Source of the DNA: Chromatiales bacterium
GTDB lineage: Bacteria; Pseudomonadota; Gammaproteobacteria; CAMYNG01
Length of the DNA stretch: 63,568 nt
Assembly (NCBI GenBank): GCA_027005735.1
Contig: JALTLF010000103.1
Span: forward strand, 1-63,568
Direction of reading: 5' to 3'
In this document: piece by piece, positions 1-63,568 of the stretch
Layout of the letters: each line of letters opens with the position of its first letter
Position numbering within the stretch: position 1 is the stretch's first letter
The notes under the pieces: generated by a model
What the model saw: the letters and a program-made list of their open reading frames with translations, nothing else
Database searches by the model: none
Told to the model about the DNA's origin: nothing
Translations under genes and position numbers: made by a program

Positions 1-2
1 AC

Positions 3-602
3 GACCCGGATAAACTCGACGTGTTGCTGGTGCAGTTCGCCGTGCTCTACCGCGGCGGCGAGAAGCTGCAGATGTCCACGCGCTCGGGCGAGTTCGTCAC
101 CCTGCGCCAGCTGCGCAAGGAAGTGGGCTCGGACGCGGCGCGCTTCTTCTATGTCATGCGCAAGTGCGAGCAGCACCTGGACTTCGATCTCGATCTCGCC
201 CGCGAGCAGAGCAACGACAACCCCATGTACTACATCCAGTACGCCCACGCGCGGGTGTGCAGCGTGTTCCGCCAGCTGGGCGAGAAGGGCTACGAGTTCG
301 ATGAGCAGGAGGGCATCGCCAGCCTCACGCGGCTGGTCGAGGAACACGAACAGGCCCTGCTGCGGCGCCTGTCGGTCTACGCCGAGACGGTGGAGAGCGC
401 GGCGCTCAGGCACGAGCCGCACCAGATCACCCACTACCTGCGCGACCTGGCCAATGACTTCCACACCTATTACAACGCGCACCAGTTCATCGTCGCGGAC
501 AGCGCCCTGCGCAACGCGCGCCTGTGCCTCATCAGTGCCGCGCGCCAGGTCTTCGCCAACGCGCTGGGCCTGCTTGGCGTGAGCGCCCCGGAGTCCATGT
601 AG
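3..602 (+). CDS. argS: Arginyl-tRNA synthetase, C-terminal part (5' end outside window)
   Basis: [11 protein letters not shown] (KMSKS-like), DAARFFY and [12 protein letters not shown] anticodon-binding motifs; ends GVSAPESM; frame open to the window edge. Confidence 0.95.
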
Positions 603-603
603 G

Positions 604-1203
604 ATGCCGCGCGACTACGCCAGGCAATCGTCCAACAAGCGTCCCCCCCTGCCGGGCTGGGTATGGCTCTCGGGGGGACTGTTCATCGGCCTGTTCGTCG
701 CCCTGCTGGTGTATCTCGACAAGCAGCCGGATATCCCACCGCCGCCCATGGAGGCCGTGGTGGACGACCTGAAAAAGAAGTCCCGCGATATCGCCGCCGA
801 GGTGCGCGAGGAGCTGGAGGAAGGCCAGCCCGGCGACGGCAACGCGCAGGAGCCGCGTTTCGATTTCTACCACATCCTCCCCGAGCTGGAGGTACCGGTG
901 CCCGAGACCGAACTGGTGGAGGAAAACGCGCGCGAGCGTGCGCCGGCGGCACGACCGAAGGCGAAGACCCGCTACCTCCTGCAGGCCGGCTCCTTCCGCG
1001 ACTACCGGGTGGCCGATCGCCTCAAGGCCTCGCTGGCCCTGCTCGGCCTGCAGGCGCACATCCAGACCGTGACCATCAACAAGACCGATACCTGGCACCG
1101 CGTGCGCGTGGGACCGTTCGATTCCGTGCGCGAGCTGGGCAAGGCGCGCAAGCGCCTGCAGGACAACGGTATCCAGCCCATCGTGCTCAAGCTGAAGGAG
1201 TGA
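604..1203 (+). CDS. SPOR-domain cell division protein (FtsN-like)
   Basis: N-terminal TM (GWVWLSGGLFIG), RFDFYHILPELEV motif, C-terminal SPOR (YLLQAGSF...WHRVRVGPF); directly follows argS. Confidence 0.85.
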   Translation: MPRDYARQSSNKRPPLPGWVWLSGGLFIGLFVALLVYLDKQPDIPPPPMEAVVDDLKKKSRDIAAEVREELEEGQPGDGNAQEPRFDFYHILPELEVPVPETELVEENARERAPAARPKAKTRYLLQAGSFRDYRVADRLKASLALLGLQAHIQTVTINKTDTWHRVRVGPFDSVRELGKARKRLQDNGIQPIVLKLKE

Positions 1204-1213
1204 GACCGCGGCC

Positions 1214-1897
1214 ATGCCCTACCTCGTGCTGCTGGTACTCATCCTTGCCGCCATCTACCTGCCCAACTTCTGGGCGCAACACACCTTCAGGCGCTACGCC
1301 GGTGAACGCGAGGACATCCCCGGCAGCGGCGGTCAACTGGCGCGCCACCTGCTGGATCGCTTCGAGATGGGGGAGGTAAAAGTCGAAACCACCGAGGCCG
1401 GCGATCACTACGACCCGCAGGCGCGCGTGGTGCGCCTGAGTCCGGACAACTTCAACGGCCGCTCCCTGACCGCCATCGCCGTGGCCGCCCACGAGGTGGG
1501 CCATGCCATCCAGCACCACCGTGGCGAACGCCTGCTCGCCCTGCGCACGCGACTGGTGGGCAAGGCCAATGCCGCGCAGAAACTGGGGGCCGGGATCCTC
1601 ATGGCCGCGCCGGTGCTGATGCTGGTGTCACGCTCGCCGTGGATAGGCCTGTTGATGCTCGCCGCCGGACTGCTCAGCATGGGCGCGGCCACCGTGGTGC
1701 ACCTTGTCACCCTGCCAGTGGAGATCGACGCGAGCTTCGGCAAGGCCCTGCCCATCCTCACCGAGGGCGACTACGTGCGCGAACGGGACCGGCCGGCCGT
1801 GCGCCGCATCCTCAGGGCCGCGGCCTTTACCTACGTTGCCGCCTCGCTGGCCAGCCTGCTCAACATCGCACGCTGGATCGCCCTGTTCCGGCGCTAA
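1214..1897 (+). CDS. Membrane zinc metallopeptidase (YugP-like)
   Basis: DHYDP motif, AAHEVGHA (HExxH), TLPVEIDAS and AAAFTYVAA; the TAA stop is the left end of MITE copy 1. Confidence 0.85.
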   Translation: MPYLVLLVLILAAIYLPNFWAQHTFRRYAGEREDIPGSGGQLARHLLDRFEMGEVKVETTEAGDHYDPQARVVRLSPDNFNGRSLTAIAVAAHEVGHAIQHHRGERLLALRTRLVGKANAAQKLGAGILMAAPVLMLVSRSPWIGLLMLAAGLLSMGAATVVHLVTLPVEIDASFGKALPILTEGDYVRERDRPAVRRILRAAAFTYVAASLASLLNIARWIALFRR

Positions 1898-2102
1898 ATA
1901 CGTGTTCCGAATTCCCGATCAACTGAGAATAAGCGGATTGCCCTATCTGCCTGTCTCTCGCCGGGGTGGTGTTTACGGACACGCGGTACATACGTCCCTG
2001 TACGCTCGACAGCCGCTTCCCTGCGGCTGACGGTCCGTAAACACCACCCCGGTGAGAGCCTGATGTCGGTAAACTGTAGTGGAATTCGAAACACGTATTT
2101 AG
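1894..2102. mobile_element. Palindromic MITE-like element, copy 1 (subtype A)
   Basis: 22-bp terminal inverted repeats CTAAATACGTGTTCCGAATTCC / GGAATTCGAAACACGTATTTAG; internal 26-bp inverted repeat and central CAGCCGC/GCGGCTG hairpin; homologous copies at 5801, 36542, 40282 and 63373. Confidence 0.85.
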
Positions 2103-2207
2103 GCCCGGCACGCCCGCCGACCGAATACAGGGCACCCGAAACCGGGGAATGTCCAAGCAAAACGCCGGGGCCCTGCCCCGGCGTTGCGTGTCGATGGCCC
2201 GAGCGGC

Positions 2208-3824
2208 TCAGGTGCGGAAGGTGCTCACCAGGCCCTGCAGTTCCTCGGCCAGCCGCTCCACGTCCTGCGACGAGGCCGCCACGTGTTCGGCGCCCTGTGC
2301 TGCCTGCACCGAGAGGGTGCTGATGGACACGACGTTCTGGTTGATCTCCTCGGCCACGCTGGACTGCTCGTTGGCGGCATTGGCGATCTGGGTATTCATC
2401 TCCGCGATGCGTGATACCGCCGCGGTGATGGCGGCCAGCGCTTCGCCCGCGCGACCCGCGCGCTCCACGGTCTGCTCGGTCTGGGCCTGACCCTGTTCCA
2501 TTTCCTGCACCGCCGCCTTGGCCCCGGCCTGGAGGCGTTCGATGGTTTCCTGGATCTCCTCGGTGGACTGCTGGGTACGCGATGCCAGGGTGCGTACCTC
2601 GTCGGCCACCACGGCGAAACCGCGTCCCTGTTCCCCGGCGCGCGCCGCCTCGATGGCCGCATTGAGGGCCAGCAGGTTGGTCTGTTCGGCGATCCCGCGG
2701 ATCACGTCCAGTACCGCGCCAATGGCCTCGGCATTCTCCTCCAGCGAGTGAATGGCCTGGGCGACACTGCCCACCTGCCGCGACAGGTGGTTGATGGCGT
2801 CCACCACTTCGCCCACCACGCGGCTGCCGTTGCCGGCCTCCTGGTCGGCGGACTGCGCCGCCTCGGAAGCCTCGCGGGCATGCCGCGCCACTTCCTGGAC
2901 CGTGGCCGCCATCTGGTTCATGGCGGTGGCCACCTGTTCGATCTTGCTTTCCTGCTGGTTGACGTTGAACTTGGTATCCACCGCCAGTTCGGTCATGTCC
3001 CGGGAGGATTGGGTGAGACGCTGGCCGGTTTCACCGACCTGGGAGACCACGCCGCGAAGCTTGTCCACGAAACGGTTGAATGCATTGGCCAGTCGCCGCG
3101 TTTCCCCCGCCCCGTCTTCCGGCAGACGGCGGCTGAGATCCCCCTCGCCGGAGGCCACGTCTTCCAGGGAGGTGACCACCTGCGCCAGCGCCGCAGCGAT
3201 GGCGCGGGTGGTAAAGAAGGCCACCAGCACGGCGATGATCACCGCGGCCACGCCCAGCACCAGCGCCAGGCCCGTGGCGGCGTGCTCCGAGTCCAGCGCC
3301 GCGGCCCCGGCCTCCGCGGCCGCCTGTTCCTCCGCCCGCAGCAGTTTTTGCACCGCGATACGCACCTTCTGCCAGGGTGGATGCTCCTCGGTGGTCAGTA
3401 CGCGGAAGGCCTCCTCGGTATTGCCTTCGCGCATCAGCGCCAGCACCCTGAGCTTGGCGGCGCGGCTTTTCTTCCAGTGCTGTCCCACCCCCGCCAGGGC
3501 CTCGCGGGTGGCGTCATCGGGGGCCAGTTCCAGCGCACGCGCATAGGCGGCATCGAAACGCTCGATGGCCGCCGGCACCACCTTGAAGGGCTTTTTCAGG
3601 TGCGGCTTGAGAACCAGGTTGCGCAGGGCCACACCCGAGAGCAGGCCGTCGGAGAACATCTGCTGGTAGGCGGTCTGGCGCTGGTAGTTCCCCTCGAGGA
3701 AGCCGTTGAAGCGATTGCCCACGTCGCCCAGCCCGTTGACCGCGACACCCAGCGCTCCCACGAAGAGCACGATAATGATGGAAAAGCCCGCCACCAGGCG
3801 GGCGCGAAGACTGAGATTGCGCAT
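2208..3824 (-). CDS. Methyl-accepting chemotaxis protein
   Basis: Two TM segments, HAMP, and signalling hairpin [34 protein letters not shown]. Confidence 0.95.
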
Positions 3825-3878
3825 GAAGGAAAATCCCCGACAAATTTCAGTGATTTATGGGCGGCTGCCCTGTCAGGG

Positions 3879-3905
3879 ATATCGGCAGGCCGACGCGGGG
3901 CTTGA
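3879..3905 (-). promoter_or_regulatory. Sigma28 (FliA) promoter of the MCP gene
   Basis: Minus strand reads TCAAG-N14-GCCGATAT, about 55 bp upstream of the MCP start; matches the FliA consensus. Confidence 0.65.
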
Positions 3906-3955
3906 ATGATCCGGGTGACGGGCGCACGGACCCATCCCGGCCACTCGCCCCGGTC

Positions 3956-4459
3956 TCACTGTTGTGCCGACCACAGCTCCATCAACTCCGCCTCGACGGC
4001 CTTGCGTTGCTGGTAACGTTGCCTGATCTCGGGAACATACTGCCCGGCGACGATCTCGAGCCTTTCCTCCGTTCTTTCCATCTCCTTGCCCACCTCGCGA
4101 TCGAAGCGCGCCATCGACTCCGCGACGGATTCCCGGTCGGCACCGGGCCGGGGGGTTTGCATGTAGTTGTACACCGCCTCGTAGGCACGCAGCGCCTCGG
4201 CCCACGCGAGCTGGAAGTCAACCGGAGTGTCGCTCACGTCGATGCGTTTCCAGACAATGAGCATGCCCTCCACGTCGCCACCACCCTGCGTGACATATTT
4301 CTGCCTGGCGGCATCCAGCGCTTCCATCGCCTGCGCGACCCGAGCCTCTTCACTGGATGCGGAACAGGCGGTGAGTCCCACGAGGATTGACACCACCATT
4401 GCCACGGCAAAAACCAGCGGTAAACCGGATGTCTGTCGTTGTTTCCTGTACATCTCCAT
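3956..4459 (-). CDS. Hypothetical lipoprotein
   Basis: Hydrophobic signal ending in lipobox LTAC, followed by a helical charged body. Confidence 0.65.
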   Translation of the reverse strand: MEMYRKQRQTSGLPLVFAVAMVVSILVGLTACSASSEEARVAQAMEALDAARQKYVTQGGGDVEGMLIVWKRIDVSDTPVDFQLAWAEALRAYEAVYNYMQTPRPGADRESVAESMARFDREVGKEMERTEERLEIVAGQYVPEIRQRYQQRKAVEAELMELWSAQQ

Positions 4460-4661
4460 TCTCCTGTGTGCCTGACCTAAAGGTAGGTATGAGAAAAAGC
4501 GGCCTGATGGCTGCCACCGGCTCGTCCTGTGAAACGCAGAAGGACGCCGCAGGTGTCATGATCACGCCGGGAAAATGCCGTATCGGGAGACGGCCAGTGA
4601 CAGGCGGCCGGAGGGGGCAATCCGAATCGAGCCCGGGTGATGGCCACGCCGGCGCGCACCG

Positions 4662-4940
4662 TCAACCGAAATCGTAGTGTTTCCTCACGGGCTTGAGGAT
4701 CTTCCAGTGGCAGGCCATGCCGCGCGGGAAGACGACGAGATCGCCGGCGCCCATGTGCACCGGACTGCCGTCCTCGGGGGTGACCACCACTTCACCCTCG
4801 AGGAAGTAGCAGGTTTCGGTTTCTTCGTAATACCAGGGGAACTCGGAGGTTTCCTTTGTCCAGATGGGCCAGTCGCGCACACCACGCTCGCACAACAGGT
4901 CCTCATCGGGTTCCCGGAAGATGGTGATCGGCTCGCACAT
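4662..4940 (-). CDS. Small cupin-domain protein (DUF861-like)
   Basis: WPIWTKE..FPWYY..ETCYFLEGEVVV..GAGDLVVFPRG..C.WKI pattern; start assigned to MCEPITI. Confidence 0.85.
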   Translation of the reverse strand: MCEPITIFREPDEDLLCERGVRDWPIWTKETSEFPWYYEETETCYFLEGEVVVTPEDGSPVHMGAGDLVVFPRGMACHWKILKPVRKHYDFG

Positions 4941-5010
4941 GGTACGCCCTCCCAACAGCCGTCGGTACGCCGACCGCCGGCGCCGGGCACCGGTTTTCGG
5001 AGTACCGTGG

Positions 5011-5688
5011 TCAGAAATCGACGACGACGCTGACCCCCAGGTTGAGGACCGACACGCCGTCGGCGTAACGGTAGTCAACCCGATAGTACTCCAGTTCACC
5101 CCGCACGGAGAAGGTCTGATCGATGCGGTACTGGGCGCCGAAGCCGAGGAAGATATCGAGACCCGCCTCGTTCAGCTGGCGGGTGGTGATGGCATTGCCC
5201 TGCTGGTTGGGGATGTTTTCCAGTGACAGGTCGGTATCCCACAGCAGCAGGCCCAGCTTGCCGATGAGATCGAGATCCTGCATCGGGCTGTAGCGACCCA
5301 CCACGGAGACATGCACGCCGTTGCCTTCGCCACGACCGGCGACATCGGCGTCAGCACCATCGATCAGGTAGAGGGTTCCCGTGCCGTCCGTGGTGCCGGT
5401 GAATTCGGGCTTGGGCAGATCGATGTAGCCGAACTCGATGGCCAGCGGGAAGGGGATGAGGTCCCACGCGAGGGGGTGGCCGACGAAGAACTTCTTGCTC
5501 AGGCCACCACCGTTCTCGGTAGTGTTGGAGAGGCTGCCGTCGTTGATGACGCCGAGATCCACGTTGGCGAAACCGATGCCGGCGCCGCCGTACCAGTCGG
5601 TTTCGATACCCTTCGCCCCGGCGCCGCCGGGGATGCCCAGCCACAGGGCAAGGGCCGCCAGAAAGGGAACCACTCGACCGAGGGACAT
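5011..5688 (-). CDS. Outer-membrane beta-barrel protein (OmpA-like transmembrane domain)
   Basis: Signal peptide MSLGRVV..AGA, WYGGAGIG, AIEFGYIDL, FSVRGELEYY and terminal Phe. Confidence 0.8.
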   Translation of the reverse strand: MSLGRVVPFLAALALWLGIPGGAGAKGIETDWYGGAGIGFANVDLGVINDGSLSNTTENGGGLSKKFFVGHPLAWDLIPFPLAIEFGYIDLPKPEFTGTTDGTGTLYLIDGADADVAGRGEGNGVHVSVVGRYSPMQDLDLIGKLGLLLWDTDLSLENIPNQQGNAITTRQLNEAGLDIFLGFGAQYRIDQTFSVRGELEYYRVDYRYADGVSVLNLGVSVVVDF

Positions 5689-5800
5689 GCCTCTCTCCCG
5701 CTTATTTTCCTTGTTCATCAGGCGATTATACGCAAGAAGCCCGACGGCGCGCACGCCCCGTCCCGGCAAAGGGGACGCAGGTCTCATTTTTGCCGCCGAC

Positions 5801-6008
5801 CTAAATACGTGTTCCGAATACCCGATCACCCTGGAATAGCCGGATTGCCTCGTTTGCCTGTCTCTCTCCGGGGCAAGGTTTACGGACACGCGGTACATAC
5901 GTCCCTGTACGCTCGACAGCCGCTTCCCTGCGGCTGACGGTCCGTAAACCTTGCCCTGGAGAGAGTTCGCACCTGTAAACTGTACTGGAATTCGGAACAC
6001 GTATTTAG
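5801..6008. mobile_element. Palindromic MITE-like element, copy 2 (subtype B)
   Basis: CTAAATACGTGTTCCGAAT...ATTCGGAACACGTATTTAG, 208 bp; the right end forms the TAA of speA. Confidence 0.85.
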
Positions 6009-7897
6009 TCTTCCAGGTAGGTATAACCCCGCATGCCCGCTTCCAGCTCCTCGAGCAGGGCGCGGCGCTGCGCCGCCGCCAGGCGGCTCTCGCCCAGCTT
6101 GCCACGCAGGCGCGCCAGCAGGGCCTCCGGGTCGAAGTGCACGTAGCGCAGGACACTCTCCACCGTGTCGCCGTGCAGCGGCTCCACCATGCGCGGCCGG
6201 CCCGCCGCGTCGATGACCACGTGCACCGAGTGGGTGTCGCCGAACAGGTTGTGCATGTCGCCGAGGATCTCCTGGTAGGCACCGACGAGAAAGATCCCGA
6301 GGTAGTAGGGCTCGCCGGGGCGCAGCTCGTGCAGGGGCAGGGTGGACTCCACCCCCGCGGCATCCACGTAGTCGTCGATGCGGCCGTCGGAGTCGCAGGT
6401 GATGTCCTCGAGCACCGCGCGACGCGTGGGCCGCTCGTCGAGGCGATGCAGGGGCACGATGGGAAAGATCTGCTTGATGGCCCAAACGTCGGGCAGGGAC
6501 TGGAAGATGGACATGTTGCAGAAATAGCGGTCGGCGAGCTTGTCGTTGAGTTCATCGAGCAGTTGCCGCTGGGAAGCGCTGCCGGGGGGGAGGCGGTCGC
6601 GCACGCGCCGGGCGATGGCCTGGTAGAGCAGCTCGGCGCGGGCGCGGGCAGCGAGATCCAGCTCACCGCGGGTGTAGGCGGCCTCCACGGCATCGAGGCG
6701 CTGGCGCGCGGCAAGATAGATCTCGCGAGGCGCGCACTCGGGGGCGCCGGCCTCGAGAGACCGGAGATCGGCATACAGCGCCGCCACCGGCGGCGGGGCG
6801 GGGCCGCTCTCCGGCGGCGGCACCACCTCGCCCACCGCGGCGCGATCGATGACGTTGGTGATGAGCACCGCGTGATGGGCGGTGAGCGCGCGGCCGGACT
6901 CGCTCATGATGTCCGGCGGCGTCAGGCCCTGTTCGCGGCACACGCTGGCGAGGCTGCCGACGATGGCGCGGGCATACTCGTCGAGGCCGTAGTTCATGGA
7001 GAACTCGTCGCGCGAGCGCGTGCCGGCGTAGTCCACGCTGAGTCCCCCGCCCACGTCCACGCAGTCCGGCGTGGCGCCCAGGCGATGCAGCTCGGCGAAA
7101 TAGCGCGCCGCCTCCGCCATGCCCCGCGCGATGTCGTCGAGGTTGGCGATCTGCGAACCCATGTGCACATGCAGCATGCGCAGGCAGTCCAGTCGTCCCG
7201 CGGCACGCAGCTCCTCCACCGCCTGCAGGACCTGGCAGGCGGTGAGGCCGAACTTGGCCTTCTCGCCGCCGGTGTTCTGCCACTTGCCGCGGGCGATGGC
7301 GGCCAGGCGCAGGCGCAGGCCGAGGCGCGGGCTCACTTCCAGGGCACGGGCCTCCTCCAGTACCAGGGCCAGCTCCGAGGGCTTTTCGATGACGATGTAT
7401 ACACGGTGGCCGAGGGACTGGCCGAGCAGGGCGAGGCGGATGTACTCGCGATCCTTGTAGCCGTTGCAGACGATGGTGCCCCCCGGCGCGGCCAGCGCCA
7501 GCACCGCCAGCAGCTCCGGCTTGCTGCCTGCCTCCAGCCCCATGCCCTCGCCGCTGGCAAGCAGTTCCTCCACCACGCGGCGCTGCTGGTTGACCTTGAC
7601 GGGATAGACGGCGGTATAGCGGGCGGCGTAGTCCTGCGCCGCCATGGCGCTGCGGAAGGCCGCCATGAGGGCCCGTGCGCGGCCCTGCAGGATGCCGGGG
7701 AAGCGCACCAGCACCGGCGGCGAGAGCCCCTCCGCCTGCAACTGCCCGACGAGGGCATGCAGATCCACGCCGGCGTGCCCGTCCTCGCCGTCGGGGCGGA
7801 CCACCAGGTGGCCCCGCTCATCCACGTCGAACAGGCCTTCTCCCCAGCGGGGCAACTGGTACATGGCGCGGGCGTCGTCGGGGCTCCAGGCTGTCAT
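6005..7897 (-). CDS. speA: Biosynthetic arginine decarboxylase
   Basis: YPVKVNQ (PLP lysine), GLEAGSKPEL, HVHMGSQI, DVGGGL, TCDSDG and GAYQEILG. Confidence 0.95.
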   Translation of the reverse strand: MTAWSPDDARAMYQLPRWGEGLFDVDERGHLVVRPDGEDGHAGVDLHALVGQLQAEGLSPPVLVRFPGILQGRARALMAAFRSAMAAQDYAARYTAVYPVKVNQQRRVVEELLASGEGMGLEAGSKPELLAVLALAAPGGTIVCNGYKDREYIRLALLGQSLGHRVYIVIEKPSELALVLEEARALEVSPRLGLRLRLAAIARGKWQNTGGEKAKFGLTACQVLQAVEELRAAGRLDCLRMLHVHMGSQIANLDDIARGMAEAARYFAELHRLGATPDCVDVGGGLSVDYAGTRSRDEFSMNYGLDEYARAIVGSLASVCREQGLTPPDIMSESGRALTAHHAVLITNVIDRAAVGEVVPPPESGPAPPPVAALYADLRSLEAGAPECAPREIYLAARQRLDAVEAAYTRGELDLAARARAELLYQAIARRVRDRLPPGSASQRQLLDELNDKLADRYFCNMSIFQSLPDVWAIKQIFPIVPLHRLDERPTRRAVLEDITCDSDGRIDDYVDAAGVESTLPLHELRPGEPYYLGIFLVGAYQEILGDMHNLFGDTHSVHVVIDAAGRPRMVEPLHGDTVESVLRYVHFDPEALLARLRGKLGESRLAAAQRRALLEELEAGMRGYTYLED

Positions 7898-8055
7898 GGG
7901 GCGGGGGTTTCCCGGTTGGTGGGCTTGGGCGGCAAGTGTACCAATAGCCGGTACAATGGGGCGACCGCCGGAGGACTTGCCGCCGGCCGGCGGCATGGAG
8001 TAAGGTGCCGCGCCCGTTGCCGGCCCGGCAAGCACCAGCCCGAGGAGAACCCCGC

Positions 8056-8910
8056 ATGCGCCAGACCATCGACGACCGCCACTGGTTCACCGAGCCCTGC
8101 GAGGAAGGCGGCTCGGCCTTCTCGTTCCGGCTCGGCCCCGGCGGCAAGCTGCACGAGGAAACCACGCCCTACCAGACCATCGCCATCTACGACACGGCCT
8201 TCTACGGCACGCTCATGGTCATCGACGGCTTCGTCATGCTCTCGGCGCGGGACAACTTTCTCTACCACGAGATGATGAGCCACCCGGTGCTGTTCACCCA
8301 CCCGGCGCCCAGGCGCGTGCTCATCATCGGCGGCGGCGACTGCGGCACCCTGCGCGAGGTGCTGCGCCACCCCGGCGTGGAATCGGCCGTTCAGGTGGAG
8401 ATCGACGAGCGCGTCACGCGCCTGGCCGAGCAGTACTTCCCGGAGCTGTGCGAAGCCAACCACGACCCGCGCGCGCAATTCCGGTTTACCGATGGCATCA
8501 AGTGGGTGGAGGAGGCCGAGGCCGGCAGCTACGACGTCATCATCGTCGACAGCACCGATCCCATCGGCCCCGCCGAGGGCCTGTTCCAGGAACCCTTCTA
8601 CCGCGCCTGCCACCGCGCGTTGGGCGAGGATGGCCTGCTGGTACAACAGAGCGAATCGCCCCTCTACCACGCAGAGCTGATGCGCGACATGGCCGCCGCC
8701 ATGCGCGCCGGGGGCTTTGCCGCCACCCACAGCCTGTACTTTCCGCAGCCGGTTTACCCTTCGGGCTGGTGGAGCGCCACGCTGGCGGGCAAGCACGATT
8801 CGCTGACCACCTTCCGCGAGGCCGACGTGGATGCGCGGCCCTTCGCCACGCGCTACTACAACCGCGACATTCACCGCGGCGCGCTGGCCACGCCGGAATT
8901 CATGATGTAG
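8056..8910 (+). CDS. speE: Spermidine synthase (polyamine aminopropyltransferase)
   Basis: YHEMMSH, VLIIGGGDCGTLREV, VEID, DSTDPIGPA and YPSGWW; GAGGAG RBS before ATG 8056. Confidence 0.95.
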   Translation: MRQTIDDRHWFTEPCEEGGSAFSFRLGPGGKLHEETTPYQTIAIYDTAFYGTLMVIDGFVMLSARDNFLYHEMMSHPVLFTHPAPRRVLIIGGGDCGTLREVLRHPGVESAVQVEIDERVTRLAEQYFPELCEANHDPRAQFRFTDGIKWVEEAEAGSYDVIIVDSTDPIGPAEGLFQEPFYRACHRALGEDGLLVQQSESPLYHAELMRDMAAAMRAGGFAATHSLYFPQPVYPSGWWSATLAGKHDSLTTFREADVDARPFATRYYNRDIHRGALATPEFMM

Positions 8911-9240
8911 GAGCTCCGTCCCGGCGCGAAGTTTAGCGCAGATCCATCGCGGCGAGGGCGCGGCTCCTACGGATCGGCGAAACCCCTTACTGCTGCAGGA
9001 ACGCTGCCTCGACGCGATTGCCCGGCACCGCTGTCGCCGCGAGGGCGCGGCTCCTACGGATCGGCGAAACCCCTTACTGCTGCAGGAACGCTGCCTCGAC
9101 GCGATTGCCCGGCACCGCTGTCGCCGCGAGGGCGCGGCTCCTACGGATCGGCGAAACCCCTTACTGCTGCAAGAACGCTGCCTCGACGCGATTGCCCGGC
9201 ACCGCTGTCGCCGCGAGGGCGCGGCTCCTACGGATCGGCG
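8907..9240. repeat. GTAG-type REP cluster / BIME-like array with 87-bp tandem period
   Basis: Unit starts at 8952, 9039, 9126 and 9213; contains the reverse complement of GTAGGAGCCGCG-CCCT-CGCGGCGA alternating with a degenerate forward REP (GCAGGAACGCTGCCTCGACGCGA); the first REP overlaps the speE stop. Confidence 0.85.
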
Positions 9241-9258
9241 GTTTTCACTCGGGAACGA

Positions 9259-10059
9259 TCACCGCCCGTCGGTGATGCGCTCGAGGCGCAGGCGCTCGCG
9301 CCGGTCGAACAGGTGCCGCGCGCCCACGGTAACCGCCATCATGGTGGCGAAGCCGGTGCCGGCGGCGATCATGAACATGATCAGGATCTGGTACTTCACC
9401 GCTTCCAGCGGCGGACTGCCGGCGAGGATCTGACCGGTCATCATGCCCGGCAGGCTGATGAGCCCCGCCGCCGCCATGGCGTTGATGATGGGGATCATGC
9501 CCACGCGCATGGCGTCGCGGCGGATCTCCCCCACGGCCTCCACGGCGGTCTGCCCCAGTGCGAGGCGCGTCTCCAGCTGCTCGCGTTTCTCCCACACCTG
9601 TTGCGTGAGGCGGTCCAGCGCCAGCGCTACGCCGTTCATGGTGTTGCCCAGCATCATGCCCAGCAGCGGAATGGAATACTGCGGTTCGTACCAGGGCTCG
9701 GCGCCCAGCACCGTGAGCAGCACCAGCAGGGTGACGCTGAAGGCGGAGATGAACATGGACAGGGTGCCGAGGCCGTAGCCCCAGGCGCCGCGGAAACGCC
9801 GCTGCTGGCGGCGCATGACCTCGCGCCCGGCGGCGAGCAGCATGACGATGCCCATGAGCGCCACCCAGCCGAGGTGGACATTGGCGAACAGGGCCTTGAG
9901 CACCAGCCCCACCAGCAGCAGTTGCACCGTGGTGCGCAGCGCCGCGACGAGCAGTTGCAGGCCGAGACCGAGGCGGAAGCGCAGGGACAAGAGCGCCAGG
10001 GCCAGCACCAGCAGGGCAGCCAGAGCGAGGTCGAGGGGCGTGAGCAGGATCAGGCTCAT
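9259..10059 (-). CDS. ABC transporter permease, FetB/YbbM (UPF0014) family
   Basis: RTTVQLLLVG, IPLLGMMLGNTMN, ISLPGMMTGQILAG and AVKYQILIM. Confidence 0.85.
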   Translation of the reverse strand: MSLILLTPLDLALAALLVLALALLSLRFRLGLGLQLLVAALRTTVQLLLVGLVLKALFANVHLGWVALMGIVMLLAAGREVMRRQQRRFRGAWGYGLGTLSMFISAFSVTLLVLLTVLGAEPWYEPQYSIPLLGMMLGNTMNGVALALDRLTQQVWEKREQLETRLALGQTAVEAVGEIRRDAMRVGMIPIINAMAAAGLISLPGMMTGQILAGSPPLEAVKYQILIMFMIAAGTGFATMMAVTVGARHLFDRRERLRLERITDGR

Positions 10060-10649
10060 GCCGCCGCCAGTCTCCCGTGCTCCAGCACCAGGATCTGATC
10101 GGCAATGCGTTTCGCCTGTTCGCGATCATGGCTGACCCAGATCACCGGCGCGGCCTCGGCGGCGCGGTAGTCGGCAATGAGGGCCTCCACGCGGCACGTG
10201 TTGTCGCGGTCGAGGCTGGCGGTGGGCTCGTCCAGCAACAGGACGCGCGGCCGGTTGGCCAGCAGGCGCAGGATGGCGAGGCGCTGGCGCTCGCCGGTGG
10301 AACAACGCGCCATGTCCCAGTCCATGATGTCGGCGGCAAGCGCCAGCGCGCCCACGTCCACCGCGTCGGGATCGGCAAAGTGTTCGCCCACCCGATCGAA
10401 CCACCACTGGCTGTGGGCGGGCAGGTAAGCCACCCGGCGGCGCCACTCGTGAGCGCGAAGGGACTCGCAGGGCCGGCCGTCCAGCAACAGGCGGCCGCGG
10501 TGGGGCAGGAGATCCGCCATGGCGCGCAACAGCAGGGACTTGCCGCTGCCCGAGGGCCCGCGCAGGACGAGACAGCGACCGGCATCGAGGCGCAGGTCCA
10601 CCGGTCCCACGTGCAGGACGGCAAGCTGTTGGGCGACGAAGGTGCTCAG
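10056..10649 (-). CDS. ABC transporter ATP-binding subunit, FetA/YbbL-like (start uncertain)
   Basis: Walker A GPSGSGKS, degenerate signature CSTGERQR, Walker B LLLDEPT; stop overlaps the permease start. Confidence 0.8.
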   Translation of the reverse strand: MSTFVAQQLAVLHVGPVDLRLDAGRCLVLRGPSGSGKSLLLRAMADLLPHRGRLLLDGRPCESLRAHEWRRRVAYLPAHSQWWFDRVGEHFADPDAVDVGALALAADIMDWDMARCSTGERQRLAILRLLANRPRVLLLDEPTASLDRDNTCRVEALIADYRAAEAAPVIWVSHDREQAKRIADQILVLEHGRLAAA

Positions 10650-10754
10650 AACGGTAACCTCGGCGAGGGACGGCGCACAGGCGTGCCATTCTCGGGTCTC
10701 GGCGGCCGCGCTGCAAGTACCTCCACGACGGGCAGCAAGCGCGCGGCGCAAAGG

Positions 10755-10785
10755 AAAAGGGCGCCGCTGTTGCCAGCGACGCCCT
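10755..10785 (-). terminator. Rho-independent terminator after amtB
   Basis: Minus strand GGGCGTCGCTG-GCAA-CAGCGGCGCCC followed by TTTT. Confidence 0.75.
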
Positions 10786-10826
10786 CTCCGGTCGGGCTTG
10801 TTGCCGAATCTACGGCAGCGCCGGGA

Positions 10827-12194
<1,368 letters not shown>

Positions 12195-12217
12195 ATTTCA
12201 GGTCCTCTTTAAACCGT

Positions 12218-12568
<351 letters not shown>

Positions 12569-12633
12569 TCAAGATAGGGCGTTCCCCGCCCCGCCCGGAC
12601 TCGCGGCGGGCGGGGAACCATCATGTCCACCGC

Positions 12634-13290
12634 TTACAGGTCGAAGCTCTGACCCCAGGACACGGTGAAACGCGCATCGCCGGCGGCGCCCGGCAGGTCG
12701 TTGGAGTCATAGGCGAAGGTGAAGTCGCCCCTGGCCAGCGCCAGCTGGATATGCGAGTAGTCCGTGCTGGCGGGATCGTCGAAGTCGTAGTCGCCGTAGA
12801 GCACGGTCAGGGTGAGGTCCTTCTTCAGCTCGAACTCGGCGCTGACGTACAGATAGCGGTCGTCTTCGTAGACACCGGATTCCTTGCTGATGGTCAGGGC
12901 GAGACCGGCGCCGAAGTTCTGGTAGCTGGCGTTGACATAGACTTCATCGATGTCCGACTGCGCGGCACCCACCGGGTAGGTGTAGGTGATGTAACCCACG
13001 TCCAGGTCCACCCCACCGGCAGTAAAGTTGTAACCGGCGTAGAGGTCCATTTCATACTGGTTGCTGGCGCCCAGACTGGAGAGCCAGGTACCGGCGTAGA
13101 AACCGTTGCCGTGGTCGTAGTCGATGCCACCCTGGACGGCGGAATCATCGGAGCCCTGTGTGAGCCCACGGAAGATGTAGTTGCTGGTGACGCCGATGTT
13201 GCCGCTCAGGCTGCCGGCCTGGGCGTTGGCGCCCGCCGCCAGCGATGCCCCCAGGACGGTGGCCAACGCGATAGTTTTCATGGTCTTCAT
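12634..13290 (-). CDS. TorF-family putative porin (TIGR02001-like), copy 1
   Basis: Signal peptide, SNYIFRGLTQ, AVQGGIDY, YEMDLYAGY and terminal FDL. Confidence 0.8.
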   Translation of the reverse strand: MKTMKTIALATVLGASLAAGANAQAGSLSGNIGVTSNYIFRGLTQGSDDSAVQGGIDYDHGNGFYAGTWLSSLGASNQYEMDLYAGYNFTAGGVDLDVGYITYTYPVGAAQSDIDEVYVNASYQNFGAGLALTISKESGVYEDDRYLYVSAEFELKKDLTLTVLYGDYDFDDPASTDYSHIQLALARGDFTFAYDSNDLPGAAGDARFTVSWGQSFDL

Positions 13291-13352
13291 AAGTGTTCTC
13301 CTCAAGACGGATCGAAAAGGTATAATTTGTATGTTGATCGCCCCTGATGGAG

Positions 13353-13368
13353 TGCATGGCGCGTGCCA
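13353..13368 (-). promoter_or_regulatory. Sigma54 -24/-12 promoter of torF-glnK-amtB
   Basis: Minus strand TGGCACGCGCCATGCA (GG-N10-GC). Confidence 0.75.
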
Positions 13369-13419
13369 AATCGAAATCACCTTGTTTAACAATCGGTTAT
13401 GCTTACATGGACAGGGGCC

Positions 13420-13478
13420 TGCACCAATCTGGATCGTGTTTTGGTGCGCTGCACCGGCATCTGCCCCCTATTGGTGCA
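13420..13478. promoter_or_regulatory. NtrC enhancer sites
   Basis: TGCCCCCTATTGGTGCA (13462-13478) plus half-sites TGCACCA (13420) and TTTTGGTGCG; 50-110 bp upstream of the sigma54 promoter. Confidence 0.65.
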
Positions 13479-13553
13479 CAGGCGAACACGGTCACAGTTT
13501 CCCCGCCCGGGCGCAGCACCTTTTCCCCGGCGCGGCCAACACGGGATGCCCCC

Positions 13554-13826
13554 ATGGCAAACGAGACACTGATTGATGACGTGATGGCCCAGCTGGGCCG
13601 CCAGCTGGACAAGCTGCTGCCGAAGGGACTGTCGCCGTCGGTGCTGCAGGCCGACGTGGAACGCGCCCTGCGCACCGCGCTGGAGCGCAGCCTGGCGAAA
13701 ATGAACCTCGTCACCCGCGAGGAACTGGACGTCCAGACCGCCGTCCTGGCCCGCACCCGCGAGAAGCTCGAGGCACTGGAAAAAACGGTTGCGGCGCTGG
13801 AGGCAAAGTTAAAAAATAGTGACTAG
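13554..13826 (+). CDS. ubiK: UbiK/BMFP (YqiC) family protein
   Basis: KMNLVTREELDVQTAVLARTREKLEALE; typical position between glnK and comM. Confidence 0.85.
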   Translation: MANETLIDDVMAQLGRQLDKLLPKGLSPSVLQADVERALRTALERSLAKMNLVTREELDVQTAVLARTREKLEALEKTVAALEAKLKNSD

Positions 13827-13833
13827 CGATCTG

Positions 13834-13898
13834 CTAGGAGCACCGCCCCCGGTGCGATAACCCAACCCCGCCAATCGCGCCGGGGGCGGTGCTCCTGC
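13834..13898. repeat. Inverted REP doublet (REPIN-like)
   Basis: CTAGGAGCACCGCCCCCGGTGCGAT and ATCGCGCCGGGGGCGGTGCTCCTGC face each other; same family as the 8907 REPs. Confidence 0.75.
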
Positions 13899-13916
13899 CA
13901 ACATGGAAGGGAAGCC

Positions 13917-15431
13917 ATGTCATTTTCCGTTGTCCATACCCGGGCGCAGAACGGCATCGACGCGCCCGCCGTCACCGTCGAGACCCATCTCGCCAACGGC
14001 CTGCCGGCCTTCTCCATCGTTGGCCTGCCCGAGGCCGCGGTGCGAGAGAGCCGCGACCGGGTGCGCGCGGCACTCATCAACAGCCACTTCGAGTTTCCCG
14101 CGCGGCGCATCACCGTCAACCTCGCCCCGGCGGATCTGCCCAAGGAGGGTGGCCGCTTCGACCTGCCCATCGCCCTGGGGATCCTCGCCGCCTCGGGGCA
14201 ACTGGACGACCGCGCCCTCGATGGCCACGAGTTCATCGGCGAACTGGCGCTGAGCGGGGCCCTGCGCCCGGTACCCGGCGCCCTGCCGGTGGCCCTGCAC
14301 ACCCGCCGGGAGCAGCGCGCGCTGGTGCTGCCGGAGACCAACAGCGCGGAGGCGGCGCTGGTGCGCGACGTGACCGTCCACCCGGCCGCGGATCTGCTCG
14401 CCGTGTGCGCACACCTCAATGGCGAGGCGACCCTGCCCGCGGCCAGCACGGCGCCCCGGCCCGCCCCACCACCCGAGGGCGTGGATCTCGCCGATGTACG
14501 CGGTCAGCACCAGGCCCGCCGCGCGCTGGAGGTGGCCGCCGCCGGCGGCCACAACCTGCTGTTCTTCGGCACGCCGGGCACCGGCAAGTCCATGCTCGCC
14601 ACCCGCCTGCCGGGGATCCTGCCGCCGCTCTCGGACGAGGCGGCCATCGAGACCGCGGCCATCTACTCCATCAGCGGCCAGCCGCTGGATCCGCAACACT
14701 GGGCCCGCCCCCCCTTTCGCCAGCCTCATCACACCGCCTCCGGCGTGGCGCTGGTGGGAGGGGGCTCACACCCGCGTCCCGGGGAGATCTCGCTGGCCCA
14801 CCAGGGCATTTTGTTTCTGGACGAGTTGCCGGAATTCGACCGCCGCGTGCTGGAGGTACTGCGCGAGCCCCTGGAGACCGGGCGCATCAGCATCTCCCGC
14901 GCCGCCCGCCAGGCGGAGTTCCCCGCGCGTTTCCAGTTGATCGCCGCCATGAATCCCTGCCCCTGCGGCTACCTCGGCCACCCCGACGGCCGTTGCCGCT
15001 GTACGCCGGAACAGATCCAGCGCTACCGCGGGCGGATCTCCGGCCCGCTGCTGGATCGCATCGACATGCACGTGGAGGTCCCACCCCTGCCGCGAGGCGG
15101 CCTGCGGGAGGAAAGTGGTGCAGCGCCGGAGGACAGCGCCAGCGTGCGAGCGCGCGTCGGCGCCGCGCGGCAACGCCAGCTCGCCCGCCGGGACAGTCTC
15201 AACGCCCATCTTGGCCCGGCGGCGCTGAAGGCCTGTTGCCGGCTTAGCCATGACGACCAGGCCCTGCTCGATGGCGCCATTGAAAAGCTCGGCCTGTCGG
15301 CGCGCGCCACGGATCGCATCCTGCGCGTGGCCCGCACCATCGCCGATCTCGACGCCAGTGAGGACATCGCCACCGCGCACCTGGGCGAGGCGCTCTCCTA
15401 CCGGCAGCTGGATCGGGCGCCGCGCGCTTGA
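13917..15431 (+). CDS. comM: ComM/YifB Mg-chelatase-like AAA+ ATPase
   Basis: VRESRDRV, NLAPADLPKEG, GTPGTGKSM, FLDELPEF, AMNPCPCGY and SGPLLDRID. Confidence 0.93.
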   Translation: MSFSVVHTRAQNGIDAPAVTVETHLANGLPAFSIVGLPEAAVRESRDRVRAALINSHFEFPARRITVNLAPADLPKEGGRFDLPIALGILAASGQLDDRALDGHEFIGELALSGALRPVPGALPVALHTRREQRALVLPETNSAEAALVRDVTVHPAADLLAVCAHLNGEATLPAASTAPRPAPPPEGVDLADVRGQHQARRALEVAAAGGHNLLFFGTPGTGKSMLATRLPGILPPLSDEAAIETAAIYSISGQPLDPQHWARPPFRQPHHTASGVALVGGGSHPRPGEISLAHQGILFLDELPEFDRRVLEVLREPLETGRISISRAARQAEFPARFQLIAAMNPCPCGYLGHPDGRCRCTPEQIQRYRGRISGPLLDRIDMHVEVPPLPRGGLREESGAAPEDSASVRARVGAARQRQLARRDSLNAHLGPAALKACCRLSHDDQALLDGAIEKLGLSARATDRILRVARTIADLDASEDIATAHLGEALSYRQLDRAPRA

Positions 15432-15502
15432 TACGCCGCATGCGCCTGTTTCACACTGTGGCGCGGCGGAACCGAAACCCGCCGGAGTCTGACTGAGCCG
15501 CC

Positions 15503-15880
15503 ATGGAATTCATCCTGTTCACCTTGCCCGTTACCCTGCTGGCAATAAGTTACCGTGTGACGCGCTTTCTCTATCCCGCACTCGTGGTGATGGCGGCCTT
15601 TTTCGTGAGCTGGAGTTTCATGGAAAATGACGGCGGCAGTTCCGGGCATCAAAGCATACGGCTCGGTTTCAACGCCCTGCTCGGGATCGGCCTGCTGTTG
15701 CCGGCCATGGCCGGGATCACCACCCTTGTTCTCAGGCGCCACCGCAGTGTCCATGCGCGTTTCGGCCAGGGCCCCCTGTGGCCCCGCTGGTGGCGCGCCG
15801 CCCTGTGGCACGCTCTCGGCATGGCCCTGATGGGCCTCGCCGTTGTCCTCGCCGGCATTGCCGCCGTTCTCCTGGACTGA
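15503..15880 (+). CDS. Hypothetical membrane protein
   Basis: 125 aa with 3-4 hydrophobic segments; GAG before ATG; no recognised motif. Confidence 0.6.
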   Translation: MEFILFTLPVTLLAISYRVTRFLYPALVVMAAFFVSWSFMENDGGSSGHQSIRLGFNALLGIGLLLPAMAGITTLVLRRHRSVHARFGQGPLWPRWWRAALWHALGMALMGLAVVLAGIAAVLLD

Positions 15881-15907
15881 AAAAGGGCGCCGCGAAGCGA
15901 CGCCCTT
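15881..15907 (-). terminator. Terminator hairpin after torF copy 2 (possibly bidirectional)
   Basis: AAAAGGGCGCCGC-GAA-GCGACGCCCT; arms identical to the amtB terminator. Confidence 0.65.
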
Positions 15908-15933
15908 CGTGGGGTACGGCCAGTGGATTGCGC

Positions 15934-16575
15934 CTAGAAGGTCTTCTTCCAGCCCACCACCACGCGGTAGTTGTCGGTGGGGTTGCCTGCGCCGATATCG
16001 TCGTCGGTGAAGCTCAGGCCGAGGCTGAATTCACCCTTGCTGAGGGTCACGGCGATGTCGTTGTAGTCGGGCAGGATGTCGCGCGAGTACATGCCAAGAT
16101 GGAGGTTGAGGGCGTAGCCCTGCGTCAGCGGCATGTCGTAGGCGCCTTCGAGGTAGTAGTTCTTGTTGTCGAGATCGGCGGAGAATTTGGCGGTGAAGCC
16201 GTTCTGAAAATCGGCGCCGATGAAGATCTCCTCGAAGCTGGCGTTGGAGACGTTGGGGTACTGGTAGCTGATGAGCCCCACGTCCAGCTCGATGCCCTGC
16301 CGGACGGTGAACACGTAGCCGCCGTAGAGATCCAGCTCGTAGCTGCCGGTGGCCCCGCCGGCCTCGGAGGTCCAGGTGCCGAGATAGAAACCGGAATCGT
16401 CGGTGAAGTCGATCCCGCCCTGCACCGCGGCGGTGTCGTTCGTCTGGGTCACACCGCGGAAAAGATAGTTGGAGACCACGCCGACGTTGGCCTCGAGCTT
16501 GCCGGCCGCGGTGGCCATGCCGGCCAGCGACAGCAACACTGCCGTGGCCAGAACCCTGCGCATTGTTGTTTTCAT
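15934..16575 (-). CDS. TorF-family putative porin, copy 2
   Basis: Signal peptide, SNYLFRGVTQ, AVQGGIDF, YELDLYGGY and terminal WKKTF. Confidence 0.8.
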   Translation of the reverse strand: MKTTMRRVLATAVLLSLAGMATAAGKLEANVGVVSNYLFRGVTQTNDTAAVQGGIDFTDDSGFYLGTWTSEAGGATGSYELDLYGGYVFTVRQGIELDVGLISYQYPNVSNASFEEIFIGADFQNGFTAKFSADLDNKNYYLEGAYDMPLTQGYALNLHLGMYSRDILPDYNDIAVTLSKGEFSLGLSFTDDDIGAGNPTDNYRVVVGWKKTF

Positions 16576-16639
16576 TTCCTTGCTCCCTTTCGATGAATTT
16601 GAGGTTGAGAATCCGGGCAGGCGCAAGTTTACGTCAAAA

Positions 16640-16656
16640 CGCACCGTGATGGTGCA
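16640..16656. promoter_or_regulatory. NtrC-like binding site upstream of torF copy 2
   Basis: CGCACCGTGATGGTGCA versus consensus TGCACCA-N3-TGGTGCA; next to a TTGACG on the minus strand. Confidence 0.5.
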
Positions 16657-16836
16657 AGCCCGGCGTCCTGAAGCGTGCCTGCGTCACATTTCGCGGCCCG
16701 CGGGGCGAGTTTGTGCCGCGCCGCGGCCGCCTGCTAGAATCCCGCGCCATTGGCGCCTCCCTCGCTACCGTGTCCGGGCGAGTCTCGCTGCACCCGTGTT
16801 TTTCATGTTCGCTGGATGAAGGCCGTATCGCCCACC

Positions 16837-18846
16837 ATGTCACTGGATCTCAACCTGCCACAGCAGGAGGCCGTCAGGCACACCGGCACGCCCCTGCTGG
16901 TGCTGGCCGGTGCCGGCAGCGGCAAGACCCGCGTCATCACGCAGAAGATCGCCTACCTCATCGGTGAGCGGGGCATGCCTGCCCGCCATATCGCCGCGGT
17001 GACCTTCACCAACAAGGCGGCACGCGAAATGAAGGCCCGCGTGGGCAGGCTGCTCGGCCAGACCCCCGAGGGCCTGCGCATCTCCACCTTTCATGCCCTG
17101 GGGCTGGACATCATCCGCCGCGAGGCGCGCCACCTGGGCCTGCGCCCCGGCTTTTCCATCTACGACAACCAGGACAGCGCCAACCTGATCCGTGATCTCA
17201 TGTGCCGCAGCTTCGGCGATGACGGCAAGCAGGCGGAACGCACCCAGTGGCGCATCTCGGCCTGGAAGAACGACTTCCTGCAACCGGAGCAGGTGTTGCT
17301 GGAAGACAAAAGTGACGCCATCAGCGCCGCGGCCATGCGCGTGTACGCCGACTACAACCGCCACCTGCGAACCTGTAACGCGGTGGACTTCGACGATCTC
17401 ATCATGCTGCCGGTGTTGCTGTTCCGCGAGCAGCCGGAGATCCTCGACAAGTGGCGCAGCCGTATCCGCTACCTGCTCATCGACGAGTACCAGGACACCA
17501 ATGCCACCCAGTATGAGCTGGTGCGCGCGCTGGTGGGCGAGCGCCAGGGGCTCACCGTGGTCGGCGACGACGACCAGTCCATCTATGCCTGGCGTGGTGC
17601 GTGCCCGGAAAACCTCGCGCGCCTGCAAACAGATTTCCCCGATCTGCGCGTCATCAAGCTGGAACAGAATTACCGTTCCATGGGGCGCATCCTCAAGGCC
17701 GCCAATGCGCTCATCGGCAACAATCCCCATGTCTATGAAAAGCGCCTGTGGAGCGATCTGGGTTACGGCGATCCCATCCGCGTCATCCGCACCGCCAACG
17801 AGGAAGACGAGGCCGAGCGCATTGTCGCCGAGTTATTACACCACCGTTTCCAGAAGGGCTCGCGCTTCGGTGACTATGCCATCCTCTACCGCGGCAACCA
17901 CCAGTCGCGCCTGTTCGAGAAACAGCTCGCCCTGCACAACGTGCCCTATTACCTCAGCGGCGGCACTTCCTTTTTCGCCTACAGCGAGATCAAGGACATC
18001 ATGGCCTATCTGCGCCTGGTGACCAATCCCGAGGACGACAATGCCTTCCTGCGCATCGTCAACACGCCGCGCCGCGAGATCGGTCCCACCAGCGTCGAGG
18101 CGCTGGTGCGTTTTGCCGCCAGCCGGCACAGCCACCTGCTCAACGCCTGCTTTGACAATGCCATCCACAGCGAACTCAAGACCCGCGCGGTGAACAGCAT
18201 CCAGGCCTTCGCCAACTGGGTGGTGGACATGAGCCAGCGCGTGGCGGCGGGCGAGAGCGTCGAGGTGGTGCGCGACATCATTCGCGACATCGGCTACGAG
18301 ACCTGGCTCATCGACAACTGCAAGGAACGCGAGGACGCCGAGCGGCGCATGGGAAACGTCAACGACCTGGTGGAATGGATCTCACGCCTGTCACGCGAGC
18401 AGAAGGAAGGCGGCCTCGGCGAGGTCATCCGTCGCCTGACCCTGCTCGACATGCTCGACCGCGACGACGACAATGCCCGTGACCAGGTGAGCCTCATGAC
18501 CCTGCACGCCGCCAAGGGACTGGAGTTCGACTGCGTGTTTCTCGTCGGCTTCGAGGAAAACCTCCTGCCCCACCGCGCCAGCATCGAGGAAGGCAACATC
18601 GAGGAAGAACGCCGCCTCGCCTACGTCGGCCTCACCCGCGCCAGGCGCGAGCTCACCCTGAGCTTTGCCGCCAGGCGCAAGCGCCATGGCGAGATCGTCG
18701 AATGTGAGCCCAGCCGTTTCCTCGATGAACTGCCCGCCGACGACCTCGACTGGAGCGGCCGCGACAACAATCTCAGCGACGAGGAAAAGAAGGCGCGCGG
18801 ACGTGGACACCTCGCCGGTCTGCGGAAACTCCTGGCAACGGAGTGA
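16837..18846 (+). CDS. rep: ATP-dependent DNA helicase Rep
   Basis: AGAGSGKTRVIT, TFTNKAAREM, DEYQDTN, LEQNYRS, MTLHAAKGLEF and EERRLAYVG; about 670 aa. Confidence 0.93.
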   Translation: MSLDLNLPQQEAVRHTGTPLLVLAGAGSGKTRVITQKIAYLIGERGMPARHIAAVTFTNKAAREMKARVGRLLGQTPEGLRISTFHALGLDIIRREARHLGLRPGFSIYDNQDSANLIRDLMCRSFGDDGKQAERTQWRISAWKNDFLQPEQVLLEDKSDAISAAAMRVYADYNRHLRTCNAVDFDDLIMLPVLLFREQPEILDKWRSRIRYLLIDEYQDTNATQYELVRALVGERQGLTVVGDDDQSIYAWRGACPENLARLQTDFPDLRVIKLEQNYRSMGRILKAANALIGNNPHVYEKRLWSDLGYGDPIRVIRTANEEDEAERIVAELLHHRFQKGSRFGDYAILYRGNHQSRLFEKQLALHNVPYYLSGGTSFFAYSEIKDIMAYLRLVTNPEDDNAFLRIVNTPRREIGPTSVEALVRFAASRHSHLLNACFDNAIHSELKTRAVNSIQAFANWVVDMSQRVAAGESVEVVRDIIRDIGYETWLIDNCKEREDAERRMGNVNDLVEWISRLSREQKEGGLGEVIRRLTLLDMLDRDDDNARDQVSLMTLHAAKGLEFDCVFLVGFEENLLPHRASIEEGNIEEERRLAYVGLTRARRELTLSFAARRKRHGEIVECEPSRFLDELPADDLDWSGRDNNLSDEEKKARGRGHLAGLRKLLATE

Positions 18847-18916
18847 TCTCCGTGTAAAACCCGCCGCGGCTCACCGGCGTACCCAGCTCGCCGTTCATAC
18901 GGGAAGCGGGGACAAC

Positions 18917-19936
18917 TCAGCCGCCTGATGCCGCCTGCTTGCGGATTTCCATCAGGCCCGGCCACAGATCGATGAGCTGTTTGCGTATCTTGGGCTCGGA
19001 TTCCAGGACAAATGCGAGAAAGGCCTGTGCCACCAGTGATAGCTCCTTGCCCCTGGGATGCGCAATGTACCACTGTCGCTGTATCGGGAAACCCTCCACG
19101 TCCAACACCGCCACCGGACCCGTGCTACCCTCAAGTGCCAGGGTATGCAGGGAAAGGATCGACAAGCCAAGGCCACCAACGATGGCGTGCTTGATGGCTT
19201 CGTTACTGCCCAGTTCCATGCGGATCCTGGGGCGCAGCTTGGCGGCGGAAAACACTCGCAGGCTGGCATCTCGTATCCCCGAACCGGGCTCGCGCAGTAT
19301 AAGAGGCTCTTCAGCGATGATCTCAAGGGGAATCTGCTTCCGGCCCACCAACGGGTGGTTTTGCGGCGCCATGACGACCAGCGGATTGGGCGCGAAGGCA
19401 TGGGTTTCCACCTGGATATCGTCGGCCGGTGTTGAGCCCATGATGTAGAGATCATCCTCGTTGGATTGCATCCGCTCGATCACCCTGTCGCGGTTGGTCA
19501 CCTTGAGGGAGACCTCGATTCCTTCATGCATCTGGCTGAATTCACCCAGCAGCTCAGGTGCGACGTACTTGGCGGTGGTCACGACGCACAGGCGCAGGCG
19601 GCCACGCTTGATACCCTTGATATCGGCGATTTTCATCTCGAGGTTGGCGAGTGTCTCGAAAATCTCACGACAGGCCTCATAGAGTTCCAGTGCCGCCTCG
19701 GTGGGTTTGACACTGCGCCCGACGTGCTCGAACAGGGGCAGGCCCATGGCATCCGCCAGTTTCTTGACCTGCATGGAAACGGTCGGCTGGGTGAGAAAGA
19801 GTTCCTCCGAGGCGCGGGTAAAGTTCCCGTGCCGCACGATGGCCTCGAACACCTGGAGCTGGCGCAGGGTGGCATGCCGGATCAGGTAATCGGGCATGGA
19901 GATCGATGGCGTGGAATCGTGGTCTTGTGTCGGCAC
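18917..19936 (-). CDS. cbbR: LysR-type regulator CbbR, island copy (start 19936 GTG or 19897 ATG)
   Basis: MPDYLIRHATLRQLQVF, FTRASEELFLTQPTVSMQVK, REPGSG and SNEAIK; adjacent to the cso operon. Confidence 0.85.
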   Translation of the reverse strand: MPTQDHDSTPSISMPDYLIRHATLRQLQVFEAIVRHGNFTRASEELFLTQPTVSMQVKKLADAMGLPLFEHVGRSVKPTEAALELYEACREIFETLANLEMKIADIKGIKRGRLRLCVVTTAKYVAPELLGEFSQMHEGIEVSLKVTNRDRVIERMQSNEDDLYIMGSTPADDIQVETHAFAPNPLVVMAPQNHPLVGRKQIPLEIIAEEPLILREPGSGIRDASLRVFSAAKLRPRIRMELGSNEAIKHAIVGGLGLSILSLHTLALEGSTGPVAVLDVEGFPIQRQWYIAHPRGKELSLVAQAFLAFVLESEPKIRKQLIDLWPGLMEIRKQAASGG

Positions 19937-19959
19937 GGCTCGCCCCCCGGTATTAAAAC

Positions 19960-20060
19960 CGCGTAAAATACTAGGATATTAGAAGTTTATCACCGAACGG
20001 CAATAGATATATATAGATATTATCCGCCAATAGGATAGATAATAATAAATACATTAATCC
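19960..20060. promoter_or_regulatory. AT-rich LysR-type control region upstream of island cbbR
   Basis: ATAGAT half-sites at 20003, 20013 and 20035 within a very AT-rich patch. Confidence 0.5.
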
Positions 20061-20211
20061 CGATCCCCGCAGGCAGGTTCCAATACCCACCCTTGCAGGG
20101 CCGTGACTAATTGATTTACAGCCAAAATACAGCACCAGGCGCCTGATCGCCCCCTTTCAGCCGCGAAACAGGCCAGAACCGCCTGCCGCCGGACTGTGGG
20201 TTTGCCGGCGG

Positions 20212-20448
20212 TCAGTCCGGCCAGACGCGACGACCGCTCTGGTAGCCGTCAGACTGGGCCTTCGGGCCCTTCTCGGTGTGGCGCGCGACCTTCTTCTGTA
20301 GCGCCGGTTTGGCCGCAGCCGGCTTTTGCCTCCCTACGGGCATCGGCGCGGATGACTGTTTCGGCTCCCCGCTGCCAACACCCGTGCCGGCCTTGGTTTT
20401 GCGCATGGAACCCAAGAGTTTTTCTCGGGTCTTGTCCTTGCTGCTCAT
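20212..20448 (-). CDS. mcdB: Alpha-carboxysome positioning adaptor McdB
   Basis: 78 aa, basic N-terminal helix, disordered middle, C-terminal RVWPD typical of alpha-McdB; overlaps the mcdA stop. Confidence 0.8.
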   Translation of the reverse strand: MSSKDKTREKLLGSMRKTKAGTGVGSGEPKQSSAPMPVGRQKPAAAKPALQKKVARHTEKGPKAQSDGYQSGRRVWPD

Positions 20449-21074
20449 TGTCGGGTTATCTCCTCGATGAGTTGATCCAGTTCCTCGACAGCCCCGGCGC
20501 CACGCCTGCCCATGGCATAGACGCTACGACCTTCCAACGCGCTGGCACGGTACACCGCGCGTCGCCGAATGGCGGTAACTGCCACCGGTACGTCGATCTC
20601 CGACAGGGCGTCGCGCATCAACTGCGACAAGGTCGTGCGCGGCTCCAGTTGGTTGATGACCAGCAGGGCACGCAAGCCGGGGTTGTGCGTTCTGGCCTCT
20701 TGCACCGCCTGCTCGATGTGGACGGACGCCCACAGATCGAACGGCGACGGCTGCACCGGTATCAATGCCAGGTCACTAAAACGCAAAATAGTTCGTGTCT
20801 GCATCGCTTGAACAGATGGCGGGCAGTCCACCACTATATAGTCGTATTCCCCGCCGAGAGACCGAACCCTGCTGCCAGGGTCGTCGCTTGCGCTAATCAC
20901 CTCGGGCAAGGCAGTATCTTCCGAGATCGCGCGCCACTGCGCAGATGAGCCCTGTGGATCGGTGTCGAGTATTGCGGCCGAACCGGCCTGACGCGCCAGC
21001 CCAACGGCAAGATTTACCGCCAGCGTAGTCTTGCCGGCGCCACCTTTATTCCCAACCAGGGCGATGACGGGCAT
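20445..21074 (-). CDS. mcdA: ParA-family carboxysome positioning ATPase McdA
   Basis: GNKGGAGKTT, DTDPQGS and IVVDCPP; lies inside the cso operon, upstream of the WPD-ending partner. Confidence 0.85.
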   Translation of the reverse strand: MPVIALVGNKGGAGKTTLAVNLAVGLARQAGSAAILDTDPQGSSAQWRAISEDTALPEVISASDDPGSRVRSLGGEYDYIVVDCPPSVQAMQTRTILRFSDLALIPVQPSPFDLWASVHIEQAVQEARTHNPGLRALLVINQLEPRTTLSQLMRDALSEIDVPVAVTAIRRRAVYRASALEGRSVYAMGRRGAGAVEELDQLIEEITRQ

Positions 21075-21083
21075 CGGCTGACC

Positions 21084-21347
21084 TTAGTCTTTTTTCCTGG
21101 CGCTGAACAGTTCCTCGTAGGCTTCTGCCAGACGCCGCTGTGCTTCACCAAGCTCACTCGAGTCCTCGTCACCGTGGATAGTCACGTTGACGTAGTCCCG
21201 CCCGAACCCCATGTCTGGGAAAAGCCCTTCACGCTCCGAAATGTCCGCCGCGTCGTCGAGAAAGTCCCGTAAACTGTCATAGTCCGGAAAATCATAACGC
21301 CGTTCCAGTCGCACTGGGCGCGTACGTTCTTGCCACTGTTCACTCAT
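21084..21347 (-). CDS. Pterin-dehydratase-like Rubisco assembly factor (acRAF/Raf2)
   Basis: WQER.RP.RLERRYDF..Y..LRDFLD...P.MGFGRDYVNVTI pattern and cso-locus position. Confidence 0.8.
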   Translation of the reverse strand: MSEQWQERTRPVRLERRYDFPDYDSLRDFLDDAADISEREGLFPDMGFGRDYVNVTIHGDEDSSELGEAQRRLAEAYEELFSARKKD

Positions 21348-21360
21348 TCTCCCGCTCCTC

Positions 21361-21834
21361 TTAGCTGGCATTTGCACTTCCCTCGTTTGCGCCAGACCGC
21401 CCAAGTTCACTGAGCCATTCCGTCAGTTCCTGCGCGTGTTTCTTCTCCTCGCTAAGCAGTCCCTCGAAGAATACACGGTTGTCCTGGTCGCCGATACGGG
21501 AACAATGTGCCACGGCCTGCGTATACAACTGTACCAGTTCCAGCTCGAACTCCAGATCGTATGTCAACAGGTCACGCAGACTCTGGCCCAGTTTCACAGG
21601 ACGAAGCTGTGAGGCATTGGGCGCCACTGAGAGAGCCAGCATCCGGGCGATAATCCTTTCAGCATGCATCAGTTCTTCGTTGGCTTCATCACGCAGTTGC
21701 GCGGATTCCTCGACCAGGCCCCAGATCCCGAGCAGTCGGGCCTGCGTGGTGTAAAGCTGGACCGCAGAGAGCTCAAAACTCAGAGCCCGGCCGAGATAAC
21801 CCAGGACTTGCGAATCGGCATGAGTTTGCAACAT
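21361..21834 (-). CDS. Bacterioferritin-like protein of the carboxysome locus
   Basis: Ferroxidase ligand motifs ELSAVQLY, EELMHAE, ELELVQLY and EEKKH. Confidence 0.85.
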   Translation of the reverse strand: MLQTHADSQVLGYLGRALSFELSAVQLYTTQARLLGIWGLVEESAQLRDEANEELMHAERIIARMLALSVAPNASQLRPVKLGQSLRDLLTYDLEFELELVQLYTQAVAHCSRIGDQDNRVFFEGLLSEEKKHAQELTEWLSELGRSGANEGSANAS

Positions 21835-21876
21835 GACGACAGACTACACGCTCAGCTTGTCACAACCGGTAAGTTA

Positions 21877-22191
21877 TTAGCTCCGCGACGGTCGGTTGCC
21901 GCCCGAGTCATCGAGAACAGGCTCAACCTCACGATGAGGACGGGCAATAATGTGCGCCGCTACCAGGCCATCGCCAACGCGCTCGCAGGCATCTGCGCCG
22001 GCACGGACGGCGGCATTTACTGCGCCGGTTTCGCCGCGAACGAGAACGGTGACATAGCCGCCACCGACAAACTCCCGCCCGATAAGGCGAACTTCTGCGG
22101 CCTTGGTCATGGCGTCCGCCGCTTCGATGGCGGGAACCAATCCGCGCGTTTCAATCATACCCAGTGCAATGCCAAAGTTTTCATTGGCCAT
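21877..22191 (-). CDS. csoS1: Carboxysome hexameric shell protein CsoS1
   Basis: GIALGMIETRGLVPAIEAADAMTKAAEV...HIIARPHREVEP. Confidence 0.97.
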   Translation of the reverse strand: MANENFGIALGMIETRGLVPAIEAADAMTKAAEVRLIGREFVGGGYVTVLVRGETGAVNAAVRAGADACERVGDGLVAAHIIARPHREVEPVLDDSGGNRPSRS

Positions 22192-22233
22192 GGCAAAATC
22201 TCCTGTTCATTCAGTTAAATTCAATACCCGGCA

Positions 22234-22542
22234 TCAGGCCTTGGCTGCGTTGCCGCCTGTAGGCAATACCGGCTCCACTTCACGGTGAGGGCGAGCGATG
22301 ATGTGTGCGGCAACCAGCCCATCACCTACACGCTCACAGGCATCTGCGCCGGCACGTACCGCCGCGTTAACAGCACCCGTCTCACCGCGAACCAGTACGG
22401 ACACATATCCGCCACCGACGAATTCGCGCCCAATGAGACGAACCTCGGCCGCCTTGGTCATGGCATCGGCGGCTTCAATCGCCGGCACCAGACCTCGCGT
22501 CTCAATCATTCCCAAAGCAATACCATAGTTGTCGTTAGCCAT
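22234..22542 (-). CDS. csoS1: Carboxysome hexameric shell protein CsoS1 (paralog)
   Basis: Near-identical BMC domain with a different C-terminal tail. Confidence 0.97.
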   Translation of the reverse strand: MANDNYGIALGMIETRGLVPAIEAADAMTKAAEVRLIGREFVGGGYVSVLVRGETGAVNAAVRAGADACERVGDGLVAAHIIARPHREVEPVLPTGGNAAKA

Positions 22543-22606
22543 TTTCGTGTCTCCTTCTGACTCGGTTGTTTAACTAGAAACTCGTGTTACATCGGGAAGA
22601 AAGAAC

Positions 22607-22864
22607 CTAAGATTGTTCTTCCTTCCAGAAATCTATAATTCCGCAGATCGTCAGATCTGTCAGCACCTCGTAATCGCCGGTCGCATACCTGGCTGCCGAT
22701 CCCATTGCCGTGAATACCCAGTTGCCTTCTCGGCAACCCACCGGATCGACCGCCACCTGGCGCTTTCCTGTTTTTACGTTTCGCAGAACCCTAAGGCTCG
22801 CATGTTCCAGACCAGAGATCCGCTGAGTACAGACGAGAGGGGCTTCCACCTGCAAAATCTCCAT
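22607..22864 (-). CDS. csoS4B: Carboxysome vertex pentamer CsoS4B
   Basis: MEILQVEAPLVCTQRI, VAVDPVGCREGNWVF and DLTICGIID. Confidence 0.92.
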   Translation of the reverse strand: MEILQVEAPLVCTQRISGLEHASLRVLRNVKTGKRQVAVDPVGCREGNWVFTAMGSAARYATGDYEVLTDLTICGIIDFWKEEQS

Positions 22865-22868
22865 GGTT

Positions 22869-23120
22869 CTATCTCCCTTCCGGCGGCCAGTGATCGATGA
22901 TCCCTACAATGGTCAGATCACTCGGATAATCCTTGCTGCCCGCGGCTTCACGCGCCGCGGAACTCCCCACGCATATAACCCAGTCACCCGGCTTGCAACC
23001 CACTGCATCGACGGCCACAGCAGACGCGCCACCATCGTTGACGACCTGCAAATGCCTATGACCCAAACCTGGTATGCGATTGGTCGAGACCAGAGGCCCT
23101 TCTACCTGGCAGATTTTCAT
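22869..23120 (-). CDS. csoS4A: Carboxysome vertex pentamer CsoS4A
   Basis: MKICQVEGPLVSTNRI, AVDAVGCKPGDWV, GSSAAREAAG and SDLTIVGIIDHW. Confidence 0.93.
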   Translation of the reverse strand: MKICQVEGPLVSTNRIPGLGHRHLQVVNDGGASAVAVDAVGCKPGDWVICVGSSAAREAAGSKDYPSDLTIVGIIDHWPPEGR

Positions 23121-24646
23121 CAATGCGCCCCCACTGAACTCTGTGCATATACAGACGAACCCAGAACTTCTATCCGCTCCCCGGCAGCGCAATCGCGGAT
23201 TGCCTGCAAGGTATGAAACAAACCTTTTTTTACCAGTTCTTCGTAACGCGCCTCGAGGGCTTCTGCCACTCGCCTGCAACTGGTAGCGGCTCGCTCGCGC
23301 GCACCTGGCACATGGCCGTGGTAATCGAAACGAATTACGACTGGAACCGGCAGCCCATGCGCGACATTCAGTCCGGTAAATATCTTTATGCCCACGTCCA
23401 GATCGGCTGCCCCTTCCTCGACCGTGTTCATATATGTGAAGTATGTGAGATTGCGTATCTGAATTTCTTCAAAGCCAATTCCGACCCCGATAAATCGCTC
23501 TGCGTGTCCGATATCCGGGTATGCGCCCCGGTAATTCCGTCTGACATACTCGAGTTGAGAAATATTGTTCGTCACCAGGCGACATACCAGATCAATCATG
23601 CCGGGCGTCGCGCCACTGCTGGCAGCGCGGACCGTTTTTTCAACCGTCACCATGGCCTGGTCGGCATTCATGCCACTCGTGGCCGCGTAAACTTTGCCCG
23701 TATCGACAAAAGTGTCGATGTCAATTTTTCCATTCTCGTCGGCAACGTGGATACGAATGGAATCTGTATCTGTATCCAGGCCAATCAACAGGAGATCGAT
23801 GGAGGCCCCGCAACAAAAACTGTTTTCCACAGCCTGCTGAAATGCATACAGGCTTTTCCGCCCGGCCTCAGACGCGCGGCGCGTATCTGAACCGTGGGCT
23901 GCACAGCCTTCGTGCTCCGGATCGCCAGAGCTGAAATGATAGACGACGGCCTTGAGATAGCGCGTTGGCTTGTCCGCGGTATCAGGGCGACCCTCACGAT
24001 AACGAAAGAACTCCGTCTCGATCCATTTCTCCAGGCTGTCCTCAATGTCAAACATCGCGCCTGCATATGATTTCCGCCTGACTTCCCGGTAAGGCAGTCG
24101 CAACACGTAGCTTATTACGTGCGCAAGCCTTCCATCGGCACAGGGTGAAACGTCCATCGTATGGAACCCACACCGCAACAGAAATGACTGGAAGTCCTCG
24201 TCTGTGTCAATATCCTGTCGGGTAAAGAAATCGTCGCTAAAGCGCCGGTATGTCTCGAACATGCACCAGGCATACAGGCCACGCATGTCCAGCTGATTAA
24301 CCCACGCATCTGCAAGTATTTGGCAGGGCAACTCAAAACCCAGTTGCTTGCGCGCCAGTTCCTGTGCCCTTTCTTCAAAGTTCCCCTCGTGCTGCAAGGC
24401 CGAAATCTGTCTCAATACGGGAACGATGTTGTCAAACGCATCTTTGACACGTTTTTCGTAGTTGAACAACTGCTGGTTCTGACGCTCGTTACACAAGGGA
24501 TGTGCTGCCCCGTCCGAAACAGCACGCGAAAAGGCGTGCCCTGCACCATCCGGGCGCACGGATTCCGCCCGCGCCGGCGCACCTGAGGCATTGATCGGCA
24601 TCGACCACCTCCGTGTACGTGCTGCTTTTCGTCGTGAACCCAACAT
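23120..24646 (-). CDS. csoS3: Carboxysomal carbonic anhydrase CsoSCA (CsoS3)
   Basis: HPLCNERQN, VSPCADGRL and YHFS..HEGCAAH zinc ligands. Confidence 0.95.
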   Translation of the reverse strand: MLGSRRKAARTRRWSMPINASGAPARAESVRPDGAGHAFSRAVSDGAAHPLCNERQNQQLFNYEKRVKDAFDNIVPVLRQISALQHEGNFEERAQELARKQLGFELPCQILADAWVNQLDMRGLYAWCMFETYRRFSDDFFTRQDIDTDEDFQSFLLRCGFHTMDVSPCADGRLAHVISYVLRLPYREVRRKSYAGAMFDIEDSLEKWIETEFFRYREGRPDTADKPTRYLKAVVYHFSSGDPEHEGCAAHGSDTRRASEAGRKSLYAFQQAVENSFCCGASIDLLLIGLDTDTDSIRIHVADENGKIDIDTFVDTGKVYAATSGMNADQAMVTVEKTVRAASSGATPGMIDLVCRLVTNNISQLEYVRRNYRGAYPDIGHAERFIGVGIGFEEIQIRNLTYFTYMNTVEEGAADLDVGIKIFTGLNVAHGLPVPVVIRFDYHGHVPGARERAATSCRRVAEALEARYEELVKKGLFHTLQAIRDCAAGERIEVLGSSVYAQSSVGAH

Positions 24647-24669
24647 GGTTTTCAGTGTTTCCGGTTTCC

Positions 24670-26925
24670 TTAGCCGCGAGCCCCACCGGAATAGGTCACC
24701 AGGGACCCCTTCTCAGTATTGCCGCTACTGCCCGTGACCTTGCTGCTCGGCACAGGCAGTTCTTCATTACGCTTGGCGGCCAGTTCCATAGCCATCGACG
24801 ACGAATTACCACGGCGGGTAGGGTTCCGCTTCGTCGCGGACAGTCCTTCGGTACCGGTAACGCGCTCGTTACGGTCCCAGTCGTCGCCCGTAATTCGGAG
24901 TCCAGCGTCCTGACCCTCTCCCGTTACCCGCGACTTGATACGTTCTTCAACCACTGTCGTGACCTGCGGAGCCACCGGGGGTCCACCGTTCCCAAAGCGC
25001 GCTTCTTCCGTCCCGGTTACCTTGCCGTCGGCCTTGCCAAACGGCCCGGTAATTTGGCCTTTCTCGTATTTCGTACCCGTTACCGCCTCATGTTCCGCCG
25101 GCGCACGGGAAGCATGGCTCGGTGCCCCGACGCTGAACTGACCCCAGGGCGTCTCTCCCAGTTTCTGTGGAAAATCCGGGCTGGAACTGTCTGCCGGCAC
25201 ACCCGGGCAGGCATTGGCAAACTGATCAGCACCGACGTACGGCGTACCCGTGAGCGGCTCGCAGGCGCCCTTGTCAGCGCCAGTCAGCACGCCATTGAGA
25301 CCCGGCTGCTGGCCGGTGATCGGCATACCCGGCGTCGCACGACGCTGCGCGCTCCGCTCCCGCGCGATGAGCTGTTGGCCAGGCGGACAGTATTCCTGGT
25401 AGTTCTCCACCCCGGCATACGGTGTTCCCGTTACTGACTTGCACGTCCCAGGCTCGTCACCAGTTACCCTGGTATCACGGCCGGTCAGGGTACCGGTCAC
25501 GGGATTTTCCTTTAGCGTTGCCGACACCCCGACCTTGCGGTCGGTTGCCTTCGGCGTGGTGTTACAGAAGGTGCTGTACTGTTCCTGGCCGACATAGTCG
25601 TCACCTGTCACGTTGCGGCAACTGCCCGGTTCGTCACCGGTAACACGCTGGTTACGTCCCACCAGGGTCCCGGTTACGCTGCCGCCCCGCAGGGTACTGC
25701 TCACGCCGACCTTTTCCGGCGCGCGGCCACCATTGCCCGACTGCATGACCGACGTGCCAGTCAGTTCCCGTGTTGAACCCGACTCGTCGCCGGTCACCTT
25801 TTCGGAGCGACCCACATTGTTGCCGGTAACTGTTTTTCCCCTGCGTGTTTCCGAGCTCGTGATCTTGGGCGGCCCCGCTTCGACACTTGTATTGCAGAAT
25901 TCCTGCACCTGCCCCGCGCTCACGTACTGATTTCCGGTCACGCGTTTGCAGGTACCCGGTTCGTTTCCGGTTACCCGGGCACTACGATCCAGCCTGTTAC
26001 CACTCACGGTATTACCTGTCGCTGTCGAGGTAACCTGAACCTTGGCCGGCGATCTGGGTACTTCCGCCTGACAGAATTCCCGGAAAATTTCCGCACCCAG
26101 GTATTCTGTGCCAGTGACAGGACGACAGGTACTCGGCTCGTCACCAGTGACGGTGCTGCTGCGGCCAACAATGGTGCCGGTCACGGTCTGGCCGTGGCTC
26201 GTTTGACTTGCGCCGACCTTCCAGGGCGCATCCTCCGCCCCTGCGCTTTCCTTGCCGGGACGGATACGACCACTGGGTCGACACTTGCTGTCCGCACTGC
26301 CACTATCGCACTTGCCACGCGTGCTGCGCTCTTCGCGAATTGAACGCGCGAGTTCCCGCCCGGAAATATTCGGGTTCGTTGCGCGCGCAGTCTGGGCAGC
26401 GCTCGGGCCGTTCCCGGTCAGCGCCGCCTTGCCACGTGTCGAGAGGGCGATACGACGAGCGAGAGATGCCGCACGAGCCGGGTTTTCAATCTTCCTGCCG
26501 GCACGTATCACTGGCGCAGGGGATGCGACACCGGTGGCCGCAGAAACCTCCGACCGTTCCTTGCTCGCCTTACAACCGCAACCACATCCGGACTTTTCAG
26601 CTGCAGGGCCAGACTCGCTACTTGCCCGCACCGGCGCCGTTGTATTGCCAATTTCGTCGCTACGTGTACGGTCCTGGCTGACAACAGATGCCTTGCCACC
26701 GACCGACATGGCACGGCGGCGCGCCAGAGAATACTGGCGGGTTGACATGGCCGTTCCGGTGCCCGCGGCGCCCGCACTACTCGCCGTGTTCGCCGCTGGG
26801 TCGACTGTGGACGAGGCATTCTTGCTGCCCTGTCGGCTCTGCAGACCCGCCTTGCCTTTCTCGTAGGAAAGACGGCGACGCTCCATGGCGATCTGGCGTG
26901 CGGTCTTGTTAGCAGTTTGTGTCAT
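24670..26925 (-). CDS. csoS2: Carboxysome scaffold CsoS2
   Basis: Four N-terminal R-rich helix repeats, six VTG-rich M repeats, C-terminal LVTYSGGARG. Confidence 0.96.
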   Translation of the reverse strand: MTQTANKTARQIAMERRRLSYEKGKAGLQSRQGSKNASSTVDPAANTASSAGAAGTGTAMSTRQYSLARRRAMSVGGKASVVSQDRTRSDEIGNTTAPVRASSESGPAAEKSGCGCGCKASKERSEVSAATGVASPAPVIRAGRKIENPARAASLARRIALSTRGKAALTGNGPSAAQTARATNPNISGRELARSIREERSTRGKCDSGSADSKCRPSGRIRPGKESAGAEDAPWKVGASQTSHGQTVTGTIVGRSSTVTGDEPSTCRPVTGTEYLGAEIFREFCQAEVPRSPAKVQVTSTATGNTVSGNRLDRSARVTGNEPGTCKRVTGNQYVSAGQVQEFCNTSVEAGPPKITSSETRRGKTVTGNNVGRSEKVTGDESGSTRELTGTSVMQSGNGGRAPEKVGVSSTLRGGSVTGTLVGRNQRVTGDEPGSCRNVTGDDYVGQEQYSTFCNTTPKATDRKVGVSATLKENPVTGTLTGRDTRVTGDEPGTCKSVTGTPYAGVENYQEYCPPGQQLIARERSAQRRATPGMPITGQQPGLNGVLTGADKGACEPLTGTPYVGADQFANACPGVPADSSSPDFPQKLGETPWGQFSVGAPSHASRAPAEHEAVTGTKYEKGQITGPFGKADGKVTGTEEARFGNGGPPVAPQVTTVVEERIKSRVTGEGQDAGLRITGDDWDRNERVTGTEGLSATKRNPTRRGNSSSMAMELAAKRNEELPVPSSKVTGSSGNTEKGSLVTYSGGARG

Positions 26926-27005
26926 GTTTATCTCCACTACACCTGTGTCGTACTTGGCCTTCTTTTAGATCCTTTCCTCCGAGATAGGCTTGTTGGTTAC
27001 ACTGC

Positions 27006-27344
27006 CTATCGCGCGTCGTAAACGACGAAGCACACGCCCTGACTCTGGGTATAGCTGTCATAGCCTATCAGGCGCACATGATGATCCGGATACGCACGGT
27101 GACAGGCCTCCATTTCAGCAACGACGTTGTTCAGGTTGCTCTCACCAAAAAACGGCAGCTTCCACATGGTCCAGTAGTGATCAAAAGCCTGCGTCGGATG
27201 CGCGTGTTCAATGGCCGGCGTCCATCCTTGTGAAATGATGTAGTTTATCTGAGCGTAGATCTCGTCTTGGCTTAACCTGGGCAGAAACCCGAAAGTCTCC
27301 AGCGTATGTTGTGTATGGTAATCACCTGCGGTTTGATGTTGCAT
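27006..27344 (-). CDS. cbbS: Rubisco small subunit, form IAc
   Basis: [16 protein letters not shown] and [13 protein letters not shown]. Confidence 0.97.
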
Positions 27345-27398
27345 CTTGTTATCCTCTGAATAAATTTACTAAATTCTTCCAGCCATCCAATTACAAGC

Positions 27399-28811
27399 TC
27401 AACCAACGTCCAGCTTGTCAACGGTTTCAAATTCGAATTTGATTTCCTTCCAGGTTTCCATTGCCATGGCCAGCTCAGGACTATGCTGCGCTGCCGTAGT
27501 AAGGATTTCCTTACCCTCTTTCTCGAGGTGACGTCCCTCGTTACGGGCCTTAACACATGCCTCTAGTGCAACGCGGTTGGCGGCGGCACCTGCGGCGTTG
27601 CCCCAGGGGTGGCCCTGGGTACCGCCACCGAACTGAAGCACGGAATCATCGCCGAAGATGGTGACCAGAGCCGGCATGTGCCAGACATGGATACCACCGG
27701 ATGCCACGGCGAACACGCCGGGCATGGAGCCCCAGTCCTGATCAAAAAACACGCCACGCGAGCGATCTTCCGGCACGAACGATTCGCGCAGCTGATCTAC
27801 AAAGCCCAGGGTCGAGTTGCGGTCACCTTCGAGCTTGCCGACAACGGTTCCGGTATGCAGATGATCACCGCCGGAGAGGCGCAGGCACTTGGCCAGAACG
27901 CGGAAATGGATACCGTGCTTGGGATGGCGGTCGATTACCGCGTGCATGGCGCGGTGAATATGCAGCAGCATGCCGTTCTTCCGACACCAGTTCGCCAATC
28001 CCGTATTGGCAGTGAAACCACCAGTCAGGAAATCATGCATGATGATTGGCATACCAAGTTCCTTGGCAAACTCGGCGCGCTCGTACATGTCTTCGGGGGT
28101 CGCAGCTGTCACGTTTAGATAATGGCCCTTGCGTTCCCCAGTTTCCTGCTCAGCCTTCATGATGGCCTCGGCTACAAATTCAAATCGGTCGCGCCAGCGC
28201 ATGAACGGCTGCGAGTTGACGTTTTCGTCATCCTTGGTCAGGTCGAGTCCGCCACGCAGGCACTCATAAACCGCACGGCCATAGTTTTTGGCTGAGAGGC
28301 CCAGCTTGGGCTTGATGGTACAACCGAGCATCGGACGGCCATACTTGTTGAGGCGATCGCGCTCCACCTGGATCCCGGCTGGCGGCCCGCCACAGGTCTT
28401 GATATAGGCAATGGGAAAGCGAATATCTTCCAGGCGGAGGTGCTTGAGCGCCTTGAAACCGAATACGTTACCCACGAGCGAGGTCAGGACATTGACGATG
28501 GAGCCCTCCTCGAACAGGTCGATGGGATAGGCCACAAACGCATAGAAGGACTCCGAATCCCCCGGTACATCTTCGATTCGGTATGCGCGGCCCTTGTAGT
28601 ATTCGAGATCGGTGAGCAACTCAGACCATACCGTACTCCAGGTACCGGTGGATGACTCCGCCGCGACTGCCGCGGCGACCTCTTCACGCGGCACGCCCGG
28701 CTGGCCCGTCACCTTGAAACAGGCCAGCAGGTCGGTGTCCAATGGCACATAGTCGGGGGTCCAGTACTTCTCGCGGTACTCCTTCACACCCGCTTCGTAT
28801 TGTTTAGCCAT
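27399..28811 (-). CDS. cbbL: Rubisco large subunit, form IAc (carboxysomal)
   Basis: [11 protein letters not shown] active-site motif; [10 protein letters not shown]; heads the cso operon. Confidence 0.98.
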
Positions 28812-28920
28812 GTTCTACTCCTGATTCTGTGTGTAAAAAAATGCTTGAGCGTCTTGCGCGTGGTGGCAAGAGTACGACCTGAGGGGAACCGGGTACCAAT
28901 CGAAGTTTTATTGCTGTTTC

Positions 28921-28936
28921 ATCGATGCAAGTCTAT
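28921..28936. promoter_or_regulatory. Candidate CbbR box upstream of carboxysomal cbbL
   Basis: ATCGATGCAAGTCTAT, an imperfect match to ATAR-N8-YTAT. Confidence 0.45.
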
Positions 28937-29088
28937 GCATAAGAGGCCTGCCCAATAAGGAAGACTATAAGATATTACGGGCTCCATGCCGGGACACGGA
29001 GACACAGGGAATACATGTATTAAAACAAAGGTTATTGGGTGTTTTTCGTGCAGATTATGGCGTCCCTAAGAAAGAGAAGGGGCAATTA

Positions 29089-29104
29089 ATAGATAACAAT
29101 CTAT
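29089..29104. promoter_or_regulatory. Candidate CbbR box upstream of csoS1D
   Basis: Perfect palindrome ATAGAT-AACA-ATCTAT. Confidence 0.55.
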
Positions 29105-29188
29105 GAGAAGCCATGTTTTTTCATATTATCGGCTAACTGTTTGACGCCTGTAGAATCGGCCCATGAAAAATCATGGCGCCCCAACTCA

Positions 29189-29830
29189 ATGACCACCCCT
29201 TTTAATACACAGGCAACAATGAAGTTGCGTACCTATGTGTATGTCGATGCCCTGCAACCGCAACTGGCAGCTTACATGGCGACGGTATCTCAGGGGTTCC
29301 CGCCGGTTCCAGGCGATGCCTGTCTATGGGTAGAGGTATCGCCTGGCATGGCGATACACAGGGTCACTGATATCGGCCTCAAGGCGACCCAGGTACACCT
29401 GACGCAGAAGATCGTGGAACGTGAGTATGGCTCCATGGTTCTTCACCATCGCGACCAAAGCGATGTGATTGCCGCCGGTCACACCATATTGAGCCGAATG
29501 AATGCGCAGGTCGATGACCGTGTCGAGTGTAAAGTGGCATGGACGGAAACCATTCGCGGAATGAGCCCTGAACACTGTGTTCTGATCAACCGGCAAAACC
29601 GTATGGGTTCAATGATCCTGCCGGAACAAAGCATGTTCATCCTGGAAACCGAGCCAGCCGGTTATATCGTATATGCTGCCAATCAGGCAGAGAAGGCAGC
29701 AAACATTACCCTGATCGACGTCCGCGCGGTCGGGGCCTATGGACGCCTCATTGTGTCGGGACGTGAAGCTGATGTCGATGAAGCTGCCGCGGCCGCAATA
29801 GCCGCAGTTCAGAACCCGTCGAGGACCTGA
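29189..29830 (+). CDS. csoS1D: Tandem-BMC shell protein CsoS1D (start 29189 or 29219)
   Basis: [42 protein letters not shown] and ETEPAGY. Confidence 0.9.
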
Positions 29831-29832
29831 CC

Positions 29833-30414
29833 ATGCATCGCAATGATCTCCTTGCGCTCTTGCAACGCCACCATTCCCGCCACATGGACGAGGCTGCCTA
29901 TATCAGGCGCGCTATCCATCATATCAAGGATAACCCCGAAGTTTTTGATCGCTCCGCCCCAGTCCATGTAACCGGGTCGGCATGGGTTGTTAGTCCGAAA
30001 CGGGATCGGGTGCTGCTTATGCACCACCGCAAGTATGGGCACTGGTTTCAGCCGGGAGGCCATGCCGATGGCGAACCGGACGTCATTAAGGTCGCCCTCA
30101 AGGAATGCACCGAGGAGACTGGTATCGACCCCTCGAATATCCACCTTGTTCGGCGCGAAATTTTCGATGTCGATATGCATGATGTCCCGCCTATCGGTGA
30201 AATACCCGCGCATGGACATATTGATATCCGTTTTCTGGTTGAAATCGATGATAGGCTGCCTGTTCCCGGCAACAAGGAGTCCCACGAGATAAAGTGGATA
30301 CCCGTTCATGAGGTTCTCCACTACAATAATTTCCGCTCCACCTACCGCATGCTGGATAAAACCCGCTCACTTCGTCATTCCGATACGTGGGAGCCTCTCC
30401 GTCAATCATGCTGA
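29833..30414 (+). CDS. NUDIX hydrolase
   Basis: HVTGSAWVV and WFQPGGHADGE...LKECTEETGI Nudix box; starts 2 bp after the csoS1D stop. Confidence 0.9.
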   Translation: MHRNDLLALLQRHHSRHMDEAAYIRRAIHHIKDNPEVFDRSAPVHVTGSAWVVSPKRDRVLLMHHRKYGHWFQPGGHADGEPDVIKVALKECTEETGIDPSNIHLVRREIFDVDMHDVPPIGEIPAHGHIDIRFLVEIDDRLPVPGNKESHEIKWIPVHEVLHYNNFRSTYRMLDKTRSLRHSDTWEPLRQSC

Positions 30415-30452
30415 GGGCACATAACTTTTACCTGCCCGGGTGTGAGCAAGGC

Positions 30453-30779
30453 TCAGCTGCGAAATTTTACCATGCGGGTCACCTGAATCTCGCTGACAAA
30501 TACCACGCCGGAGTGCTCACTGAAAAACGGCTCTAGCCCTTCCAGTATGGGATCAACGAGATCCTCCGGAACGGCAACAAGTATCATTATCAGCACATCA
30601 TCTTCGTTGAACATCAGGTGACCTTCATGGAAACCATGGCTGCCCTTGCCGGACAGGTTGTTGACGATGGTGTAGCCGGTAACGCCAGCACGATCAAGAA
30701 TGTCAGTAGCAAAAGCCTGGTGCGCTCCTTCCAGGATAATCTCGAGTTTTTTCAGTGTATTCAGCTTATGAATGTTCAT
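30453..30779 (-). CDS. SbtB-like P-II family protein
   Basis: KKLEII, GYTIV..LSGKGSHG and SGVVFVSEIQV; start coupled to the dabA stop (TAATG). Confidence 0.75.
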   Translation of the reverse strand: MNIHKLNTLKKLEIILEGAHQAFATDILDRAGVTGYTIVNNLSGKGSHGFHEGHLMFNEDDVLIMILVAVPEDLVDPILEGLEPFFSEHSGVVFVSEIQVTRMVKFRS

Positions 30780-33700
30780 TACGCGCAATACTCCTCAGAA
30801 TAAACCGATGTCAGTTCATTGCCGACCGGCTGTGCGTGCCATTCCCCATCAATGTAGATACAGGCTTTTTCCGTTTCGGGATCAATAACTACCATGCGCA
30901 ACCAGTTGTTGCGAACCAGGTTTTTGACCGCCACTACGCTATCTATGGCACGCCGCGCATGTTCAAATGGCGCCTCGACAATTGTTATGAGCCTTATCGG
31001 CTGGTGATAAGGCTCCCCATCCCTGAATACCGTCTGCGCTGGCAGGCCGGTCCTCAAGTCGCTCAAGTTACCCGTCATAACGCCAACACGGCCGGCAACA
31101 TTGTGATAAACCTTGCTGCCACTACCATAACGTTCATTATCTACTGTTGAAAAATAATGCTCCATATTGATCCACTGACCTACCACTAGCGGCCCGGCAA
31201 AAATATTTTCCAGCAGCAGGCCGCGGCGATCCAGACGATAGTCATAGGAATGAAGAAACGCGCGACCAGCGAGCTGCAGGCGCCGCGTCAGGTTGCGACC
31301 GCCGATAATAAACCAGGCATTACCGGATAAACCCCATTCCGGCCGCACCTGAGACCAATCCAGCGATTTTACTTGCATCTTCCGATACGACGCTTCGAGG
31401 CTCTCTGCCGAACCGCTGCCTGTGTCGTTCAAGGTGGGCAGACGCTCTCTCGCACACAGGCGTGACGCTGCATTCAGAGCATTTTGCAGGCGATCAAGAT
31501 AAATCAGATGAGAACCCGGCATAAGGTCTAGGTCGTGCATCGTGATCTCGTCCGTTGTCGTGTTATGCAATGCAGGCACAAACCATGCGTCGTCCGGGAT
31601 CGCGAACCCCGTTTCATTGAGTCTTCTGCGAACCTCCGGTTTGTTGGCCATTTGTGCCAACACGCGCGCGCTTACCAATCCATGGTTCCCGCCACAGGCA
31701 CCGCAGTCAAGCGCGGATTCGTAGGGGTTGTTCTCTGAACTGCTGCCATGGCCAACCAGAAGAACGAACCTCGAGAAATCACGCGTCAAACCAATTGATT
31801 TCAGCGCGCTCCCAACAAAATTTGCCTGTTCATCCAAGGTGAAACCGATGCGCCCGAGCTCTTCCATTTGTAACTGGGAGTATGCCGGATTTATGCGATA
31901 GTCCTCACGCAGGCACTCTATTAATTTGGTAAGATCCTCCTCTGTCATACCAAGCGCAGAGGCTCGATGAAGCTCAGGCTCGGCATGGCCCATGGCCATC
32001 TCTCGAAGTTCGCGAACAAAATCATCAGTTAGGGTCGCGCTATCGATCTCTAACTCCTGCTCTACCGCCTTGGCAATCACCGCGCGTTGGACAGCACGCA
32101 CGATGGAGTCGGCCTGTTCTCGCGTTAACTTGTCGAGCATAAGCCGTGTCTTCGGCGCGTCTCTGTTCAGTTTTTGGCGCCATCTGTTATAGGCATGGGG
32201 CGTTACCGTCTTGCCAATCATATCAAATCCGAATAGCAGCCCGATCGCTTCAACGGTCACGAATGGCGTAAGAATCGACTCCTTGAGAGAATGTAGTGCC
32301 TTCTCAAGCGCGCCGAGCGTAGCTGTCGAATCAGGTACGCTCATGGGCATTTCCAGGACCATGTTCCTTGGTGTCAACAACGCAGGACAAAGGTGGATCT
32401 CACTTCCCCTGCCCAGGGCCATCAGACTCACCGGCACACCAAAGAAGCCCGCCATGCCAAATGTCTGATAATCCCCGACCGTTTCCAGCTGTCTGCGAAT
32501 GCGCTCAGACCGCGTGTCGATACAGAAAATTGCCTGTGCAAAAGGTCGCTTTTCGCGCGGCTCAGGTGGCGCCAGGCTGATTCCCTTTATCAGATCTGAC
32601 ATCGCAGCCGCTTCCATGGCTTTCAGCCAGATCATGCCCTCATGTTTTTCGAACTCCCGCAGAGTATTAAAGAGGCTGGCAAACGCCTCGTCGGGTAGAT
32701 TTTTTAGTTCCTTCGCGCCTTTCATGTGATCAAACAGGAAAGAGAGCATTTCCGCCTGCGAACGCGCATTCTCGACACGTTTGGCTGCAAAGTATTCACT
32801 GAAGAACGCGGCGGGATCCTTTTTAGCCTTGCTTAGAAGTATTTTCTCTACGCGGTGAGCCATGCATGGCAGCACTTTGCCGCTATAGTATTCTCGCCGC
32901 AGCCACGCTTCCCGGGGTTGTGTCGTTATAAGCTCCATCACTTCGTCTCTGGTTGAGGCCAGGTGGTGGCGCCCGCGTTCGCCGAGCAGTGCCAGTGCCA
33001 GCGTAAGGCGAACGGCCAAGAAATCAACCAGATCCCCCGGATACTTGTTTGCCCAGAAATAATGTCTGGCCCCGGAGCGCCAGCGGATAAATCCGGCCCA
33101 TCCATGAAGACGTGCGATTTCACGCTCGAAATACCCCATCCAGTGTTCTTCCGGGATCTTCAAGGTGCGCATAACAAAGTCGATAATATCCTCAGGTTTG
33201 GCACCTGCCGCAAGAATCTTGCTAATGTCGAGACCCCGCAAAGACAGACGCACGTTGTGCTGCGCGACCTGGCGCCAGGAGGTAAAGAATCCTTGTTCCC
33301 GGTTCGGAAGTTTCCACACGGATTGACCTTCATCGAAGAAATCCAGGCAGCTTTTTATGACCAATTCGTCCAGGCTGGTACCAAGATCAGTGCCATAGAG
33401 AATATCGATGGCCTCGTACAGGGGCTTGGTTCCAAGCAGCTCCTTCTGCAATTCCGTCGCGATTGCGTCCGGATCAGGCTCTTCGCAGTCAGCCAGTTTT
33501 TCCCCTTTAATCGTTGCCTGTATGTCCTTAACTCTGGCCGTTCCCGTATCTTTGATAACCGGCTCCTTGATTTCTGTCAAGAGGTGCATAAGAGTAGCAC
33601 GCAAATCAATTCCTGGTATTTCGTTTCGACGGGAAACAAATCTGTCTACTTCTTCCTCCAGGTGGCGTCGATCTACCATGTTCAGCGACATATATTTCTG

Positions 33701-33901
33701 ATACGCGGAGCGCTCAAGGAAACCGAGCCCATTGAACAAGCGAGTTCCCTTCTCGACTGCCTTTTCAAAAGGCATCTGTTCCAGCCCATGCAAAGGGTTA
33801 TGATGGATAAATGTACGCATGGGCCAGAAAAACGGCACCGGCTCACCCGCCACGTACACCATGCTTCTGATCTTTAGGTGTTGTCCAAGTGTCGTACTCA
33901 T
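30779..33901 (-). CDS. dabA: Inorganic carbon transporter subunit DabA (DUF2309)
   Basis: FIHHNPL, FCIDTRSE, VGHGS and DCGACGG beta-CA-like ligands; YGSGSKVYHNV. Confidence 0.93.
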   Translation of the reverse strand: MSTTLGQHLKIRSMVYVAGEPVPFFWPMRTFIHHNPLHGLEQMPFEKAVEKGTRLFNGLGFLERSAYQKYMSLNMVDRRHLEEEVDRFVSRRNEIPGIDLRATLMHLLTEIKEPVIKDTGTARVKDIQATIKGEKLADCEEPDPDAIATELQKELLGTKPLYEAIDILYGTDLGTSLDELVIKSCLDFFDEGQSVWKLPNREQGFFTSWRQVAQHNVRLSLRGLDISKILAAGAKPEDIIDFVMRTLKIPEEHWMGYFEREIARLHGWAGFIRWRSGARHYFWANKYPGDLVDFLAVRLTLALALLGERGRHHLASTRDEVMELITTQPREAWLRREYYSGKVLPCMAHRVEKILLSKAKKDPAAFFSEYFAAKRVENARSQAEMLSFLFDHMKGAKELKNLPDEAFASLFNTLREFEKHEGMIWLKAMEAAAMSDLIKGISLAPPEPREKRPFAQAIFCIDTRSERIRRQLETVGDYQTFGMAGFFGVPVSLMALGRGSEIHLCPALLTPRNMVLEMPMSVPDSTATLGALEKALHSLKESILTPFVTVEAIGLLFGFDMIGKTVTPHAYNRWRQKLNRDAPKTRLMLDKLTREQADSIVRAVQRAVIAKAVEQELEIDSATLTDDFVRELREMAMGHAEPELHRASALGMTEEDLTKLIECLREDYRINPAYSQLQMEELGRIGFTLDEQANFVGSALKSIGLTRDFSRFVLLVGHGSSSENNPYESALDCGACGGNHGLVSARVLAQMANKPEVRRRLNETGFAIPDDAWFVPALHNTTTDEITMHDLDLMPGSHLIYLDRLQNALNAASRLCARERLPTLNDTGSGSAESLEASYRKMQVKSLDWSQVRPEWGLSGNAWFIIGGRNLTRRLQLAGRAFLHSYDYRLDRRGLLLENIFAGPLVVGQWINMEHYFSTVDNERYGSGSKVYHNVAGRVGVMTGNLSDLRTGLPAQTVFRDGEPYHQPIRLITIVEAPFEHARRAIDSVVAVKNLVRNNWLRMVVIDPETEKACIYIDGEWHAQPVGNELTSVYSEEYCA

Positions 33902-34653
33902 TCTATAGCTCCCGAGCAGTACACTCCTACCACCGCAAGCCCCAAAAGGGAGATAACATTCACCAAAAGGTAGCCATGCCCAAGGTCACCAACCGCCCTC
34001 CGACCGCTACCGGAAAACAGACCCTGCAGGAGATTGGCAGCGGCCCATGTCCACAATAACCAGACACTGCCAACCGCGAACACGATGAACAGATTCGCCG
34101 GCATCGAGTTCATGATCATCAACAGGAGTGCGAAGAAAGATGGAAAAACCGGTGTTGCAATGATGCCAAGTATTACCATCACCACGATGGCCGAAAATCG
34201 GGGGGCGGATCGTGCCAGCCCTCCATACAGGCCCAGGTAGGCGGCACCAAAACGCGCTTCGAGCCAGCGACACAAAAATACCAACAAGATCAGTGGCAGG
34301 CTCATGCCCACGGCAAACAGAGCGAGGTACCGAGTATCAACTCCGTAGCCTACGCTTATCCACAAAAGGGACCAGGAAGATGTGGCAATGAAAGCCGTCC
34401 ACAGGCCGATGTCCCTCAATGCCAGGGCGCGCATAGCGTACATAAGCGCTGTCACTGTCCCCCAGAGGGGAAGCCAGCTGGGTATCTCCTCCATAAATTC
34501 GACGACCAGCACAATGCCCACCTGTGGCCACGCCAGAATGAGCAAGGCGCGCAACATTGGTCCTCCGGCACGCACGAACAGGCCGTTGAACAGCATACTC
34601 AGCGGAAACAGGGGCAGAAAAAACCCTGCCAACAGTACGATCCCCAGCTCCAT
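33898..34653 (-). CDS. Extra membrane subunit of the DAB operon (NuoM/MrpD half-antiporter-like)
   Basis: Polytopic; YGGLARSAPRF...LGIIATPVFPSF resembles the NuoM/MrpD C-terminal motif; abuts dabB and overlaps dabA. Confidence 0.7.
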   Translation of the reverse strand: MELGIVLLAGFFLPLFPLSMLFNGLFVRAGGPMLRALLILAWPQVGIVLVVEFMEEIPSWLPLWGTVTALMYAMRALALRDIGLWTAFIATSSWSLLWISVGYGVDTRYLALFAVGMSLPLILLVFLCRWLEARFGAAYLGLYGGLARSAPRFSAIVVMVILGIIATPVFPSFFALLLMIMNSMPANLFIVFAVGSVWLLWTWAAANLLQGLFSGSGRRAVGDLGHGYLLVNVISLLGLAVVGVYCSGAIE

Positions 34654-36333
34654 CTATCTCCACCTCAGGGCAACATTCAAACGCGCAGCTGTGCGGAGCA
34701 GAATCCGAGAGACCCAGGCATAGATATCGGCCAGATAAAACTCACGCGAAATCATCGCATACAAGATCAGCCGTACACGCCCAGGATCTCTACTCCCTGT
34801 CGTTCCATTTTTTTCCGAGTAGTAGGTCAACAGCCAGCCTGCTACGATGATCAGCGTCGTTGTCACGACCAGAATATCGAACCAGAAGATGTCTATACTC
34901 GAGGCATGATGCATAAGTTCCAGGAACTGCGCATCGGGATACAGGAAATTCTCGAAGACATGGCTAATGAGTGCATAACCCAACACTACGATAACAAATG
35001 ACGATAGCACCATCGCAAGCAAGCGCCCGGGTCGTTCGGTTCGCATGCGGTAAGTTGCAAAAATCAGCTGGGCGCCAGTCACCCATCCGAAGAACAATAG
35101 CACCACGGCACCCTGCTTCTGGAAAAAATCCTGCTGTACAGCTAGATGGGCAAGAACCAGCACCACAACGGGTATGACAAGTGTTACGGCGGCCATAAAC
35201 AGCCATGGCGGTTGACGTCTTGCAGGTTGTTTCTCGATCACAAATGTATAAAGTTCATCCTTTGGAATCCCGTCATCGTGTCGCGCTTCACCAATTACGC
35301 TACCGGCACCAAGAAAGAGCGCGCCTTTGAAGAGTCCGTGGGCAATCAGGTGGTATATGGCGAGCGAGAATGCGCCGACGCCACATTCCATAATCATGAA
35401 ACCCATCTGCCCCATGGTTGAGTAGCCAAGCGATTTCTTAATGTCATTTTGCGCGAGCATCAGAACCGAACCGATTACTGCCGTAACCAGCCCTACAATG
35501 AACAAAAGGTGCAAAATATCTCCTGAGTACACGAAGACGGGCGCAAAACGATTTATCAGAAACCCGCCAGCATTAACGATGCCAGCATGCATAAGCGCGG
35601 AAACGGGGGTAGGACCGTCCATCGTGTATGGCAACCAATTGTGCAGAAGAAACTGGGCCGATCTGGCGAAGGCCGCCACCGACAGGAGGATAGCGGCAGC
35701 CTGCGTCGCCGGGATACCGAGGATACTCATTGCAGCGGGTTCTTCACTCACCTGCTCGAGAAGATCCGGGATCGACCAGGTACCGTACGTATCAGCCAGA
35801 ATCACCGCAGCCAACACCAGGGCTATATCACCAAGGCGATAGGTCAGGAATGTCCAGAAAGCGTAACGCAGACTGTTCGGCCTGCAAGTGTCATGACCAA
35901 GGAGAAAATAGAGCAGTACTCCAATCAAATGCCACGCGATAAGCAGTGTAAGCAAATCCCCTGCGGCGACCATAACCAGAAGGGTGGCAGTCATCAGGTC
36001 AAGGAGCACAAAGAAACGTGCGTAGCCGGCTTCTTCCGCCATATACCTGATGGAAAACTTATGGACGATGAAGCTTATGCCGGCAATCAAGACGCCCATA
36101 ATCGCGCTTAGGGGATCTGCGAGCAGATATCCCCATGATCCAGCTATGCGTATACCAGCAAATTCATTGCCCTTCACCTCAAGCCCGAGTCCCACCAATG
36201 CCAGCAGGAATGTCAACAACGCTACCGATGTGCTTAGCCAGGCAACATGACGACGTAATTTCTCCTGGAACAGCAGAACCAGCACAGCCGAAAGGATCGG
36301 TAGAAGGGGTATTGCTGCAACCAGAAAATTCAT
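34654..36333 (-). CDS. dabB: Inorganic carbon transporter subunit DabB (NuoL-like)
   Basis: RSAQF..HNWLPYTMDGPTPVSALMHAG, DIKKSLGYSTMGQMG and HGLFKGALFL; in an operon with dabA. Confidence 0.9.
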   Translation of the reverse strand: MNFLVAAIPLLPILSAVLVLLFQEKLRRHVAWLSTSVALLTFLLALVGLGLEVKGNEFAGIRIAGSWGYLLADPLSAIMGVLIAGISFIVHKFSIRYMAEEAGYARFFVLLDLMTATLLVMVAAGDLLTLLIAWHLIGVLLYFLLGHDTCRPNSLRYAFWTFLTYRLGDIALVLAAVILADTYGTWSIPDLLEQVSEEPAAMSILGIPATQAAAILLSVAAFARSAQFLLHNWLPYTMDGPTPVSALMHAGIVNAGGFLINRFAPVFVYSGDILHLLFIVGLVTAVIGSVLMLAQNDIKKSLGYSTMGQMGFMIMECGVGAFSLAIYHLIAHGLFKGALFLGAGSVIGEARHDDGIPKDELYTFVIEKQPARRQPPWLFMAAVTLVIPVVVLVLAHLAVQQDFFQKQGAVVLLFFGWVTGAQLIFATYRMRTERPGRLLAMVLSSFVIVVLGYALISHVFENFLYPDAQFLELMHHASSIDIFWFDILVVTTTLIIVAGWLLTYYSEKNGTTGSRDPGRVRLILYAMISREFYLADIYAWVSRILLRTAARLNVALRWR

Positions 36334-36541
36334 TTCTCCGCACCCTTAGTACAGCCACGGCTACGTTATGTAGCCCGCAGTGTTATATTGGCTATGGCCA
36401 GACCGTTTCATTTACGAGGGATTTCCAGGTTTCCCTAATCCGCGAGCCTTGATCACTCCGTTTGTGATTCAGCCAGTATCCTTTACCAGGACGGCATATC
36501 TCTGACCTGGTACGGGGAAGACCATGCTCACCATAGGCGAT

Positions 36542-36749
36542 CTAAATACGTGTTCCGAATACCCGCTCACCCTGGAATAACCGGATTGCCTCGTCTGCCT
36601 GTCTCTCTCCGGGACAAGGTTTACGGACACGCGGTGCTTACGTCCCTGTACGCTCGACAGCCGCGTCCCTGCGGCTGACGGTCCGTAAACATTGCCCCGG
36701 AGAGAGTTCGGACCCGTAAACTGTAGTGGAATTCGGAACACGTATTTAG
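36542..36749. mobile_element. Palindromic MITE-like element, copy 3 (subtype B)
   Basis: Full 208-bp copy with both terminal inverted repeats, upstream of dabB. Confidence 0.85.
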
Positions 36750-36836
36750 TCACTGGCATGGTCATCACCTGCGCGCGTATGGCGTGAGTCTACACATCAC
36801 TCAGGCGTGAAGTTATTGAAATAATAGATGGAAGCG

Positions 36837-36852
36837 ATAGCCTTTCGGCTAT
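36837..36852. promoter_or_regulatory. Candidate CbbR box upstream of the dab operon
   Basis: Perfect palindrome ATAGCC-TTTC-GGCTAT in an AT-rich patch. Confidence 0.5.
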
Positions 36853-36961
36853 ATAAACGACACCGTTTCGTTAGCTGTTAAGCAATCAAAGTCACAAGAA
36901 TTTTTCGCGTCCTCTGGGGTATTGGTTAGGCAGAATTGAAAAGTTGTAAAAACAGGATGGT

Positions 36962-38161
36962 TTAGGTCCGCATCTGTCTCATCAGCTCATGCTCATCGAG
37001 GATTTCGTAGTCGTTTGTAATTACCTGCCCGGCTACGGGACTGAAATCGTTCTTCATATACTCCATGTAAGTCGGGTGAGATTTGCAGACCTCGATAACT
37101 TCTTCATGGGCTAAACGCACGAGCCAGCAGTACCGATATCGACTGGTGTCGTCCTTGGCGCGGCCGATACGTACGTCCAGCACGCCGGGTATGGTAACCA
37201 GCTTTTGTTGTCCCTTGCGCAACATGATCTGAATCACGGCGGGATCAGTCTCGTCACTGTCGTAGACGACCACATGCTCCACGTTGTTCCACATGCCACA
37301 CTGGATGAGCACCTCGGCGGCGCGCCCCGCACTGCGCCAGGCCTGCATCACGCGAGACACCTCTGTCACCATTGCTTCATGCGAACCTGCCATAAGACCT
37401 CGGTATGCGACCTCCTTTTGCAAAACGTTCTTCCCCAGAGTTGTCACGAATTTATCCGCCAGCGCGGTAAAGTAGTTAATCTTCGCCACGCCGTTATCGA
37501 TGAGCTTATGGTATTGCTGGTCGCTTAGGCCGGTGCCCCCATGAATTACTAGCGGAATTCCAACGCTTTCATTGATACGCGAAAGCCGACTGTAGTCGAG
37601 GCGTTTCTTGCCGTTAGCCTGTCCATGTACGGTGCCGATTGATATCGCCAGGAAATCTACACCGGATCGCTCCACATAGACCTTCGCCTCACTTGCGGAC
37701 GTCTGTACTGGCTGGTTACCTTCACCGTCACGCGGACTCATCCCTGCAACATGACCCAGCTCGCCTTCGACAGGAACACCGCAACCATGCGCGAGTTTCA
37801 CGGCCTCGCGTGTTCTCTCGATATTCCGTGGAAGCTCCTCATGAGAACTGTCGAACATCACGACATTACAACCGAGCCGAATGGCGGACTGGACGGATGC
37901 CACACTTTCGCAGTGGTCCATGCTCACCGCCACCGGGACACTGGAGCGTTTCGCAGCTGCCAGCACCGCAGGCATCAGCAATTCGGCGTCGAACATGTCG
38001 AAGTGAGGTTCGACCACGTTCAGAATCACGGGCGACCTTGCCTGCTCCGCGGCGTAGATCACCGCTCGCAGGAACTCTAGGTTGACTACTTCAAATGCCC
38101 CGACTGCGTAATGATTGTCGTAGGCATGGCAAAGCAGATCTCTGGTATTGACCAACGCCAT
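36962..38161 (-). CDS. Class II fructose-bisphosphate aldolase fused to a C-terminal Dabb (stress A/B barrel) domain
   Basis: YAVGAFE, SMDHC, VEGELGH, ISIGTVHG, LVIHGGTG and AKINY; C-terminal VEHVVVY..IPGVLDVRIG..HPTYMEY. Confidence 0.85.
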   Translation of the reverse strand: MALVNTRDLLCHAYDNHYAVGAFEVVNLEFLRAVIYAAEQARSPVILNVVEPHFDMFDAELLMPAVLAAAKRSSVPVAVSMDHCESVASVQSAIRLGCNVVMFDSSHEELPRNIERTREAVKLAHGCGVPVEGELGHVAGMSPRDGEGNQPVQTSASEAKVYVERSGVDFLAISIGTVHGQANGKKRLDYSRLSRINESVGIPLVIHGGTGLSDQQYHKLIDNGVAKINYFTALADKFVTTLGKNVLQKEVAYRGLMAGSHEAMVTEVSRVMQAWRSAGRAAEVLIQCGMWNNVEHVVVYDSDETDPAVIQIMLRKGQQKLVTIPGVLDVRIGRAKDDTSRYRYCWLVRLAHEEVIEVCKSHPTYMEYMKNDFSPVAGQVITNDYEILDEHELMRQMRT

Positions 38162-38291
38162 TCACAAGCCTGCAAAAATGTTATCCGGCAGCAGGGTTCC
38201 ACCGCGTACTTCGTCCGCGGCAACCCCGGCATGGACAGAAAGAATGCAAGGCTTTTGGTACTAATTAAAATCAGGTTTACGTATGCCACTC

Positions 38292-38307
38292 ATAGATGAA
38301 AAGTTAT
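38292..38307. promoter_or_regulatory. Candidate CbbR box in the aldolase/carbonic anhydrase divergent region
   Basis: ATAGATGAAAAGTTAT (ATAR-N8-YTAT). Confidence 0.45.
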
Positions 38308-38596
38308 GGAAGTTCATGGCTCACTCTGGTGCATGACGGTACGCCTGACAGGGATTTCCAGACGGCTTTCGAAATCATGATTCGCGGATTTTCCGGCGCA
38401 GCCATGCAAACCCCGCGTGTCGTGCGACTCTCCGACCCGCCAGAATCTCAGCGTGAAGCGACCTGTTGCGCATCGGGCGTCCCCGCCAGGTACGTATGAC
38501 GAGAGAAAGGCCTGATGTTTGGCAAGGGCTTCAAATCATCATATAATGGGGGGTTTTTGGGGGAGAGGCCCTAGGCGACAAACCGGAGTTTTGAAG

Positions 38597-39211
38597 ATGA
38601 TTTCTGCAGATGAGGCATTACAGCGGCTACGCGAGGGAAACGCGCGCTTCGTATCGGGTCACCGCCGTGGGGACCCGCTGGTCGATCCCGTGCACAAGGG
38701 CAGCCTGATCAGTGGTCAGAACCCTTTTGCCATCATCCTTGGGTGTTCCGACTCGCGGGTCCCGGCTGAGATCATCTTCGACCAGGGACTGGGGGATCTG
38801 TTCGTTATCCGCGTCGCAGGAAATATCGTCGCGCCCTCGCAAATCGGCTCGGTGGAATTCGCTGCCGCGCGCTACGGCACACCCCTGGTGGTAGTCCTGG
38901 GACACTCCATGTGCGGTGCAGTAATGGCGACCATCGACGACCTGGAGCATCCGGCCGAGAACACATCCAAAAACGTGCTGTCAATCGTGAACCGCATCCG
39001 CCCAACGGTGGAGCCGCTGTTTCATACCGATCTGAGAAAGGAGCCGGACAAGCTGCTGCAAACGGCCATTCGCGCGAACATTCTAGCCGCGACCAATCAT
39101 CTGCAACACGGCTCGCAGATGCTGGAGCAGCTCATCCAGCAGTGCCAGTTAAAGATCGTCGGTGCCGAGTATTCTCTTGAAACCGGCAAGGTGGAATTTT
39201 TCGAGAATTGA
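38597..39211 (+). CDS. Beta-class carbonic anhydrase
   Basis: LREGNARF, ILGCSDSRVP, RVAGN and VLGHSMCGAV. Confidence 0.93.
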   Translation: MISADEALQRLREGNARFVSGHRRGDPLVDPVHKGSLISGQNPFAIILGCSDSRVPAEIIFDQGLGDLFVIRVAGNIVAPSQIGSVEFAAARYGTPLVVVLGHSMCGAVMATIDDLEHPAENTSKNVLSIVNRIRPTVEPLFHTDLRKEPDKLLQTAIRANILAATNHLQHGSQMLEQLIQQCQLKIVGAEYSLETGKVEFFEN

Positions 39212-39322
39212 GAAAAACATGCGTCGTGAATTCAACTTGTAAGTGCAGCTCTACGTGAAGACAAGTGGGCAAGCTGCGGTAGGATTTTGGCTTGTCTCAC
39301 CGCCAAGTAAGAGGAAGCACAC

Positions 39323-40285
39323 ATGAGAACCTACACGCAGCTTATCCAACAGGAACGATACCTAATTTATATCCTGAAGAAAGAGAAATATAGCCAGGCG
39401 CGGATTGCCGCGCTTCTGGGGCGCGATAAATCCACCATCAGTCGGGAGTTGCGGCACAATCGGGGCCAGAAAGGCTAGCGGCCCAAACAGGCTCACAAGC
39501 GGGCGCTTTAGCGGCGTCTCGGCAAGGCTCAGCCCCGTATTGGGGGGCGAGTCTGGCATCGGGTCAGGGTGCTGCTCCGCAAGGAATGGCGTCCTGAGGA
39601 GGACGCAGGGCGGATAGCGATGGAACAAGGCGTCTCTATCAGTCATGAGTGGATTTACCAATACATTTATGCGGATAAACGCTCAGGCGGCAACCTGTAC
39701 CGGTATCTGCGCTGCCAGAAGGCTCGACGTAAGCGTTGTGCCGCCTATGACCGGCGTGGCTGTATCCCCAACCAGGTCTCGATTGACGACCGCCCGGCCA
39801 TTGTCGACAGCAGGCGACGCTTCGGCGACTGGGAAGGCGATACCGTGATCGGCAAGGGCCACCGGCGGTGCCCTGGTGACGCTGGTCGAGCGCAAGTCGC
39901 TGTATACCATTATCCGGTCCGTCCTCCACAAGACGGCCAGGGCGGTTCGAGAGGCTGTCGTAGAGGGACTGACCACCTATATCGACTGGGTGCATACCAT
40001 TACCTATGACAACGGGCGGGAGTTTGCCGACCATGAAGGCATGGCCAGCGACCCTGATGCTCGTATCTATTTCACGCACCCTTATGCCTCCTGGGAACGC
40101 AGACTGAACGCGAATACCAATGGCCTCGTCCGGCAATACTTTCCGAAAGACCGGGACCTGACCACCGTCACTCAATATGAAGTCGAGCAGACCATGGATA
40201 AACTCAATCACCGCCCAAGGAAGTCGCTGGGCTATCGGACACCCTATGAAGTCTTCTTCAACACCATGACTTCATTAACCGTTGC
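39323..40285 (+). pseudogene. IS30 transposase pseudogene
   Basis: STISRELR, ISHEWIY, WEGDTVIG and TYDNGREF; in-frame TAG at 39476 and 39509; +1 frameshift near 39866; NENTNG changed to NANTNG. Confidence 0.9.
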
Positions 40286-40339
40286 CCCGGAGAGAGTTCG
40301 GACCTGTAAACTGTAGTGGAATTCGGAACACGTATTTAG
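40282..40339. mobile_element. MITE copy 4, right-hand 58-bp fragment (subtype B)
   Basis: TTGCCCCGGAGAGAGTTCGGACCTGTAAACTGTAGTGGAATTCGGAACACGTATTTAG, nearly identical to the end of copy 3. Confidence 0.85.
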
Positions 40340-40511
40340 CAACTTGAATTCGCACCCTAATGTTTTCTGGCGAATCAACCGAATCAGGCGAGCAACCCGA
40401 GGAAAAAACGCCGGCGCCAGGCCCGTCATCACTGACCGCCGCTTCCGCTTGACGCGGTACCGGATGAAGGGCACCCATTTCACTTGCCAATGGGGGAGGT
40501 AGTGCGTCTGT

Positions 40512-40904
40512 CTATTCCGCCTTGTACCAGACGGGGCCCGTCTTGAGCCGGTAGACGGAAAGGACGATGGGAATACTGAAGATGACCATCAGGACGAGTC
40601 CGCCGATGAAGTGATTACTCGTCATGAGACCCACCCCCCACAACAGACCAAAGAATCCCGGCAGGATGATGCCCCAGAATATCGTGGCAGCCTTACCGTA
40701 GATCCTTCCTTTTGCGGTTGTATAGCCCTTTCGGGCATCGCAGGAGGGACAGACAAGCGCATCCACGTGGAGGGTCGTTCGGCAAAAGGGACATTCTGTT
40801 TCGTCTTCCTTGAGGATCTTTGGCATCGGCGCGCCACACTTGGGACAGCTTTGCGCACGATCAGAAACATCGTGTCCACAATCTTCACATTTTACCAGTG
40901 CCAT
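40512..40904 (-). CDS. Double zinc-ribbon membrane protein
   Basis: CEDC..CPKC and CPFC..CPSC followed by two TM helices. Confidence 0.75.
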   Translation of the reverse strand: MALVKCEDCGHDVSDRAQSCPKCGAPMPKILKEDETECPFCRTTLHVDALVCPSCDARKGYTTAKGRIYGKAATIFWGIILPGFFGLLWGVGLMTSNHFIGGLVLMVIFSIPIVLSVYRLKTGPVWYKAE

Positions 40905-41249
40905 GCTGTTTCCCCCCCCTTTTTTTGCTGCCACAGGATTGTTCTTGTATCAGGCGTTGCCGCCAGCTCTCTGCCGGCGCCTCTTGCAGGCTCAGCACGC
41001 TTGTACGTGGGGGCCCACAGGAGGGAGAAAAATAACCACACCGCCGGACTCACCAGGAAACTGCTCCCTGAAATATACGGAAAAGCATGGATTACGACCA
41101 GCGGGGTGGTCAAGACATACTTATGGGTTATATATCAGCACGCGCCGATAATCTGAAAAGCCTGCCTGCCGACGACTGAAATCTCCAGGGCGGCATTTCG
41201 CCAGGCAGCAAGATTCCCTCTTCGCGCCCTGTCTGCCAGAATACCCGCC

Positions 41250-42656
41250 ATGTTTGCCCAACACCCCGCCGGTCTGCGCACGCTGTTCTTCACCGAGATG
41301 TGGGAGCGTTTCAGCTACTATGGCATGCGTGCGCTGCTGGTGCTCTACCTGGTCGATGCCCTGCAATACCAGCGTGCCGATGCGCTGGCGGTGTACGCCA
41401 CCTACACCGCGCTGGTGTACATCACGCCCCTCGTCGGCGGCTACCTCGCGGATCGCTGGCTGGGCCGCCCGCGCGCGGTGCTCATCGGCGCGCTGCTCAT
41501 GGCGCTGGGACACTTTGCCATGGCGGTGCCGGCACTGCTGGAGGTGGCGCTGGGCCTGCTGGTGGCGGGCAACGGTTTCTTCAAGCCCAACATCTCCACC
41601 ATCGTCGGCACCCTCTATCCGCCACAGGATCCACGCCGCGATGCGGGCTTCACGCTGTTCTACATGGGCATCAACCTCGGTGCCTTCCTCACCCCGCTGG
41701 TGTGCAGCACCCTGGGTGAGAAGTTCGGCTGGCACTATGGCTTCGCCGCCGCCGGCGTGGGCATGTTGCTGGGGCTGGTGGTCTTCATCACCGGTCAGAA
41801 GCGCCTCGCCGCCTCGGGGGTGAAAGGTGTGTCCGCGCTGGGGCGGCGCGACGGCTTGCAGGCGCTGGCCATTACCGCCCTGGTTACCGTTATCGTACTG
41901 CTCGCGGTGACGCTCTGGCCTTATGTCGCGACATTCTGGGCCGCGGCGGGCTGGTACCTGCTCGCCGGGGGCATGCTGCTGGTGCTCTACCTGGTGTATG
42001 GCGCACTGGAGCGCGGCCGCGAGCGTCACCAGGTGAGCGCCATTCTCATCATGGCGCTGTTTCAGATCATCTTCTGGATGGGCTTCGAGCAGGCCGGCGG
42101 CACCATGAACCTGTTCGCCAAGGACATGACCGACCGGGTCCTGTTCGGCTGGGAGTTCCCCGCCGGCTGGTTCCAGTCGGTGAATCCCCTGTTGATCATC
42201 CTGCTGGCACCCCTGTTCTCCAGCTTCTGGATGTGGCTGGATGGCTCGCGCTTCGCCCTGTCGGCGCCCATCAAGCAGGGCATGGGCATGATCATCCTCG
42301 GCCTGGGCTTCGTGGTCATGGCACTGGCCTTCGAACAGGCCCAGGCGGGGGTGCGCGTCAGCCCCCTGTGGTTGCTGGTGGTCTACCTGCTGCACACCAT
42401 GGGCGAGCTGTGCCTGTCGCCCATCGGCCTGTCCATGGTGACCAGGCTCTCGCCGGTGCGCTTCGGTTCCCTGATGATGGGCCTGTGGTTCATCGCCATT
42501 GCCGTGGCCAATTATCTTGCCGGCACCCTGGAGGCGCTGCTGGCCGGCAGCGGTATCGGCCTGTTCTGGTTCCTGGTGCTGATCCCCATTGGCGCGGGAC
42601 TGGTGTTGATAGTGATCAGCCCGTTGTTGCATCGGCTGATGCATGATGTCAGATAA
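41250..42656 (+). CDS. POT/PTR2 family proton-dependent peptide transporter
   Basis: EMWERFSYYGMR, GNGFFKPNIS, FYMGINLGA, FQSVNP and GELCLSPIGLS. Confidence 0.93.
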   Translation: MFAQHPAGLRTLFFTEMWERFSYYGMRALLVLYLVDALQYQRADALAVYATYTALVYITPLVGGYLADRWLGRPRAVLIGALLMALGHFAMAVPALLEVALGLLVAGNGFFKPNISTIVGTLYPPQDPRRDAGFTLFYMGINLGAFLTPLVCSTLGEKFGWHYGFAAAGVGMLLGLVVFITGQKRLAASGVKGVSALGRRDGLQALAITALVTVIVLLAVTLWPYVATFWAAAGWYLLAGGMLLVLYLVYGALERGRERHQVSAILIMALFQIIFWMGFEQAGGTMNLFAKDMTDRVLFGWEFPAGWFQSVNPLLIILLAPLFSSFWMWLDGSRFALSAPIKQGMGMIILGLGFVVMALAFEQAQAGVRVSPLWLLVVYLLHTMGELCLSPIGLSMVTRLSPVRFGSLMMGLWFIAIAVANYLAGTLEALLAGSGIGLFWFLVLIPIGAGLVLIVISPLLHRLMHDVR

Positions 42657-42785
42657 ATGCAGTTTACAGGAGGGAGGTGCGAGGATCGGCCCCCCTGGCG
42701 TTGTTTCGCCGAGGGAGAGGAGAGTGGAATTTCTGGCAGTAACAGGGGGCCTTCCCGGTGTGCCCCGTGATCCCCGTGGTTTATC

Positions 42786-43337
42786 TCAGTGCAGCGTCGC
42801 GTCGGGTTCCGGCAGTTCGCGCTCCACGCGGAAGGCGCGGCCTTCGGCCAGTTCCTGATCGGAGGCGTTGCGGATATCCTTGATACGCACGTCGAAGCGC
42901 AGATCCACACCGGCAAGGCGGTGGTTGCCGTCGAGGATCACCTTGCCGTCTTCGATATGGGTGACGGTGAACATGATGATATTGCCGTTGGCGCATTCCC
43001 CGGCGACGCGCGCGCCGATGCAGTCCACGTCCTCGGGCAGACGGGCGGGATCCTCGGCCACCACCAGGTCGGGGTCGTATTCGCCGTAGGCGTCGGCGGC
43101 GCGCAGCAGGACTTCGCGGCGGGCGTCGATGCCCATGCCTTCGAGGGCAGCCTGAAGCTGCGGCAGGGTGGCGGTGTCGATGCCGTGCAGGTAGATGAGG
43201 TCGTCGCGGTACTCGATGAGTTCGCCGGTGGCCTCACTGAACAGGGAATACTCCACCGTGACCACCTTGCCCTTCCTGACACGGTGGCTGAAACCTTGTG
43301 GCTGACGCCAGGGCAGTAGCTGTTCGCTCGTCGGCAT
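42786..43337 (-). CDS. SlyD-like FKBP-type peptidyl-prolyl isomerase
   Basis: VVTVEYSL, YLHG, LEG, AYGEYDP and DGNHRLAG.DLRFDV; no His-rich tail. Confidence 0.8.
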   Translation of the reverse strand: MPTSEQLLPWRQPQGFSHRVRKGKVVTVEYSLFSEATGELIEYRDDLIYLHGIDTATLPQLQAALEGMGIDARREVLLRAADAYGEYDPDLVVAEDPARLPEDVDCIGARVAGECANGNIIMFTVTHIEDGKVILDGNHRLAGVDLRFDVRIKDIRNASDQELAEGRAFRVERELPEPDATLH

Positions 43338-43585
43338 GTTGCGGCTCCCGGGGTGATCCCGTGGCTTCTCCCACCGGCTCGTTGCGCGGCGCGTGTGGGG
43401 TGAATTTCTCTGTTCCTGTCCGGGTTATCGTCCCGGGAGGGAATTTCTGAAGCCCCGGATGCGTCCTTTTCCTGTACGCGCATTACCCGGGGAAGGCCTG
43501 GGAAATGAGGAAACTTGGGCGACGTATTCCTGTCATACTTGCCAGGAGTGAGTTAAGTAGCGGATTTCATTGATGGAGAATAACT

Positions 43586-44113
43586 GTGCGAGACACCAAT
43601 AAACGACTCCGGGGATTCCTGGCGGCCCTCCTGCTGGGCCTCGCAGCCACGGCGCTGGCACCGGCCATGGCGGCCGAGAGCATTCTCAGGGACTTCGACG
43701 GCAACCCGCGCCGGCTGGAGGACTACGTGGGCCAGGGCAAGTGGACCGTCGTCATGTTCTGGGCCCACGACTGCCATATCTGCAACCTCGAGGCCCCCAG
43801 GTACGAGAAGCTCTATCAGCGCCGCGGGGAACGTGACCTCACGGTGCTGGGGATCAGCATCGACGGCGAGGAACAGAAAAAGGCGGCCCAGGCCTTCATC
43901 AGGGAGCACAAGCTCAGCTTCCCCAATCTCATCGGCGAGCCGGAAGCGACCACGCTGATGTTCACCGATCTCACCGGCGCACGGTGGATCGGCACGCCCA
44001 CTTTCCTTATATATACACCCACCGGCAAACTGGTGGCCCAGCAGGCCGGCGGCGTACCCGTCAGCATGATCGAGGACTTCATCGCCCAGCAGACTGCCGC
44101 CGGCAACCTGTAG
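43586..44113 (+). CDS. TlpA-like periplasmic thioredoxin (redoxin)
   Basis: Signal peptide, FWAHDCHIC (CxxC) and GTPT. Confidence 0.8.
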   Translation: MRDTNKRLRGFLAALLLGLAATALAPAMAAESILRDFDGNPRRLEDYVGQGKWTVVMFWAHDCHICNLEAPRYEKLYQRRGERDLTVLGISIDGEEQKKAAQAFIREHKLSFPNLIGEPEATTLMFTDLTGARWIGTPTFLIYTPTGKLVAQQAGGVPVSMIEDFIAQQTAAGNL

Positions 44114-44264
44114 GCGCGATGGCGAGGGGGCATCGGGCGCCCCCTCCCCGGGATAAACGTGAAGCGCGGCCTTGCCCTGCATGGGGCAAGGCTGCGATCA
44201 TAGACGGGCCGCGATTGGCGGACCGCACCCACCCGATACGCACACCAGCCCGGAAACCGCACGA

Positions 44265-45851
44265 TTGTTCGAGACCATTGAGAAGAGACTTGACCGGCTG
44301 ATCAGGGAAGGTCACGCAGGCGTGCTGGCGGGCGCGGCCATCGGGCTGGAGAAGGAAACCCTGCGGGTCAGTCCCGACGGCAAGATCGCGCAGACGCCAC
44401 ACCCGGCGAAACTTGGCGCGCCCCTCACCCACCCGTGGATCACCACCGACTACTCGGAGGCCCTCACCGAGCTCATCACGCCACCGTGTACCGATGCCCG
44501 CGAGGCGCTGAACTTCCTGCGCGACGCGCAGGTCTTCGTCTATGCGGCACTGGGAGACGAACTGCTGTGGGCCACCAGCATGCCCTGCGTGGTGGCCGGC
44601 GAGACCAGTATCCCCATCGCCCGCTACGGCCCCTCCAATGCAGGCATGATGAAGACCATCTACCGGCGCGGCCTGGGTTACCGTTACGGACGGGCCATGC
44701 AGGTCATCGCCGGCGTGCACTTCAACTACTCCATGGCACCGGAGTTCTGGCCGGCCTACCAGCAGCTCCTCGGAGACCGGCAGGCGCCGGAGGACTTTCG
44801 CTCCACGCACTACATGGGACTGGTGCGCAACCTGCAACGCCTCGGCTGGCTGGTGCCCTACCTGTTCGGCGCCTCGCCGGCGGTGTGCAAGTCCTTCCTC
44901 GGCGGCAAACCCACGCAGCTGGAGGCCTTCGATGAAAATTCCTGCTATGGCCCCGCGGCCACGTCCCTGCGCATGGGCGACATCGGCTACCAGAACAACA
45001 GGGAAGCGGAGATCGGCTTCAAGGCCAACTACGACTCCCTGGCCACCTATATCGCCAGCCTCGAGTACGCCATTTCCACGCCCTGCCCCGAATACGAGGC
45101 CATCGGCGTCTTCGTCGATGGTGAATACCGCCAGCTCAACGCCAACATCCTGCAGATCGAGAACGAATACTATTCCACCATTCGACCCAAGCAGACACCG
45201 GTCAACAACGAACGCCCCGCGCTGGCCCTCAGGCGGCGCGGCATCGACTACGTGGAACTGCGCTCGCTTGACGTCAACGCCTTCGATCCGCTGGGCATTC
45301 ACCAGAGCCAGCTCGATTTTCTCGAGGCCTTCCTGGTCTTCTGCCTGCTCGACGACAGCCCGCTGATCAGCGATACCGAACGCGGCGAGATCGACAACAA
45401 CGAGCTCCTCGTCGCCCACCGCGGCCGTGAACCCCGGCTCGCGCTGGCGCGTGACGGCCGTGCCGTTCTCCTGCATGACTGGGCGCTGGAGGTCTGTGAC
45501 GGCATGGAGCTGGTCTGTGGCGCGCTCGATGAAGCCAATGGCACGACACGCTACATGGCCGCCCTGCGCCAGCAGCGTGAGGTGATCCGCGATCCCGAGG
45601 CCACACCCTCGGCACGCATGCTGCGGGAGATGCGCGACAACAGTGAAGGCTTCTTCGATTTCGCCTGGCGCATGTCCCGCGCGCACGAGGAATTCTTCAA
45701 GCAGGCGGCACTATCGCCAGCGCGCGAGTCCTTCTTCCACGAGGCGGCATCGAGCTCGTGGGCGCGCCAGGAAGAAATCGAGGCCGGCGACACGCTGAGC
45801 TTCGAGGACTACCTGCGCCGCTACTACACCGAGACGGCGGAAGGCGACTGA
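44265..45851 (+). CDS. gshA: Glutamate--cysteine ligase
   Basis: GLEKETLRV, ITTDYSEALTELIT, QVIAGVHFNYS, LQIENEYYS and YVELRSLDVN; TTG start assumed. Confidence 0.95.
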   Translation: MFETIEKRLDRLIREGHAGVLAGAAIGLEKETLRVSPDGKIAQTPHPAKLGAPLTHPWITTDYSEALTELITPPCTDAREALNFLRDAQVFVYAALGDELLWATSMPCVVAGETSIPIARYGPSNAGMMKTIYRRGLGYRYGRAMQVIAGVHFNYSMAPEFWPAYQQLLGDRQAPEDFRSTHYMGLVRNLQRLGWLVPYLFGASPAVCKSFLGGKPTQLEAFDENSCYGPAATSLRMGDIGYQNNREAEIGFKANYDSLATYIASLEYAISTPCPEYEAIGVFVDGEYRQLNANILQIENEYYSTIRPKQTPVNNERPALALRRRGIDYVELRSLDVNAFDPLGIHQSQLDFLEAFLVFCLLDDSPLISDTERGEIDNNELLVAHRGREPRLALARDGRAVLLHDWALEVCDGMELVCGALDEANGTTRYMAALRQQREVIRDPEATPSARMLREMRDNSEGFFDFAWRMSRAHEEFFKQAALSPARESFFHEAASSSWARQEEIEAGDTLSFEDYLRRYYTETAEGD

Positions 45852-45897
45852 GCCCCGGGGGACGGGAAATGGCCTCGCGGCCGGGAGATGGGAGCTT

Positions 45898-46779
45898 ATG
45901 GAAGGCGAAGTGGAAAAATACATTCTCGGCGCCGATGGCGTGAGACTCTGCTACCGCATCCATCGCGCCCGTGCGCCGCGCGGCACGCTGGTCTTCATTC
46001 ACGGCCTGGCGAGCAACATGACGCGCTGGTCGGAGCTGTTCGAGAACACCTCCCTGAAAGAGGACTTCAACCTCCTGCGCGTTGACCTGCGCGGCCACGG
46101 CTGTTCCATGGTGCGTGGACGGGTGAACTATCGCGTATGGTGTGACGATCTCGCGCGCCTGCTGGACGCCGAGAAGATCGAACGGGTCATCATCGTCGGC
46201 CACAGCCTCGGTGCGCAGGTGGGGATCCATTTCGCGCATCGCTATGCCGAGCGCCTCGCGGCACTGGTGTTCATCGACCCGGTCTATCGCCAGGCCCTGC
46301 AGGGTCTGCTGGGTCGCGTGCGCCGCTGGGCACCGCTGCTCGGACTGCTGGCCACGCTGGTGCGCGGACTCAACCGCCTTGGCATCCGTCGCCGCCACCT
46401 GCCCTACCGCGATCTCTACCTGCTCGACGTGCAGACGCGCGAGATCCTCGCGCGCAGCGACGAGGACATCGCCGATCTCTACATGTCACCGCTGGCGGAT
46501 CTGAAATACATTCCCTGGACCATTTACCTGCAGGAACTGGCGCTGGTGGTCAGGGACCTGCCGGTGCCAGAGTCCATAACGGTGCCGGTGCGCGTGCTTC
46601 TCTCGGCGGGGGCCACCACCAGCGACCATGCGGTCATGCGTGCCATCCTCAGGCGCTATCCCGATTGCGAGGTGCGCGAGATCGACGCCGATCACTGGTT
46701 GCTGACGGAAAAACCCGAGGAGGGCCGCGCGGCCATTGAGGCCTTCTGCCGCCAGCTGGCGGCGGAACTCACACCGTGA
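45898..46779 (+). CDS. Alpha/beta hydrolase
   Basis: FIHG, DLRGHG, GHSLG nucleophile elbow and DHW. Confidence 0.85.
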   Translation: MEGEVEKYILGADGVRLCYRIHRARAPRGTLVFIHGLASNMTRWSELFENTSLKEDFNLLRVDLRGHGCSMVRGRVNYRVWCDDLARLLDAEKIERVIIVGHSLGAQVGIHFAHRYAERLAALVFIDPVYRQALQGLLGRVRRWAPLLGLLATLVRGLNRLGIRRRHLPYRDLYLLDVQTREILARSDEDIADLYMSPLADLKYIPWTIYLQELALVVRDLPVPESITVPVRVLLSAGATTSDHAVMRAILRRYPDCEVREIDADHWLLTEKPEEGRAAIEAFCRQLAAELTP

Positions 46780-47212
46780 AGCGGCCTGCCCAGTCACCGC
46801 GCAGGTAGTCCAGTTCCAGGCGGGTGGGGTGCATGCGCCGCGCGCCGTGACTCAGCAGTTCGCGTTTCTCGGGAAAGTTGCGCGCGAACTCCACCGGATC
46901 GCAGGAACTGGCCTCCACGGTACGGAAGCACACCGCCAGGCGCTCGTCCACGGGGATGCTCTCGTGGGCCGGCTGCTCGTGAAAGAGCACGCGCTTCTTC
47001 ACCACGCAGGAGAAGTACAGCTGCATCTCGACGAACAGGGGGGTGGTGCGCCGGCGCAGGGCCCGCTCGGCGCGGCGCGTCCAGACGATCTCCAGTTCCT
47101 CCTCGCGCAGGCGGGTGCGGGCCCGGAAACGAAAGGGATTGAGCCAGCGACCGACTATATGGACGGGGTTGAGGTCATCGCCCAGTCCGAACATGCTGGG
47201 ATTGAGATTCAT
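46769..47212 (-). CDS. Hypothetical protein
   Basis: 147-aa ORF with host-like codon use filling the gap between the hydrolase and the tRNA. Confidence 0.65.
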   Translation of the reverse strand: MNLNPSMFGLGDDLNPVHIVGRWLNPFRFRARTRLREEELEIVWTRRAERALRRRTTPLFVEMQLYFSCVVKKRVLFHEQPAHESIPVDERLAVCFRTVEASSCDPVEFARNFPEKRELLSHGARRMHPTRLELDYLRGDWAGRFTV

Positions 47213-47321
47213 GGACGCCTACCTGTCATGGCCCGCACTACCAGCATAGCCGCAAAACGGCGCGCTTTCCTGCCGCTCGGACCGCGACCGCGGCCGTGCC
47301 ACGCGGGTTTGCAGGGAAAAG

Positions 47322-47398
47322 TGGCGCGCCCGACAGGATTCGAACCTGTGACCTTCGGTGTCGGAGACCGATATTCTATCCAGCTGAACTACGGGCGC
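47322..47398 (-). tRNA. tRNA-Arg (CCG)
   Basis: GCGCCCGTAGTTCAGCTGGATAGAATATCGGTCTCCGACACCGAAGGTCACAGGTTCGAATCCTGTCGGGCGCGCCA; 77 nt, cloverleaf with encoded CCA. Confidence 0.95.
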
Positions 47399-47706
47399 CT
47401 GGTGAGTGCCCCGACAAATTCCGGCGGAAACGCCGGGGCGCGGCGCGGCGGCGATATCCGGCCCCCCGCGCTCCAGCCGAAGCATACCCGTCTGGCTTCC
47501 CCCCGTCCATACGCCACCCCGGCGCCTGTCCTTGCCGCTGAACCGCCCGTCTGCCCGCCCATCTCTCCGCGGTTTCCACCACCCCGCCGCGCGGGTATAC
47601 TGTGCCCCGTTTCGGCCCGGGGCACACACCCCCGCGGTCCACCGATTTCCGGGCGTCCCCCCGGGGCGTCCACCCGTCTTTTTCATCGTTTGACAGGGGA
47701 ACTACC

Positions 47707-48168
47707 GTGACTCAGAAAATCCGTGTAACTCCACGTGGCCGGCTGGCCATCCGTGCAACCCTGCTGGCCGTGGCCCTCGGCAGCCTCGCCCCGGTGGTCC
47801 TTGCCGCCGAGGACGGCGCCGCCGATCCGCGTCAGGAGGCCGCCCTGCGCGCGCGCATCGCGCCGGTGGGCAAGGTCAATACCGGCAAGATGGAGACGGC
47901 CGCCGCCCCGGCCGCGGCTGCCGCACACGCCGATCCGGCCGCCACCTACAAGTCCACCTGCGCCGCCTGTCATGGTGGCGGTCTGCCCACCGCGCCCAAG
48001 GTGGGTGACGCCGGACAGTGGAAGGCGCGTATCGCCAAGGGCAAGGAGGCACTCTACGCTTCGGCGCTCAACGGCACGCCAGGGGGCATGCCGCCGCGCG
48101 GAGGTTCGAGTCTCGACGACGACACCATCAAGGCCGTGGTGGACTACATGGTCGCCCAGAGCCAGTAA
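47707..48168 (+). CDS. Cytochrome c5-family monoheme cytochrome
   Basis: Signal peptide, RIAPVGKV, CAACH, APKVGD..W..RIAKG and GGMPPRGG. Confidence 0.9.
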   Translation: MTQKIRVTPRGRLAIRATLLAVALGSLAPVVLAAEDGAADPRQEAALRARIAPVGKVNTGKMETAAAPAAAAAHADPAATYKSTCAACHGGGLPTAPKVGDAGQWKARIAKGKEALYASALNGTPGGMPPRGGSSLDDDTIKAVVDYMVAQSQ

Positions 48169-48193
48169 GTCGCTGTCACTGCGCAACAGAACA

Positions 48194-48220
48194 GGGGAGC
48201 CGCAAGGCTCCCCTTTTTCT
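48194..48220 (+). terminator. Rho-independent terminator
   Basis: GGGGAGCC-GCAA-GGCTCCCC followed by TTTTT, between convergent genes. Confidence 0.85.
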
Positions 48221-48230
48221 TGCAGGCCTA

Positions 48231-49037
48231 TTATTTGAAAATACGCTGGAGGAATTTCAGCAGCGTCGCCCAGGACTGGGCATCCGCCTCGGCGTTGTAG
48301 GCCAGCGGCAGACCGAAGCGTTTGCCGTAGTCGTCCGCCGCGGGGTTGGTAAAGGAGTGCCGCGCGCCGGCGTAATTGACGAATGTATAATCGACACCGG
48401 CGGCCTGCATTTCCTTTTTGAACGCGGCGATCTGCGCCGGCGTGACGAAGGGATCATCGGCGCCGTTCAGAACCAGGACGCTGGCCTTCACCTTGCCGGG
48501 CTGCGCGGGGATCTGCGTGCCGAGGCTGCCGTGGAAACTTGCCACGCCACGCAGGTCCACGCCCATGCGCGCCATGTGCAAGACGATGCCACCGCCGAAA
48601 CAGTAACCGATGGCGGCGATGCGTCGGGGATCGGTTTGCGGCTGTCGCTTCAGCACGGCCATGGCCGCCTCGAAACGCGCGCGTGCCTGTGGCAGGTCAG
48701 CGAACACCGCGCTGGAAAAGGCCTTGGCGTCGTCCGGGTGGTTCGCCTGCCTGCCGTCACCGTACATGTCCAGCGCAAGGGCGACATAACCCGCTTTTGC
48801 CAGTTTGCGCGCGGCATTGCGCGCGTGTTCGTTGTGCCCCCACCACTCGTGTACCACCAGCACGCCGGGCCGCCTGCCGCTGATACTGTCGTCGTAGACC
48901 AGGTAACCGCGCATGCTGGCGCCGCCACCCTCGTAGCTTACTTCACGTTCCTTGAGTGCCGCGTGGCTGGCAGGCAGTGCCAGCAACAGGCCCGTCATCA
49001 GCAGGCAGCGAACCAGACCTCGCCGTGTCGTTTTCAT
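48231..49037 (-). CDS. Dienelactone hydrolase family protein with a signal peptide
   Basis: VHEWWG, GYCFGG, GADDP and HSFTN. Confidence 0.9.
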   Translation of the reverse strand: MKTTRRGLVRCLLMTGLLLALPASHAALKEREVSYEGGGASMRGYLVYDDSISGRRPGVLVVHEWWGHNEHARNAARKLAKAGYVALALDMYGDGRQANHPDDAKAFSSAVFADLPQARARFEAAMAVLKRQPQTDPRRIAAIGYCFGGGIVLHMARMGVDLRGVASFHGSLGTQIPAQPGKVKASVLVLNGADDPFVTPAQIAAFKKEMQAAGVDYTFVNYAGARHSFTNPAADDYGKRFGLPLAYNAEADAQSWATLLKFLQRIFK

Positions 49038-49174
49038 GTACCTCCCCCTCGTGTAATTGTCCCTGTACCCGACGTGACTTATAGCAGGGAATGGCAAGAA
49101 TGACAGCTGCGCGGGCGCCAATACCGGCGGGTAACAGTGATGGCGGGCGGGGCGATACGGGATGTGGGCGGCGC

Positions 49175-49657
49175 TCAGAGCGCCGTGGCTTCACGCAGGC
49201 CGAGCAGGGTCTCGACCTTCTGAAACAGCACGCCACGTTCGATGGGCTTGGAGAGGAAATCGTTGGCGCCCAGGCGGCGTCCCCACACTTCCTCGGTGAG
49301 CTGCTGGTTGCCGCTGATGAGAATGATGGGGATCTCGCGCGTCAGCGGATCCTTGCGCAGCAGGCGGGTGGCCTGGAAACCGTTGAGCCCCGGCATGACC
49401 ACGTCCATGAGGATGAGCCCTGGCAGGTGCGTGCGGGCCATCTCCAGGCCCTCCTCGCCGCCCGCGGCGGTATAGGTGGAAAAACCGGACTGCTCCAGCA
49501 TGGTCTTGAGGACATGCAGGGCCGTGCGCGAATCGTCCACGATGAGCACCGTGTCCCGCTCCCCCGGCGGAATGCGGGCGTGGCGGCGGCGCTCCCGGGG
49601 ATCACTGCCGTGGGATTCGTCCTTGCGGCCAAAGAGGCGGCGGAAACCGAGGTCCAT
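49175..49657 (-). CDS. Single-domain response regulator (PilH-like) with an N-terminal extension
   Basis: VLIVDDS, LILMDVVMPG.NGFQATR and FLSKP; N-terminal ERRRHAR. Confidence 0.85.
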   Translation of the reverse strand: MDLGFRRLFGRKDESHGSDPRERRRHARIPPGERDTVLIVDDSRTALHVLKTMLEQSGFSTYTAAGGEEGLEMARTHLPGLILMDVVMPGLNGFQATRLLRKDPLTREIPIILISGNQQLTEEVWGRRLGANDFLSKPIERGVLFQKVETLLGLREATAL

Positions 49658-49829
49658 GGGCGACAACCTTTAGCGAAACATGCAACACATGAGGGAATCC
49701 TAACCGTTCCCCGGCAAATGTAAATGATCCGTGTCACGGCTTGTATCCCACGCTTGTAGCAGGCCGTGATGCTTCCGTACTAGCCGCACGGGGCCGCAAA
49801 TTCCGCGCTGTTTGCAGGGAATTGGCGCC

Positions 49830-52289
49830 TCAGCTCATGCCGTAGCGGCCGAGCAGGGCGCCCGCCGCCATGGGCTGGCCGAACAGGTAGCCCTGGGTCA
49901 GCCCGCAGCCCATGCCCTTGAGGCAGGCGAACTGGGCCTCGTTTTCCACGCCCTCGGCCACCACCTCCAGCGACAGGCTGTCACACATGGAGACGATGGC
50001 GCGCGCGATGGCGGCATCGTTGTGGTCGTCCGGCAGGTCGCGCACAAAGATACGGTCGATCTTCAGCCGGTCCACCGGCAGATTCTTGAGGTAACCCAGG
50101 GAGGAATAGCCGGCGCCGAAGTCGTCGATGGTCAGGGTGATGCCGAGGGACTTGAGCTCGTGCAGCATCTGCATCAGGCGTTCGCTGTGCTTGAGGAACA
50201 CCGTCTCGGTGACTTCCAGCTCCAGGTTGCCGGGATCGATACCCGAGGCCGCAATCGCGTGGCGCACCACGCGCACGAAGTCTTCCTCCACCAGCTGGCG
50301 CGTGGAGACATTGACCGCGACACGCAGGTGGGTAAAGCCGGCCAGCTCGAAGACACGTACCTGGCGACAGGCCTCCTGCATGACCCACTCGCCGATGCTG
50401 ACGATGAGACCGGTCTCCTCGGCATAGTCGAGGAAACGCTGCGGCAACAACAGTCCCGAGCGCGGATGCCGCCAGCGCAACAGGGCCTCGACGCCGCGCA
50501 GCTCGCCGCTGTCCACCGCCACCTGGGGCTGGTAGAAGAGCTCGAACTCCTGCTTGCGCAGTGCGCGCCGCAGGGCCGAGTCGAGGCTGAGGCGCTTGTG
50601 CGCGCGGGTGGTGAGTTCCGGTCGGTAGAAATGAAAGCCCCCGCTACCGCTCTCCTTGGCGGTATGCAGGGCCGCGCCCGCGTTACGCAGCAGGGCGGTG
50701 GCACTGGCGCCGTCGTCGGGGAAACGGCTGATGCCGATGCAGGCCGTCAGGCAGATCTCGTAGTCACCGAGGCGCAGGGGATCGGAGAGCATGTCCAGCA
50801 GCTTGTGGGAAAATTTTTCCACGTGCACGGCGTCGCGCGTGTGGCGCAGGACGATGACGAAATCGTCGCCGCCGATGCGCGCCACGATGTCGTCGGCGCG
50901 CACCATGCTGGAGAGTCGCCGCGCCGCCGCCTGCAGGATGCGATCCCCCACGTCGTGACCGAAACCCTCATTGATGGTCTTGAAGCGATCGAGGTCGAGA
51001 CACAGCACCGTCACCTGGTCGCCCCGCTCCGCCGCCTCGCCCAGCAACTGTTCGAGGCGCGCCTCCAGCATGTGACGGTTGGGCAGGCGCGTGAGCTGAT
51101 CCTGCCGGGCCAGCTCATCGCCATCTCCGGCGGGCCGTGGCTGGCTCGCCGGCGCGCAACTCATCACCTGGTAGGCGATCTCGCCATTTTCTTCACGCAC
51201 CTGTTCCAGCACCACGTGGGCCTGCAGGGACTTCCCCCCCCGGTGCACCAGGGACGACGCCCCTTCCCAGCGACCACCCCTTTCCAGCGCCTCGCCCAGT
51301 GTACCGAGTTCATTGCCGCCCAGCAGGGCAAACAGGCTGTTGCCCACCACCTCGTCATCACTGAAACCGGTGAGCCGCGAGAAGGCCGGGTTGATGTCGG
51401 TGATGCGCCCGGTACGATCCGCCAGCACCACGGCCTGGTCCAGCACGCGCAGCGCGGCGGCCGTCTGGCGCAGCTTTTCCTCGATGCGCCGCGACTCGGT
51501 GACGTCGGTGGCGACGATCACGGCATCGGTGATGAGGCCCTCGCTGTCGCGGTTGGCGGTGGCGGACAACAACACCTCCACCGTTTCGCCATTGGCGCGA
51601 ATGAACTCGATGGGCTCCTCCTTTAGGATGCCGTGGGCACGAAAGGCCGGCAGGCATACGCGTTCCATGTAACGCCGCGAGGAATCACTGAGGAAACGTC
51701 CCAGCGGCTGGCCGACGGTCTCGGCGAAGGGATAGCCCATGATCTCCAGCCAGTATCGGTTGACGTCGGAGATGAGGTTGCGACGGTCTAGGGAGAACAA
51801 CATCACCGGGATCTGGTTACACAGGGCGCGAAACATGCGGTTGGCGATGGTGAAGACCCGGCCCTGTTCACCGCCCTGGCCGTGGGGCTCCACTTCCATG
51901 AGGATACCGCCGATCTCGCCCCCCTCGGTGAACCAGGGTTGCAGCCGGCCGCCCAGCAGGCGCGACTCGCCGCCGGGAGGCTGAAAGGCCTCGCGCTTCA
52001 GGGACCGCGCCATGCCGCTGAGGGCATGCTGGCAGGCGGCGCGCCAGGAGGCGGGCAGTCCCGGCAGCAGTTCTTCCAGGGGGCGGCGGTTGACCAGGCG
52101 GCCCTCGAGACCGAGCAGGGCAAACCATGACCGCGAGGCCAGCACCAGCCTGAGCTCTTCGTCGAACATGGCGAGCGCCGTCGGCGCATGGAGCAGGAAA
52201 CGCTTCAGCAGTTCGGTGGAGAAGGGCCGCGCGATGAGCCCGGAGGCGGTCCCGGCCGCGTTGCCGGTCTCGTCGGCGCCATCCGTCAC
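49830..52289 (-). CDS. Multi-PAS GGDEF-EAL protein
   Basis: Three PAS-like segments, DQLTRLPNR, DLDRFK, RIGGDDF, VEALLRW, IDDFGAGYSS and AEGVE. Confidence 0.93.
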   Translation of the reverse strand: MTDGADETGNAAGTASGLIARPFSTELLKRFLLHAPTALAMFDEELRLVLASRSWFALLGLEGRLVNRRPLEELLPGLPASWRAACQHALSGMARSLKREAFQPPGGESRLLGGRLQPWFTEGGEIGGILMEVEPHGQGGEQGRVFTIANRMFRALCNQIPVMLFSLDRRNLISDVNRYWLEIMGYPFAETVGQPLGRFLSDSSRRYMERVCLPAFRAHGILKEEPIEFIRANGETVEVLLSATANRDSEGLITDAVIVATDVTESRRIEEKLRQTAAALRVLDQAVVLADRTGRITDINPAFSRLTGFSDDEVVGNSLFALLGGNELGTLGEALERGGRWEGASSLVHRGGKSLQAHVVLEQVREENGEIAYQVMSCAPASQPRPAGDGDELARQDQLTRLPNRHMLEARLEQLLGEAAERGDQVTVLCLDLDRFKTINEGFGHDVGDRILQAAARRLSSMVRADDIVARIGGDDFVIVLRHTRDAVHVEKFSHKLLDMLSDPLRLGDYEICLTACIGISRFPDDGASATALLRNAGAALHTAKESGSGGFHFYRPELTTRAHKRLSLDSALRRALRKQEFELFYQPQVAVDSGELRGVEALLRWRHPRSGLLLPQRFLDYAEETGLIVSIGEWVMQEACRQVRVFELAGFTHLRVAVNVSTRQLVEEDFVRVVRHAIAASGIDPGNLELEVTETVFLKHSERLMQMLHELKSLGITLTIDDFGAGYSSLGYLKNLPVDRLKIDRIFVRDLPDDHNDAAIARAIVSMCDSLSLEVVAEGVENEAQFACLKGMGCGLTQGYLFGQPMAAGALLGRYGMS

Positions 52290-52649
52290 GGGCGGTGGCC
52301 TCGCGGGCAGGCTATGGAGGGGGTAGGGAGCGAACTATCCCACACTGTCCGCCGGGCAGTGCCATGGGGGTCTGGCAGAAGGGGTGTGTACCGCAATCCC
52401 GCCCTCGTTGCTTGTTATCATGGTCCCCGGAAGCCCCTGCGCGGCCGGGTGACCAGGCTATCATAGCGCGCTGGTTTTCCACGTCAAAATTGCGGTTGTT
52501 ACCCGGGAGGCTTGGCCGCCGTTTTGTGAGCTACATCACACTTTGGCGCCCCGGTGGCCCATGGGCTGCCCGGCAGGCGGCCCCGCGCGGGGTTTGGATC
52601 CCGGCCCAAAAGGGTCTAGAATTCCCTGTTTTTCACGGACATAGGCCCG

Positions 52650-53159
52650 ATGAACAAACCTGCCCCGCAGACGCCGCTGGTCGGCGTCATCATGGGCTCC
52701 CAGTCGGACTGGGAGACCCTGCAACACGCCACCGAGACCCTCACCCGCCTCGGCATCCCCCACGAGGCCCGCGTGGTCTCCGCCCACCGCACGCCCGACC
52801 TGCTGTTCGACTACGCCGCCGGCGCCCGCGAGCGGGGTATCGAGGTGATCATCGCCGGCGCCGGGGGCGCCGCCCACCTGCCGGGCATGTGCGCCGCCAA
52901 GACCAGCCTGCCGGTGCTGGGTGTGCCGGTGCAGTCGAAGGCCCTCAACGGCATGGATTCCCTGCTCTCCATCGTGCAGATGCCCGCCGGCGTACCGGTG
53001 GGTACACTGGCCATCGGCCGTGCCGGGGCGATCAACGCCGCGCTGCTGGCCGCCAGCATCCTCAGTCCGCGTCACCCGGGGATCCTCGCGGCCCTGGAGA
53101 CCTACCGCCGCGAGCAGACCGACGGCGTGCTGGCCCAGCCGGATCCGGGCCAGCCATGA
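52650..53159 (+). CDS. purE: N5-CAIR mutase
   Basis: [25 protein letters not shown] and [11 protein letters not shown]. Confidence 0.97.
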
Positions 53160-54253
53160 CCATCGGCATCGTCGGCGCCGGCCAGCTGGGCAGAATGCTG
53201 GTCCTGGCGGGGCGCCCGCTGGGCCTGCAGTTCCGCCTGCTGGATCCCGCCCGCGATGCCTGCGCCGGCGAGCTCGCCGGGCAGATCGTCGCCGCCTACG
53301 ACGATCCCGGGGCGCTGGGCCAGCTCGCCGCCCAGTGCGAGGTCATCACCTTCGAGTTCGAGAACGTCCCCGCCACCGCGGTGGATCGCCTGTCCCACGA
53401 CCGCCCGGTGTACCCCTCGCCGCGCGCCCTCGAGATCGCCCAGGATCGCTTCAACGAAAAGACCCTCTTCGGCCGCCTGGGGATCGCCACGCCGCGCTTC
53501 GCGAAGATCGACAGCGAAGCCGAGTTGCGCACCGCCGTGGCAGGCATGGGCCTGCCGGCGGTGCTCAAGACCCGGCGCCTGGGCTACGACGGCAAGGGGC
53601 AGTTCGTGCTGCGCGAGGAAGCCGACATCGAGAAGGCCTGCTGGACGCTGGGCGATGCCGATCTAATACTCGAGTCCTTCGTGCCCTTCGAGCGCGAGGT
53701 CTCGCTGGTGGCCACGCGCCGCGCCAACGGCGAGACGGTGTTCTACCCCCTCACCGAGAACACCCACCGCAACGGCATCCTGCATCTCTCCATCCCGCGG
53801 GCCGGGGACCCGCTGCAGGCCGAGGCCGAGCACTGCGTGGGCCGCCTGCTGGAGGAGCTGGACTACGTGGGCACGCTGGCCTTTGAATTCTTCGTCCACG
53901 AGGGCCAGCTACTGGCCAACGAGATCGCCCCGAGGGTACACAACTCGGGGCACTGGACCATCGAGGGGGCGGTCACCAGCCAGTTCGAGAACCACCTGCG
54001 CGCCATCCTCGACTGGCCACTGGGGTGCACCGATCCGCTCTGTCCCGCCGCCATGGTCAACTTCGTCGGCGAGCTGCCACCGGCCGAGGCGGTGCTCGCC
54101 ATCCCCGGCGCGCGCCTCCATGACTACGGCAAGGCCCCACGCACAGGCCGCAAGGTGGGCCACGCCACGCTGCTGGCGAGCAGCGAGGCGGAACTGGCGA
54201 CGCGGCTTTCAGACCTCCTCGCCCTGGTACCGGAGACAGGCCGGGGCGCCTGA
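53156..54253 (+). CDS. purK: N5-CAIR synthetase
   Basis: [23 protein letters not shown] and [14 protein letters not shown]. Confidence 0.96.
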
Positions 54254-54492
54254 GCCGCCAGACATGGGCGGAAACACACGCTCCGGCGAGCAACCGCCCA
54301 TGACGGGACACGGAAAACTGGCGTATGATCAGGCCGAGTATCCGTGCCCTGCCCCCATCACCTGCGCGTGGAGGGATGAGCACCGTACACGCCGCCACGG
54401 CAGGCGCCACATGGCCGTGGCCCGCGGCGGAATGCGGAGGCGTCTTCCGGCCATCGACTTGCTGGCGGGCGCCCGCAACCGGACATGATGCC

Positions 54493-54945
54493 ATGCAACT
54501 GACCCGCTACACCGACTACGCCCTGCGCGTGCTCATCCGGCTTGCGATCACCCCCGATACCCGGGTGACGGTGCGTGAACTGGCGCAGGAATACGGTATT
54601 TCCCAGCATCACCTGGTGAAGGTCGCCCATCACCTGGCGAAACTGGATTACATCCTCAGCACCAAGGGGCGCAACGGCGGACTCGAACTGGCGCGCAAAC
54701 CGGAAGACATCAATCTCGGTACCCTCGTTCGCGACACCGAGCGCTCATTACAACTGGTCAACTGCGTGGACGAGAAAGACGGCTCGCAGTGCGCCATCCT
54801 CGACAGCTGCCGCCTGCCGGATATTCTCCAGGCGGCGGTGGACGCCATGCTGGCGGAGCTGGATCGCCACAGCCTCGCCGATCTGATTCATGATGCCGGC
54901 GATCTGCGGCGCTCGCTCAAGATCGCCTTTCAGGCAGCAGACTGA
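54493..54945 (+). CDS. nsrR: Rrf2-family regulator, NsrR-like
   Basis: MQLTRYTDYALRVL, HLVKVAH, KGRNGGLEL and three C-terminal Cys. Confidence 0.7.
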   Translation: MQLTRYTDYALRVLIRLAITPDTRVTVRELAQEYGISQHHLVKVAHHLAKLDYILSTKGRNGGLELARKPEDINLGTLVRDTERSLQLVNCVDEKDGSQCAILDSCRLPDILQAAVDAMLAELDRHSLADLIHDAGDLRRSLKIAFQAAD

Positions 54946-54949
54946 CTGC

Positions 54950-55558
54950 TCAGCCTGCGATGGGTGAATTGAGCGACTGGAGTTCCGCGCCCGTCTCCCT
55001 GAGCCCGAGGCGCGTGAAGGCGGCATTGGCGATACGCACGCGATACATGCTCGCCAGGGGCAGATCCAGCAGGTACACGAGCAGAGCGCGCACCACGCCG
55101 GCATGGGTCACCACCAGCACGTCCTCGCCATGGCGCGGCACCACCGAGCGTTGCCAGGCCGTACCCACGCGCGTCACGAAGCGTTCCAGCGGCTCGGCGC
55201 CGGGTGGCCGGCAGTGGACGGGATCATGATAGAAGGCCCGGTAGGCCCGCGCATTGGCCGCCTGTATTTCTTCATGACTGTGACCTTCCCAGTCGCCGAA
55301 ACCCACCTCGCGCAGATCGTCATCCAGATCCAGCGGCAAACCATGCGCGTCGGCCACTTCCGCGGCGAACTCCCGGCAACGCCGCAGGGGCGAACTGACC
55401 ACGCGTTGCCAGGGCGGGCGCTCCGGCATGGCCGCGCGCATCTGCGCCCAGCCACGCTCGCTGAGGGGATCGTCCACACCGTTGCCGCGAATGGCGCGCC
55501 CACCCACGGGCTCGCCGTGGCGCAGGAGATCAACGAAGGGGACAGAGTCGGTGGCCAT
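54950..55558 (-). CDS. Histidine phosphatase family protein (CobC-like)
   Basis: LLRHGE, SSPLRRC, LREVGFGDWEG and VTHAGVVR. Confidence 0.85.
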   Translation of the reverse strand: MATDSVPFVDLLRHGEPVGGRAIRGNGVDDPLSERGWAQMRAAMPERPPWQRVVSSPLRRCREFAAEVADAHGLPLDLDDDLREVGFGDWEGHSHEEIQAANARAYRAFYHDPVHCRPPGAEPLERFVTRVGTAWQRSVVPRHGEDVLVVTHAGVVRALLVYLLDLPLASMYRVRIANAAFTRLGLRETGAELQSLNSPIAG

Positions 55559-55574
55559 GGGGATCAGCGCCGGA

Positions 55575-55988
55575 TCATTCTTCCGGTTTGCGCTCCAGCG
55601 GGGTGATCTTCGCCAGTTCGGTATCGTCGATATCACTGAGCCGTTCGCCGAGGATCAGCGCCATGGCCTCCAGGACCTTGCCGCGCACGATGCCGCCATG
55701 AACATGGTAATGATTGACCGTGCATGCAACCGGCTCATGCAGGGCGCGGTCACGGGTCTGAAAATCGATCCAGGCGACAACCGGAACTTCGTTGAGTGCG
55801 GCATCAATAACGATCCAGGCGTCAGGCTCGATGATAAGCTCGAGGGTACGCAGCTTCGGTAGAGGAACACGCACGCTGCCGCCCTTGGCAAGGCGTTTGA
55901 GCGCAATCTGCGCAAGATTGTAGTGCTCGGCGCTGACCTTGCCGGGACGCGACGCATAGACCGGGACGTTTTCGAGACGTGGATTCAT
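55575..55988 (-). CDS. Hypothetical protein
   Basis: 137 aa, host-like codon use, tightly packed between neighbouring genes. Confidence 0.7.
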   Translation of the reverse strand: MNPRLENVPVYASRPGKVSAEHYNLAQIALKRLAKGGSVRVPLPKLRTLELIIEPDAWIVIDAALNEVPVVAWIDFQTRDRALHEPVACTVNHYHVHGGIVRGKVLEAMALILGERLSDIDDTELAKITPLERKPEE

Positions 55989-56031
55989 GGCCGTCCCCCT
56001 GTGTGTTTATACCCCTTTTCGGGGTGTGTGG

Positions 56032-56637
56032 TCAGTGCTCCGCACGACCATGGGCCTCGAGGAGCGTGCGCGTCATGATGCGATCAGTGACCGCCATGGC
56101 GATGGCAGAGACGATGAAGGTCATATGAATGAGCACCTGCCATTTTACCTCCACCTGACTGGCGGCGACCAGCTCGGCGGCCAGCGCGGCATCCGTGCCG
56201 GGCGGGATGGCCACATTCTGAACCTCGATGAAGGTCTTGAGCAGGTGGATAGAGGAAATACCGATCAGTGCCATGGACAGCTTGATCTTCATGGTCGCGG
56301 CATTGACGTGCGAGAGCCATTCCGGCTGGTCCGGGTGCTCGCGGATGTTGAGGCGCGAAACGAAAGTCTCGTAGCCGCCGATGATGACCATGATCAGCAG
56401 GTTGGCGATCATCACCACGTCGATGAGCGCCAGCACGGTGAGCATTATCTTGGTTTCGGTGGCCGTGCCCGCATCGCCCACCAGGTGATACAGCTCCACC
56501 ATGAAGTGATAGACGTACACGCCCTGGGCGACGATCAGACCCAGGTATAGAGGCGCCTGTAACCACCGACTCCAGAATATCATCTGGGCCAGAACGGAGA
56601 GAGAGGTGCCGCGCAGGTTGCTTTGACTATCGTTCAT
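56032..56637 (-). CDS. TIGR00645/YqhA (UPF0114) membrane protein
   Basis: SRWLQAPLYLGL, IDVVMIANLLIMVIIGGYETFVSRL and SIHLLKTF. Confidence 0.88.
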   Translation of the reverse strand: MNDSQSNLRGTSLSVLAQMIFWSRWLQAPLYLGLIVAQGVYVYHFMVELYHLVGDAGTATETKIMLTVLALIDVVMIANLLIMVIIGGYETFVSRLNIREHPDQPEWLSHVNAATMKIKLSMALIGISSIHLLKTFIEVQNVAIPPGTDAALAAELVAASQVEVKWQVLIHMTFIVSAIAMAVTDRIMTRTLLEAHGRAEH

Positions 56638-56677
56638 GCCGACTCCGGTATAGTTTCAGTAGCCGGAAAGCCTACAC

Positions 56678-59020
56678 TCAGGCGGTGAGGCTGGCAAACA
56701 GTACGGGCAGTTTCTCCGGCAGACGCTCGACATTATCCACAATAGTATAGTTGTTGGCGCCGAAAATGCGCTTGACATAGCTGTCAGCGTTGGGATCCAG
56801 CGTCAGGCAGTAGGACAGCACGCCGTTGCTGTAGAGTTCCTCGACGGCCTTTTTGGTGTCGTGGCGCAGGTGCTGCGGATCGCGCTCGTCGATGTCCGCC
56901 GGCTCTCCATCGGTGACGATAAGCAGCAACTTGCGCCTTTCGGGCTGTTTGAGCAGGTGGCGCCCTGCATGGCGCATGGCGGCACCCATTCGGGTGGACA
57001 GTCCACCCTGCATGCCGGCAAGGCGCGACCTGGCCTCGTCGTCGAACTTCTGGTTGAAATCCTTGAAGCGGTAGTACTGTACGTCATGGCGCCCGTCCGA
57101 GGCGAATCCGTGCAGAGCAAAGGGATCACCGATGCCGTTGATGGCGGTGGCGACCAGGGTGGCCGCCTCGCGGGTCAGCTCGAGCACCGTCTTGTCGCTG
57201 CCGGCGATCTTCTCGTTGGTGGACTCGGAGAGATCCAGCAATACCACCACCGCGAGATCGCGGTTCTTGATCACGTTGCGCATGGTGATGCGCGGGTTGG
57301 GCTGCTCGCCCATGCGGATGGCGACCATGGCATCGATGGCGGCATTGATATCGATTTCGTCACCGTCTTCCATGTTGCGCACGCGCTGCACGCCCTCGGG
57401 CGACAGCAGGTCGATGATCTGCTTGATGCGATGCGCGATGGGCTTGTGCTCGAGAAGGATCTTGTCGATTTCCTCCGGATTGCCGCGCGGCTGGCGACGC
57501 TCGTAGACCGTCACCCAGTCCGGGCGATGCAACTGGATCTGGTAGTCCCATTCCGGGTAGTGGAAAGGCTCGGAGACGGGCTCCTTGCCCCACATCTCGT
57601 TGAAGCTCTTTGTCGTTTCCAGGTCGTCCTCGTAGGGGAACATTTCCGTTTCGCAGGTCCAGATCTCCTGCGCATCGTCACCAGCCAGTTCGCAATCCAC
57701 CTCGTTGGCCATCTCCATGACGCTCATGGTCCTGCGTACCTGGCGCTGGCTGGCGGCGATGTACTCGTTCATGGTATCGAAGGTGAACTCTTCGAATTCC
57801 CACACGAAACGGTTGTCATCGCGGTAGGGAATGCGGATACGCTCGAGGATGCGCAGGCTGGGCACCGCCTTGCGCGCGGAGAACAGGTTGAACAGCTCCA
57901 GGCCCATGTGCCAGGAGAACTGGTTGTTGTCCTGTTCCCCGGCGATGCGCTCGTGGAACTGCTGGCAGAAGGCCGCCAGCTCATCGTCGTCACTGGTGAC
58001 TGTCTCGTCCAGCAGCATGAGGGCGACATGTTCGAGGACCGTCATGGTGGGGTGCTCGGGCTCCTCGTCCTCGTCGGCCAGCTTGAGCAGTGTCGTCCAC
58101 AGTTTCTTCAGGCCAGGAAAGTCCCGCGTGGCCTTGTACTCGATGCGCGCGTCCTCGAGGAAGCCGATGAAGAACATCTGTGCCGGGCTCAGCTGCTCGG
58201 CGGAGATGGCCGACTCGGTGTAGCAGATGTGGGCAGCCATGTGAGCCGCGGTGGCACGATACAGCTCGAGGCCCGAAACCTCGCCGATGGCGTCAACGGC
58301 ATCCGGCATGTGCAGGATATGGGCGTCGATGTAGGGGCGGAAGTCGGTATAGTCGGCGCCCGTGGGCCGCAGGAAGAAATCGCGCCCCCACAGCGCACGC
58401 AGGTAGAAGTTGAGCTTGCGCTGCACATCGATGAACAGCGTGCCACGGCGCTCCTTCTGCAACATCGCCAGGCTGTCCTGCGATTCCAGGTTGAAATAGG
58501 AGGTCAGGTTGTCGAAGTCCCGCCGGTAGGCCTGGGCGCCGAAGTTGGCCCAGCGTCGCAGGCCGCTAAGGGTGAGCTTGGAGAGCAACTCGTCGATGTG
58601 GCTGAGCATGGGCCGCAGGCCGCGCGCGGCGGTGGAGGCCAGCTGGTGAATCAGCGTCAGGTAACCACGCAGCAGTTCCGCGTCACCCAGGCGGCGTGAC
58701 GCGGTGGGCAGGCTGTTGAACAGCAGGCTGATGACTTCACCCGAAGTCATGGACGAGAGCTTCATGGCCGCGGTGAGACAGTCCTTGATGATGTCCTCAC
58801 CGCACTCCTTGACCACCAGGGGCATTTCCTGGAGGTAGGAAATCACCAGGTCCTTGCCGCGCCCCAGGCCGCAGAGTGCCTTCGCCCCTTCGAGGTATTC
58901 CTGCAGGCCGGCCGGCGACATGACCCGCGAGGCCTCGTGGAACGTCCCTTCGAGAACATCCCGAACCTCGGGGGCAACGTCCTTCAGTTGCTCTTCGTAA
59001 TCTTCAAGTTTGATCGACAT
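56678..59020 (-). CDS. cbbO: Rubisco activase adaptor CbbO (VWA domain)
   Basis: LLDLSES MIDAS motif, STRMGAAMRHA and VTDGEPADID; follows cbbQ. Confidence 0.93.
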   Translation of the reverse strand: MSIKLEDYEEQLKDVAPEVRDVLEGTFHEASRVMSPAGLQEYLEGAKALCGLGRGKDLVISYLQEMPLVVKECGEDIIKDCLTAAMKLSSMTSGEVISLLFNSLPTASRRLGDAELLRGYLTLIHQLASTAARGLRPMLSHIDELLSKLTLSGLRRWANFGAQAYRRDFDNLTSYFNLESQDSLAMLQKERRGTLFIDVQRKLNFYLRALWGRDFFLRPTGADYTDFRPYIDAHILHMPDAVDAIGEVSGLELYRATAAHMAAHICYTESAISAEQLSPAQMFFIGFLEDARIEYKATRDFPGLKKLWTTLLKLADEDEEPEHPTMTVLEHVALMLLDETVTSDDDELAAFCQQFHERIAGEQDNNQFSWHMGLELFNLFSARKAVPSLRILERIRIPYRDDNRFVWEFEEFTFDTMNEYIAASQRQVRRTMSVMEMANEVDCELAGDDAQEIWTCETEMFPYEDDLETTKSFNEMWGKEPVSEPFHYPEWDYQIQLHRPDWVTVYERRQPRGNPEEIDKILLEHKPIAHRIKQIIDLLSPEGVQRVRNMEDGDEIDINAAIDAMVAIRMGEQPNPRITMRNVIKNRDLAVVVLLDLSESTNEKIAGSDKTVLELTREAATLVATAINGIGDPFALHGFASDGRHDVQYYRFKDFNQKFDDEARSRLAGMQGGLSTRMGAAMRHAGRHLLKQPERRKLLLIVTDGEPADIDERDPQHLRHDTKKAVEELYSNGVLSYCLTLDPNADSYVKRIFGANNYTIVDNVERLPEKLPVLFASLTA

Positions 59021-59112
59021 CGGTCTACCCGGTGTGAAGCTGCGCCGCAGTGATACTCGTTACGGCCCGCCTCACGGGAGGCGGCGCATGCGTTTACATC
59101 GCTGGCGCGCAA

Positions 59113-59934
59113 TCAACCGCTGAAGAAGGTCTGTACTGCCGCATTGAGCGTGTCACGCATGTCCGGATCGTCCGTCAATGGCGTGACCATGGTCATGCTG
59201 CAGGCGGCCACCGGCTCCACGCCCTTGTGGATCAACTGGCCAGCATAGACCAGCAGGCGCGTGGAAATACCTTCGTCGAGGCCGTGGCCCTTGAGGTTGC
59301 GCGCGCGGTGGGCGATCTGTACCAGCTTGCCGGCCGTCTCCTCGTCAACACCGGATTCTTTCGCCACGATGTTGGTCTCGGTTTCCTCGTCGGGATAGTC
59401 AAAATCGAGGCCGCCAAAACGCTGCTTGGTGGACTGCTTGAGATCCTTCATCAGGCTCTGGTAGCCCGGGTTGTAGGAGATCACCAGCTGAAAGTCCGGG
59501 TGGGCCTCGATGAGTTCCCCCTTCTTGTCCAGCGGCAGGGTGCGGCGATGGTCGGTCAACGGATGGATGACGACCGTGGTGTCCTGGCGTGCCTCGACCA
59601 CCTCGTCGAGATAGCAGATGGCGCCAATACGCGCGGCGGTGGTCAGGGGCCCATCCTGCCACTTGGTGCCTTCTTTGTCGAGCAGGAAACGTCCCACCAG
59701 GTCCGAGGCGGTCATGTCTTCGTTACAGGCCACGGTAATGAGGGGTTTGCCCAGCTTGTACGCCATGTACTCCACAAAGCGAGACTTGCCGCAACCCGTC
59801 GGTCCCTTGAGCATGACCGGCATGCGCGCGTTGTAGGCGGCCTCGTAGAGCTCGATCTCGTTTGCTACCGGCTCATAGAAGGGCTCGTTCTTGATGACGT
59901 ACTGTTGTGGATCTACCGTAAGTTCGTTTGCCAT
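59113..59934 (-). CDS. cbbQ: Rubisco activase CbbQ (MoxR AAA+)
   Basis: [34 protein letters not shown] and GISTRLL. Confidence 0.95.
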
Positions 59935-59970
59935 AACACACCTTGTAAATAATTTTGCGCTTCGATCGAA

Positions 59971-60282
59971 TCAGGTCTCGTCGTCCGTTTCCGTTTCACC
60001 GGACCAGCCGGCGGCACGCGCGCGTTCCAGTGCTTCGCCGTGGATCCGCTCGTGGCGCTGGCGCAGCTCGTCGGGGAGATTGCTCACCAGGCAGCCGTAC
60101 TTGTCCCACTCGGCATTGACCTTCTGCAGCAGCGCATCGATGCCGGCCAGGTTCCAGCCTTCGCAGGTCTCGCTTTCGGGGATCAATTCAAATACCCACG
60201 CATCACGTATGATCTTCCCAATGGTGGTCATGCCACCATGCAGATCGTTGTTGATGCCTACATACTTGTCTGGTTTTCCCAT
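59971..60282 (-). CDS. Small hypothetical protein between cbbS and cbbQ
   Basis: 103 aa; GGCAAGGAC RBS; host codon use. Confidence 0.8.
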   Translation of the reverse strand: MGKPDKYVGINNDLHGGMTTIGKIIRDAWVFELIPESETCEGWNLAGIDALLQKVNAEWDKYGCLVSNLPDELRQRHERIHGEALERARAAGWSGETETDDET

Positions 60283-60297
60283 GTCCTTGCCACCTTG

Positions 60298-60334
60298 AAA
60301 AAAGCCCCTGTCCGACAAGAACCGGGCAGGGGCT
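60298..60334 (-). terminator. Terminator/attenuator after cbbS
   Basis: 12-bp stem AGCCCCTGTCCG / CGGGCAGGGGCT followed by a T-run on the minus strand. Confidence 0.75.
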
Positions 60335-60361
60335 CTGACTCCAGGTTTTCCCTGCGGCGTC

Positions 60362-60718
60362 TTATACGGTCTTGCCGCGGTAGATAACCATGGCAGCACC
60401 GGCAGACTGGGCGAAGTTATCGAAGCCCAGCAGACGCACGTGGTTGTTGGGGTGCGCCTTGTGGCAGGCCTCTACCTCGGCGAGGATGGCATCCACGTCG
60501 GTCTCGCCGAACATGGGCAGCTTCCACATGTACCAGTAGTGGCCACCGGCGTTCTCGGGCTCGGTATGCTCGATACCTGGGTTCCAGCCCTTGCTGACGA
60601 TGTACTCCACCTGCTTGCGGATCTTTTCCTTGTCCATAGGGGGCAGGTAAGAGAAAGTTTCAAACTTGCGGCTTGAGGGATCGCTCAAGCTCGACTTGTA
60701 GTCTTGCATGTCACTCAT
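60362..60718 (-). CDS. cbbS: Rubisco small subunit, form IAq
   Basis: [21 protein letters not shown] and HPNNHVRL. Confidence 0.97.
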
Positions 60719-60750
60719 TTTCTAAATCCTCTGGTTACTAGTAAGTTCGC

Positions 60751-60779
60751 TGCAGGAGCGGCACCTCGCCGCTCCTGCA
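60751..60779. other. Perfect intercistronic hairpin between cbbL and cbbS (REP-like)
   Basis: TGCAGGAGCGGC-ACCTC-GCCGCTCCTGCA. Confidence 0.6.
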
Positions 60780-60798
60780 TATCGTTACTGGCGAAGTC

Positions 60799-62217
60799 TT
60801 ACTTGTGCGAAACGTCCAGCTTGTCGACCGTGTCGAACTCGAACTTGATTTCCTTCCAGGTCTCCATGGCCATCTTGAGCTCGGGGCTGTGCTTGGCGGC
60901 CTCGGTAAGGATCTCCTTGCCCTCCTTTTCGATTTCACGACCTTCGTTGCGTGCCTGGACACAGGCCTCGACGGCAACACGGTTGGCGGCGGCGCCGGCA
61001 GCATTACCCCAGGGGTGACCCAGCGTACCACCACCGAACTGCAGCACGGAATCGTCACCGAAGATGCTGACCAGAGCAGGCATGTGCCACACGTGGATAC
61101 CACCGGAGGCAACCGGGAAGACGCCGGGCATGGCGCCCCAGTCCTGGTCGAAGAAGATACCGCGACTGCGGTCTTCCTTGATGTAGGAATCACGCATGAT
61201 GTCGATCCACCCCAGGGTGGCGTCGCGGTCACCTTCCAGCTTGCCGACAACCGTACCGGAGTGCAGGTGGTCGCCGCCGGACAGGCGCAGGATCTTGGTC
61301 AGCACGCGGAAGTGGATACCATGGTGCGGATTGCGATCGAGCACGGCGTGCATGGCGCGGTGAATGTGCAGCAGCATGCCGTTGTCCTGACACCATTTTG
61401 CCAGCTGGGTGTTGGCCGCCCAGCCGCCGGTGATGTAGTCGTGCATGATGATGGGCGCACCGATTTCCTTGGCGTACTCGGCGCGCTTCATCATCTCGTC
61501 GGAGGTCGGCGCGGTGACGTTCAGGTAGTGACCCTTGCGCTCGCCGGTTTCGGCCTCGGCCTTCTGGATGGCCTCCATGACGAAGTCGAAGCGATGACGC
61601 CAACGCATGAAGGGCTGGGAGTTGACGTTCTCGTCGTCCTTGGTGAAGTCCAGACCGCCACGCAGGCCTTCGTAGCAGGCGCGGCCGTAGTTCTTGGCCG
61701 ACAGGCCCAGCTTGGGCTTGATGGTGCAGCCGAGCAGCGGACGACCGTACTTGTTGAGAATATCGCGCTCGACCTGGATGCCCTGGGGCGGACCATTACA
61801 GGTCATGACATAGGCCAGCGGGAAGCGTACGTCTTCCAGGCGCAGGGCGCGCAGGGCCTTGAAGCCGAAGACGTTGCCCACCAGCGAGGTCATGACGTTG
61901 ACCACGGAACCTTCTTCGAACAGGTCGATGGGATAGGCCACGAAGGCGTAGAAACAGGTGTCGTCGCCCGGTACGTCCTCGATGGCGTAGGCGCGGCCCT
62001 TATAATAGTCCAGGTCGGTGAGCAGATCGGTCCAGACGGTGGTCCAGGTACCAGTGGAAGACTCGGCGGCCACGGCGGCGGCGACTTCTTCGCGGGGTAC
62101 GCCCGGCTGCGGGGTGACCTTGAAGCATGCCAGGATATCGGTGTCCTTCGGGGTATATTCCGGCATCCAGTAAGTTTCGCGGTACTCTTTCACGCCCGCG
62201 TCGTATTTCTTGGCCAT
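60799..62217 (-). CDS. cbbL: Rubisco large subunit, form IAq
   Basis: [11 protein letters not shown] and [10 protein letters not shown]; C-terminal DVSHK; followed by cbbS and cbbQO. Confidence 0.98.
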
Positions 62218-62370
62218 ATTGGCTCCTCCTGTCGAGAAAGTTCGAACTTCTTTTGCAAATGGTCCCCGTCGGCGCCAGCCGGCGGAGAGAGTTCGTCCGT
62301 GCAGGCCACCCAATCACGTCGGGACGTAGCTGCCCTGCATCAGGGAGCCCAAAGTATAAGCGCCCATTAC

Positions 62371-62418
62371 ATAAAGTAAACTCAATAAAAATGATTGAAT
62401 CCATAAGGTATTACTTAT
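62371..62418. promoter_or_regulatory. CbbR binding region between divergent cbbL and cbbR
   Basis: AT-rich; ATAAG-GTATTA-CTTAT at 62403-62418 (TAA-N8-TTA) plus weaker adjacent sites. Confidence 0.7.
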
Positions 62419-62431
62419 AGTATATTTCCCC

Positions 62432-63376
62432 ATGAACGTGACCCTGCGCCAGCTGCATGTCTTCGAGGCCGTCGCCCGCCACCTCAGCTACACCCGCGCG
62501 GCCGAAGAGCTGCACCTCAGCCAGCCGGCGGTCTCCATGCAAATCAAGCAGTTGGAGGACAATATCGGTCTGCCGCTGCTGGAGCGGCTGGGTCGGCGCG
62601 TCTATCTCACCGAGGCCGGCCAGGAGATGTACCGCTACAGCCACGCCATCGCCCTGGAACTGGACGAGGCCGAGGCGGTCCTCGAGCAGCTCAAGGGCCT
62701 GCAGGCCGGGCGCCTGAAGGTCGCCGTGGCCTCCACCGCCTCGGCCTTCGCCACGCGCATGCTGTCGCTGTTCCGCAAGCGCTTCGCCGGCATCACCGTG
62801 AGCCTCGACGTCACCAACCGCGCGGGCCTGCTGGCCCAGCTCGGCAACAACGAGAAGGATCTCGTCATCATGGGCAAGCCGCCCGAGGACATGGCCCTCG
62901 CCACCCGCAGCTTTGCCGACAATCCCCTGGTGGTCGTCGCCGCCCCTGACCACCCGCTGGCCGGCGAGACCCGCATACCGCTGGCGCGCCTGCGCGAGGA
63001 GACCTTCGTGGTGCGCGAACCGGGCTCCGGTACCCGTACCGCCATGGAGCGCTTCTTTGCCGCCCATGACCTGACCCTCGACAGCCGCATGGAAATGAAC
63101 GAAAACGAATCCCTCAAGCTCGCCGTGCAGGCGGGCATGGGGCTCGGCATCGTCTCCATCCACACCCTCGAGCTGGAACTGGCAACCGGGCGACTGGTGA
63201 TCCTCGACGTGGAGGACATGCCCATCATGCGCCACTGGTACCTTGTGCACCGCGAGGGCAAGCGCTTGCCCCCGGTGGCGGAGGCCTTCCGTGACTTCGT
63301 CCTCAGCGAGGGACGCGAACTGATACCGACGCTGATCGGCACCACGGGCCAGGCGCTGCCAGATTCCCAATCCTAA
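62432..63376 (+). CDS. cbbR: LysR-type regulator CbbR
   Basis: VTLRQLHVF, YTRAAEELHLSQPAVSMQIKQLE and REPGSGTR; divergent from cbbL; the TAA is the left end of MITE copy 5. Confidence 0.93.
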   Translation: MNVTLRQLHVFEAVARHLSYTRAAEELHLSQPAVSMQIKQLEDNIGLPLLERLGRRVYLTEAGQEMYRYSHAIALELDEAEAVLEQLKGLQAGRLKVAVASTASAFATRMLSLFRKRFAGITVSLDVTNRAGLLAQLGNNEKDLVIMGKPPEDMALATRSFADNPLVVVAAPDHPLAGETRIPLARLREETFVVREPGSGTRTAMERFFAAHDLTLDSRMEMNENESLKLAVQAGMGLGIVSIHTLELELATGRLVILDVEDMPIMRHWYLVHREGKRLPPVAEAFRDFVLSEGRELIPTLIGTTGQALPDSQS

Positions 63377-63495
63377 ATACGTGTTCCGAATCCCCGATCA
63401 ACTGAGAATGACCGGATTGCCCTGTCCGCCTGTCTCTCGCCGGGGTGGTGTTTACGGACACGCGGTACATACGTCCCTGCACGCTCGACAGCCGC
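63373..63495. mobile_element. MITE copy 5, left 123 bp, truncated (subtype A)
   Basis: Matches copy 1 up to CAGCCGC, then switches to unrelated sequence. Confidence 0.85.
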
Positions 63496-63568
63496 GGTCG
63501 CTCCGGGCGTGGCCCAGGCCAGCTTCTCGACCTCCGGTCTCACCTTCTCCTGCCCTCTCGCGACACTA

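Follow-up and report, generated by a model that had tools for sequence, protein, structure and literature searches.

A CTAG-targeting MITE family that rebuilds host stop codons in uncultured Gammaproteobacteria

A family of short hairpin elements in uncultured Gammaproteobacteria inserts at the palindrome CTAG and duplicates its central TA, and a host gene that ends in C-TAG is left with an in-frame TAA. We studied it from a 63,568-nt contig of a Chromatiales bacterium (GenBank JALTLF010000103.1; hereafter the window). The elements very probably form a non-autonomous MITE family that enters C|TA|G by means of a transposase supplied in trans and takes over stop codons passively. The target, the TA duplication, the TAG-to-TAA conversion, the presence/absence polymorphism and the distribution of insertions are observed directly. 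In the mechanism that we propose, members carry the inverted repeat AATACGTGTTCCGAAT at both ends and an interior that would fold into a long hairpin. The transposase would cut 5'-C|TA|G-3' and duplicate the TA, and the TA/CTAG signature suggests an enzyme of the IS630/Tc1-mariner DDE type. CTAG is about ten-fold depleted in these genomes and insertions inside genes would be purged, which would leave intergenic CTAGs and C-TAG stop codons as the usable targets. Since both termini begin with A, a C-TAG stop would be rebuilt as an in-frame TAA on either strand with the protein unchanged. Target specificity, CTAG scarcity and purifying selection would thus suffice for the take-over of stop codons.

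The repeat noticed earlier in this DNA is real, and its copies lie where they had been placed. A search of the window at ≤3 mismatches gives eight matches to its terminal inverted repeat (TIR) core, AATACGTGTTCCGAATNCC, where shuffles give an expectation of 0.01, and the same copies were recovered by a repeat search of the window and MAFFT alignment. The five copies of the original prediction are five loci, of which only three are full in the window (~203 nt between the TA repeats); one is a right-end fragment of ~60 nt and one runs off the window end. Each of the eight ends reads C-TA|AATACGTGTTCCGAAT, that is, C-TA|AATACG... or ...CGTATT|TA-G, just as had been described. The TIR measures 16-19 nt, AATACGTGTTCCGAAT(N)CC, and is present at both ends of every full copy. 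The cut copy, c5, is complete in contig L099 from the window's species and measures 291 nt there, showing that its truncation reflects the window end only and is not genomic. The window end is probably an assembly-graph branch. We dropped the idea that its terminal ...gcgacaCTA is a nested-insertion junction, as L099 has an intact CTAG at that place.

The element forms a single long near-perfect hairpin (RNA, -110.8 kcal/mol, z = -10.3; DNA, z = -12.7). Its copies have no coding capacity, the ORFs through them being read-throughs of neighbours or antisense artefacts. In an Rfam search of the window the element matched no family, the sole match being a tRNA, and a search of a plasmid collection gave no match to the element. 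Short, non-coding, bounded by TIRs and a TA duplication, dispersed and polymorphic, the element has the features of a MITE, although the scans described below found no autonomous partner with its TIRs.

Three window genes take their stop codons from these copies (Table 1). The element end had been proposed to be the TAA stop of the peptidase, speA and cbbR genes, and the ORF listing and the family matches agree on all three. The junction between c1 and the peptidase gene is identical in six other assemblies. Using the exact protein of the aldolase-like gene beside c3, we sought a c3-free allele; all contigs returned keep the same spacing, with c3 present throughout.

Table 1. Element copies, associated genes and other features in the window and in related contigs (loci outside the window carry their contig label).
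Feature	Location	Strand	Description
Copy c1	1895..2101	+	full, TA + 203 nt + TA; left TA + first A = TAA stop of Zn-metallopeptidase gene
Copy c2	5802..6007	+	full; right TA + last T = TAA stop (minus strand) of speA
Copy c3	36543..36748	+	full, intergenic, not on a stop codon
Copy c4	40276..40338	+	right-end fragment, last ~60 nt + TA; abuts 3' end of IS30-family pseudogene
Copy c5	63374..63568	+	left 195 nt of 291-nt long variant; TA + A = TAA stop of LysR/cbbR gene
TIR cores	1897, 5804, 36545, 63376	+	AATACGTGTTCCGAATNCC
TIR cores	2099, 6005, 36746, 40336	-	AATACGTGTTCCGAATNCC
Zn-metallopeptidase gene (PF04298)	1214..1897	+	ends ...CGC TAA; stop 1895-1897 from c1
Stem-loop, G+C-rich	~2160-2190		probable terminator of the peptidase gene
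speA, arginine decarboxylase (NCBIfam speA)	6005..7897/8035	-	ends ...GAC TAA; stop 6005-6007 from c2
LysR-family cbbR-type regulator gene	62432..63376	+	ends ...TCC TAA; stop 63374-63376 from c5; divergent from RuBisCO cbbL
DabB-like gene	34654..36333	-	neighbour of c3
Class II aldolase-like gene	36962..38161	-	neighbour of c3
IS30-family transposase pseudogene	39323-40316		in-frame TAG within free CTAG at 39475
Low-G+C island	~20000-41000		putative acquired island
Second RuBisCO large-subunit gene	27399..28811		in island; 81% identical over 300 nt to 60799..62217
Duplicated small genes	21917-22542		in island
Tandem repeat	8947-9240		87-nt period, ~3.4 units, 98-99% identical; intergenic, after gene 8056..8910
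tRNA	47325-47398		sole Rfam match in the window
Free CTAGs at stop codons	13823, 15934		two of the window's free CTAGs
Hypervariable 4-nt block	c1 1966-1969/2024-2027		alignment A3 columns 71-74/147-150
Core orientations compared	L012:4557-4761, L036:568-770		compared with L062 and window c1-c3
Nested or composite loci	L072:1-430, L059:4035-4447, L050:10122-10428, L044:1758-1985		copies nested within copies
C-TG-flanked ends	L026:6712, L048:1753		thyA and lepB, each with TGA stop
C-TG-flanked ends	L044:1760, L072:426, L005:1925/2011		L005 with TG on both sides
Shared TIR, unlike interiors	L017:6982, L033:1616-1754, L041:1864-1972, L046:3611, L064:2419, L065:917-1203, L077:110, L006:6550/L037:10181, L021:495-769		lower-G+C organisms
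c2 site, 83% relative	L032:11080-12110		dehydrogenase gene coupled to speA
c2 site, window	5760-6010		last ~20 nt of dehydrogenase gene left of c2
c2 site, Ga0256830 strain	L059:3980-4460		same speA junction, other left flank
HyVt-448 cbbR 3' end	L088:3915-3945, L090:1725-1750		TGA stop 9 nt upstream of cCTAGtacg

The cbbR locus gives the target site in both states. In contig L087 from metagenome sample Ga0256830, the cbbR gene is 98% identical to that of the window and the next gene lies 145 nt away. The empty site there reads gattcccaatcCTAGtacggccttgc (short forms gattcccaatcCTAGtacggcc and ...caatcCTAGtacggcc), and its TAG is the cbbR stop. The filled site in L099 and the window reads gattcccaatcC-TA-AATACGTG...(291 nt)...ACGTACT-TA-Gtacggccttgc, with the junction flanks ...caatcC-TA-[291-nt element, AATACG...GTACT]-TA-Gtacggcc. 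The L087/L099 pair is exactly a TA duplication at CTAG, with TCC-TAG turned into TCC-TAA. A paralogous pair comes from the long variant itself. Its uninterrupted centre reads ...cgcgacaCTAGtgcatcc... (shorter form ...gcgacaCTAGtgcatcc), and in L072 a second copy occupies the central CTAG, as ...cgcgacaCTA|AATACG...CGTATT|TAGtgcatcc; the left nesting junction is the same in L059, L050 and L044. Both empty sites available in close comparison, L087 and the long-variant centre, thus read CTAG. The orthologous pair and the paralogous pair agree with the original prediction that insertion into C-TAG yields C-TAA and leaves the protein intact.

The expectation that empty orthologous sites read CTAG holds for L087, where c5 is missing. 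Copies c1 and c2 are missing from an 83%-identical relative (L031/L032), whose corresponding stops, CGC-TAA-CAG and GAC-TGA-GC, read C-TAA-C and C-TGA-G and not CTAG. The intergenic DNA of that relative is too diverged to align, so these two sites are uninformative rather than contradictory.

After removal of duplicates and obvious chance matches, 85 non-redundant ends with a usable flank were left. CTA stands next to 66 of them (78%), CTG next to six and other triplets next to 13. About 15-20% of the ends lack CTA, and some of the CTG flanks give TGA stops, at thyA and lepB, where the TGA probably arose from TAA after insertion. At the L005 locus TG stands on both sides as a direct repeat, compatible with TA having later changed to TG or with a target that is relaxed.

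Two further observations concern the CTAG sites themselves. The cbbR gene of the hydrothermal-vent MAG HyVt-448, 86% identical, ends with a TGA stop 9 nt upstream of a conserved cCTAGtacg motif, the same motif that holds the TAG stop and the insertion site in the window's lineage. The CTAG 3' of cbbR thus predates its role as a stop codon. The central CTAG of the long variant is often targeted, producing copies nested within copies. 'One-and-a-half' composites, consisting of half a host copy and a full nested copy, are again flanked by CTA...TAG, as if they had been moved or recombined as units.

The hosts of the family are uncultured sulfur-type Gammaproteobacteria. Genes identical to those of the window occur in the MAG GCA_027058725.1 and in REYS20-1 metagenome assemblies. 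Scanning GTDB species representatives for the exact pattern, we recovered these ends in the Chromatiales MAG JALVOC01, in HyVt-448 (DRKU01), in Thiohalophilus and Sedimenticola, and in others, and a scan of JGI metagenomes added 47 further loci, mostly from sample Ga0256830. Copy lengths range from 83 to 291 nt, with clusters at ~83-96, ~200-205 and ~252-254 nt and singletons of 109, 139, 275 and 287 nt. The same 16-19 nt TIR with its CTA flank also surrounds unlike interiors of 109-287 nt in organisms of lower G+C (0.42-0.50). Several MITE families thus appear, from their sequences, to share one TIR, and a TIR common to several families would presumably be served by one kind of transposase. 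This makes AATACGTGTTCCGAAT, common to MITE families with unrelated interiors, a handle for a transposase search.

Genome and metagenome scans together gave 64 non-redundant insertions, and 21 of them (33%) lie exactly on the stop codon of a called gene. Genes were called by a home-made simple codon-usage finder, which reproduces the database gene calls on L032. Pfam or NCBIfam support was found for 19 of the 21 overlapped genes, namely those for NuoN, UbiD, RsgA, glucokinase, an epimerase, a GST, ThyA, SSB, an S4-domain protein, a GGDEF regulator, LepB, an AAA ATPase, LigT, a glycosyltransferase, CbiM and a TetR protein, plus the three window genes. SSB ends canonically in ...DDDIPF, and the profile matches of ThyA and speA extend through the final residue, showing that native C-termini are preserved. 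L-type and R-type ends stand at gene stops about equally often, that is, the element occurs there in both orientations. Two long frame-0 ORFs that end at element ends (L004+ and L025-) are antisense artefacts of ilvD and of a TetR gene and were excluded.

CTAG itself is by far the most depleted palindromic tetramer. In a pooled background of ~449 kb, a biased sample of MITE-bearing contigs that mixes several organisms and includes no complete genome, 117 CTAGs were observed against 1649 expected from base composition or 330 from a trinucleotide model. The observed/expected ratio is 0.07 in the pool and 0.09 in the window (20 sites versus 221). The pooled sites divide into 12 at stop codons, 45 intergenic, 47 intragenic and 13 inside MITEs, so that stop codons make up 21% of the non-coding free sites and 11.5% of all free sites. 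Comparing occupied sites (21 stop, 42 other) with free non-coding sites (12 stop, 45 intergenic), we obtained an odds ratio of 1.9 (p = 0.16); against all free CTAG sites it is 3.8 (p = 0.001). Of the 42 insertions away from stops, just 3 have a flank within a called gene, and it is this near absence of intragenic insertions that produces the excess over all free sites. The stop-codon association is far above what random insertion would give by chance, matches the prediction from CTAG specificity combined with the loss of gene-disrupting insertions, and is not significantly above the non-coding CTAG background. Stop codons had been called a safe harbour for the element. This stands in that the overlap of 33% exceeds the share of stops among all CTAGs; it does not significantly exceed their share among non-coding CTAGs, so the harbour is a passive outcome.

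The interior of the element is variable in a structured way. A core of ~52 nt between inverted GTTTACGGAC/GTCCGTAAAC arms is found both ways round with respect to the asymmetric outer arms, and the cores of L036 and L062 are exact reverse complements of each other, which amounts to a flip-flop inversion across the stem. Just outside GTTTACGG lies a 4-nt block that is hypervariable between copies (CGAC, TGGT, TGCC, CGCC, CAAG; a 5-nt AGGAC in L012) and in nearly all of them complementary to its counterpart in the opposite arm. Compensatory changes affect four consecutive pairs in this block and one further pair at A3 columns 64/157. The complementarity of the block could come from selection on the hairpin or from templated repair within the palindrome.

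These features bear on a reading in which the copies at stops are retained as useful, the hairpin, placed where the 3' UTR begins, stabilising the mRNA, offering RNase III a target or blocking translation coupling in the manner of Correia and ERIC elements. We consider this rather unlikely. The hairpin is indeed very stable and is maintained by compensatory changes at five pairs, clustered in the 4-bp block, but templated repair within the palindrome can keep the arms complementary without any RNA function. Occupancy of stop-type CTAGs is nominally higher than that of intergenic CTAGs (the odds ratio of 1.9 given above), yet this excess fails to reach significance (p = 0.16), two thirds of the copies lie away from stops, and there is no orientation bias at stops. 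Copy c1 lies between the peptidase stop and the G+C-rich stem-loop that, from its sequence, is probably the terminator of the peptidase gene; a consensus terminator scan did not flag this stem-loop. If the terminator is right, c1 would be transcribed as part of the peptidase 3' UTR. Against a regulatory role, consensus scans of c1 and c2 give no sigma-70-like promoter and no intrinsic terminator. A broader version, which we regard as quite improbable, would make CTAG MITEs an evolutionary force that converts C-TAG to C-TAA and adds pressure to avoid CTAG, with their hairpins, carrying the hypervariable self-complementary 4-bp block and the invertible core, co-opted as 3'-UTR modules that set mRNA fate.

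No autonomous element and no IS630-type transposase with these ends was found in the window, in the flanks of solo ends, or in the genome, metagenome and viral scans. The scans for TIR pairs used exact 16-19-mers only, and they returned no pair at the IS-like spacing of 1-1.5 kb in genomes or metagenomes. ORFs beside solo TIR ends in L006, L008, L017, L046, L064 and L066 are ordinary genes, and the viral-contig matches are single 16-mers that look like chance. The window had been said to hold no cognate transposase, which is accurate: its sole transposase is the IS30-family pseudogene. IS630 is the classic CTAG/TA element. The earlier assignment to the IS630/Tc1 type keeps the TA duplication and the CTAG preference in its favour, and against it no IS630 with these ends was found; it is a putative assignment from the footprint.

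Mobilisation by a DDE transposase of a different TA-duplicating family, such as the IS427 group of IS5 or the PIF/Harbinger-like enzymes, is unlikely. Some IS5-family subgroups make 2-4 bp duplications at YTAR-type targets, which counts for such an enzyme. IS5-family ends typically start with GA or GG, whereas both ends of the element start with AATACG. A precedent on the target side is MITEPsy1, an IS5-linked MITE that targets CTAG/YTAA (PMC3189936). MITEPsy1 and IS5 duplicate 4 bp, however, and here TA alone is duplicated; strict CTAG targeting with TA duplication is the classic behaviour of IS630 and IS870. A REPIN- or PATE-like hairpin moved as single-stranded DNA by a Y1/HUH enzyme (RAYT or IS200/IS605-type) and inserted 3' of CTA, with no duplication and the second TA belonging to the element, is most unlikely: the filled CTA[...]TAG formally fits insertion after CTA of an element ending in ...TA, and the whole element is a hairpin like REPINs, but perfect 16-19 nt TIRs reach the very tips in place of same-orientation subterminal hairpins, both orientations are equally frequent, composites are bounded by any two outward-facing TIRs flanked by CTA/TAG as for TIR-recognising DDE enzymes, and no Y1 transposase was seen in any flank.

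The surroundings of the copies show further rearrangement. Where the window has c2, the 83% relative carries a gene for a 300-aa NAD-binding dehydrogenase that is translationally coupled to speA (GAC TGA GC ATG). The window keeps only the last ~20 nt of this gene, left of c2, giving a deletion of ~0.9 kb at c2, and a Ga0256830 strain has the same speA junction with another left flank. From these sequences, the c2 site points to a MITE-associated deletion or rearrangement, and the elements would thus accompany local deletions and rearrangements. The IS30-family pseudogene, whose 3' end runs into c4, consists of an N-terminal HTH_38 ORF and two frameshifted segments that align with NF033563 positions 49-148 and 151-267. 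It lies in a low-G+C island that also holds the second RuBisCO large-subunit gene, the duplicated small genes, a 1027-aa ORF followed by the DabB-like gene of the proton-antiporter family, the class II aldolase-like gene and a beta-carbonic anhydrase gene. The island looks like an acquired carbon-fixation or carboxysome-type island. Two of the window's 20 free CTAGs are stop codons, and eight of the nine intragenic ones fall in this island. A tandem repeat with an 87-nt period lies elsewhere in the window (Table 1).

For annotation of these Gammaproteobacteria, C-TAA-ATACG... marks a MITE junction, at which contigs break. The stop-codon MITE is a tidy case of a known kind of element and not a new mechanism, and in our literature searches no paper set out the CTAG-to-stop-codon logic for MITEs. 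Correia (NEMIS) and ERIC elements are likewise hairpin-forming MITEs with a TA target, and co-transcription with neighbours is a Correia/ERIC feature. For Correia and ERIC, processing by RNase III/E, IHF sites and promoters have been documented experimentally; unlike them, c1 and c2 contain no promoter-like site in consensus scans.

The target behaviour has its closest parallel in the IS630 family. IS870 of Agrobacterium vitis and ISMt1 are described as inserting at CTAG and using its TAG as the stop of their own ORF (PMC13630536, citing Fournier 1993). IS630 of Shigella sonnei, IS870 and ISMt1 resemble the element in 5'-CTAG-3' insertion and TA duplication. They are autonomous, at ~1.1-1.2 kb, and the TAG ends their own transposase ORF, whereas the element is non-coding, at 83-291 nt, and rebuilds the host's stop from TAG to TAA. 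The RUP element of pneumococcus, a textbook bacterial MITE linked to IS630-Spn1, has a TA target, and an IS630-family transposase is believed to move it in trans (PMC2229807). It shares with our element the short length, the lack of coding capacity, the TIRs and the TA target. RUP differs in being 107 bp long and in having TIRs that match a known IS of the same genome, and the accessible part of the account reports neither a CTAG restriction nor an overlap with stops (PMC2229807).

The nearest parallel for the position at gene ends is in Coxiella burnetii, where QMITE1 and QMITE2 share 1-50 bp with the 3' ends of functional genes (ubiB by 2 bp, a glutamate transporter gene by 3 bp, kdgK by 1 bp), a preference that the authors left unexplained (PMC5896051). 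The QMITE overlaps vary in length and sometimes alter the C-terminus, whereas the overlap described here consists in every case of the stop codon alone, and the CTAG target accounts for it. In a genome where CTAG is scarce, a strict requirement for it steers a third of the surviving insertions to stop codons, which offers a simple mechanistic reason why MITEs so often touch the 3' ends of genes, the pattern that the Coxiella QMITE study had left unexplained (PMC5896051).

Follow-up and report, generated by a model that had tools for sequence, protein, structure and literature searches.

In bacteria, MITEs tend to be regarded as genus-specific junk whose hairpins are generic. IS630 has CTAG as its target and duplicates TA, and TA-duplicating MITEs of the IS630/Tc1-mariner kind, like the Correia/NEMIS elements of Neisseria, are small and have terminal inverted repeats and TA ends. 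For Correia-kind MITEs near-gene insertion, co-transcription and a long hairpin RNA have been described (Table 1, PMC2229807). YPAL or RU-2, a palindromic MITE of Yersinia, measures 167-168 bp (De Gregorio et al. 2006, Delihas 2007/2008), has been recorded only from Yersinia and Erwinia and is reported to duplicate 3-26 bp of its target, in or beside dyad symmetries (PMC2229807). One YPAL half has an RNA-family record in Rfam, Ysr224 (RF02770), which covers Yersinia only and is described as multicopy and temperature-responsive (PMC9029176, PMC12112432).

Two further groups share structural traits with the element described here. REP and BIME sequences are intergenic multicopy palindromes with a GTAG-like tetranucleotide by a hairpin and possible single-strand recognition. 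The regulatory RNAs CsrB, CsrC, RsmX/Y/Z and RsmU display A-N-GGA-N hairpin loops, and the CsrA SELEX consensus, RUACARGGAUGU, has its GGA in a hairpin loop (PMC4347634). RsmU of Xanthomonas is a 3'UTR-derived RNA with few GGA motifs that can bind RsmA (PMC7694677).

Here we analyse a repeat in a stretch of 63,568 nucleotides from a Chromatiales bacterium (contig JALTLF010000103.1, hereafter the window). It is small, with terminal inverted repeats and TA ends as in the IS630-kind elements, and its cargo is, judged from sequence comparison, an old element of Gammaproteobacteria related to the YPAL/RU-2 core.

Results

A MITE that inserts at TA downstream of genes

The 208-bp repeat is a non-autonomous MITE with perfect 19-bp terminal inverted repeats (CTAAATACGTGTTCCGAAT) that inserts at TA, usually within C-TA-G (flanks C-TA…TA-G) and often in a stop codon. 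It is non-coding, falls below about 300 bp and contains no element-specific ORF. The window holds three full and two partial copies with unrelated flanks, and the terminal 17-mer has eight matches there against an expectation of 0.1. Copy 1 (1894-2102, plus strand, full length, C-TA...TA-G; nhmmer 238.9 bits) supplies with its first TAA the stop codon of a Zn-peptidase ORF (1214-1897; ORF and Pfam). Copy 2 (5801-6008, plus strand, full length) has its terminal repeats at 5801-5819 (plus strand) and 5990-6008 and separates an arginine decarboxylase gene from an OmpA-like gene, both on the minus strand; the decarboxylase stop codon (6005-6007) lies inside the terminal repeat. Copy 3 (36542-36749, plus strand) is likewise bordered by two minus-strand genes, encoding fructose-bisphosphate aldolase and dabB.

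The alignment agrees with the two subtypes proposed in the first-pass annotation, A (copies 1 and 5) and B (copies 2, 3 and 4). Two of the copies call for correction. Copy 4 (40276-40339, plus strand) is only a 3' fragment consisting of a right arm remnant and the right terminal repeat, and it directly abuts a frameshifted IS30-family transposase (ORF pieces 39323-40316). Copy 5 (63373-63568, plus strand) does not break off at CAGCCGC; it is a 5' half whose first TAA forms the stop codon of a LysR/CbbR-type ORF (62432-63376); after CAGCCGC (63495) the loop of hairpin P3 is expanded (GGTCGCTCCGGGC...CTCTCGCGACA), and a nested MITE then begins with CTA at the window end. The complete nested form is present on vent metagenome contigs, and related P3-loop expansions occur at three other loci (L037, L065, L074). 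Some P3-loop expansions add CAGGAUG-type hairpins, and some variants have four or more GGA hairpins.

The nested copy lies at GCGACA-C(TA...TA)G-GCATCC, where uninserted homologues read GCGACACTGG/CTTG; this one indirect comparison points to duplication of the TA target. Vent metagenome contigs offered no clean joint that would mark an empty orthologous site of copy 2. One vent-contig variant skips 5845-5950 between TTGCC repeats and resembles a microhomology deletion.

In other Gammaproteobacteria MITEs of 85-277 bp, with or without the inner module described below, end in the same repeat, and C-TA...TA-G surrounds nearly all copies examined. Short MITEs lacking the module were found at L001, L005 and L013. 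Vent metagenomes contain tens of copies per genome, with a summed contig word depth over the MITE about 25-50 times that of the flank, and in related MAGs copies lie at contig ends. No autonomous transposon with these ends turned up in the window, among about 250 loci or in a plasmid collection, and looking for terminal repeats set 1-3 kb apart revealed none either. The terminal repeat itself had no real match in the plasmid collection, and no IS630-type partner was found in the loci and plasmids searched.

The inner fold is a three-helix cargo module

The inner fold is a module of 76-126 nt (about 110 bp of cargo in the window MITE) comprising a long stem P1 of 26-35 bp, a 10-bp hairpin P3 and a one-sided conserved segment that forms a 3-bp hairpin, P2. 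P1 has conserved inner and middle blocks with a freely varying paired patch between them. In copy 2 the 5' arm of P1 (5862-5887, plus strand; ...CCGGGG-CAAG-GTTTACGGAC) pairs with the 3' arm (5940-5965; GTCCGTAAAC-CTTG-CCCTGG), and within it the patch CAAG (5874-5877) pairs with CTTG (5950-5953). P3 (5914-5939, minus strand) is formed by CGACAGCCGC / GCGGCTGACG with a U.U (A.A) mismatch and has the minus-strand loop AGGGAA, while the segment with P2 (5890-5912, minus strand) reads GCG-UAC-AGGGAC-GUA-UGUAC-CGC. The CAGCCGC/GCGGCTG hairpin at 5914-5939 and the 19-bp terminal stem recur in all full copies, as had been noted before. Our covariance model R1, whose match consists of 12-bp inner arms and the three-way junction, detects the core on the minus strand of copy 2 (5876-5951; 90.5 bits, E 1.9e-18), copy 1 (1969-2044; 91.3 bits) and copy 3 (36617-36692). 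In copy 2 the functional-looking strand, hereafter the GGA strand, is the minus strand; its complement is the UCC strand. The predicted fold of copy 2 has -112.9 kcal/mol and z = -13.3 versus dinucleotide shuffles, compared with z = -10.1 for the opposite strand and -11.9 for copy 1.

The arms quoted for copies 1 and 2 in the first-pass annotation are present in the sequence, and both arms have indeed changed together: copy 1 carries TGGT and ACCA (...CCGGGG-TGGT-GTTTACGGAC / GTCCGTAAAC-ACCA-CCCCGG) where copy 2 carries CAAG and CTTG. Across the family the patch occurs as TGGT, CAAG, CGAC, CGCC, CGGC, AGGAC or TGGC, with a matching or one-step-mismatched partner. Each full window copy has one or two non-Watson-Crick arm positions, which are G.T in the first two copies and A.C and G.A in the third, and the core sequence is highly identical within the window family.

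The module is common in Gammaproteobacteria and all three helices covary

The module also occurs solo or within other repeats in many genomes and is not specific to this MITE. It was found at a minimum of 119 loci in many gammaproteobacterial genera, including Marinobacter, Stenotrophomonas and Microbulbifer, and the covariance model gave 142 matches at E below 1e-4. Since the search pattern fixed 19 nt of the P2 segment in 98 of these 142 copies, conservation of that segment is overstated in the pattern-found copies. There is no copy in the E. coli genomes, the plasmid collection has the module only in two Yersinia records, and the literal core sequence has no match in the papers searched. 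Solo modules of Marinobacter have no crisp outer boundary, their arms fading into a weak TTGGGG/CCCCAA motif. We also found 21 inverted module pairs that look like long terminal repeats of larger MITE-like composites; at L059 and L115 the DNA outside the two modules likewise forms an inverted repeat, and at L058 a higBA-like cassette lies between two modules.

Covariation over 89-142 copies is very strong in all three helices. In one alignment the covariation score is 0.596 versus 0.153 in shuffled and at most 0.136 in slid controls, and in a second 0.663 versus 0.155 and at most 0.099. Between 91.9 and 93.8% of cells are paired compared with 65-68% in shuffles, none of 500 shuffles reaches the observed value, and 20-24 of 27 pairs have changes on both sides. 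In P3 all nine pairs vary on both sides across the family. The P2 stem changes from UAC/GUA to CC./.GG in 10-11 sequences, is 99.5% paired and covaries also in copies found without the search pattern. RNAalifold independently recovers P1 and P3. From genus to genus the sequences of P1 and P3 have diverged fully, yet even copies found without the pattern keep the loop motif, the P2 architecture and the junction. The first-pass annotation inferred that a nested fold matters for mobility or function and that the repeat may be more than an inert MITE. This is supported in part, although the fold belongs to the cargo module and not to the MITE. In favour are the compensatory changes, the three covarying helices, the occurrence in several gammaproteobacterial orders, the conserved loops and a strand-asymmetric use of wobble pairs.

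This asymmetry is seen in 108 elements, of which 48 have more G.U on the GGA strand and 17 more on the opposite strand (p = 1.5e-4), with totals of 90 and 28 G.U pairs. The N/N' mismatch that often recurs reads G.A on the GGA strand and C.U on the UCC strand. The three wobble pairs of window-type MITEs (copies 1 and 2, and L084) are all G.T on the UCC strand.

The core is related to Yersinia YPAL and to Ysr224

YPAL shares the three-helix core with the window module, namely the P3 hairpin, a GAGCC-UAC-AUGGAU-GUA-UUUAC-GGCG segment and the inner arm. Model R1 scores 56.7 bits (E about 2e-10) on two copies of the Yersinia repeat, and the published RU-2 sequence includes the same core. Both loops of the Yersinia relative retain A-N-GGA-N despite about 15% divergence elsewhere. 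Part of the YPAL outer arm (ATCTGCCTGTTCTCTCC) resembles the window MITE, and YPAL likewise has internal inverted repeats, is GC-rich, lies after genes and has a strong predicted fold. The two elements differ at their ends: YPAL has TGACAAA-type repeats of about 7 bp and no TA, whereas the window element, at 208 bp, has 19-bp repeats and TA flanks, and its termini are those of the module-less MITEs and not of YPAL. Their target duplications differ too, 3-26 bp being reported for YPAL and a putative TA for the window element.

Ysr224 can be aligned over its whole length with the window module and with the Stenotrophomonas copies. Its model has the UCC orientation and extends over a YPAL flank missing in the window module. 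It gives 22.1 bits on the window (plus strand, 5830-5943), short of the gathering score of 70; copies from Stenotrophomonas reach 27-42 bits, those from Stenotrophomonas and Microbulbifer taken together 26-42 bits, and the Yersinia control reaches 133.9 bits. At gathering thresholds Rfam reports only a tRNA in the window. Permissive microRNA and SRP matches were discarded as hairpin noise, and Ysr224 alone is meaningful. The module is thus homologous to a repeat family already described, and the outcome that the first-pass annotation named as refuting, a match to a described family of known mechanism, applies in part.

Other known systems are more distant. Correia elements show no sequence similarity to the window MITE, and they have an IHF site and RNase III cleavage and lack an internal three-way module. 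As in REP sequences, a GTAG-like tetranucleotide adjoins a hairpin (CUGUAGGCUCG and P3), but its fourth base varies (GTAG, GTAC, GTAA, GTAT) and covaries with its partner, so it belongs to a base pair instead of an invariant tag. The element is also 3-4 times larger than REP and has no RAYT gene nearby, and the Yersinia relative lacks CGTC. Resemblances to hammerhead, attC, dif and group II domain V were weighed by eye and dropped, their defining motifs being absent.

The core flips between the arms

Relative to the arms, the core has opposite orientations in the orthologous copies of M. nauticus and M. persicus, and it is likewise inverted among MITE copies within one MAG (L014, L084). The former became apparent downstream of ubiX, where among 80 Marinobacter species only two have the module; boundaries or a target duplication are not definable in this comparison, the empty relatives being too diverged. 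Core flipping between orthologous copies implies that recombination between the arms also helps to maintain pairing. P1 is 92.5% Watson-Crick with about 3% G.U and is thus more perfect than most functional RNA helices, which fits DNA-level homogenisation. Exchange between arms, raised in the first-pass annotation as an alternative to selection, therefore gains direct support, and the two window copies alone do not show the selection that had been read from them. What speaks for selection, in the large data set, are the short hairpins, the loops and the asymmetric wobble pairs.

Genomic position and presence in RNA

The elements are intergenic and mostly downstream of genes, with 5 of 81 between divergent genes. 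As far as a crude gene caller can tell, orientation is not biased: in tandem contexts the GGA strand is sense in 23 and antisense in 27 cases, and in 56 of 90 cases the upstream gene points the same way, with the opposite strand served as often. Unstranded metatranscriptome contigs cover the module, one of 1565 nt running from the upstream gene into it. Raw S. maltophilia RNA-seq reads from 2026, which come from a divergent strain and a library of unclear strandedness, cover both modules of a pair. Read joints that skip module parts are asymmetric in these data and could reflect strain differences, paralogues or reverse-transcriptase jumps. At M. nauticus ubiX, transcription from the upstream gene yields the UCC strand. 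Outside the arms neither a promoter nor a terminator is conserved, conservation ending about 35 nt to each side of the core, so the module is not a free-standing sRNA gene.

Both hairpin loops match the CsrA/RsmA consensus

On the GGA strand P2 and P3 each display a C(A-N-GGA-N)G hexaloop, the CsrA/RsmA consensus, and GGA stands in both loops in A-N-GGA-N context in 140 of 142 copies. The copy 2 segment CGUACAGGGACGU resembles the SELEX consensus, and P2, C-UACAGGGACGU, matches RUACARGGAUGU at 10 of 12 positions. The two GGA motifs are 26 nt apart in the standard module. Mercante and colleagues are said to have found in 2009 that a spacing of about 10-63 nt lets one CsrA dimer bridge two sites, and the module is accordingly predicted to fit bridging by one dimer. 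The loops thus look like CsrA binding sites, from which we infer that CsrA may bind them. Compared with CsrB- or RsmZ-type RNAs the module shows no sequence similarity, no Rfam match and no promoter or terminator of its own; unlike the CsrA-sequestering RNAs it is multicopy, mobile and clamped by a 26-35-bp stem, and its CsrA binding is a prediction. RsmU was considered as a family member and rejected, as its primer sequences show a different RNA.

Discussion

The best overall explanation, to which we give about even credence, is a TA-inserting MITE with a transcribed, YPAL-related hairpin cargo that is a candidate CsrA site. Lying just 3' of genes, the element would be read through into untranslated regions, where its very stable RNA hairpin could shield or punctuate the transcript, an effect reported for YPAL. 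Where transcription produces the GGA strand (in the window the minus strand, on which the genes neighbouring copies 1-3 also lie), P2 and P3 would expose two hexaloops 26 nt apart in the geometry bound by one CsrA/RsmA dimer, and each copy could then serve as a portable CsrA site or as a unit of a distributed sponge. Neighbouring genes may thereby be affected. Against this reading, Rfam places the Yersinia relative Ysr224 on the opposite (UCC) strand, the wobble pairs of the window-type MITEs are G.T on that strand too, the GGA strand has no preferred orientation relative to genes, no promoter or terminator is conserved, and the nearly perfect P1 fits homogenisation of the DNA. Pairing would be kept up in two ways, by selection on the fold, acting on the short hairpins and tolerating G.U on the GGA strand, and by recombination or template switching between the DNA arms, which may copy changes across and sometimes flip the core.

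We propose with more reserve that the YPAL-type core is a portable high-affinity docking module for CsrA/RsmA, spread through Gammaproteobacteria on several unrelated MITE chassis as well as in solo and paired copies; this extension is possible but speculative. If it holds, transposition and core flipping would add, remove or switch CsrA control or titration at transcript ends.

A structure acting solely as DNA is a possible but rather doubtful alternative. A cruciform or folded single strand would be recognised by a recombinase or transposase, as for REP/RAYT, IS200/IS605 ends and attC, with the arms kept by intrastrand template switching and arm recombination and the GGA loops serving as contacts for a protein binding single-stranded DNA. 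Long arms that are nearly perfectly Watson-Crick, a core that flips between them and the absence of orientation bias relative to transcription are in line with this idea, as are the 21 inverted pairs, the outer inverted repeats of L059 and L115 and the higBA-like cassette of L058; the 3-26-bp target duplications of YPAL are moreover unusual for DDE transposases (PMC2229807). Even the strand asymmetry would fit a single-strand substrate, as folded DNA tolerates G.T. Yet a P2 of 3 bp and a P3 of 7-10 bp, both with 6-nt loops, are too small for homogenisation and nevertheless covary, and the motif retained in both loops is exactly the RNA consensus of a protein that these taxa have conserved. None of about 250 loci links the modules with a candidate enzyme gene, the module is present in RNA, and in the window it is passive cargo of a TA-inserting MITE, where a mobility function of its own would be redundant.

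It is unlikely that the repeat is an ordinary MITE whose hairpin is a generic 3' stabiliser or terminator, with loops that have no partner, recent spread, and a patch that arose by drift and gene conversion. The location after genes, the precedent of YPAL and ERIC (PMC2229807) and the highly identical core of the window family would agree with it, and the search pattern yields part of the apparent conservation. However, in pattern-free copies loop motif, junction and P2 persist although P1 and P3 have diverged fully between genera; diverged stems with persisting loops indicate long-term purifying selection on unpaired nucleotides and not recent spread, and the Yersinia relative with its two retained A-N-GGA-N loops tells against it as well.

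A multicopy sRNA read from the UCC strand, whose C-rich loops (N-UCC-N-U) would pair in trans with GGA/Shine-Dalgarno-like sequences or CsrA sites, is very unlikely: the Ysr224 model has this orientation, derives from Yersinia RNA-seq and describes a multicopy, temperature-responsive RNA (PMC9029176, PMC12112432), the UCC strand is transcribed at M. nauticus ubiX and the wobble pairs of window copies 1 and 2 are G.U on it, but of 108 elements 48 have more wobble on the other strand and 17 more on this one, the common N/N' mismatch would be C.U here as against G.A on the GGA strand, no target complementarity is conserved beyond 5-6 nt, and Ysr224, being half a YPAL only, may be a processing product.

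Returning to the transcribed cargo with candidate CsrA sites, the Yersinia-only YPAL and Ysr224 now appear as the tip of a module common to many gammaproteobacterial orders, whose covariation is of textbook quality and whose two loops are invariant. Whichever reading holds, the family deserves an Rfam or Dfam record, and it offers a clean natural system in which to separate selection on pairing from palindrome homogenisation. If the fold is a DNA substrate, it points to a structure-recognising mobilisation system. If CsrA does bind the loops, mobile DNA would offer a way of rewiring the main post-transcriptional regulator of these bacteria, and many of the 'multicopy sRNAs' seen in RNA-seq would be explained. 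Should the modules indeed dock CsrA, they would together form a distributed sponge and a post-transcriptional regulon that is mobile, also in lineages for which few CsrA antagonists are known.

Insertion and setting of the MITE

The MITE is present in the window as three full copies of 208-209 bp (1894-2102, 5801-6008 and 36542-36749), a fragment of the 3' end (40276-40339) and a 5' part running off the window end (63373-63568). Its ends are perfect 19-bp inverted repeats, CTAAATACGTGTTCCGAAT, and the terminal 17-mer matches the window 8 times where 0.1 matches are expected. The inner arms quoted in the first-pass annotation are exact in copy 1 (GGGG-TGGT-GTTTACGGAC / GTCCGTAAAC-ACCA-CCCC) and copy 2 (GGGG-CAAG-GTTTACGGAC / GTCCGTAAAC-CTTG-CCCT), both the terminal stem and the CAGCCGC/GCGGCTG hairpin recur across the copies as it had claimed, and alignment upholds its division into subtypes A (copies 1 and 5) and B (copies 2, 3 and 4). 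On either strand the copies fold well beyond shuffled sequence (z -10 to -13).

Almost every copy is flanked by C-TA...TA-G. In vent metagenome contigs one MITE lies nested within another at GCGACA-C|TA...TA|G-GCATCC, and uninserted homologues of this site read GCGACACTGG or GCGACACTTG, a sequence comparison which supports an insertion that would duplicate TA inside a CTAG-like target. Such duplication is a habit of IS630/Tc1-mariner elements. Three window genes, coding for a Zn peptidase, arginine decarboxylase and a LysR/CbbR-type regulator, stop at a TAA formed by the MITE terminus (1895-1897, 6005-6007 and 63374-63376, respectively), suggesting that the MITE inserts into the TA of TAG/TAA stop codons. 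Summed contig word depth over the MITE in vent metagenomes is roughly 25-50x that of its flanks. One vent metagenome contig has a variant without 106 bp (window 5845-5950), in which the left arm, the core and the start of the right arm are gone across a TTGCC microhomology; most of the module is lost and the MITE is otherwise intact. Copy 4 is abutted and truncated by the end of an IS30-family transposase (39323-40316), recognized by eye from motifs and split over at least three frames (HTH 39323-39478; DDE 39569-40009 and 39876-40316); its separate fragments gave no match to Pfam.

In a scan that represented each prokaryotic species by one genome, the terminal repeat also bounds 85-277-bp elements in several uncultured Gammaproteobacteria. 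Their interiors are quite different, and at three of these loci (L001, L005 and L013) the elements are short and lack the inner hairpin. Two others (L021:3075-3281 and L011:100-345) hold a second, different cargo with hairpins GAGCC-AGGGAT-GGCTC and TGCC-ATGGAC; hairpins with GGA loops are thus not confined to one cargo type of the MITE superfamily. Terminal-repeat searches at the species-collection loci and among plasmids found no autonomous partner.

The source organism is a vent chemolithoautotroph, since the same DNA is present in MAG GCA_027053495.1 and the window encodes an alpha-carboxysome operon (form I RuBisCO large subunit, CsoS2, CsoSCA and two BMC shell genes), a DabA/DabB-type inorganic carbon transporter and a second form I RuBisCO, which adjoins a LysR regulator. 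A beta-carbonic anhydrase and a class II aldolase are also encoded. The borders of the carbon-fixation units (21877-28811, 30779-36333 and 60799-63376) are occupied by MITE copies. Unrelated to the MITE is a GC-rich tandem array between ORFs (8947-9240), where an 87-nt unit with internal hairpins (GCCGCGAGGGCGCGGC) is repeated 3.4 times at 99% identity.

The inner fold is a separate, older module

The inner fold is a module separate from the MITE and much older. When 19 fixed bases from the conserved inner segment were searched against the species collection, at least 119 loci matched, with Marinobacter, Stenotrophomonas, Microbulbifer, Rheinheimera, Cellvibrio, Halopseudomonas, Aquisalimonas, Halomonas, Acidiferrobacterales and many MAGs among the carriers, and the window terminal repeats are absent from every copy among the matches listed. 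The architecture is identical everywhere: a long stem P1 (median 28 paired positions), a P2 segment conserved on one side only (GGA strand: AGC-N'-UAC-AGGGAC-GUA-UUYAC-N-GCGU) and P3, a hairpin of 9-10 bp whose hexaloop is conserved. P1 is semi-conserved at offsets 1-9 and 17-19 from the junction and free to vary between them, and the TGGT/CAAG patch of the window copies falls exactly in this free stretch. The covariance model R1, built from 89 distinct copies, finds 142 copies in ~770 kb of collected DNA versus only one in 200 kb of unselected Marinobacter DNA.

Expansions of 30-110 nt are especially frequent in the P3 loop (window 63496-63568, L037:494-770, and loci L065, L074, L081, L095, L064, L137 and L020). 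One conserved expansion type, GGTCGC...CTCTCGCGACA-CT.G-GCA.CC.TG, contains a CTAG-like site that is the insertion point of another MITE copy in vent metagenomes.

Covariation of the arms was analysed in 89 sequences aligned with MAFFT, i.e. not fitted to structure, and in 142 sequences fitted to R1. Paired cells amount to 91.9% (68.0% when shuffled) and 93.8%, and the covariation scores of 0.596 and 0.663 compare with shuffled scores of 0.153 (the observed value being reached in 0/500) and 0.155; the compensatory changes noted from two copies are thus borne out in a larger alignment. Sliding the partner by 1-3 columns lowers the score to at most 0.136 and 0.099, respectively. Changes on both sides are seen in 10/12 pairs of P1 and 9/9 of P3 in the smaller set and in 24/27 overall in the larger, and RNAalifold recovers P1 and P3 unaided. 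The 3-bp P2 stem is fixed by the search pattern and free to vary only in the 44 copies without it, where UAC/GUA becomes UCC/GGA, CCC/GGG or CAC/GUG with the loop still A-N-GGA-N.

Core inversion and paired modules

Arm-to-arm exchange, the alternative proposed in the first-pass annotation, also takes place. Downstream of ubiX, the orthologous modules of M. nauticus and M. persicus have an inner arm and a derived extra core base in common, and the core is inverted between them (L176/L147:2680-2800, L177:2150-2300); this site lacks the module in the other 78 Marinobacter species. In L014 and L084 (the MAG closest to the window) the core is inverted relative to the outer MITE. These inversions show that the arms recombine, which also transfers changes between them. 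Patch variants of the window family (TGGT, TGGC, CGGC, CGCC, CGAC, CAAG and AGGAC) are joined by single paired steps, with intermediates visible as CGGC/GTCG (L084) and CAAG/ATTG (copy 3). Pairing of the long arms is kept jointly by selection and this exchange; for the short hairpins to stay paired, and for the loops to stay conserved, selection is required. In M. nauticus the ubiX reading frame extends into the element arm.

At 21 loci R1 finds two modules facing each other 200-470 bp apart, always reading UCC on the left and GGA on the right of the top strand (L130:7297-7642 and 687-1072, L099:1347-1674, L079:5404-5702, L115:3570-3908, L059:2468-2936 and 16 more). As the pair is in turn flanked by a ~40-bp inverted repeat in L059 and L115, these look like larger MITE-like composites in whose long terminal repeats the module may also belong. 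At L058:2290-3804 two inverted modules 1.4 kb apart enclose a higBA-like pair, recognized by eye from translations (higB-like toxin ORF 2432-2767, higA-like HTH antitoxin ORF from 2777).

Relation to YPAL and Ysr224

Comparison with Rfam gave Ysr224 (RF02770) as the sole meaningful match, with scores (22 bits in the window, 27-42 bits in Stenotrophomonas) that fall short of the gathering score (70). The control, a copy from a Yersinia plasmid, scores 134 bits; it is a YPAL/RU-2 element matching the printed 168-nt RU-2 (PMC2759123), and R1 scores 56.7 bits on it. YPAL has been described in Yersinia and Erwinia as a mobile intergenic repeat of 167-168 bp with internal inverted repeats, without TA ends and with 3-26 bp duplications at or near dyad symmetries (PMC2229807). 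Its common fold is strongly predicted (RNAz P = 1.00; PMC2267715), and Ysr224 has been reported as a multicopy, temperature-responsive Yersinia sRNA (PMC9029176, PMC12112432). With YPAL the window element has the core and a portion of the outer arm in common; its ends, length and putative duplication differ, and it is thus a relative rather than a member. On a Yersinia similis conjugative plasmid (L174:1127-1410, 1420-1625) a YPAL copy adjoins ryfA RNA (Rfam 179 bits). A 21-bp terminator hairpin sequence (AAACCGCCTTTATGGCGGTTT), directly repeated, lies on each side of the YPAL copy and exemplifies the long target duplications described for YPAL.

We conclude with high confidence that the window repeat is a TA-inserting MITE carrying a YPAL-type structured module. 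Neither YPAL nor the carriage of conserved hairpins by MITEs is new; the literature searched holds no description of the wide distribution of the core beyond Yersinia, of a three-helix covariation model with two invariant CsrA-type loops, or of core carriage on unrelated MITE chassis and core flipping.

Strand asymmetry and a proposed role in RNA

In 108 distinct elements the arms are 92.5% Watson-Crick, and wobbles are asymmetric, with 90 of G.U type on the GGA strand versus 28 on the other (48 elements favour the GGA strand and 17 the other, binomial p = 1.5e-4). A transcription- or replication-linked mutation bias is unlikely to explain this, given that neither orientation with respect to genes is preferred by the elements; the constrained form thus seems to be the single-stranded GGA strand. 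The main rival explanation is that the fold serves as DNA substrate for a mobilising enzyme.

Module sequences are found in RNA, in data whose strand is not reliable: core depth in metatranscriptome contigs is several times that of the neighbouring gene, one such contig spans ubiX into the module, and in S. maltophilia both members of a module pair have RNA-seq coverage. In a divergent S. maltophilia strain, read joints (L099:1316-1424 and 1593-1665) skip 107 nt and 71 nt, each dropping the left arm and core of one module, which could stem from a difference between strains, from a paralogue or from a jump of the reverse transcriptase. Four points weigh against a simple sRNA gene: orientation is unbiased, no private promoter was found for the module, Ysr224 is annotated on the opposite strand, and the arms are near-perfect. 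With moderate confidence, we propose that the module is transcribed by read-through from neighbouring genes and acts in RNA; mainly the same four points keep our confidence from being higher. For YPAL, co-transcription with upstream genes (termed 'co-translated' in the paper) and a possible influence on upstream transcript stability have been reported (PMC2229807).

On the GGA strand both small hairpins show a C|A-N-G-G-A-N|G loop, with GGA retained in 140/142 copies and the two motifs spaced by 26 nt. Several loop expansions supply extra CAGGAUG-type hairpins, in some cases on the opposite strand. P2 reads CUACAGGGACGU, to be compared with RUACARGGAUGU, the SELEX consensus for CsrA, whose ACA and GGA do not vary and whose GGA is placed in a hairpin loop (PMC4347634). 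The module RNA may function as a stable hairpin, a mode of action reported for YPAL, and would in the GGA orientation be a putative two-site docking element for CsrA/RsmA.

Follow-up and report, generated by a model that had tools for sequence, protein, structure and literature searches.

How did a low-GC block of genes for a CO2-concentrating mechanism (CCM) come to lie in a GC-rich host genome, and did it arrive there as one piece? We addressed this question in the 63,568-nt stretch of DNA analysed here (the window), in which the block extends from ~18.9 to 41.2 kb between the rep and POT transporter genes. An earlier model-made annotation, drawn from the letters alone (the sequence-only reading), had proposed horizontal gain of a single, self-contained 22-kb island. 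All island genes named there were recovered by Pfam and NCBIfam matches, McdB by its position and its VWPD end:

16837..18846, +, rep helicase, left flank of host composition (Pfam UvrD-helicase, UvrD_C; GC3 0.85)
18917..19936, −, cbbR-type LysR regulator, terminal gene of the cso operon (Pfam HTH_1, LysR_substrate; GC3 0.75)
20212..20448, −, mcdB, type 1 alpha-McdB, downstream of mcdA (charged N-terminus; C-terminal ...RRVWPD)
20445..21074, −, mcdA, ParA-type ATPase (Pfam AAA_31, CbiA, ParA; NCBIfam ParA_partition)
21084..21410, −, acRAF-like, pterin-4a-carbinolamine-dehydratase-like protein (Pfam Pterin_4a, 24.3 bits, under the 26-bit cutoff)
21361..21834, −, ferritin-like (bacterioferritin-like) protein of the cso operon (Pfam Ferritin)
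21877-22191 and 22234-22542, −, two csoS1 shell hexamer genes (Pfam BMC), a 79% direct repeat (D4)
22607-22864 and 22869-23120, −, csoS4B and csoS4A, vertex proteins (Pfam EutN_CcmL)
23120..24646, −, csoSCA, carboxysomal carbonic anhydrase (Pfam CsoSCA_N, CsoSCA_cat, CsoSCA_C)
24670..26937, −, csoS2, scaffold (Pfam CsoS2_M, 549 bits)
27006-27344 and 27399-28811, −, cbbS and cbbL, carboxysomal form IA RubisCO (Pfam RuBisCO_small, RuBisCO_large, RuBisCO_large_N)
29141-29830, +, csoS1D, tandem BMC protein, divergent from cbbL (Pfam BMC; NCBIfam CcmP-like)
29833-30414, +, NUDIX hydrolase after csoS1D (Pfam NUDIX)
30453..36333, −, DAB operon: dabB 34654-36333 (Pfam Proton_antipo_M, Proton_antipo_N), 251-aa membrane protein 33898-34653, dabA 30779-33901 (Pfam DabA, 833 bits), P-II-like gene 30453-30788 (Pfam P-II)
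36538-36751, no strand, full MITE of 214 bp
36962..38161, −, class II aldolase-like protein, C-terminally extended by a further domain (Pfam F_bP_aldolase, residues 4-280 of 399)
38597..39211, +, beta-class carbonic anhydrase (Pfam Pro_CA)
39213..40339, +, broken IS30-family pseudo-element
40512..40934, −, zinc-ribbon membrane protein (Pfam DZR, Zn_ribbon; GC3 0.62, low GC)
41250..42656, +, POT/PTR2 transporter, first gene of host composition on the right (Pfam PTR2; GC3 0.88)
47707..48168, +, cytochrome c (Cytochrome_CBB3)
56678..63376, form IAq RubisCO cluster outside the island, with cbbO, cbbQ, cbbS and cbbL on − and cbbR on + (Pfam VWA, CbbQ_C, AAA_5, RuBisCO_small, RuBisCO_large, LysR)

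The block is a complete alpha-carboxysome CCM supercluster of a type common to marine and saline sulfur-oxidising Gammaproteobacteria, and it is self-contained as proposed, encoding pump, carboxysome, positioning, assembly factor and regulator. Judged by family membership, the DAB complex (DabA, DabB, the 251-aa membrane partner and the P-II-like protein) would convert CO2 to cytosolic bicarbonate, from which CsoSCA would release CO2 within the CsoS1/CsoS4/CsoS1D shell. CsoS2 would load form IA RubisCO into the shell, McdAB would space the carboxysomes, the acRAF-like protein may aid RubisCO assembly, and CbbR is the predicted regulator. The Pfam search gave zero matches for McdB (78 aa); its VWPD terminus agrees with the V(I)WPD end reported in all alpha-McdB proteins (PMC8359340).

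Much of this arrangement recurs in related clusters of other genomes, designated here by L numbers, and on plasmid pTs417 of Ca. Thiodictyon syntrophicum. The acRAF-like gene, for which 21347 or 21371 is the probable true start, holds the equivalent position in L090, L093, L098, L099 and pTs417; the csoS1D-NUDIX pair is kept in L093, L094, L098, L099 and pTs417, and the four-gene DAB order is repeated in L093, L094, L096 and L099. The island CbbR is 83-85% identical to those of L098 and L099. In the aldolase-like protein, relatives have a Dabb domain in the remainder of the sequence. The beta-class carbonic anhydrase gene was seen next to the cluster in the window and in a sister lineage but nowhere else, and is the final island gene that these two share; no such gene lies near the aldolase gene in L094-L096. 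Carboxysomal cbbL and the second cbbL of the window (60799-62313) share 80-81% amino-acid identity.

The low GC that the sequence-only reading had noticed extends across the whole block, where GC overall drops to 0.51-0.60 from 0.62-0.73 in the flanks. In 1-kb windows, GC is 0.505-0.626 at 19 to 41 kb versus 0.58-0.73 outside. GC3 per gene is 0.57-0.69 from mcdA through the zinc-ribbon gene and 0.75-0.78 in cbbR and mcdB, above the other island genes, compared with 0.75-0.94 in 35 flank genes. The right edge is sharp, with GC climbing to 0.68 from 0.53-0.57 at the POT gene start (41.2-41.3 kb), and the left edge is gradual, running through cbbR and mcdB. Based on GC-normalised TETRA z-scores, the tetranucleotide signatures of the left and right flanks correlate with r = 0.90, island versus flanks with 0.58. 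Sliding 6-kb windows gave r of 0.31-0.54 within the island and 0.76-0.85 in the flanks. Among themselves, 10-kb host pieces correlate at 0.77-0.86; the two island halves reach 0.32-0.55 against these pieces and only 0.46 against each other. The form IAq cluster (cbbL-cbbS-cbbQ-cbbO with divergent cbbR, 56.7-63.4 kb) is host-like in composition, as had been claimed, with GC3 of 0.79-0.90 and r of 0.76-0.80. These genes are not low in GC by nature, because clusters of equivalent gene order match their host in L094 (GC3 about 0.47), L096/L098 (about 0.7) and L099 (about 0.5). By GC, GC3 and tetranucleotide signature, the block is foreign to its host.

Foreign DNA could have entered once, as a single 22-kb insertion between rep and POT in a CCM-free ancestor, followed by vertical descent, slow amelioration and pickup of MITE and IS sequences. 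Several observations agree with this besides the composition. The sister lineage (93% Rep amino-acid identity and ~95% nucleotide identity in the flanks) carries the island at the identical site after rep and in the same gene order; therefore, the gain was neither recent nor strain-specific. Window and sister alleles form one clade and are mutual closest relatives for 14/14 proteins compared (DabA 75%, next 67%; CsoS2 84%, next 73%), which is also the outcome of simple vertical descent. Among outgroups with 62-67% Rep identity, the island is absent after rep, where other genes follow, in L092 and L102 (~10 kb checked), L100 (6.9 kb) and L101 (only 0.6 kb).

The divergence between the two lineages argues against such a history. 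Measured at four-fold sites between window and sister lineage, the distance d4 is 0.13 in the flanks (95% interval 0.10-0.15; 880 sites), but 0.49 (0.44-0.55) from cbbR to csoS2, 0.77 (0.67-0.91) from cbbS to the P-II gene and 1.11 (1.00-1.27) from dabA to the carbonic anhydrase gene. The island thus shows three significantly different levels at 4-9 times the flank value, a contrast that would be overstated if the ~7 kb of flank compared were unusually conserved. Amelioration or co-inheritance under the host substitution process predicts p = 0.14, whereas 0.36, 0.47 and 0.57 were observed. Codon bias fails to explain the pattern, because cbbL, expected to be the most expressed gene, has a lower four-fold identity (0.52) than csoSCA (0.69). 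DabA identity between window and sister equals the 75-78% found between clusters of genomes with 48%, 52% and 58% GC. The sequence-only reading had held that a block shared syntenically by close relatives, together with gene trees matching the species tree, would speak against horizontal gain; the first half of this holds, with block, site and order shared, but the excess divergence of the island is not what shared descent with the flanks would give.

A second line of evidence comes from the junctions. Directly after the carbonic anhydrase stop codon, the sister lineage carries the rep 3′ end a second time, as a direct repeat of 219 bp recovered in two independent assemblies; we call it rep′, and it measured 462 bp before an internal deletion of 243 bp. 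This repeat marks an insertion beside rep, as a single insertion would lead one to expect. However, rep′ is ~97% identical to the rep of its own lineage and 84-85% to the window rep, which dates it to after the two lineages had separated. It also lies 1.3 kb within the low-GC tract rather than at its edge, with low-GC orf200 and the zinc-ribbon gene outside it; the latter is 90% identical in nucleotides between the lineages, with a four-fold identity of 0.75 (POT gene, 0.86). On the left, rep identity to the sister is 0.945-0.965 over the first 1 kb, with 14/166 four-fold differences, and falls to 0.886-0.91 over the last 1 kb, with 28/150; the left junction zone corresponds to the 3′ half of the gene. 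GC3 at the rep 3′ end is host-like (0.85-0.91), and this end therefore does not look donor-derived.

Adjacency of rep and POT, which the sequence-only reading had suggested looking for in relatives, occurs in no outgroup or other relative. The usual rep neighbour among outgroups is a convergent cytochrome c gene, whose homologues (35-44%) follow rep immediately in L011, L012, L019, L025, L026, L031, L036, L048 and L092 and lie near rep in L102. The window cytochrome c gene, inverted and 29 kb from rep, is probably this displaced ancestral neighbour. The host, moreover, already holds form IAq RubisCO, and the island halves are as unlike each other as they are unlike the host, both of which fit a single insertion poorly. 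The block does not behave as the result of one event followed by vertical descent, and we consider the single insertion unlikely: of the earlier proposal, the foreign origin stands, whereas one clean insertion between rep and POT appears too simple.

We instead regard it as probable that a foreign supercluster from lower-GC relatives was later re-exchanged by recombination at the junction after rep. The host lineage has ~65% GC, and the source would be relatives of roughly 50-57% GC. The site after rep appears to be a variable, rearrangement-prone junction, and the cluster, bringing no integrase or mobility genes of its own, would have moved by host recombination. After its arrival, a diverged allele of this cluster may have been gained anew, or have displaced the resident copy wholly or in part, in at least one of the two sister lineages and at this very site; the count of such events is our inference. 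Such replacement would produce both the divergence mosaic and the duplicated rep 3′ end of the sister lineage, the latter if rep homology guided a duplicative insertion, whether by single crossover (Campbell-type) or otherwise. Some findings count against this reading: no donor allele was found, the sister lineage always being closest; rep′ sits within the low-GC tract and the rep 3′ end is host-like in GC3; and the placements in L098 and of purEK described below hint at an old location. A plasmid such as pTs417, on which a near-identical gene set adjoins an IS66 element and a toxin-antitoxin pair, is a possible vehicle. In distant L098, Rep is only 53% identical, yet CsoS2 reaches 72% and DabA 65%, while Thioalkalispiraceae and Thiohalophilus show 58-60% for Rep, 58-59% for CsoS2 and 61% for DabA; read from Rep as single marker and from family-level name matches across different MAGs, these values suggest incongruence between CCM and host. 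Carboxysome transfer between bacteria is already documented, so the novelty is modest, and we see in this locus a clear, though not unprecedented, case of a whole CCM/carboxysome set moving between bacteria.

Far less probable than the single insertion is vertical inheritance since a deep gammaproteobacterial ancestor at an ancient rep/cytochrome c/purEK locus, with local selection or mutation causing low GC and rapid synonymous substitution. An old site retained by vertical descent is suggested by L098, in which cbbR, tatA, DUF1003, cytochrome c and rep stand in matching relative orientation, the cluster being 2.7 kb from rep, oriented as in the window, with three genes, including cytochrome c, between cbbR and rep. 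It is also suggested by purE-purK, a pair found within the cluster of L094, L095 and L096; in the window, 13 kb separate this pair from the last shared island gene. Named DabA and Rep matches, too, come from one broad 'Thiohalo-' lineage group. Yet the four nearer outgroups lack the cluster after rep over the 0.6-10 kb checked, the clusters of L094, L096/L098 and L099 match their hosts, as does the other RubisCO cluster of this host, and the GC-corrected tetranucleotide signature is alien as well. We know of no mechanism that would hold 22 kb at GC3 0.6 in a genome of GC3 0.87 and raise the synonymous rate 4-9 fold.

Marginally less probable again is transport as cargo of a site-specific integrative element targeting the rep 3′ end, in which the element copy restored the gene, the old end became rep′, and the integrase was lost or lies outside the region. 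The direct repeat flanking the sister island, the climb of divergence in the rep 3′ half and the position of the cluster close to rep in both the window genus and L098, hosts unrelated to each other, would fit. Against it, the islands of window and sister as well as L098 and L099 contain no integrase, recombinase, excisionase or transfer gene, in line with the sequence-only reading for the window. That reading had likewise reported no att sites, which agrees with the lack of any rep repeat beyond the island in the window but needs qualifying for the sister lineage, given rep′. Even there, 462 bp is long for an att site, and the repeat is host-like (GC3 0.75) and nearly identical to the resident rep. 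In L098, no rep fragment was noted beside the three genes separating cbbR from rep.

An assembly or binning chimera joining a low-GC block to a high-GC genome is hardly credible, even though the window is metagenome-derived and several contigs, among them L003 and L004, end at IS30/MITE repeats: the right junction recurs in four independent assemblies (L001, L002, L005, L006; 99.8-99.9% identity), a single 32-kb sister-lineage contig from another sample covers flank, island, rep′ and flank with both junctions, and a host MITE lies within the island. The block is not an assembly chimera.

Two MITE copies inside the island had been taken as a sign of long residence. Only one is a full MITE (36538-36751), 94% identical to a copy at 5797-6010, with further copies at 1890-2103 and 63373-63495; the supposed second (40276-40339) belongs to the IS30-family pseudo-element, which shares its termini with the MITE, and forms the right end of that element (95% identity to the MITE end). 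Neither element is present in the sister lineage; the MITE is a later insertion in the window lineage, as is the pseudo-element, so both are uninformative on residence time. The pseudo-element consists of an HTH fragment (51 aa, matching HTH_38) and a frameshifted catalytic part, and its left inverted repeat is degenerate (16/24 matches, by eye). In tblastn searches it showed 36-37% identity to IS30-like ORFs of L018 and L054. In the alignment with the sister lineage, it fills the gap opposite rep′ and orf200.

The CO2-concentrating mechanism (CCM) genes between rep and the POT transporter gene differ in composition from the DNA on either side. In 1-kb windows, GC content is 0.505–0.626 at 19–41 kb and 0.58–0.73 elsewhere. 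Genes were called by open reading frame and codon-position GC, and GC3 was computed gene by gene: it is 0.57–0.69 in the island genes from mcdA through the zinc-ribbon gene, intermediate (0.75–0.78) in cbbR and mcdB at the left end, and 0.75–0.94 in the flank genes (n=35). The right compositional edge is sharp (41.2–41.3 kb), the left one gradual. The GC-corrected tetranucleotide signature (TETRA) correlates with r=0.90 between the left and right flanks and with 0.77–0.86 among 10-kb host pieces; the island reaches 0.58 against the flanks, and sliding windows within it 0.31–0.54. As a control for host composition we used the form IAq cluster (56.7–63.4 kb), the second RubisCO cluster, which has the gene order cbbL-cbbS-cbbQ-cbbO, a divergent cbbR and no shell genes. 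Its overall GC is lowish (0.61), yet its TETRA values (0.76–0.80) and GC3 (0.79–0.90) are host-like, which means that carbon-fixation genes as such do not carry the anomaly. Two claims of the sequence-only reading are thereby borne out: a block of lower GC at about 18.9–41.2 kb, seen in the GC, GC3 and tetranucleotide profiles, which give it the composition unlike its host that marks a genomic island, and a form IAq cluster of host-like composition.

The genes named for the island in that reading were confirmed by Pfam and NCBIfam, acRAF as a candidate. The pair specific for α-carboxysomes is present (CsoS2_M, 549 bits; CsoSCA_N, CsoSCA_cat and CsoSCA_C, 139, 361 and 179 bits), and beside cbbL and cbbS lie shell genes for two BMC proteins (CsoS1), two EutN_CcmL proteins (CsoS4A/B) and a 229-aa protein with a BMC domain (CsoS1D). 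Judged by gene context and 96–99% identity to the carboxysomal CbbL of relatives, the RubisCO is of form IA. A DAB pump, in which DabA would bind zinc through β-CA-like active-site residues and CO2 hydration would be coupled to energy, is predicted from dabA (PF10070, 833 bits) and an adjoining gene for a 559-aa protein with Proton_antipo_M and Proton_antipo_N domains (NuoL/Mrp-type DabB). By definition, McdA is an ATPase of the ParA type, encoded in the cso operon, whose Walker A motif is deviant and includes the signature lysine (PMC8359340); the island protein has ParA-family matches in Pfam and NCBIfam, is encoded within the cso operon, and its N-terminus reads MPVIALVGNKGGAGKTT, a deviant Walker A motif with the signature lysine. 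The 78-aa product downstream of mcdA combines a charged N-terminus (MSSKDKTREK) with the C-terminus ...GRRVWPD and is thus McdB, a V(I)WPD C-terminus with an invariant tryptophan being reported for all α-McdB proteins, which are small and disordered (PMC8359340). The acRAF-like gene scores 24.3 bits for Pterin_4a, under the 26-bit cutoff, and its position after the ferritin-like gene is kept in five related loci. The remaining genes considered here are as follows (L-numbers denote related contigs or loci):

29833–30414 (+), NUDIX hydrolase, always after csoS1D (window, L093, L094, L098, L099 and plasmid pTs417)
33898–34653 (–), multi-pass membrane protein of 251 aa between dabA and dabB, found in every related DAB operon seen (L093, L094, L096, L099)
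36962–38161 (–), class II aldolase of 399 aa adjoining dabB, with the aldolase domain stopping at residue 280
38597–39211 (+), β-carbonic anhydrase (CA) at the island end, lacking an obvious signal peptide and seen next to the cluster in just two lineages, those of the window and its sister

Pfam has no match for the 251-aa membrane protein, and NCBIfam gave a weak one, well short of its cutoff, to NuoM (C-terminal half, E 3e-4); a third subunit of DAB is a possible role. The aldolase is a constant companion of the DAB operon, and its extra C-terminal region matches, in relatives, the Dabb (stress-responsive α/β barrel) domain. If free in the cytosol, a CA would be expected to drain the bicarbonate pool.

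The host is an uncultured gammaproteobacterium whose Rep has its best named matches in Thiohalomonadales (62–65%). Three loci represent its sister lineage, L090, L093 and L097; they overlap, belong to a single strain and come from two independent assemblies. Rep is 93% identical and the flanks are 93–97% identical at the nucleotide level, and the island directly follows rep, in identical order and with equally low GC3. We compared the two lineages at four-fold degenerate sites with F81 correction (d4).

Divergence between window and sister lineage (d4, 95% interval, raw p)
Flanks: 0.13, 0.10–0.15, 0.115
cbbR to csoS2: 0.49, 0.44–0.55, 0.36
cbbS to P-II: 0.77, 0.67–0.91, 0.47
dabA to CA: 1.11, 1.00–1.27, 0.57

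The protein alleles of the two lineages are each other's closest relatives, and DabA is 75% identical between them, as diverged as between clusters of genomes with 48%, 52% and 58% GC. The island therefore has a history several times as deep as its flanks have, and one that is uneven along its length. In rep, too, identity drops within the final 1 kb. Amelioration does not explain the excess: with host four-fold frequencies and both copies derived from one ancestral island, the F81 model predicts p=0.14, versus 0.36–0.57 observed. Codon bias from high expression was likewise rejected, cbbL being more diverged than csoSCA. These distances speak for a replacement of alleles or for mosaic recombination and against a single insertion with descent. 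In our view, the cluster was probably acquired and then replaced by recombination, once or several times. The foreign composition would also follow from one clean insertion and vertical descent, which we regard as unlikely given the deep, uneven divergence. The horizontal gain of a self-contained island originally proposed is partly supported: the foreign composition stands, and the single clean insertion is unlikely. Taking the replacement, clean-insertion and integrase-element models together, the island DNA is very probably of foreign origin.

On its left side, rep belongs to a conserved amtB-glnK-...-comM-rep block. On its right side, the nearer outgroups hold other genes: a convergent cytochrome c gene in L092 (Rep 67%; no island in the ∼10 kb examined), TonB and ExbBD in L100 (Rep 65%; no island in 6.9 kb), a different gene in L101 (Rep 65%; 0.6 kb covered), and DUF2189 followed by cytochrome c in L102, Thiohalomonas denitrificans (Rep 62%; no island in the ∼10 kb covered). 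The post-rep junction is therefore variable, with the island there only in this genus. The comM gene of L102, immediately upstream of rep, seems to be interrupted by a Tn7-like element (2368–9550; TnsA, Mu-type transposase, TniB, TniQ). Among the matches listed in a Rep contig scan, cytochrome c often follows rep in other Gammaproteobacteria, and none of these matches exceeds 62% identity or is a close relative. Rep and POT, whose adjacency in relatives had been proposed as a check, are neighbours in no outgroup. The window itself has a cytochrome c homologue at some distance:

47707–48168 (+), cytochrome c homologue, 29 kb from rep and inverted, beside tRNA-Arg(CCG) at 47322–47398 (–)

From this gene order, one inversion of about 18.9–48.2 kb would restore the adjacency of rep and cytochrome c.

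In several uncultured lineages the cluster has native composition (GC ∼0.48 in L094/L095, ∼0.58 in L096/L098 and ∼0.52 in L099) and a common order: aldolase, dabB, 251-aa gene, dabA, P-II; NUDIX, csoS1D; cbbLS, csoS2, csoSCA, csoS4AB, two csoS1, ferritin-like gene, acRAF, mcdAB, cbbR. The GC content of the window island (∼0.55) fits a donor of intermediate GC; protein searches found none, the best matches outside the sister lineage being 67% for DabA and 73% for CsoS2. L098 has a Rep of only 53% identity, but its CsoS2 (72%) and DabA (65%) are among the closest; Thioalkalispiraceae and Thiohalophilus have Rep at 58–60%, CsoS2 at 58–59% and DabA at 61%. By these identities, host and CCM genes are incongruent, with Rep as the one host marker. 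In L098, the cbbR side of the cluster is 2.7 kb away from cytochrome c and rep genes in convergent arrangement. Moreover, the P-II gene and NUDIX of the CCM supercluster are separated by purE-purK in L094 (7894–9527) and L096 (13795–15416); in the window, purE-purK is at 52485–54253, 13 kb to the right of the β-CA gene, the last shared gene of the island. Either an old neighbourhood or recombination with conserved neighbours as anchors may lie behind the two linkages. A shared right-flank linkage with L096 was dropped, since its redoxin and 190-aa genes are not detectable homologues of the window redoxin (43586–44113) and 183-aa (42786–43337) genes. The supercluster of GCA_016125505.1 carries an AT-rich insertion of ∼4–6 kb (GC 0.34–0.43, small ORFs, DUF3800) between purK and a redoxin gene (L096 15600–19500/L098 1–3800).

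An old neighbourhood would suit an ancient vertical locus. A block shared syntenically by close relatives had been named as evidence against a gain; the sister lineage does have the same site and order, and the four nearer outgroups are without the block in the DNA covered after rep. With the foreign composition, we hold vertical inheritance from ancient times to be improbable.

The sister lineage carries a scar at the right end of the island. Immediately after the β-CA stop codon lies a 219-bp copy of the rep 3′ end (rep′) in direct orientation, followed by a 200-aa ORF, the zinc-ribbon gene and POT. It spans the last 462 bp of rep minus an internal deletion of 243 bp and ends exactly at the rep stop codon. 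Since rep′ is ∼97% identical to the rep of its own lineage and only 84–85% identical to that of the window, it was formed after the two lineages split. The low-GC tract extends 1.3 kb past rep′, which is therefore not the compositional edge. A search of the window for such a copy of the rep 3′ end found none. There, exactly the position of rep′ and the 200-aa ORF is occupied by a nearly full-length, broken element, probably of the IS30 family (39213–40339), which suggests an IS-associated deletion in the window lineage. The element comprises a 51-aa fragment with HTH_38 and two 146-aa fragments without Pfam match (36–37% identity to IS30-like ORFs); its right inverted repeat is clear, the left one was matched by eye at 16/24 positions. 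The right terminus is also that of a miniature element:

1890–2103, 5797–6010 and 63373–63495, MITE of 214 bp, outside the island
36538–36751, the same MITE, inside the island

The MITEs look like deletion derivatives of the broken element. Of the two MITE copies reported inside the island, one is real (36538–36751) and the other is the end of the IS30-family element itself. Because neither MITE nor IS30-family element was found in the sister lineage island, both are late additions unrelated to its arrival, and the residence for some time that had been read from the MITEs loses its basis.

All island ORFs are accounted for, and none encodes the integrase or recombinase that a classical genomic island would have, usually beside a tRNA gene. 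The window has no flanking direct repeats (att), and the only tRNA gene found in it (Arg, 47322–47398) lies 6 kb outside the island in DNA of host composition. The earlier statement that integrase and att sites are missing thus holds for the window; the sister lineage does have a direct repeat, the 219-bp rep 3′ end. For an att site this repeat is long; it is also host-like and lies 1.3 kb within the low-GC tract. An integrase-type element, for which it would be the candidate trace, is very improbable.

An artefact is scarcely credible: the POT protein is identical on nine contigs from several assemblies, and the island-to-flank junction recurs at 99.8–99.9% identity on four of them, which excludes an assembly chimera. 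Within this population, L001 differs from the window by an indel at 51377–51643 in a PAS-GGDEF-EAL gene (506 aa versus 819 aa in L003, L004 and the window).

The cso operon of Halothiobacillus neapolitanus reportedly comes with DAB pumps and acRAF. Common to this organism and the island are form IA cbbLS, csoS2, csoSCA, csoS4AB, csoS1 copies, csoS1D and the ferritin-like gene, as well as the pterin-dehydratase-like acRAF (a candidate in the island), mcdA-mcdB with the VWPD end (McdAB: PMC8359340), dabA/dabB and a LysR regulator. The island differs in its four-gene DAB unit (dabB, 251-aa membrane gene, dabA, P-II), its fixed companions aldolase (with extra C-terminal domain) and NUDIX, the lack of cbbQ/cbbO, which in the window sit with the second, host-like RubisCO, and the soluble β-CA at its end. 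In 'Ferrovum' strain JA12 and F. myxofaciens, a carboxysome cluster with GC off the genome average lies in an otherwise collinear block, occurs in some close strains and not in others, and was read as horizontal gain and later loss with no integration site identified (PMC4886054). That cluster has higher GC than its host, with integrases, a transposase, a tRNA gene and plasmid genes nearby, whereas the island has lower GC and no integrase; new here are the allele divergence far above that of the flanks and the rep′ scar. Plasmid pTs417 of Candidatus Thiodictyon syntrophicum Cad16T (NZ_CP020371.1) carries a cso locus beside an IS66 element and a toxin-antitoxin pair. Like the island, it has cbbLS, csoS2, csoSCA, csoS4AB, two csoS1, ferritin-like, PCD-like, small hypothetical, LysR, BMC (CsoS1D) and NUDIX genes and then a carbon transporter; unlike it, CsoS2 is 53% identical, the transporter is SulP instead of DAB, mcdA is not annotated, and the locus is on a plasmid. 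This near-identical gene module shows that the cso genes travel as a unit and that a vehicle exists. 'Atypical Carboxysome Loci: JEEPs or Junk?' inferred horizontal transfer where trees of the loci depart from the host genus (Thiomicrorhabdus aquaedulcis; Actinobacteria) (PMC9164163), and α-carboxysomes were transferred into cyanobacteria (PMC8359340). Gene trees across genera or phyla are the basis of those atypical cases; that of ours is composition, synteny and within-genus synonymous divergence in a typical, complete locus.

Transfer of carboxysome loci is thus already documented, the gene set is that of a Halothiobacillus-type CCM, and the known picture of carboxysome evolution is unchanged. 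Less usual is the within-genus evidence: same site and order, a far deeper allele history, the rep′ scar and no integrase. On balance, we think that a CCM unit passed between near-identical backgrounds at one and the same chromosomal site, with no integrase involved. Pump, shell, enzymes, positioning, assembly factor and regulator here stay one ∼20-kb unit across hosts of 48–65% GC, a natural example which supports the CCM as a portable module and is relevant to its installation in crops or industrial strains. The 251-aa membrane protein, the aldolase with its extra C-terminal domain and the NUDIX hydrolase are candidates for missing CCM functions.

O-antigen and capsule loci are low-GC blocks at a fixed site between conserved genes, exchanged by flank recombination without mobility genes of their own. 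Their alleles are deeply diverged in near-identical backgrounds, vary in gene content, and are under diversifying selection by phages and immunity. By analogy to such surface-polysaccharide loci, the CCM supercluster might, quite tentatively, be an exchangeable cassette: a fixed-order 20-kb module free of mobility genes at the post-rep junction, whose diverged alleles would be swapped between species, perhaps genera, by host recombination anchored in a conserved neighbour gene. In that case, organelle and pump would have their own population history. In contrast to the polysaccharide loci, gene content and order of the island are identical and only two alleles were seen, and we know of no diversifying selection of that type on it. 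Apart from the island, the window contains a tandem repeat of 87-bp period between two host genes (8947–9240; three overlapping 120-nt copies, 98–100% identical).
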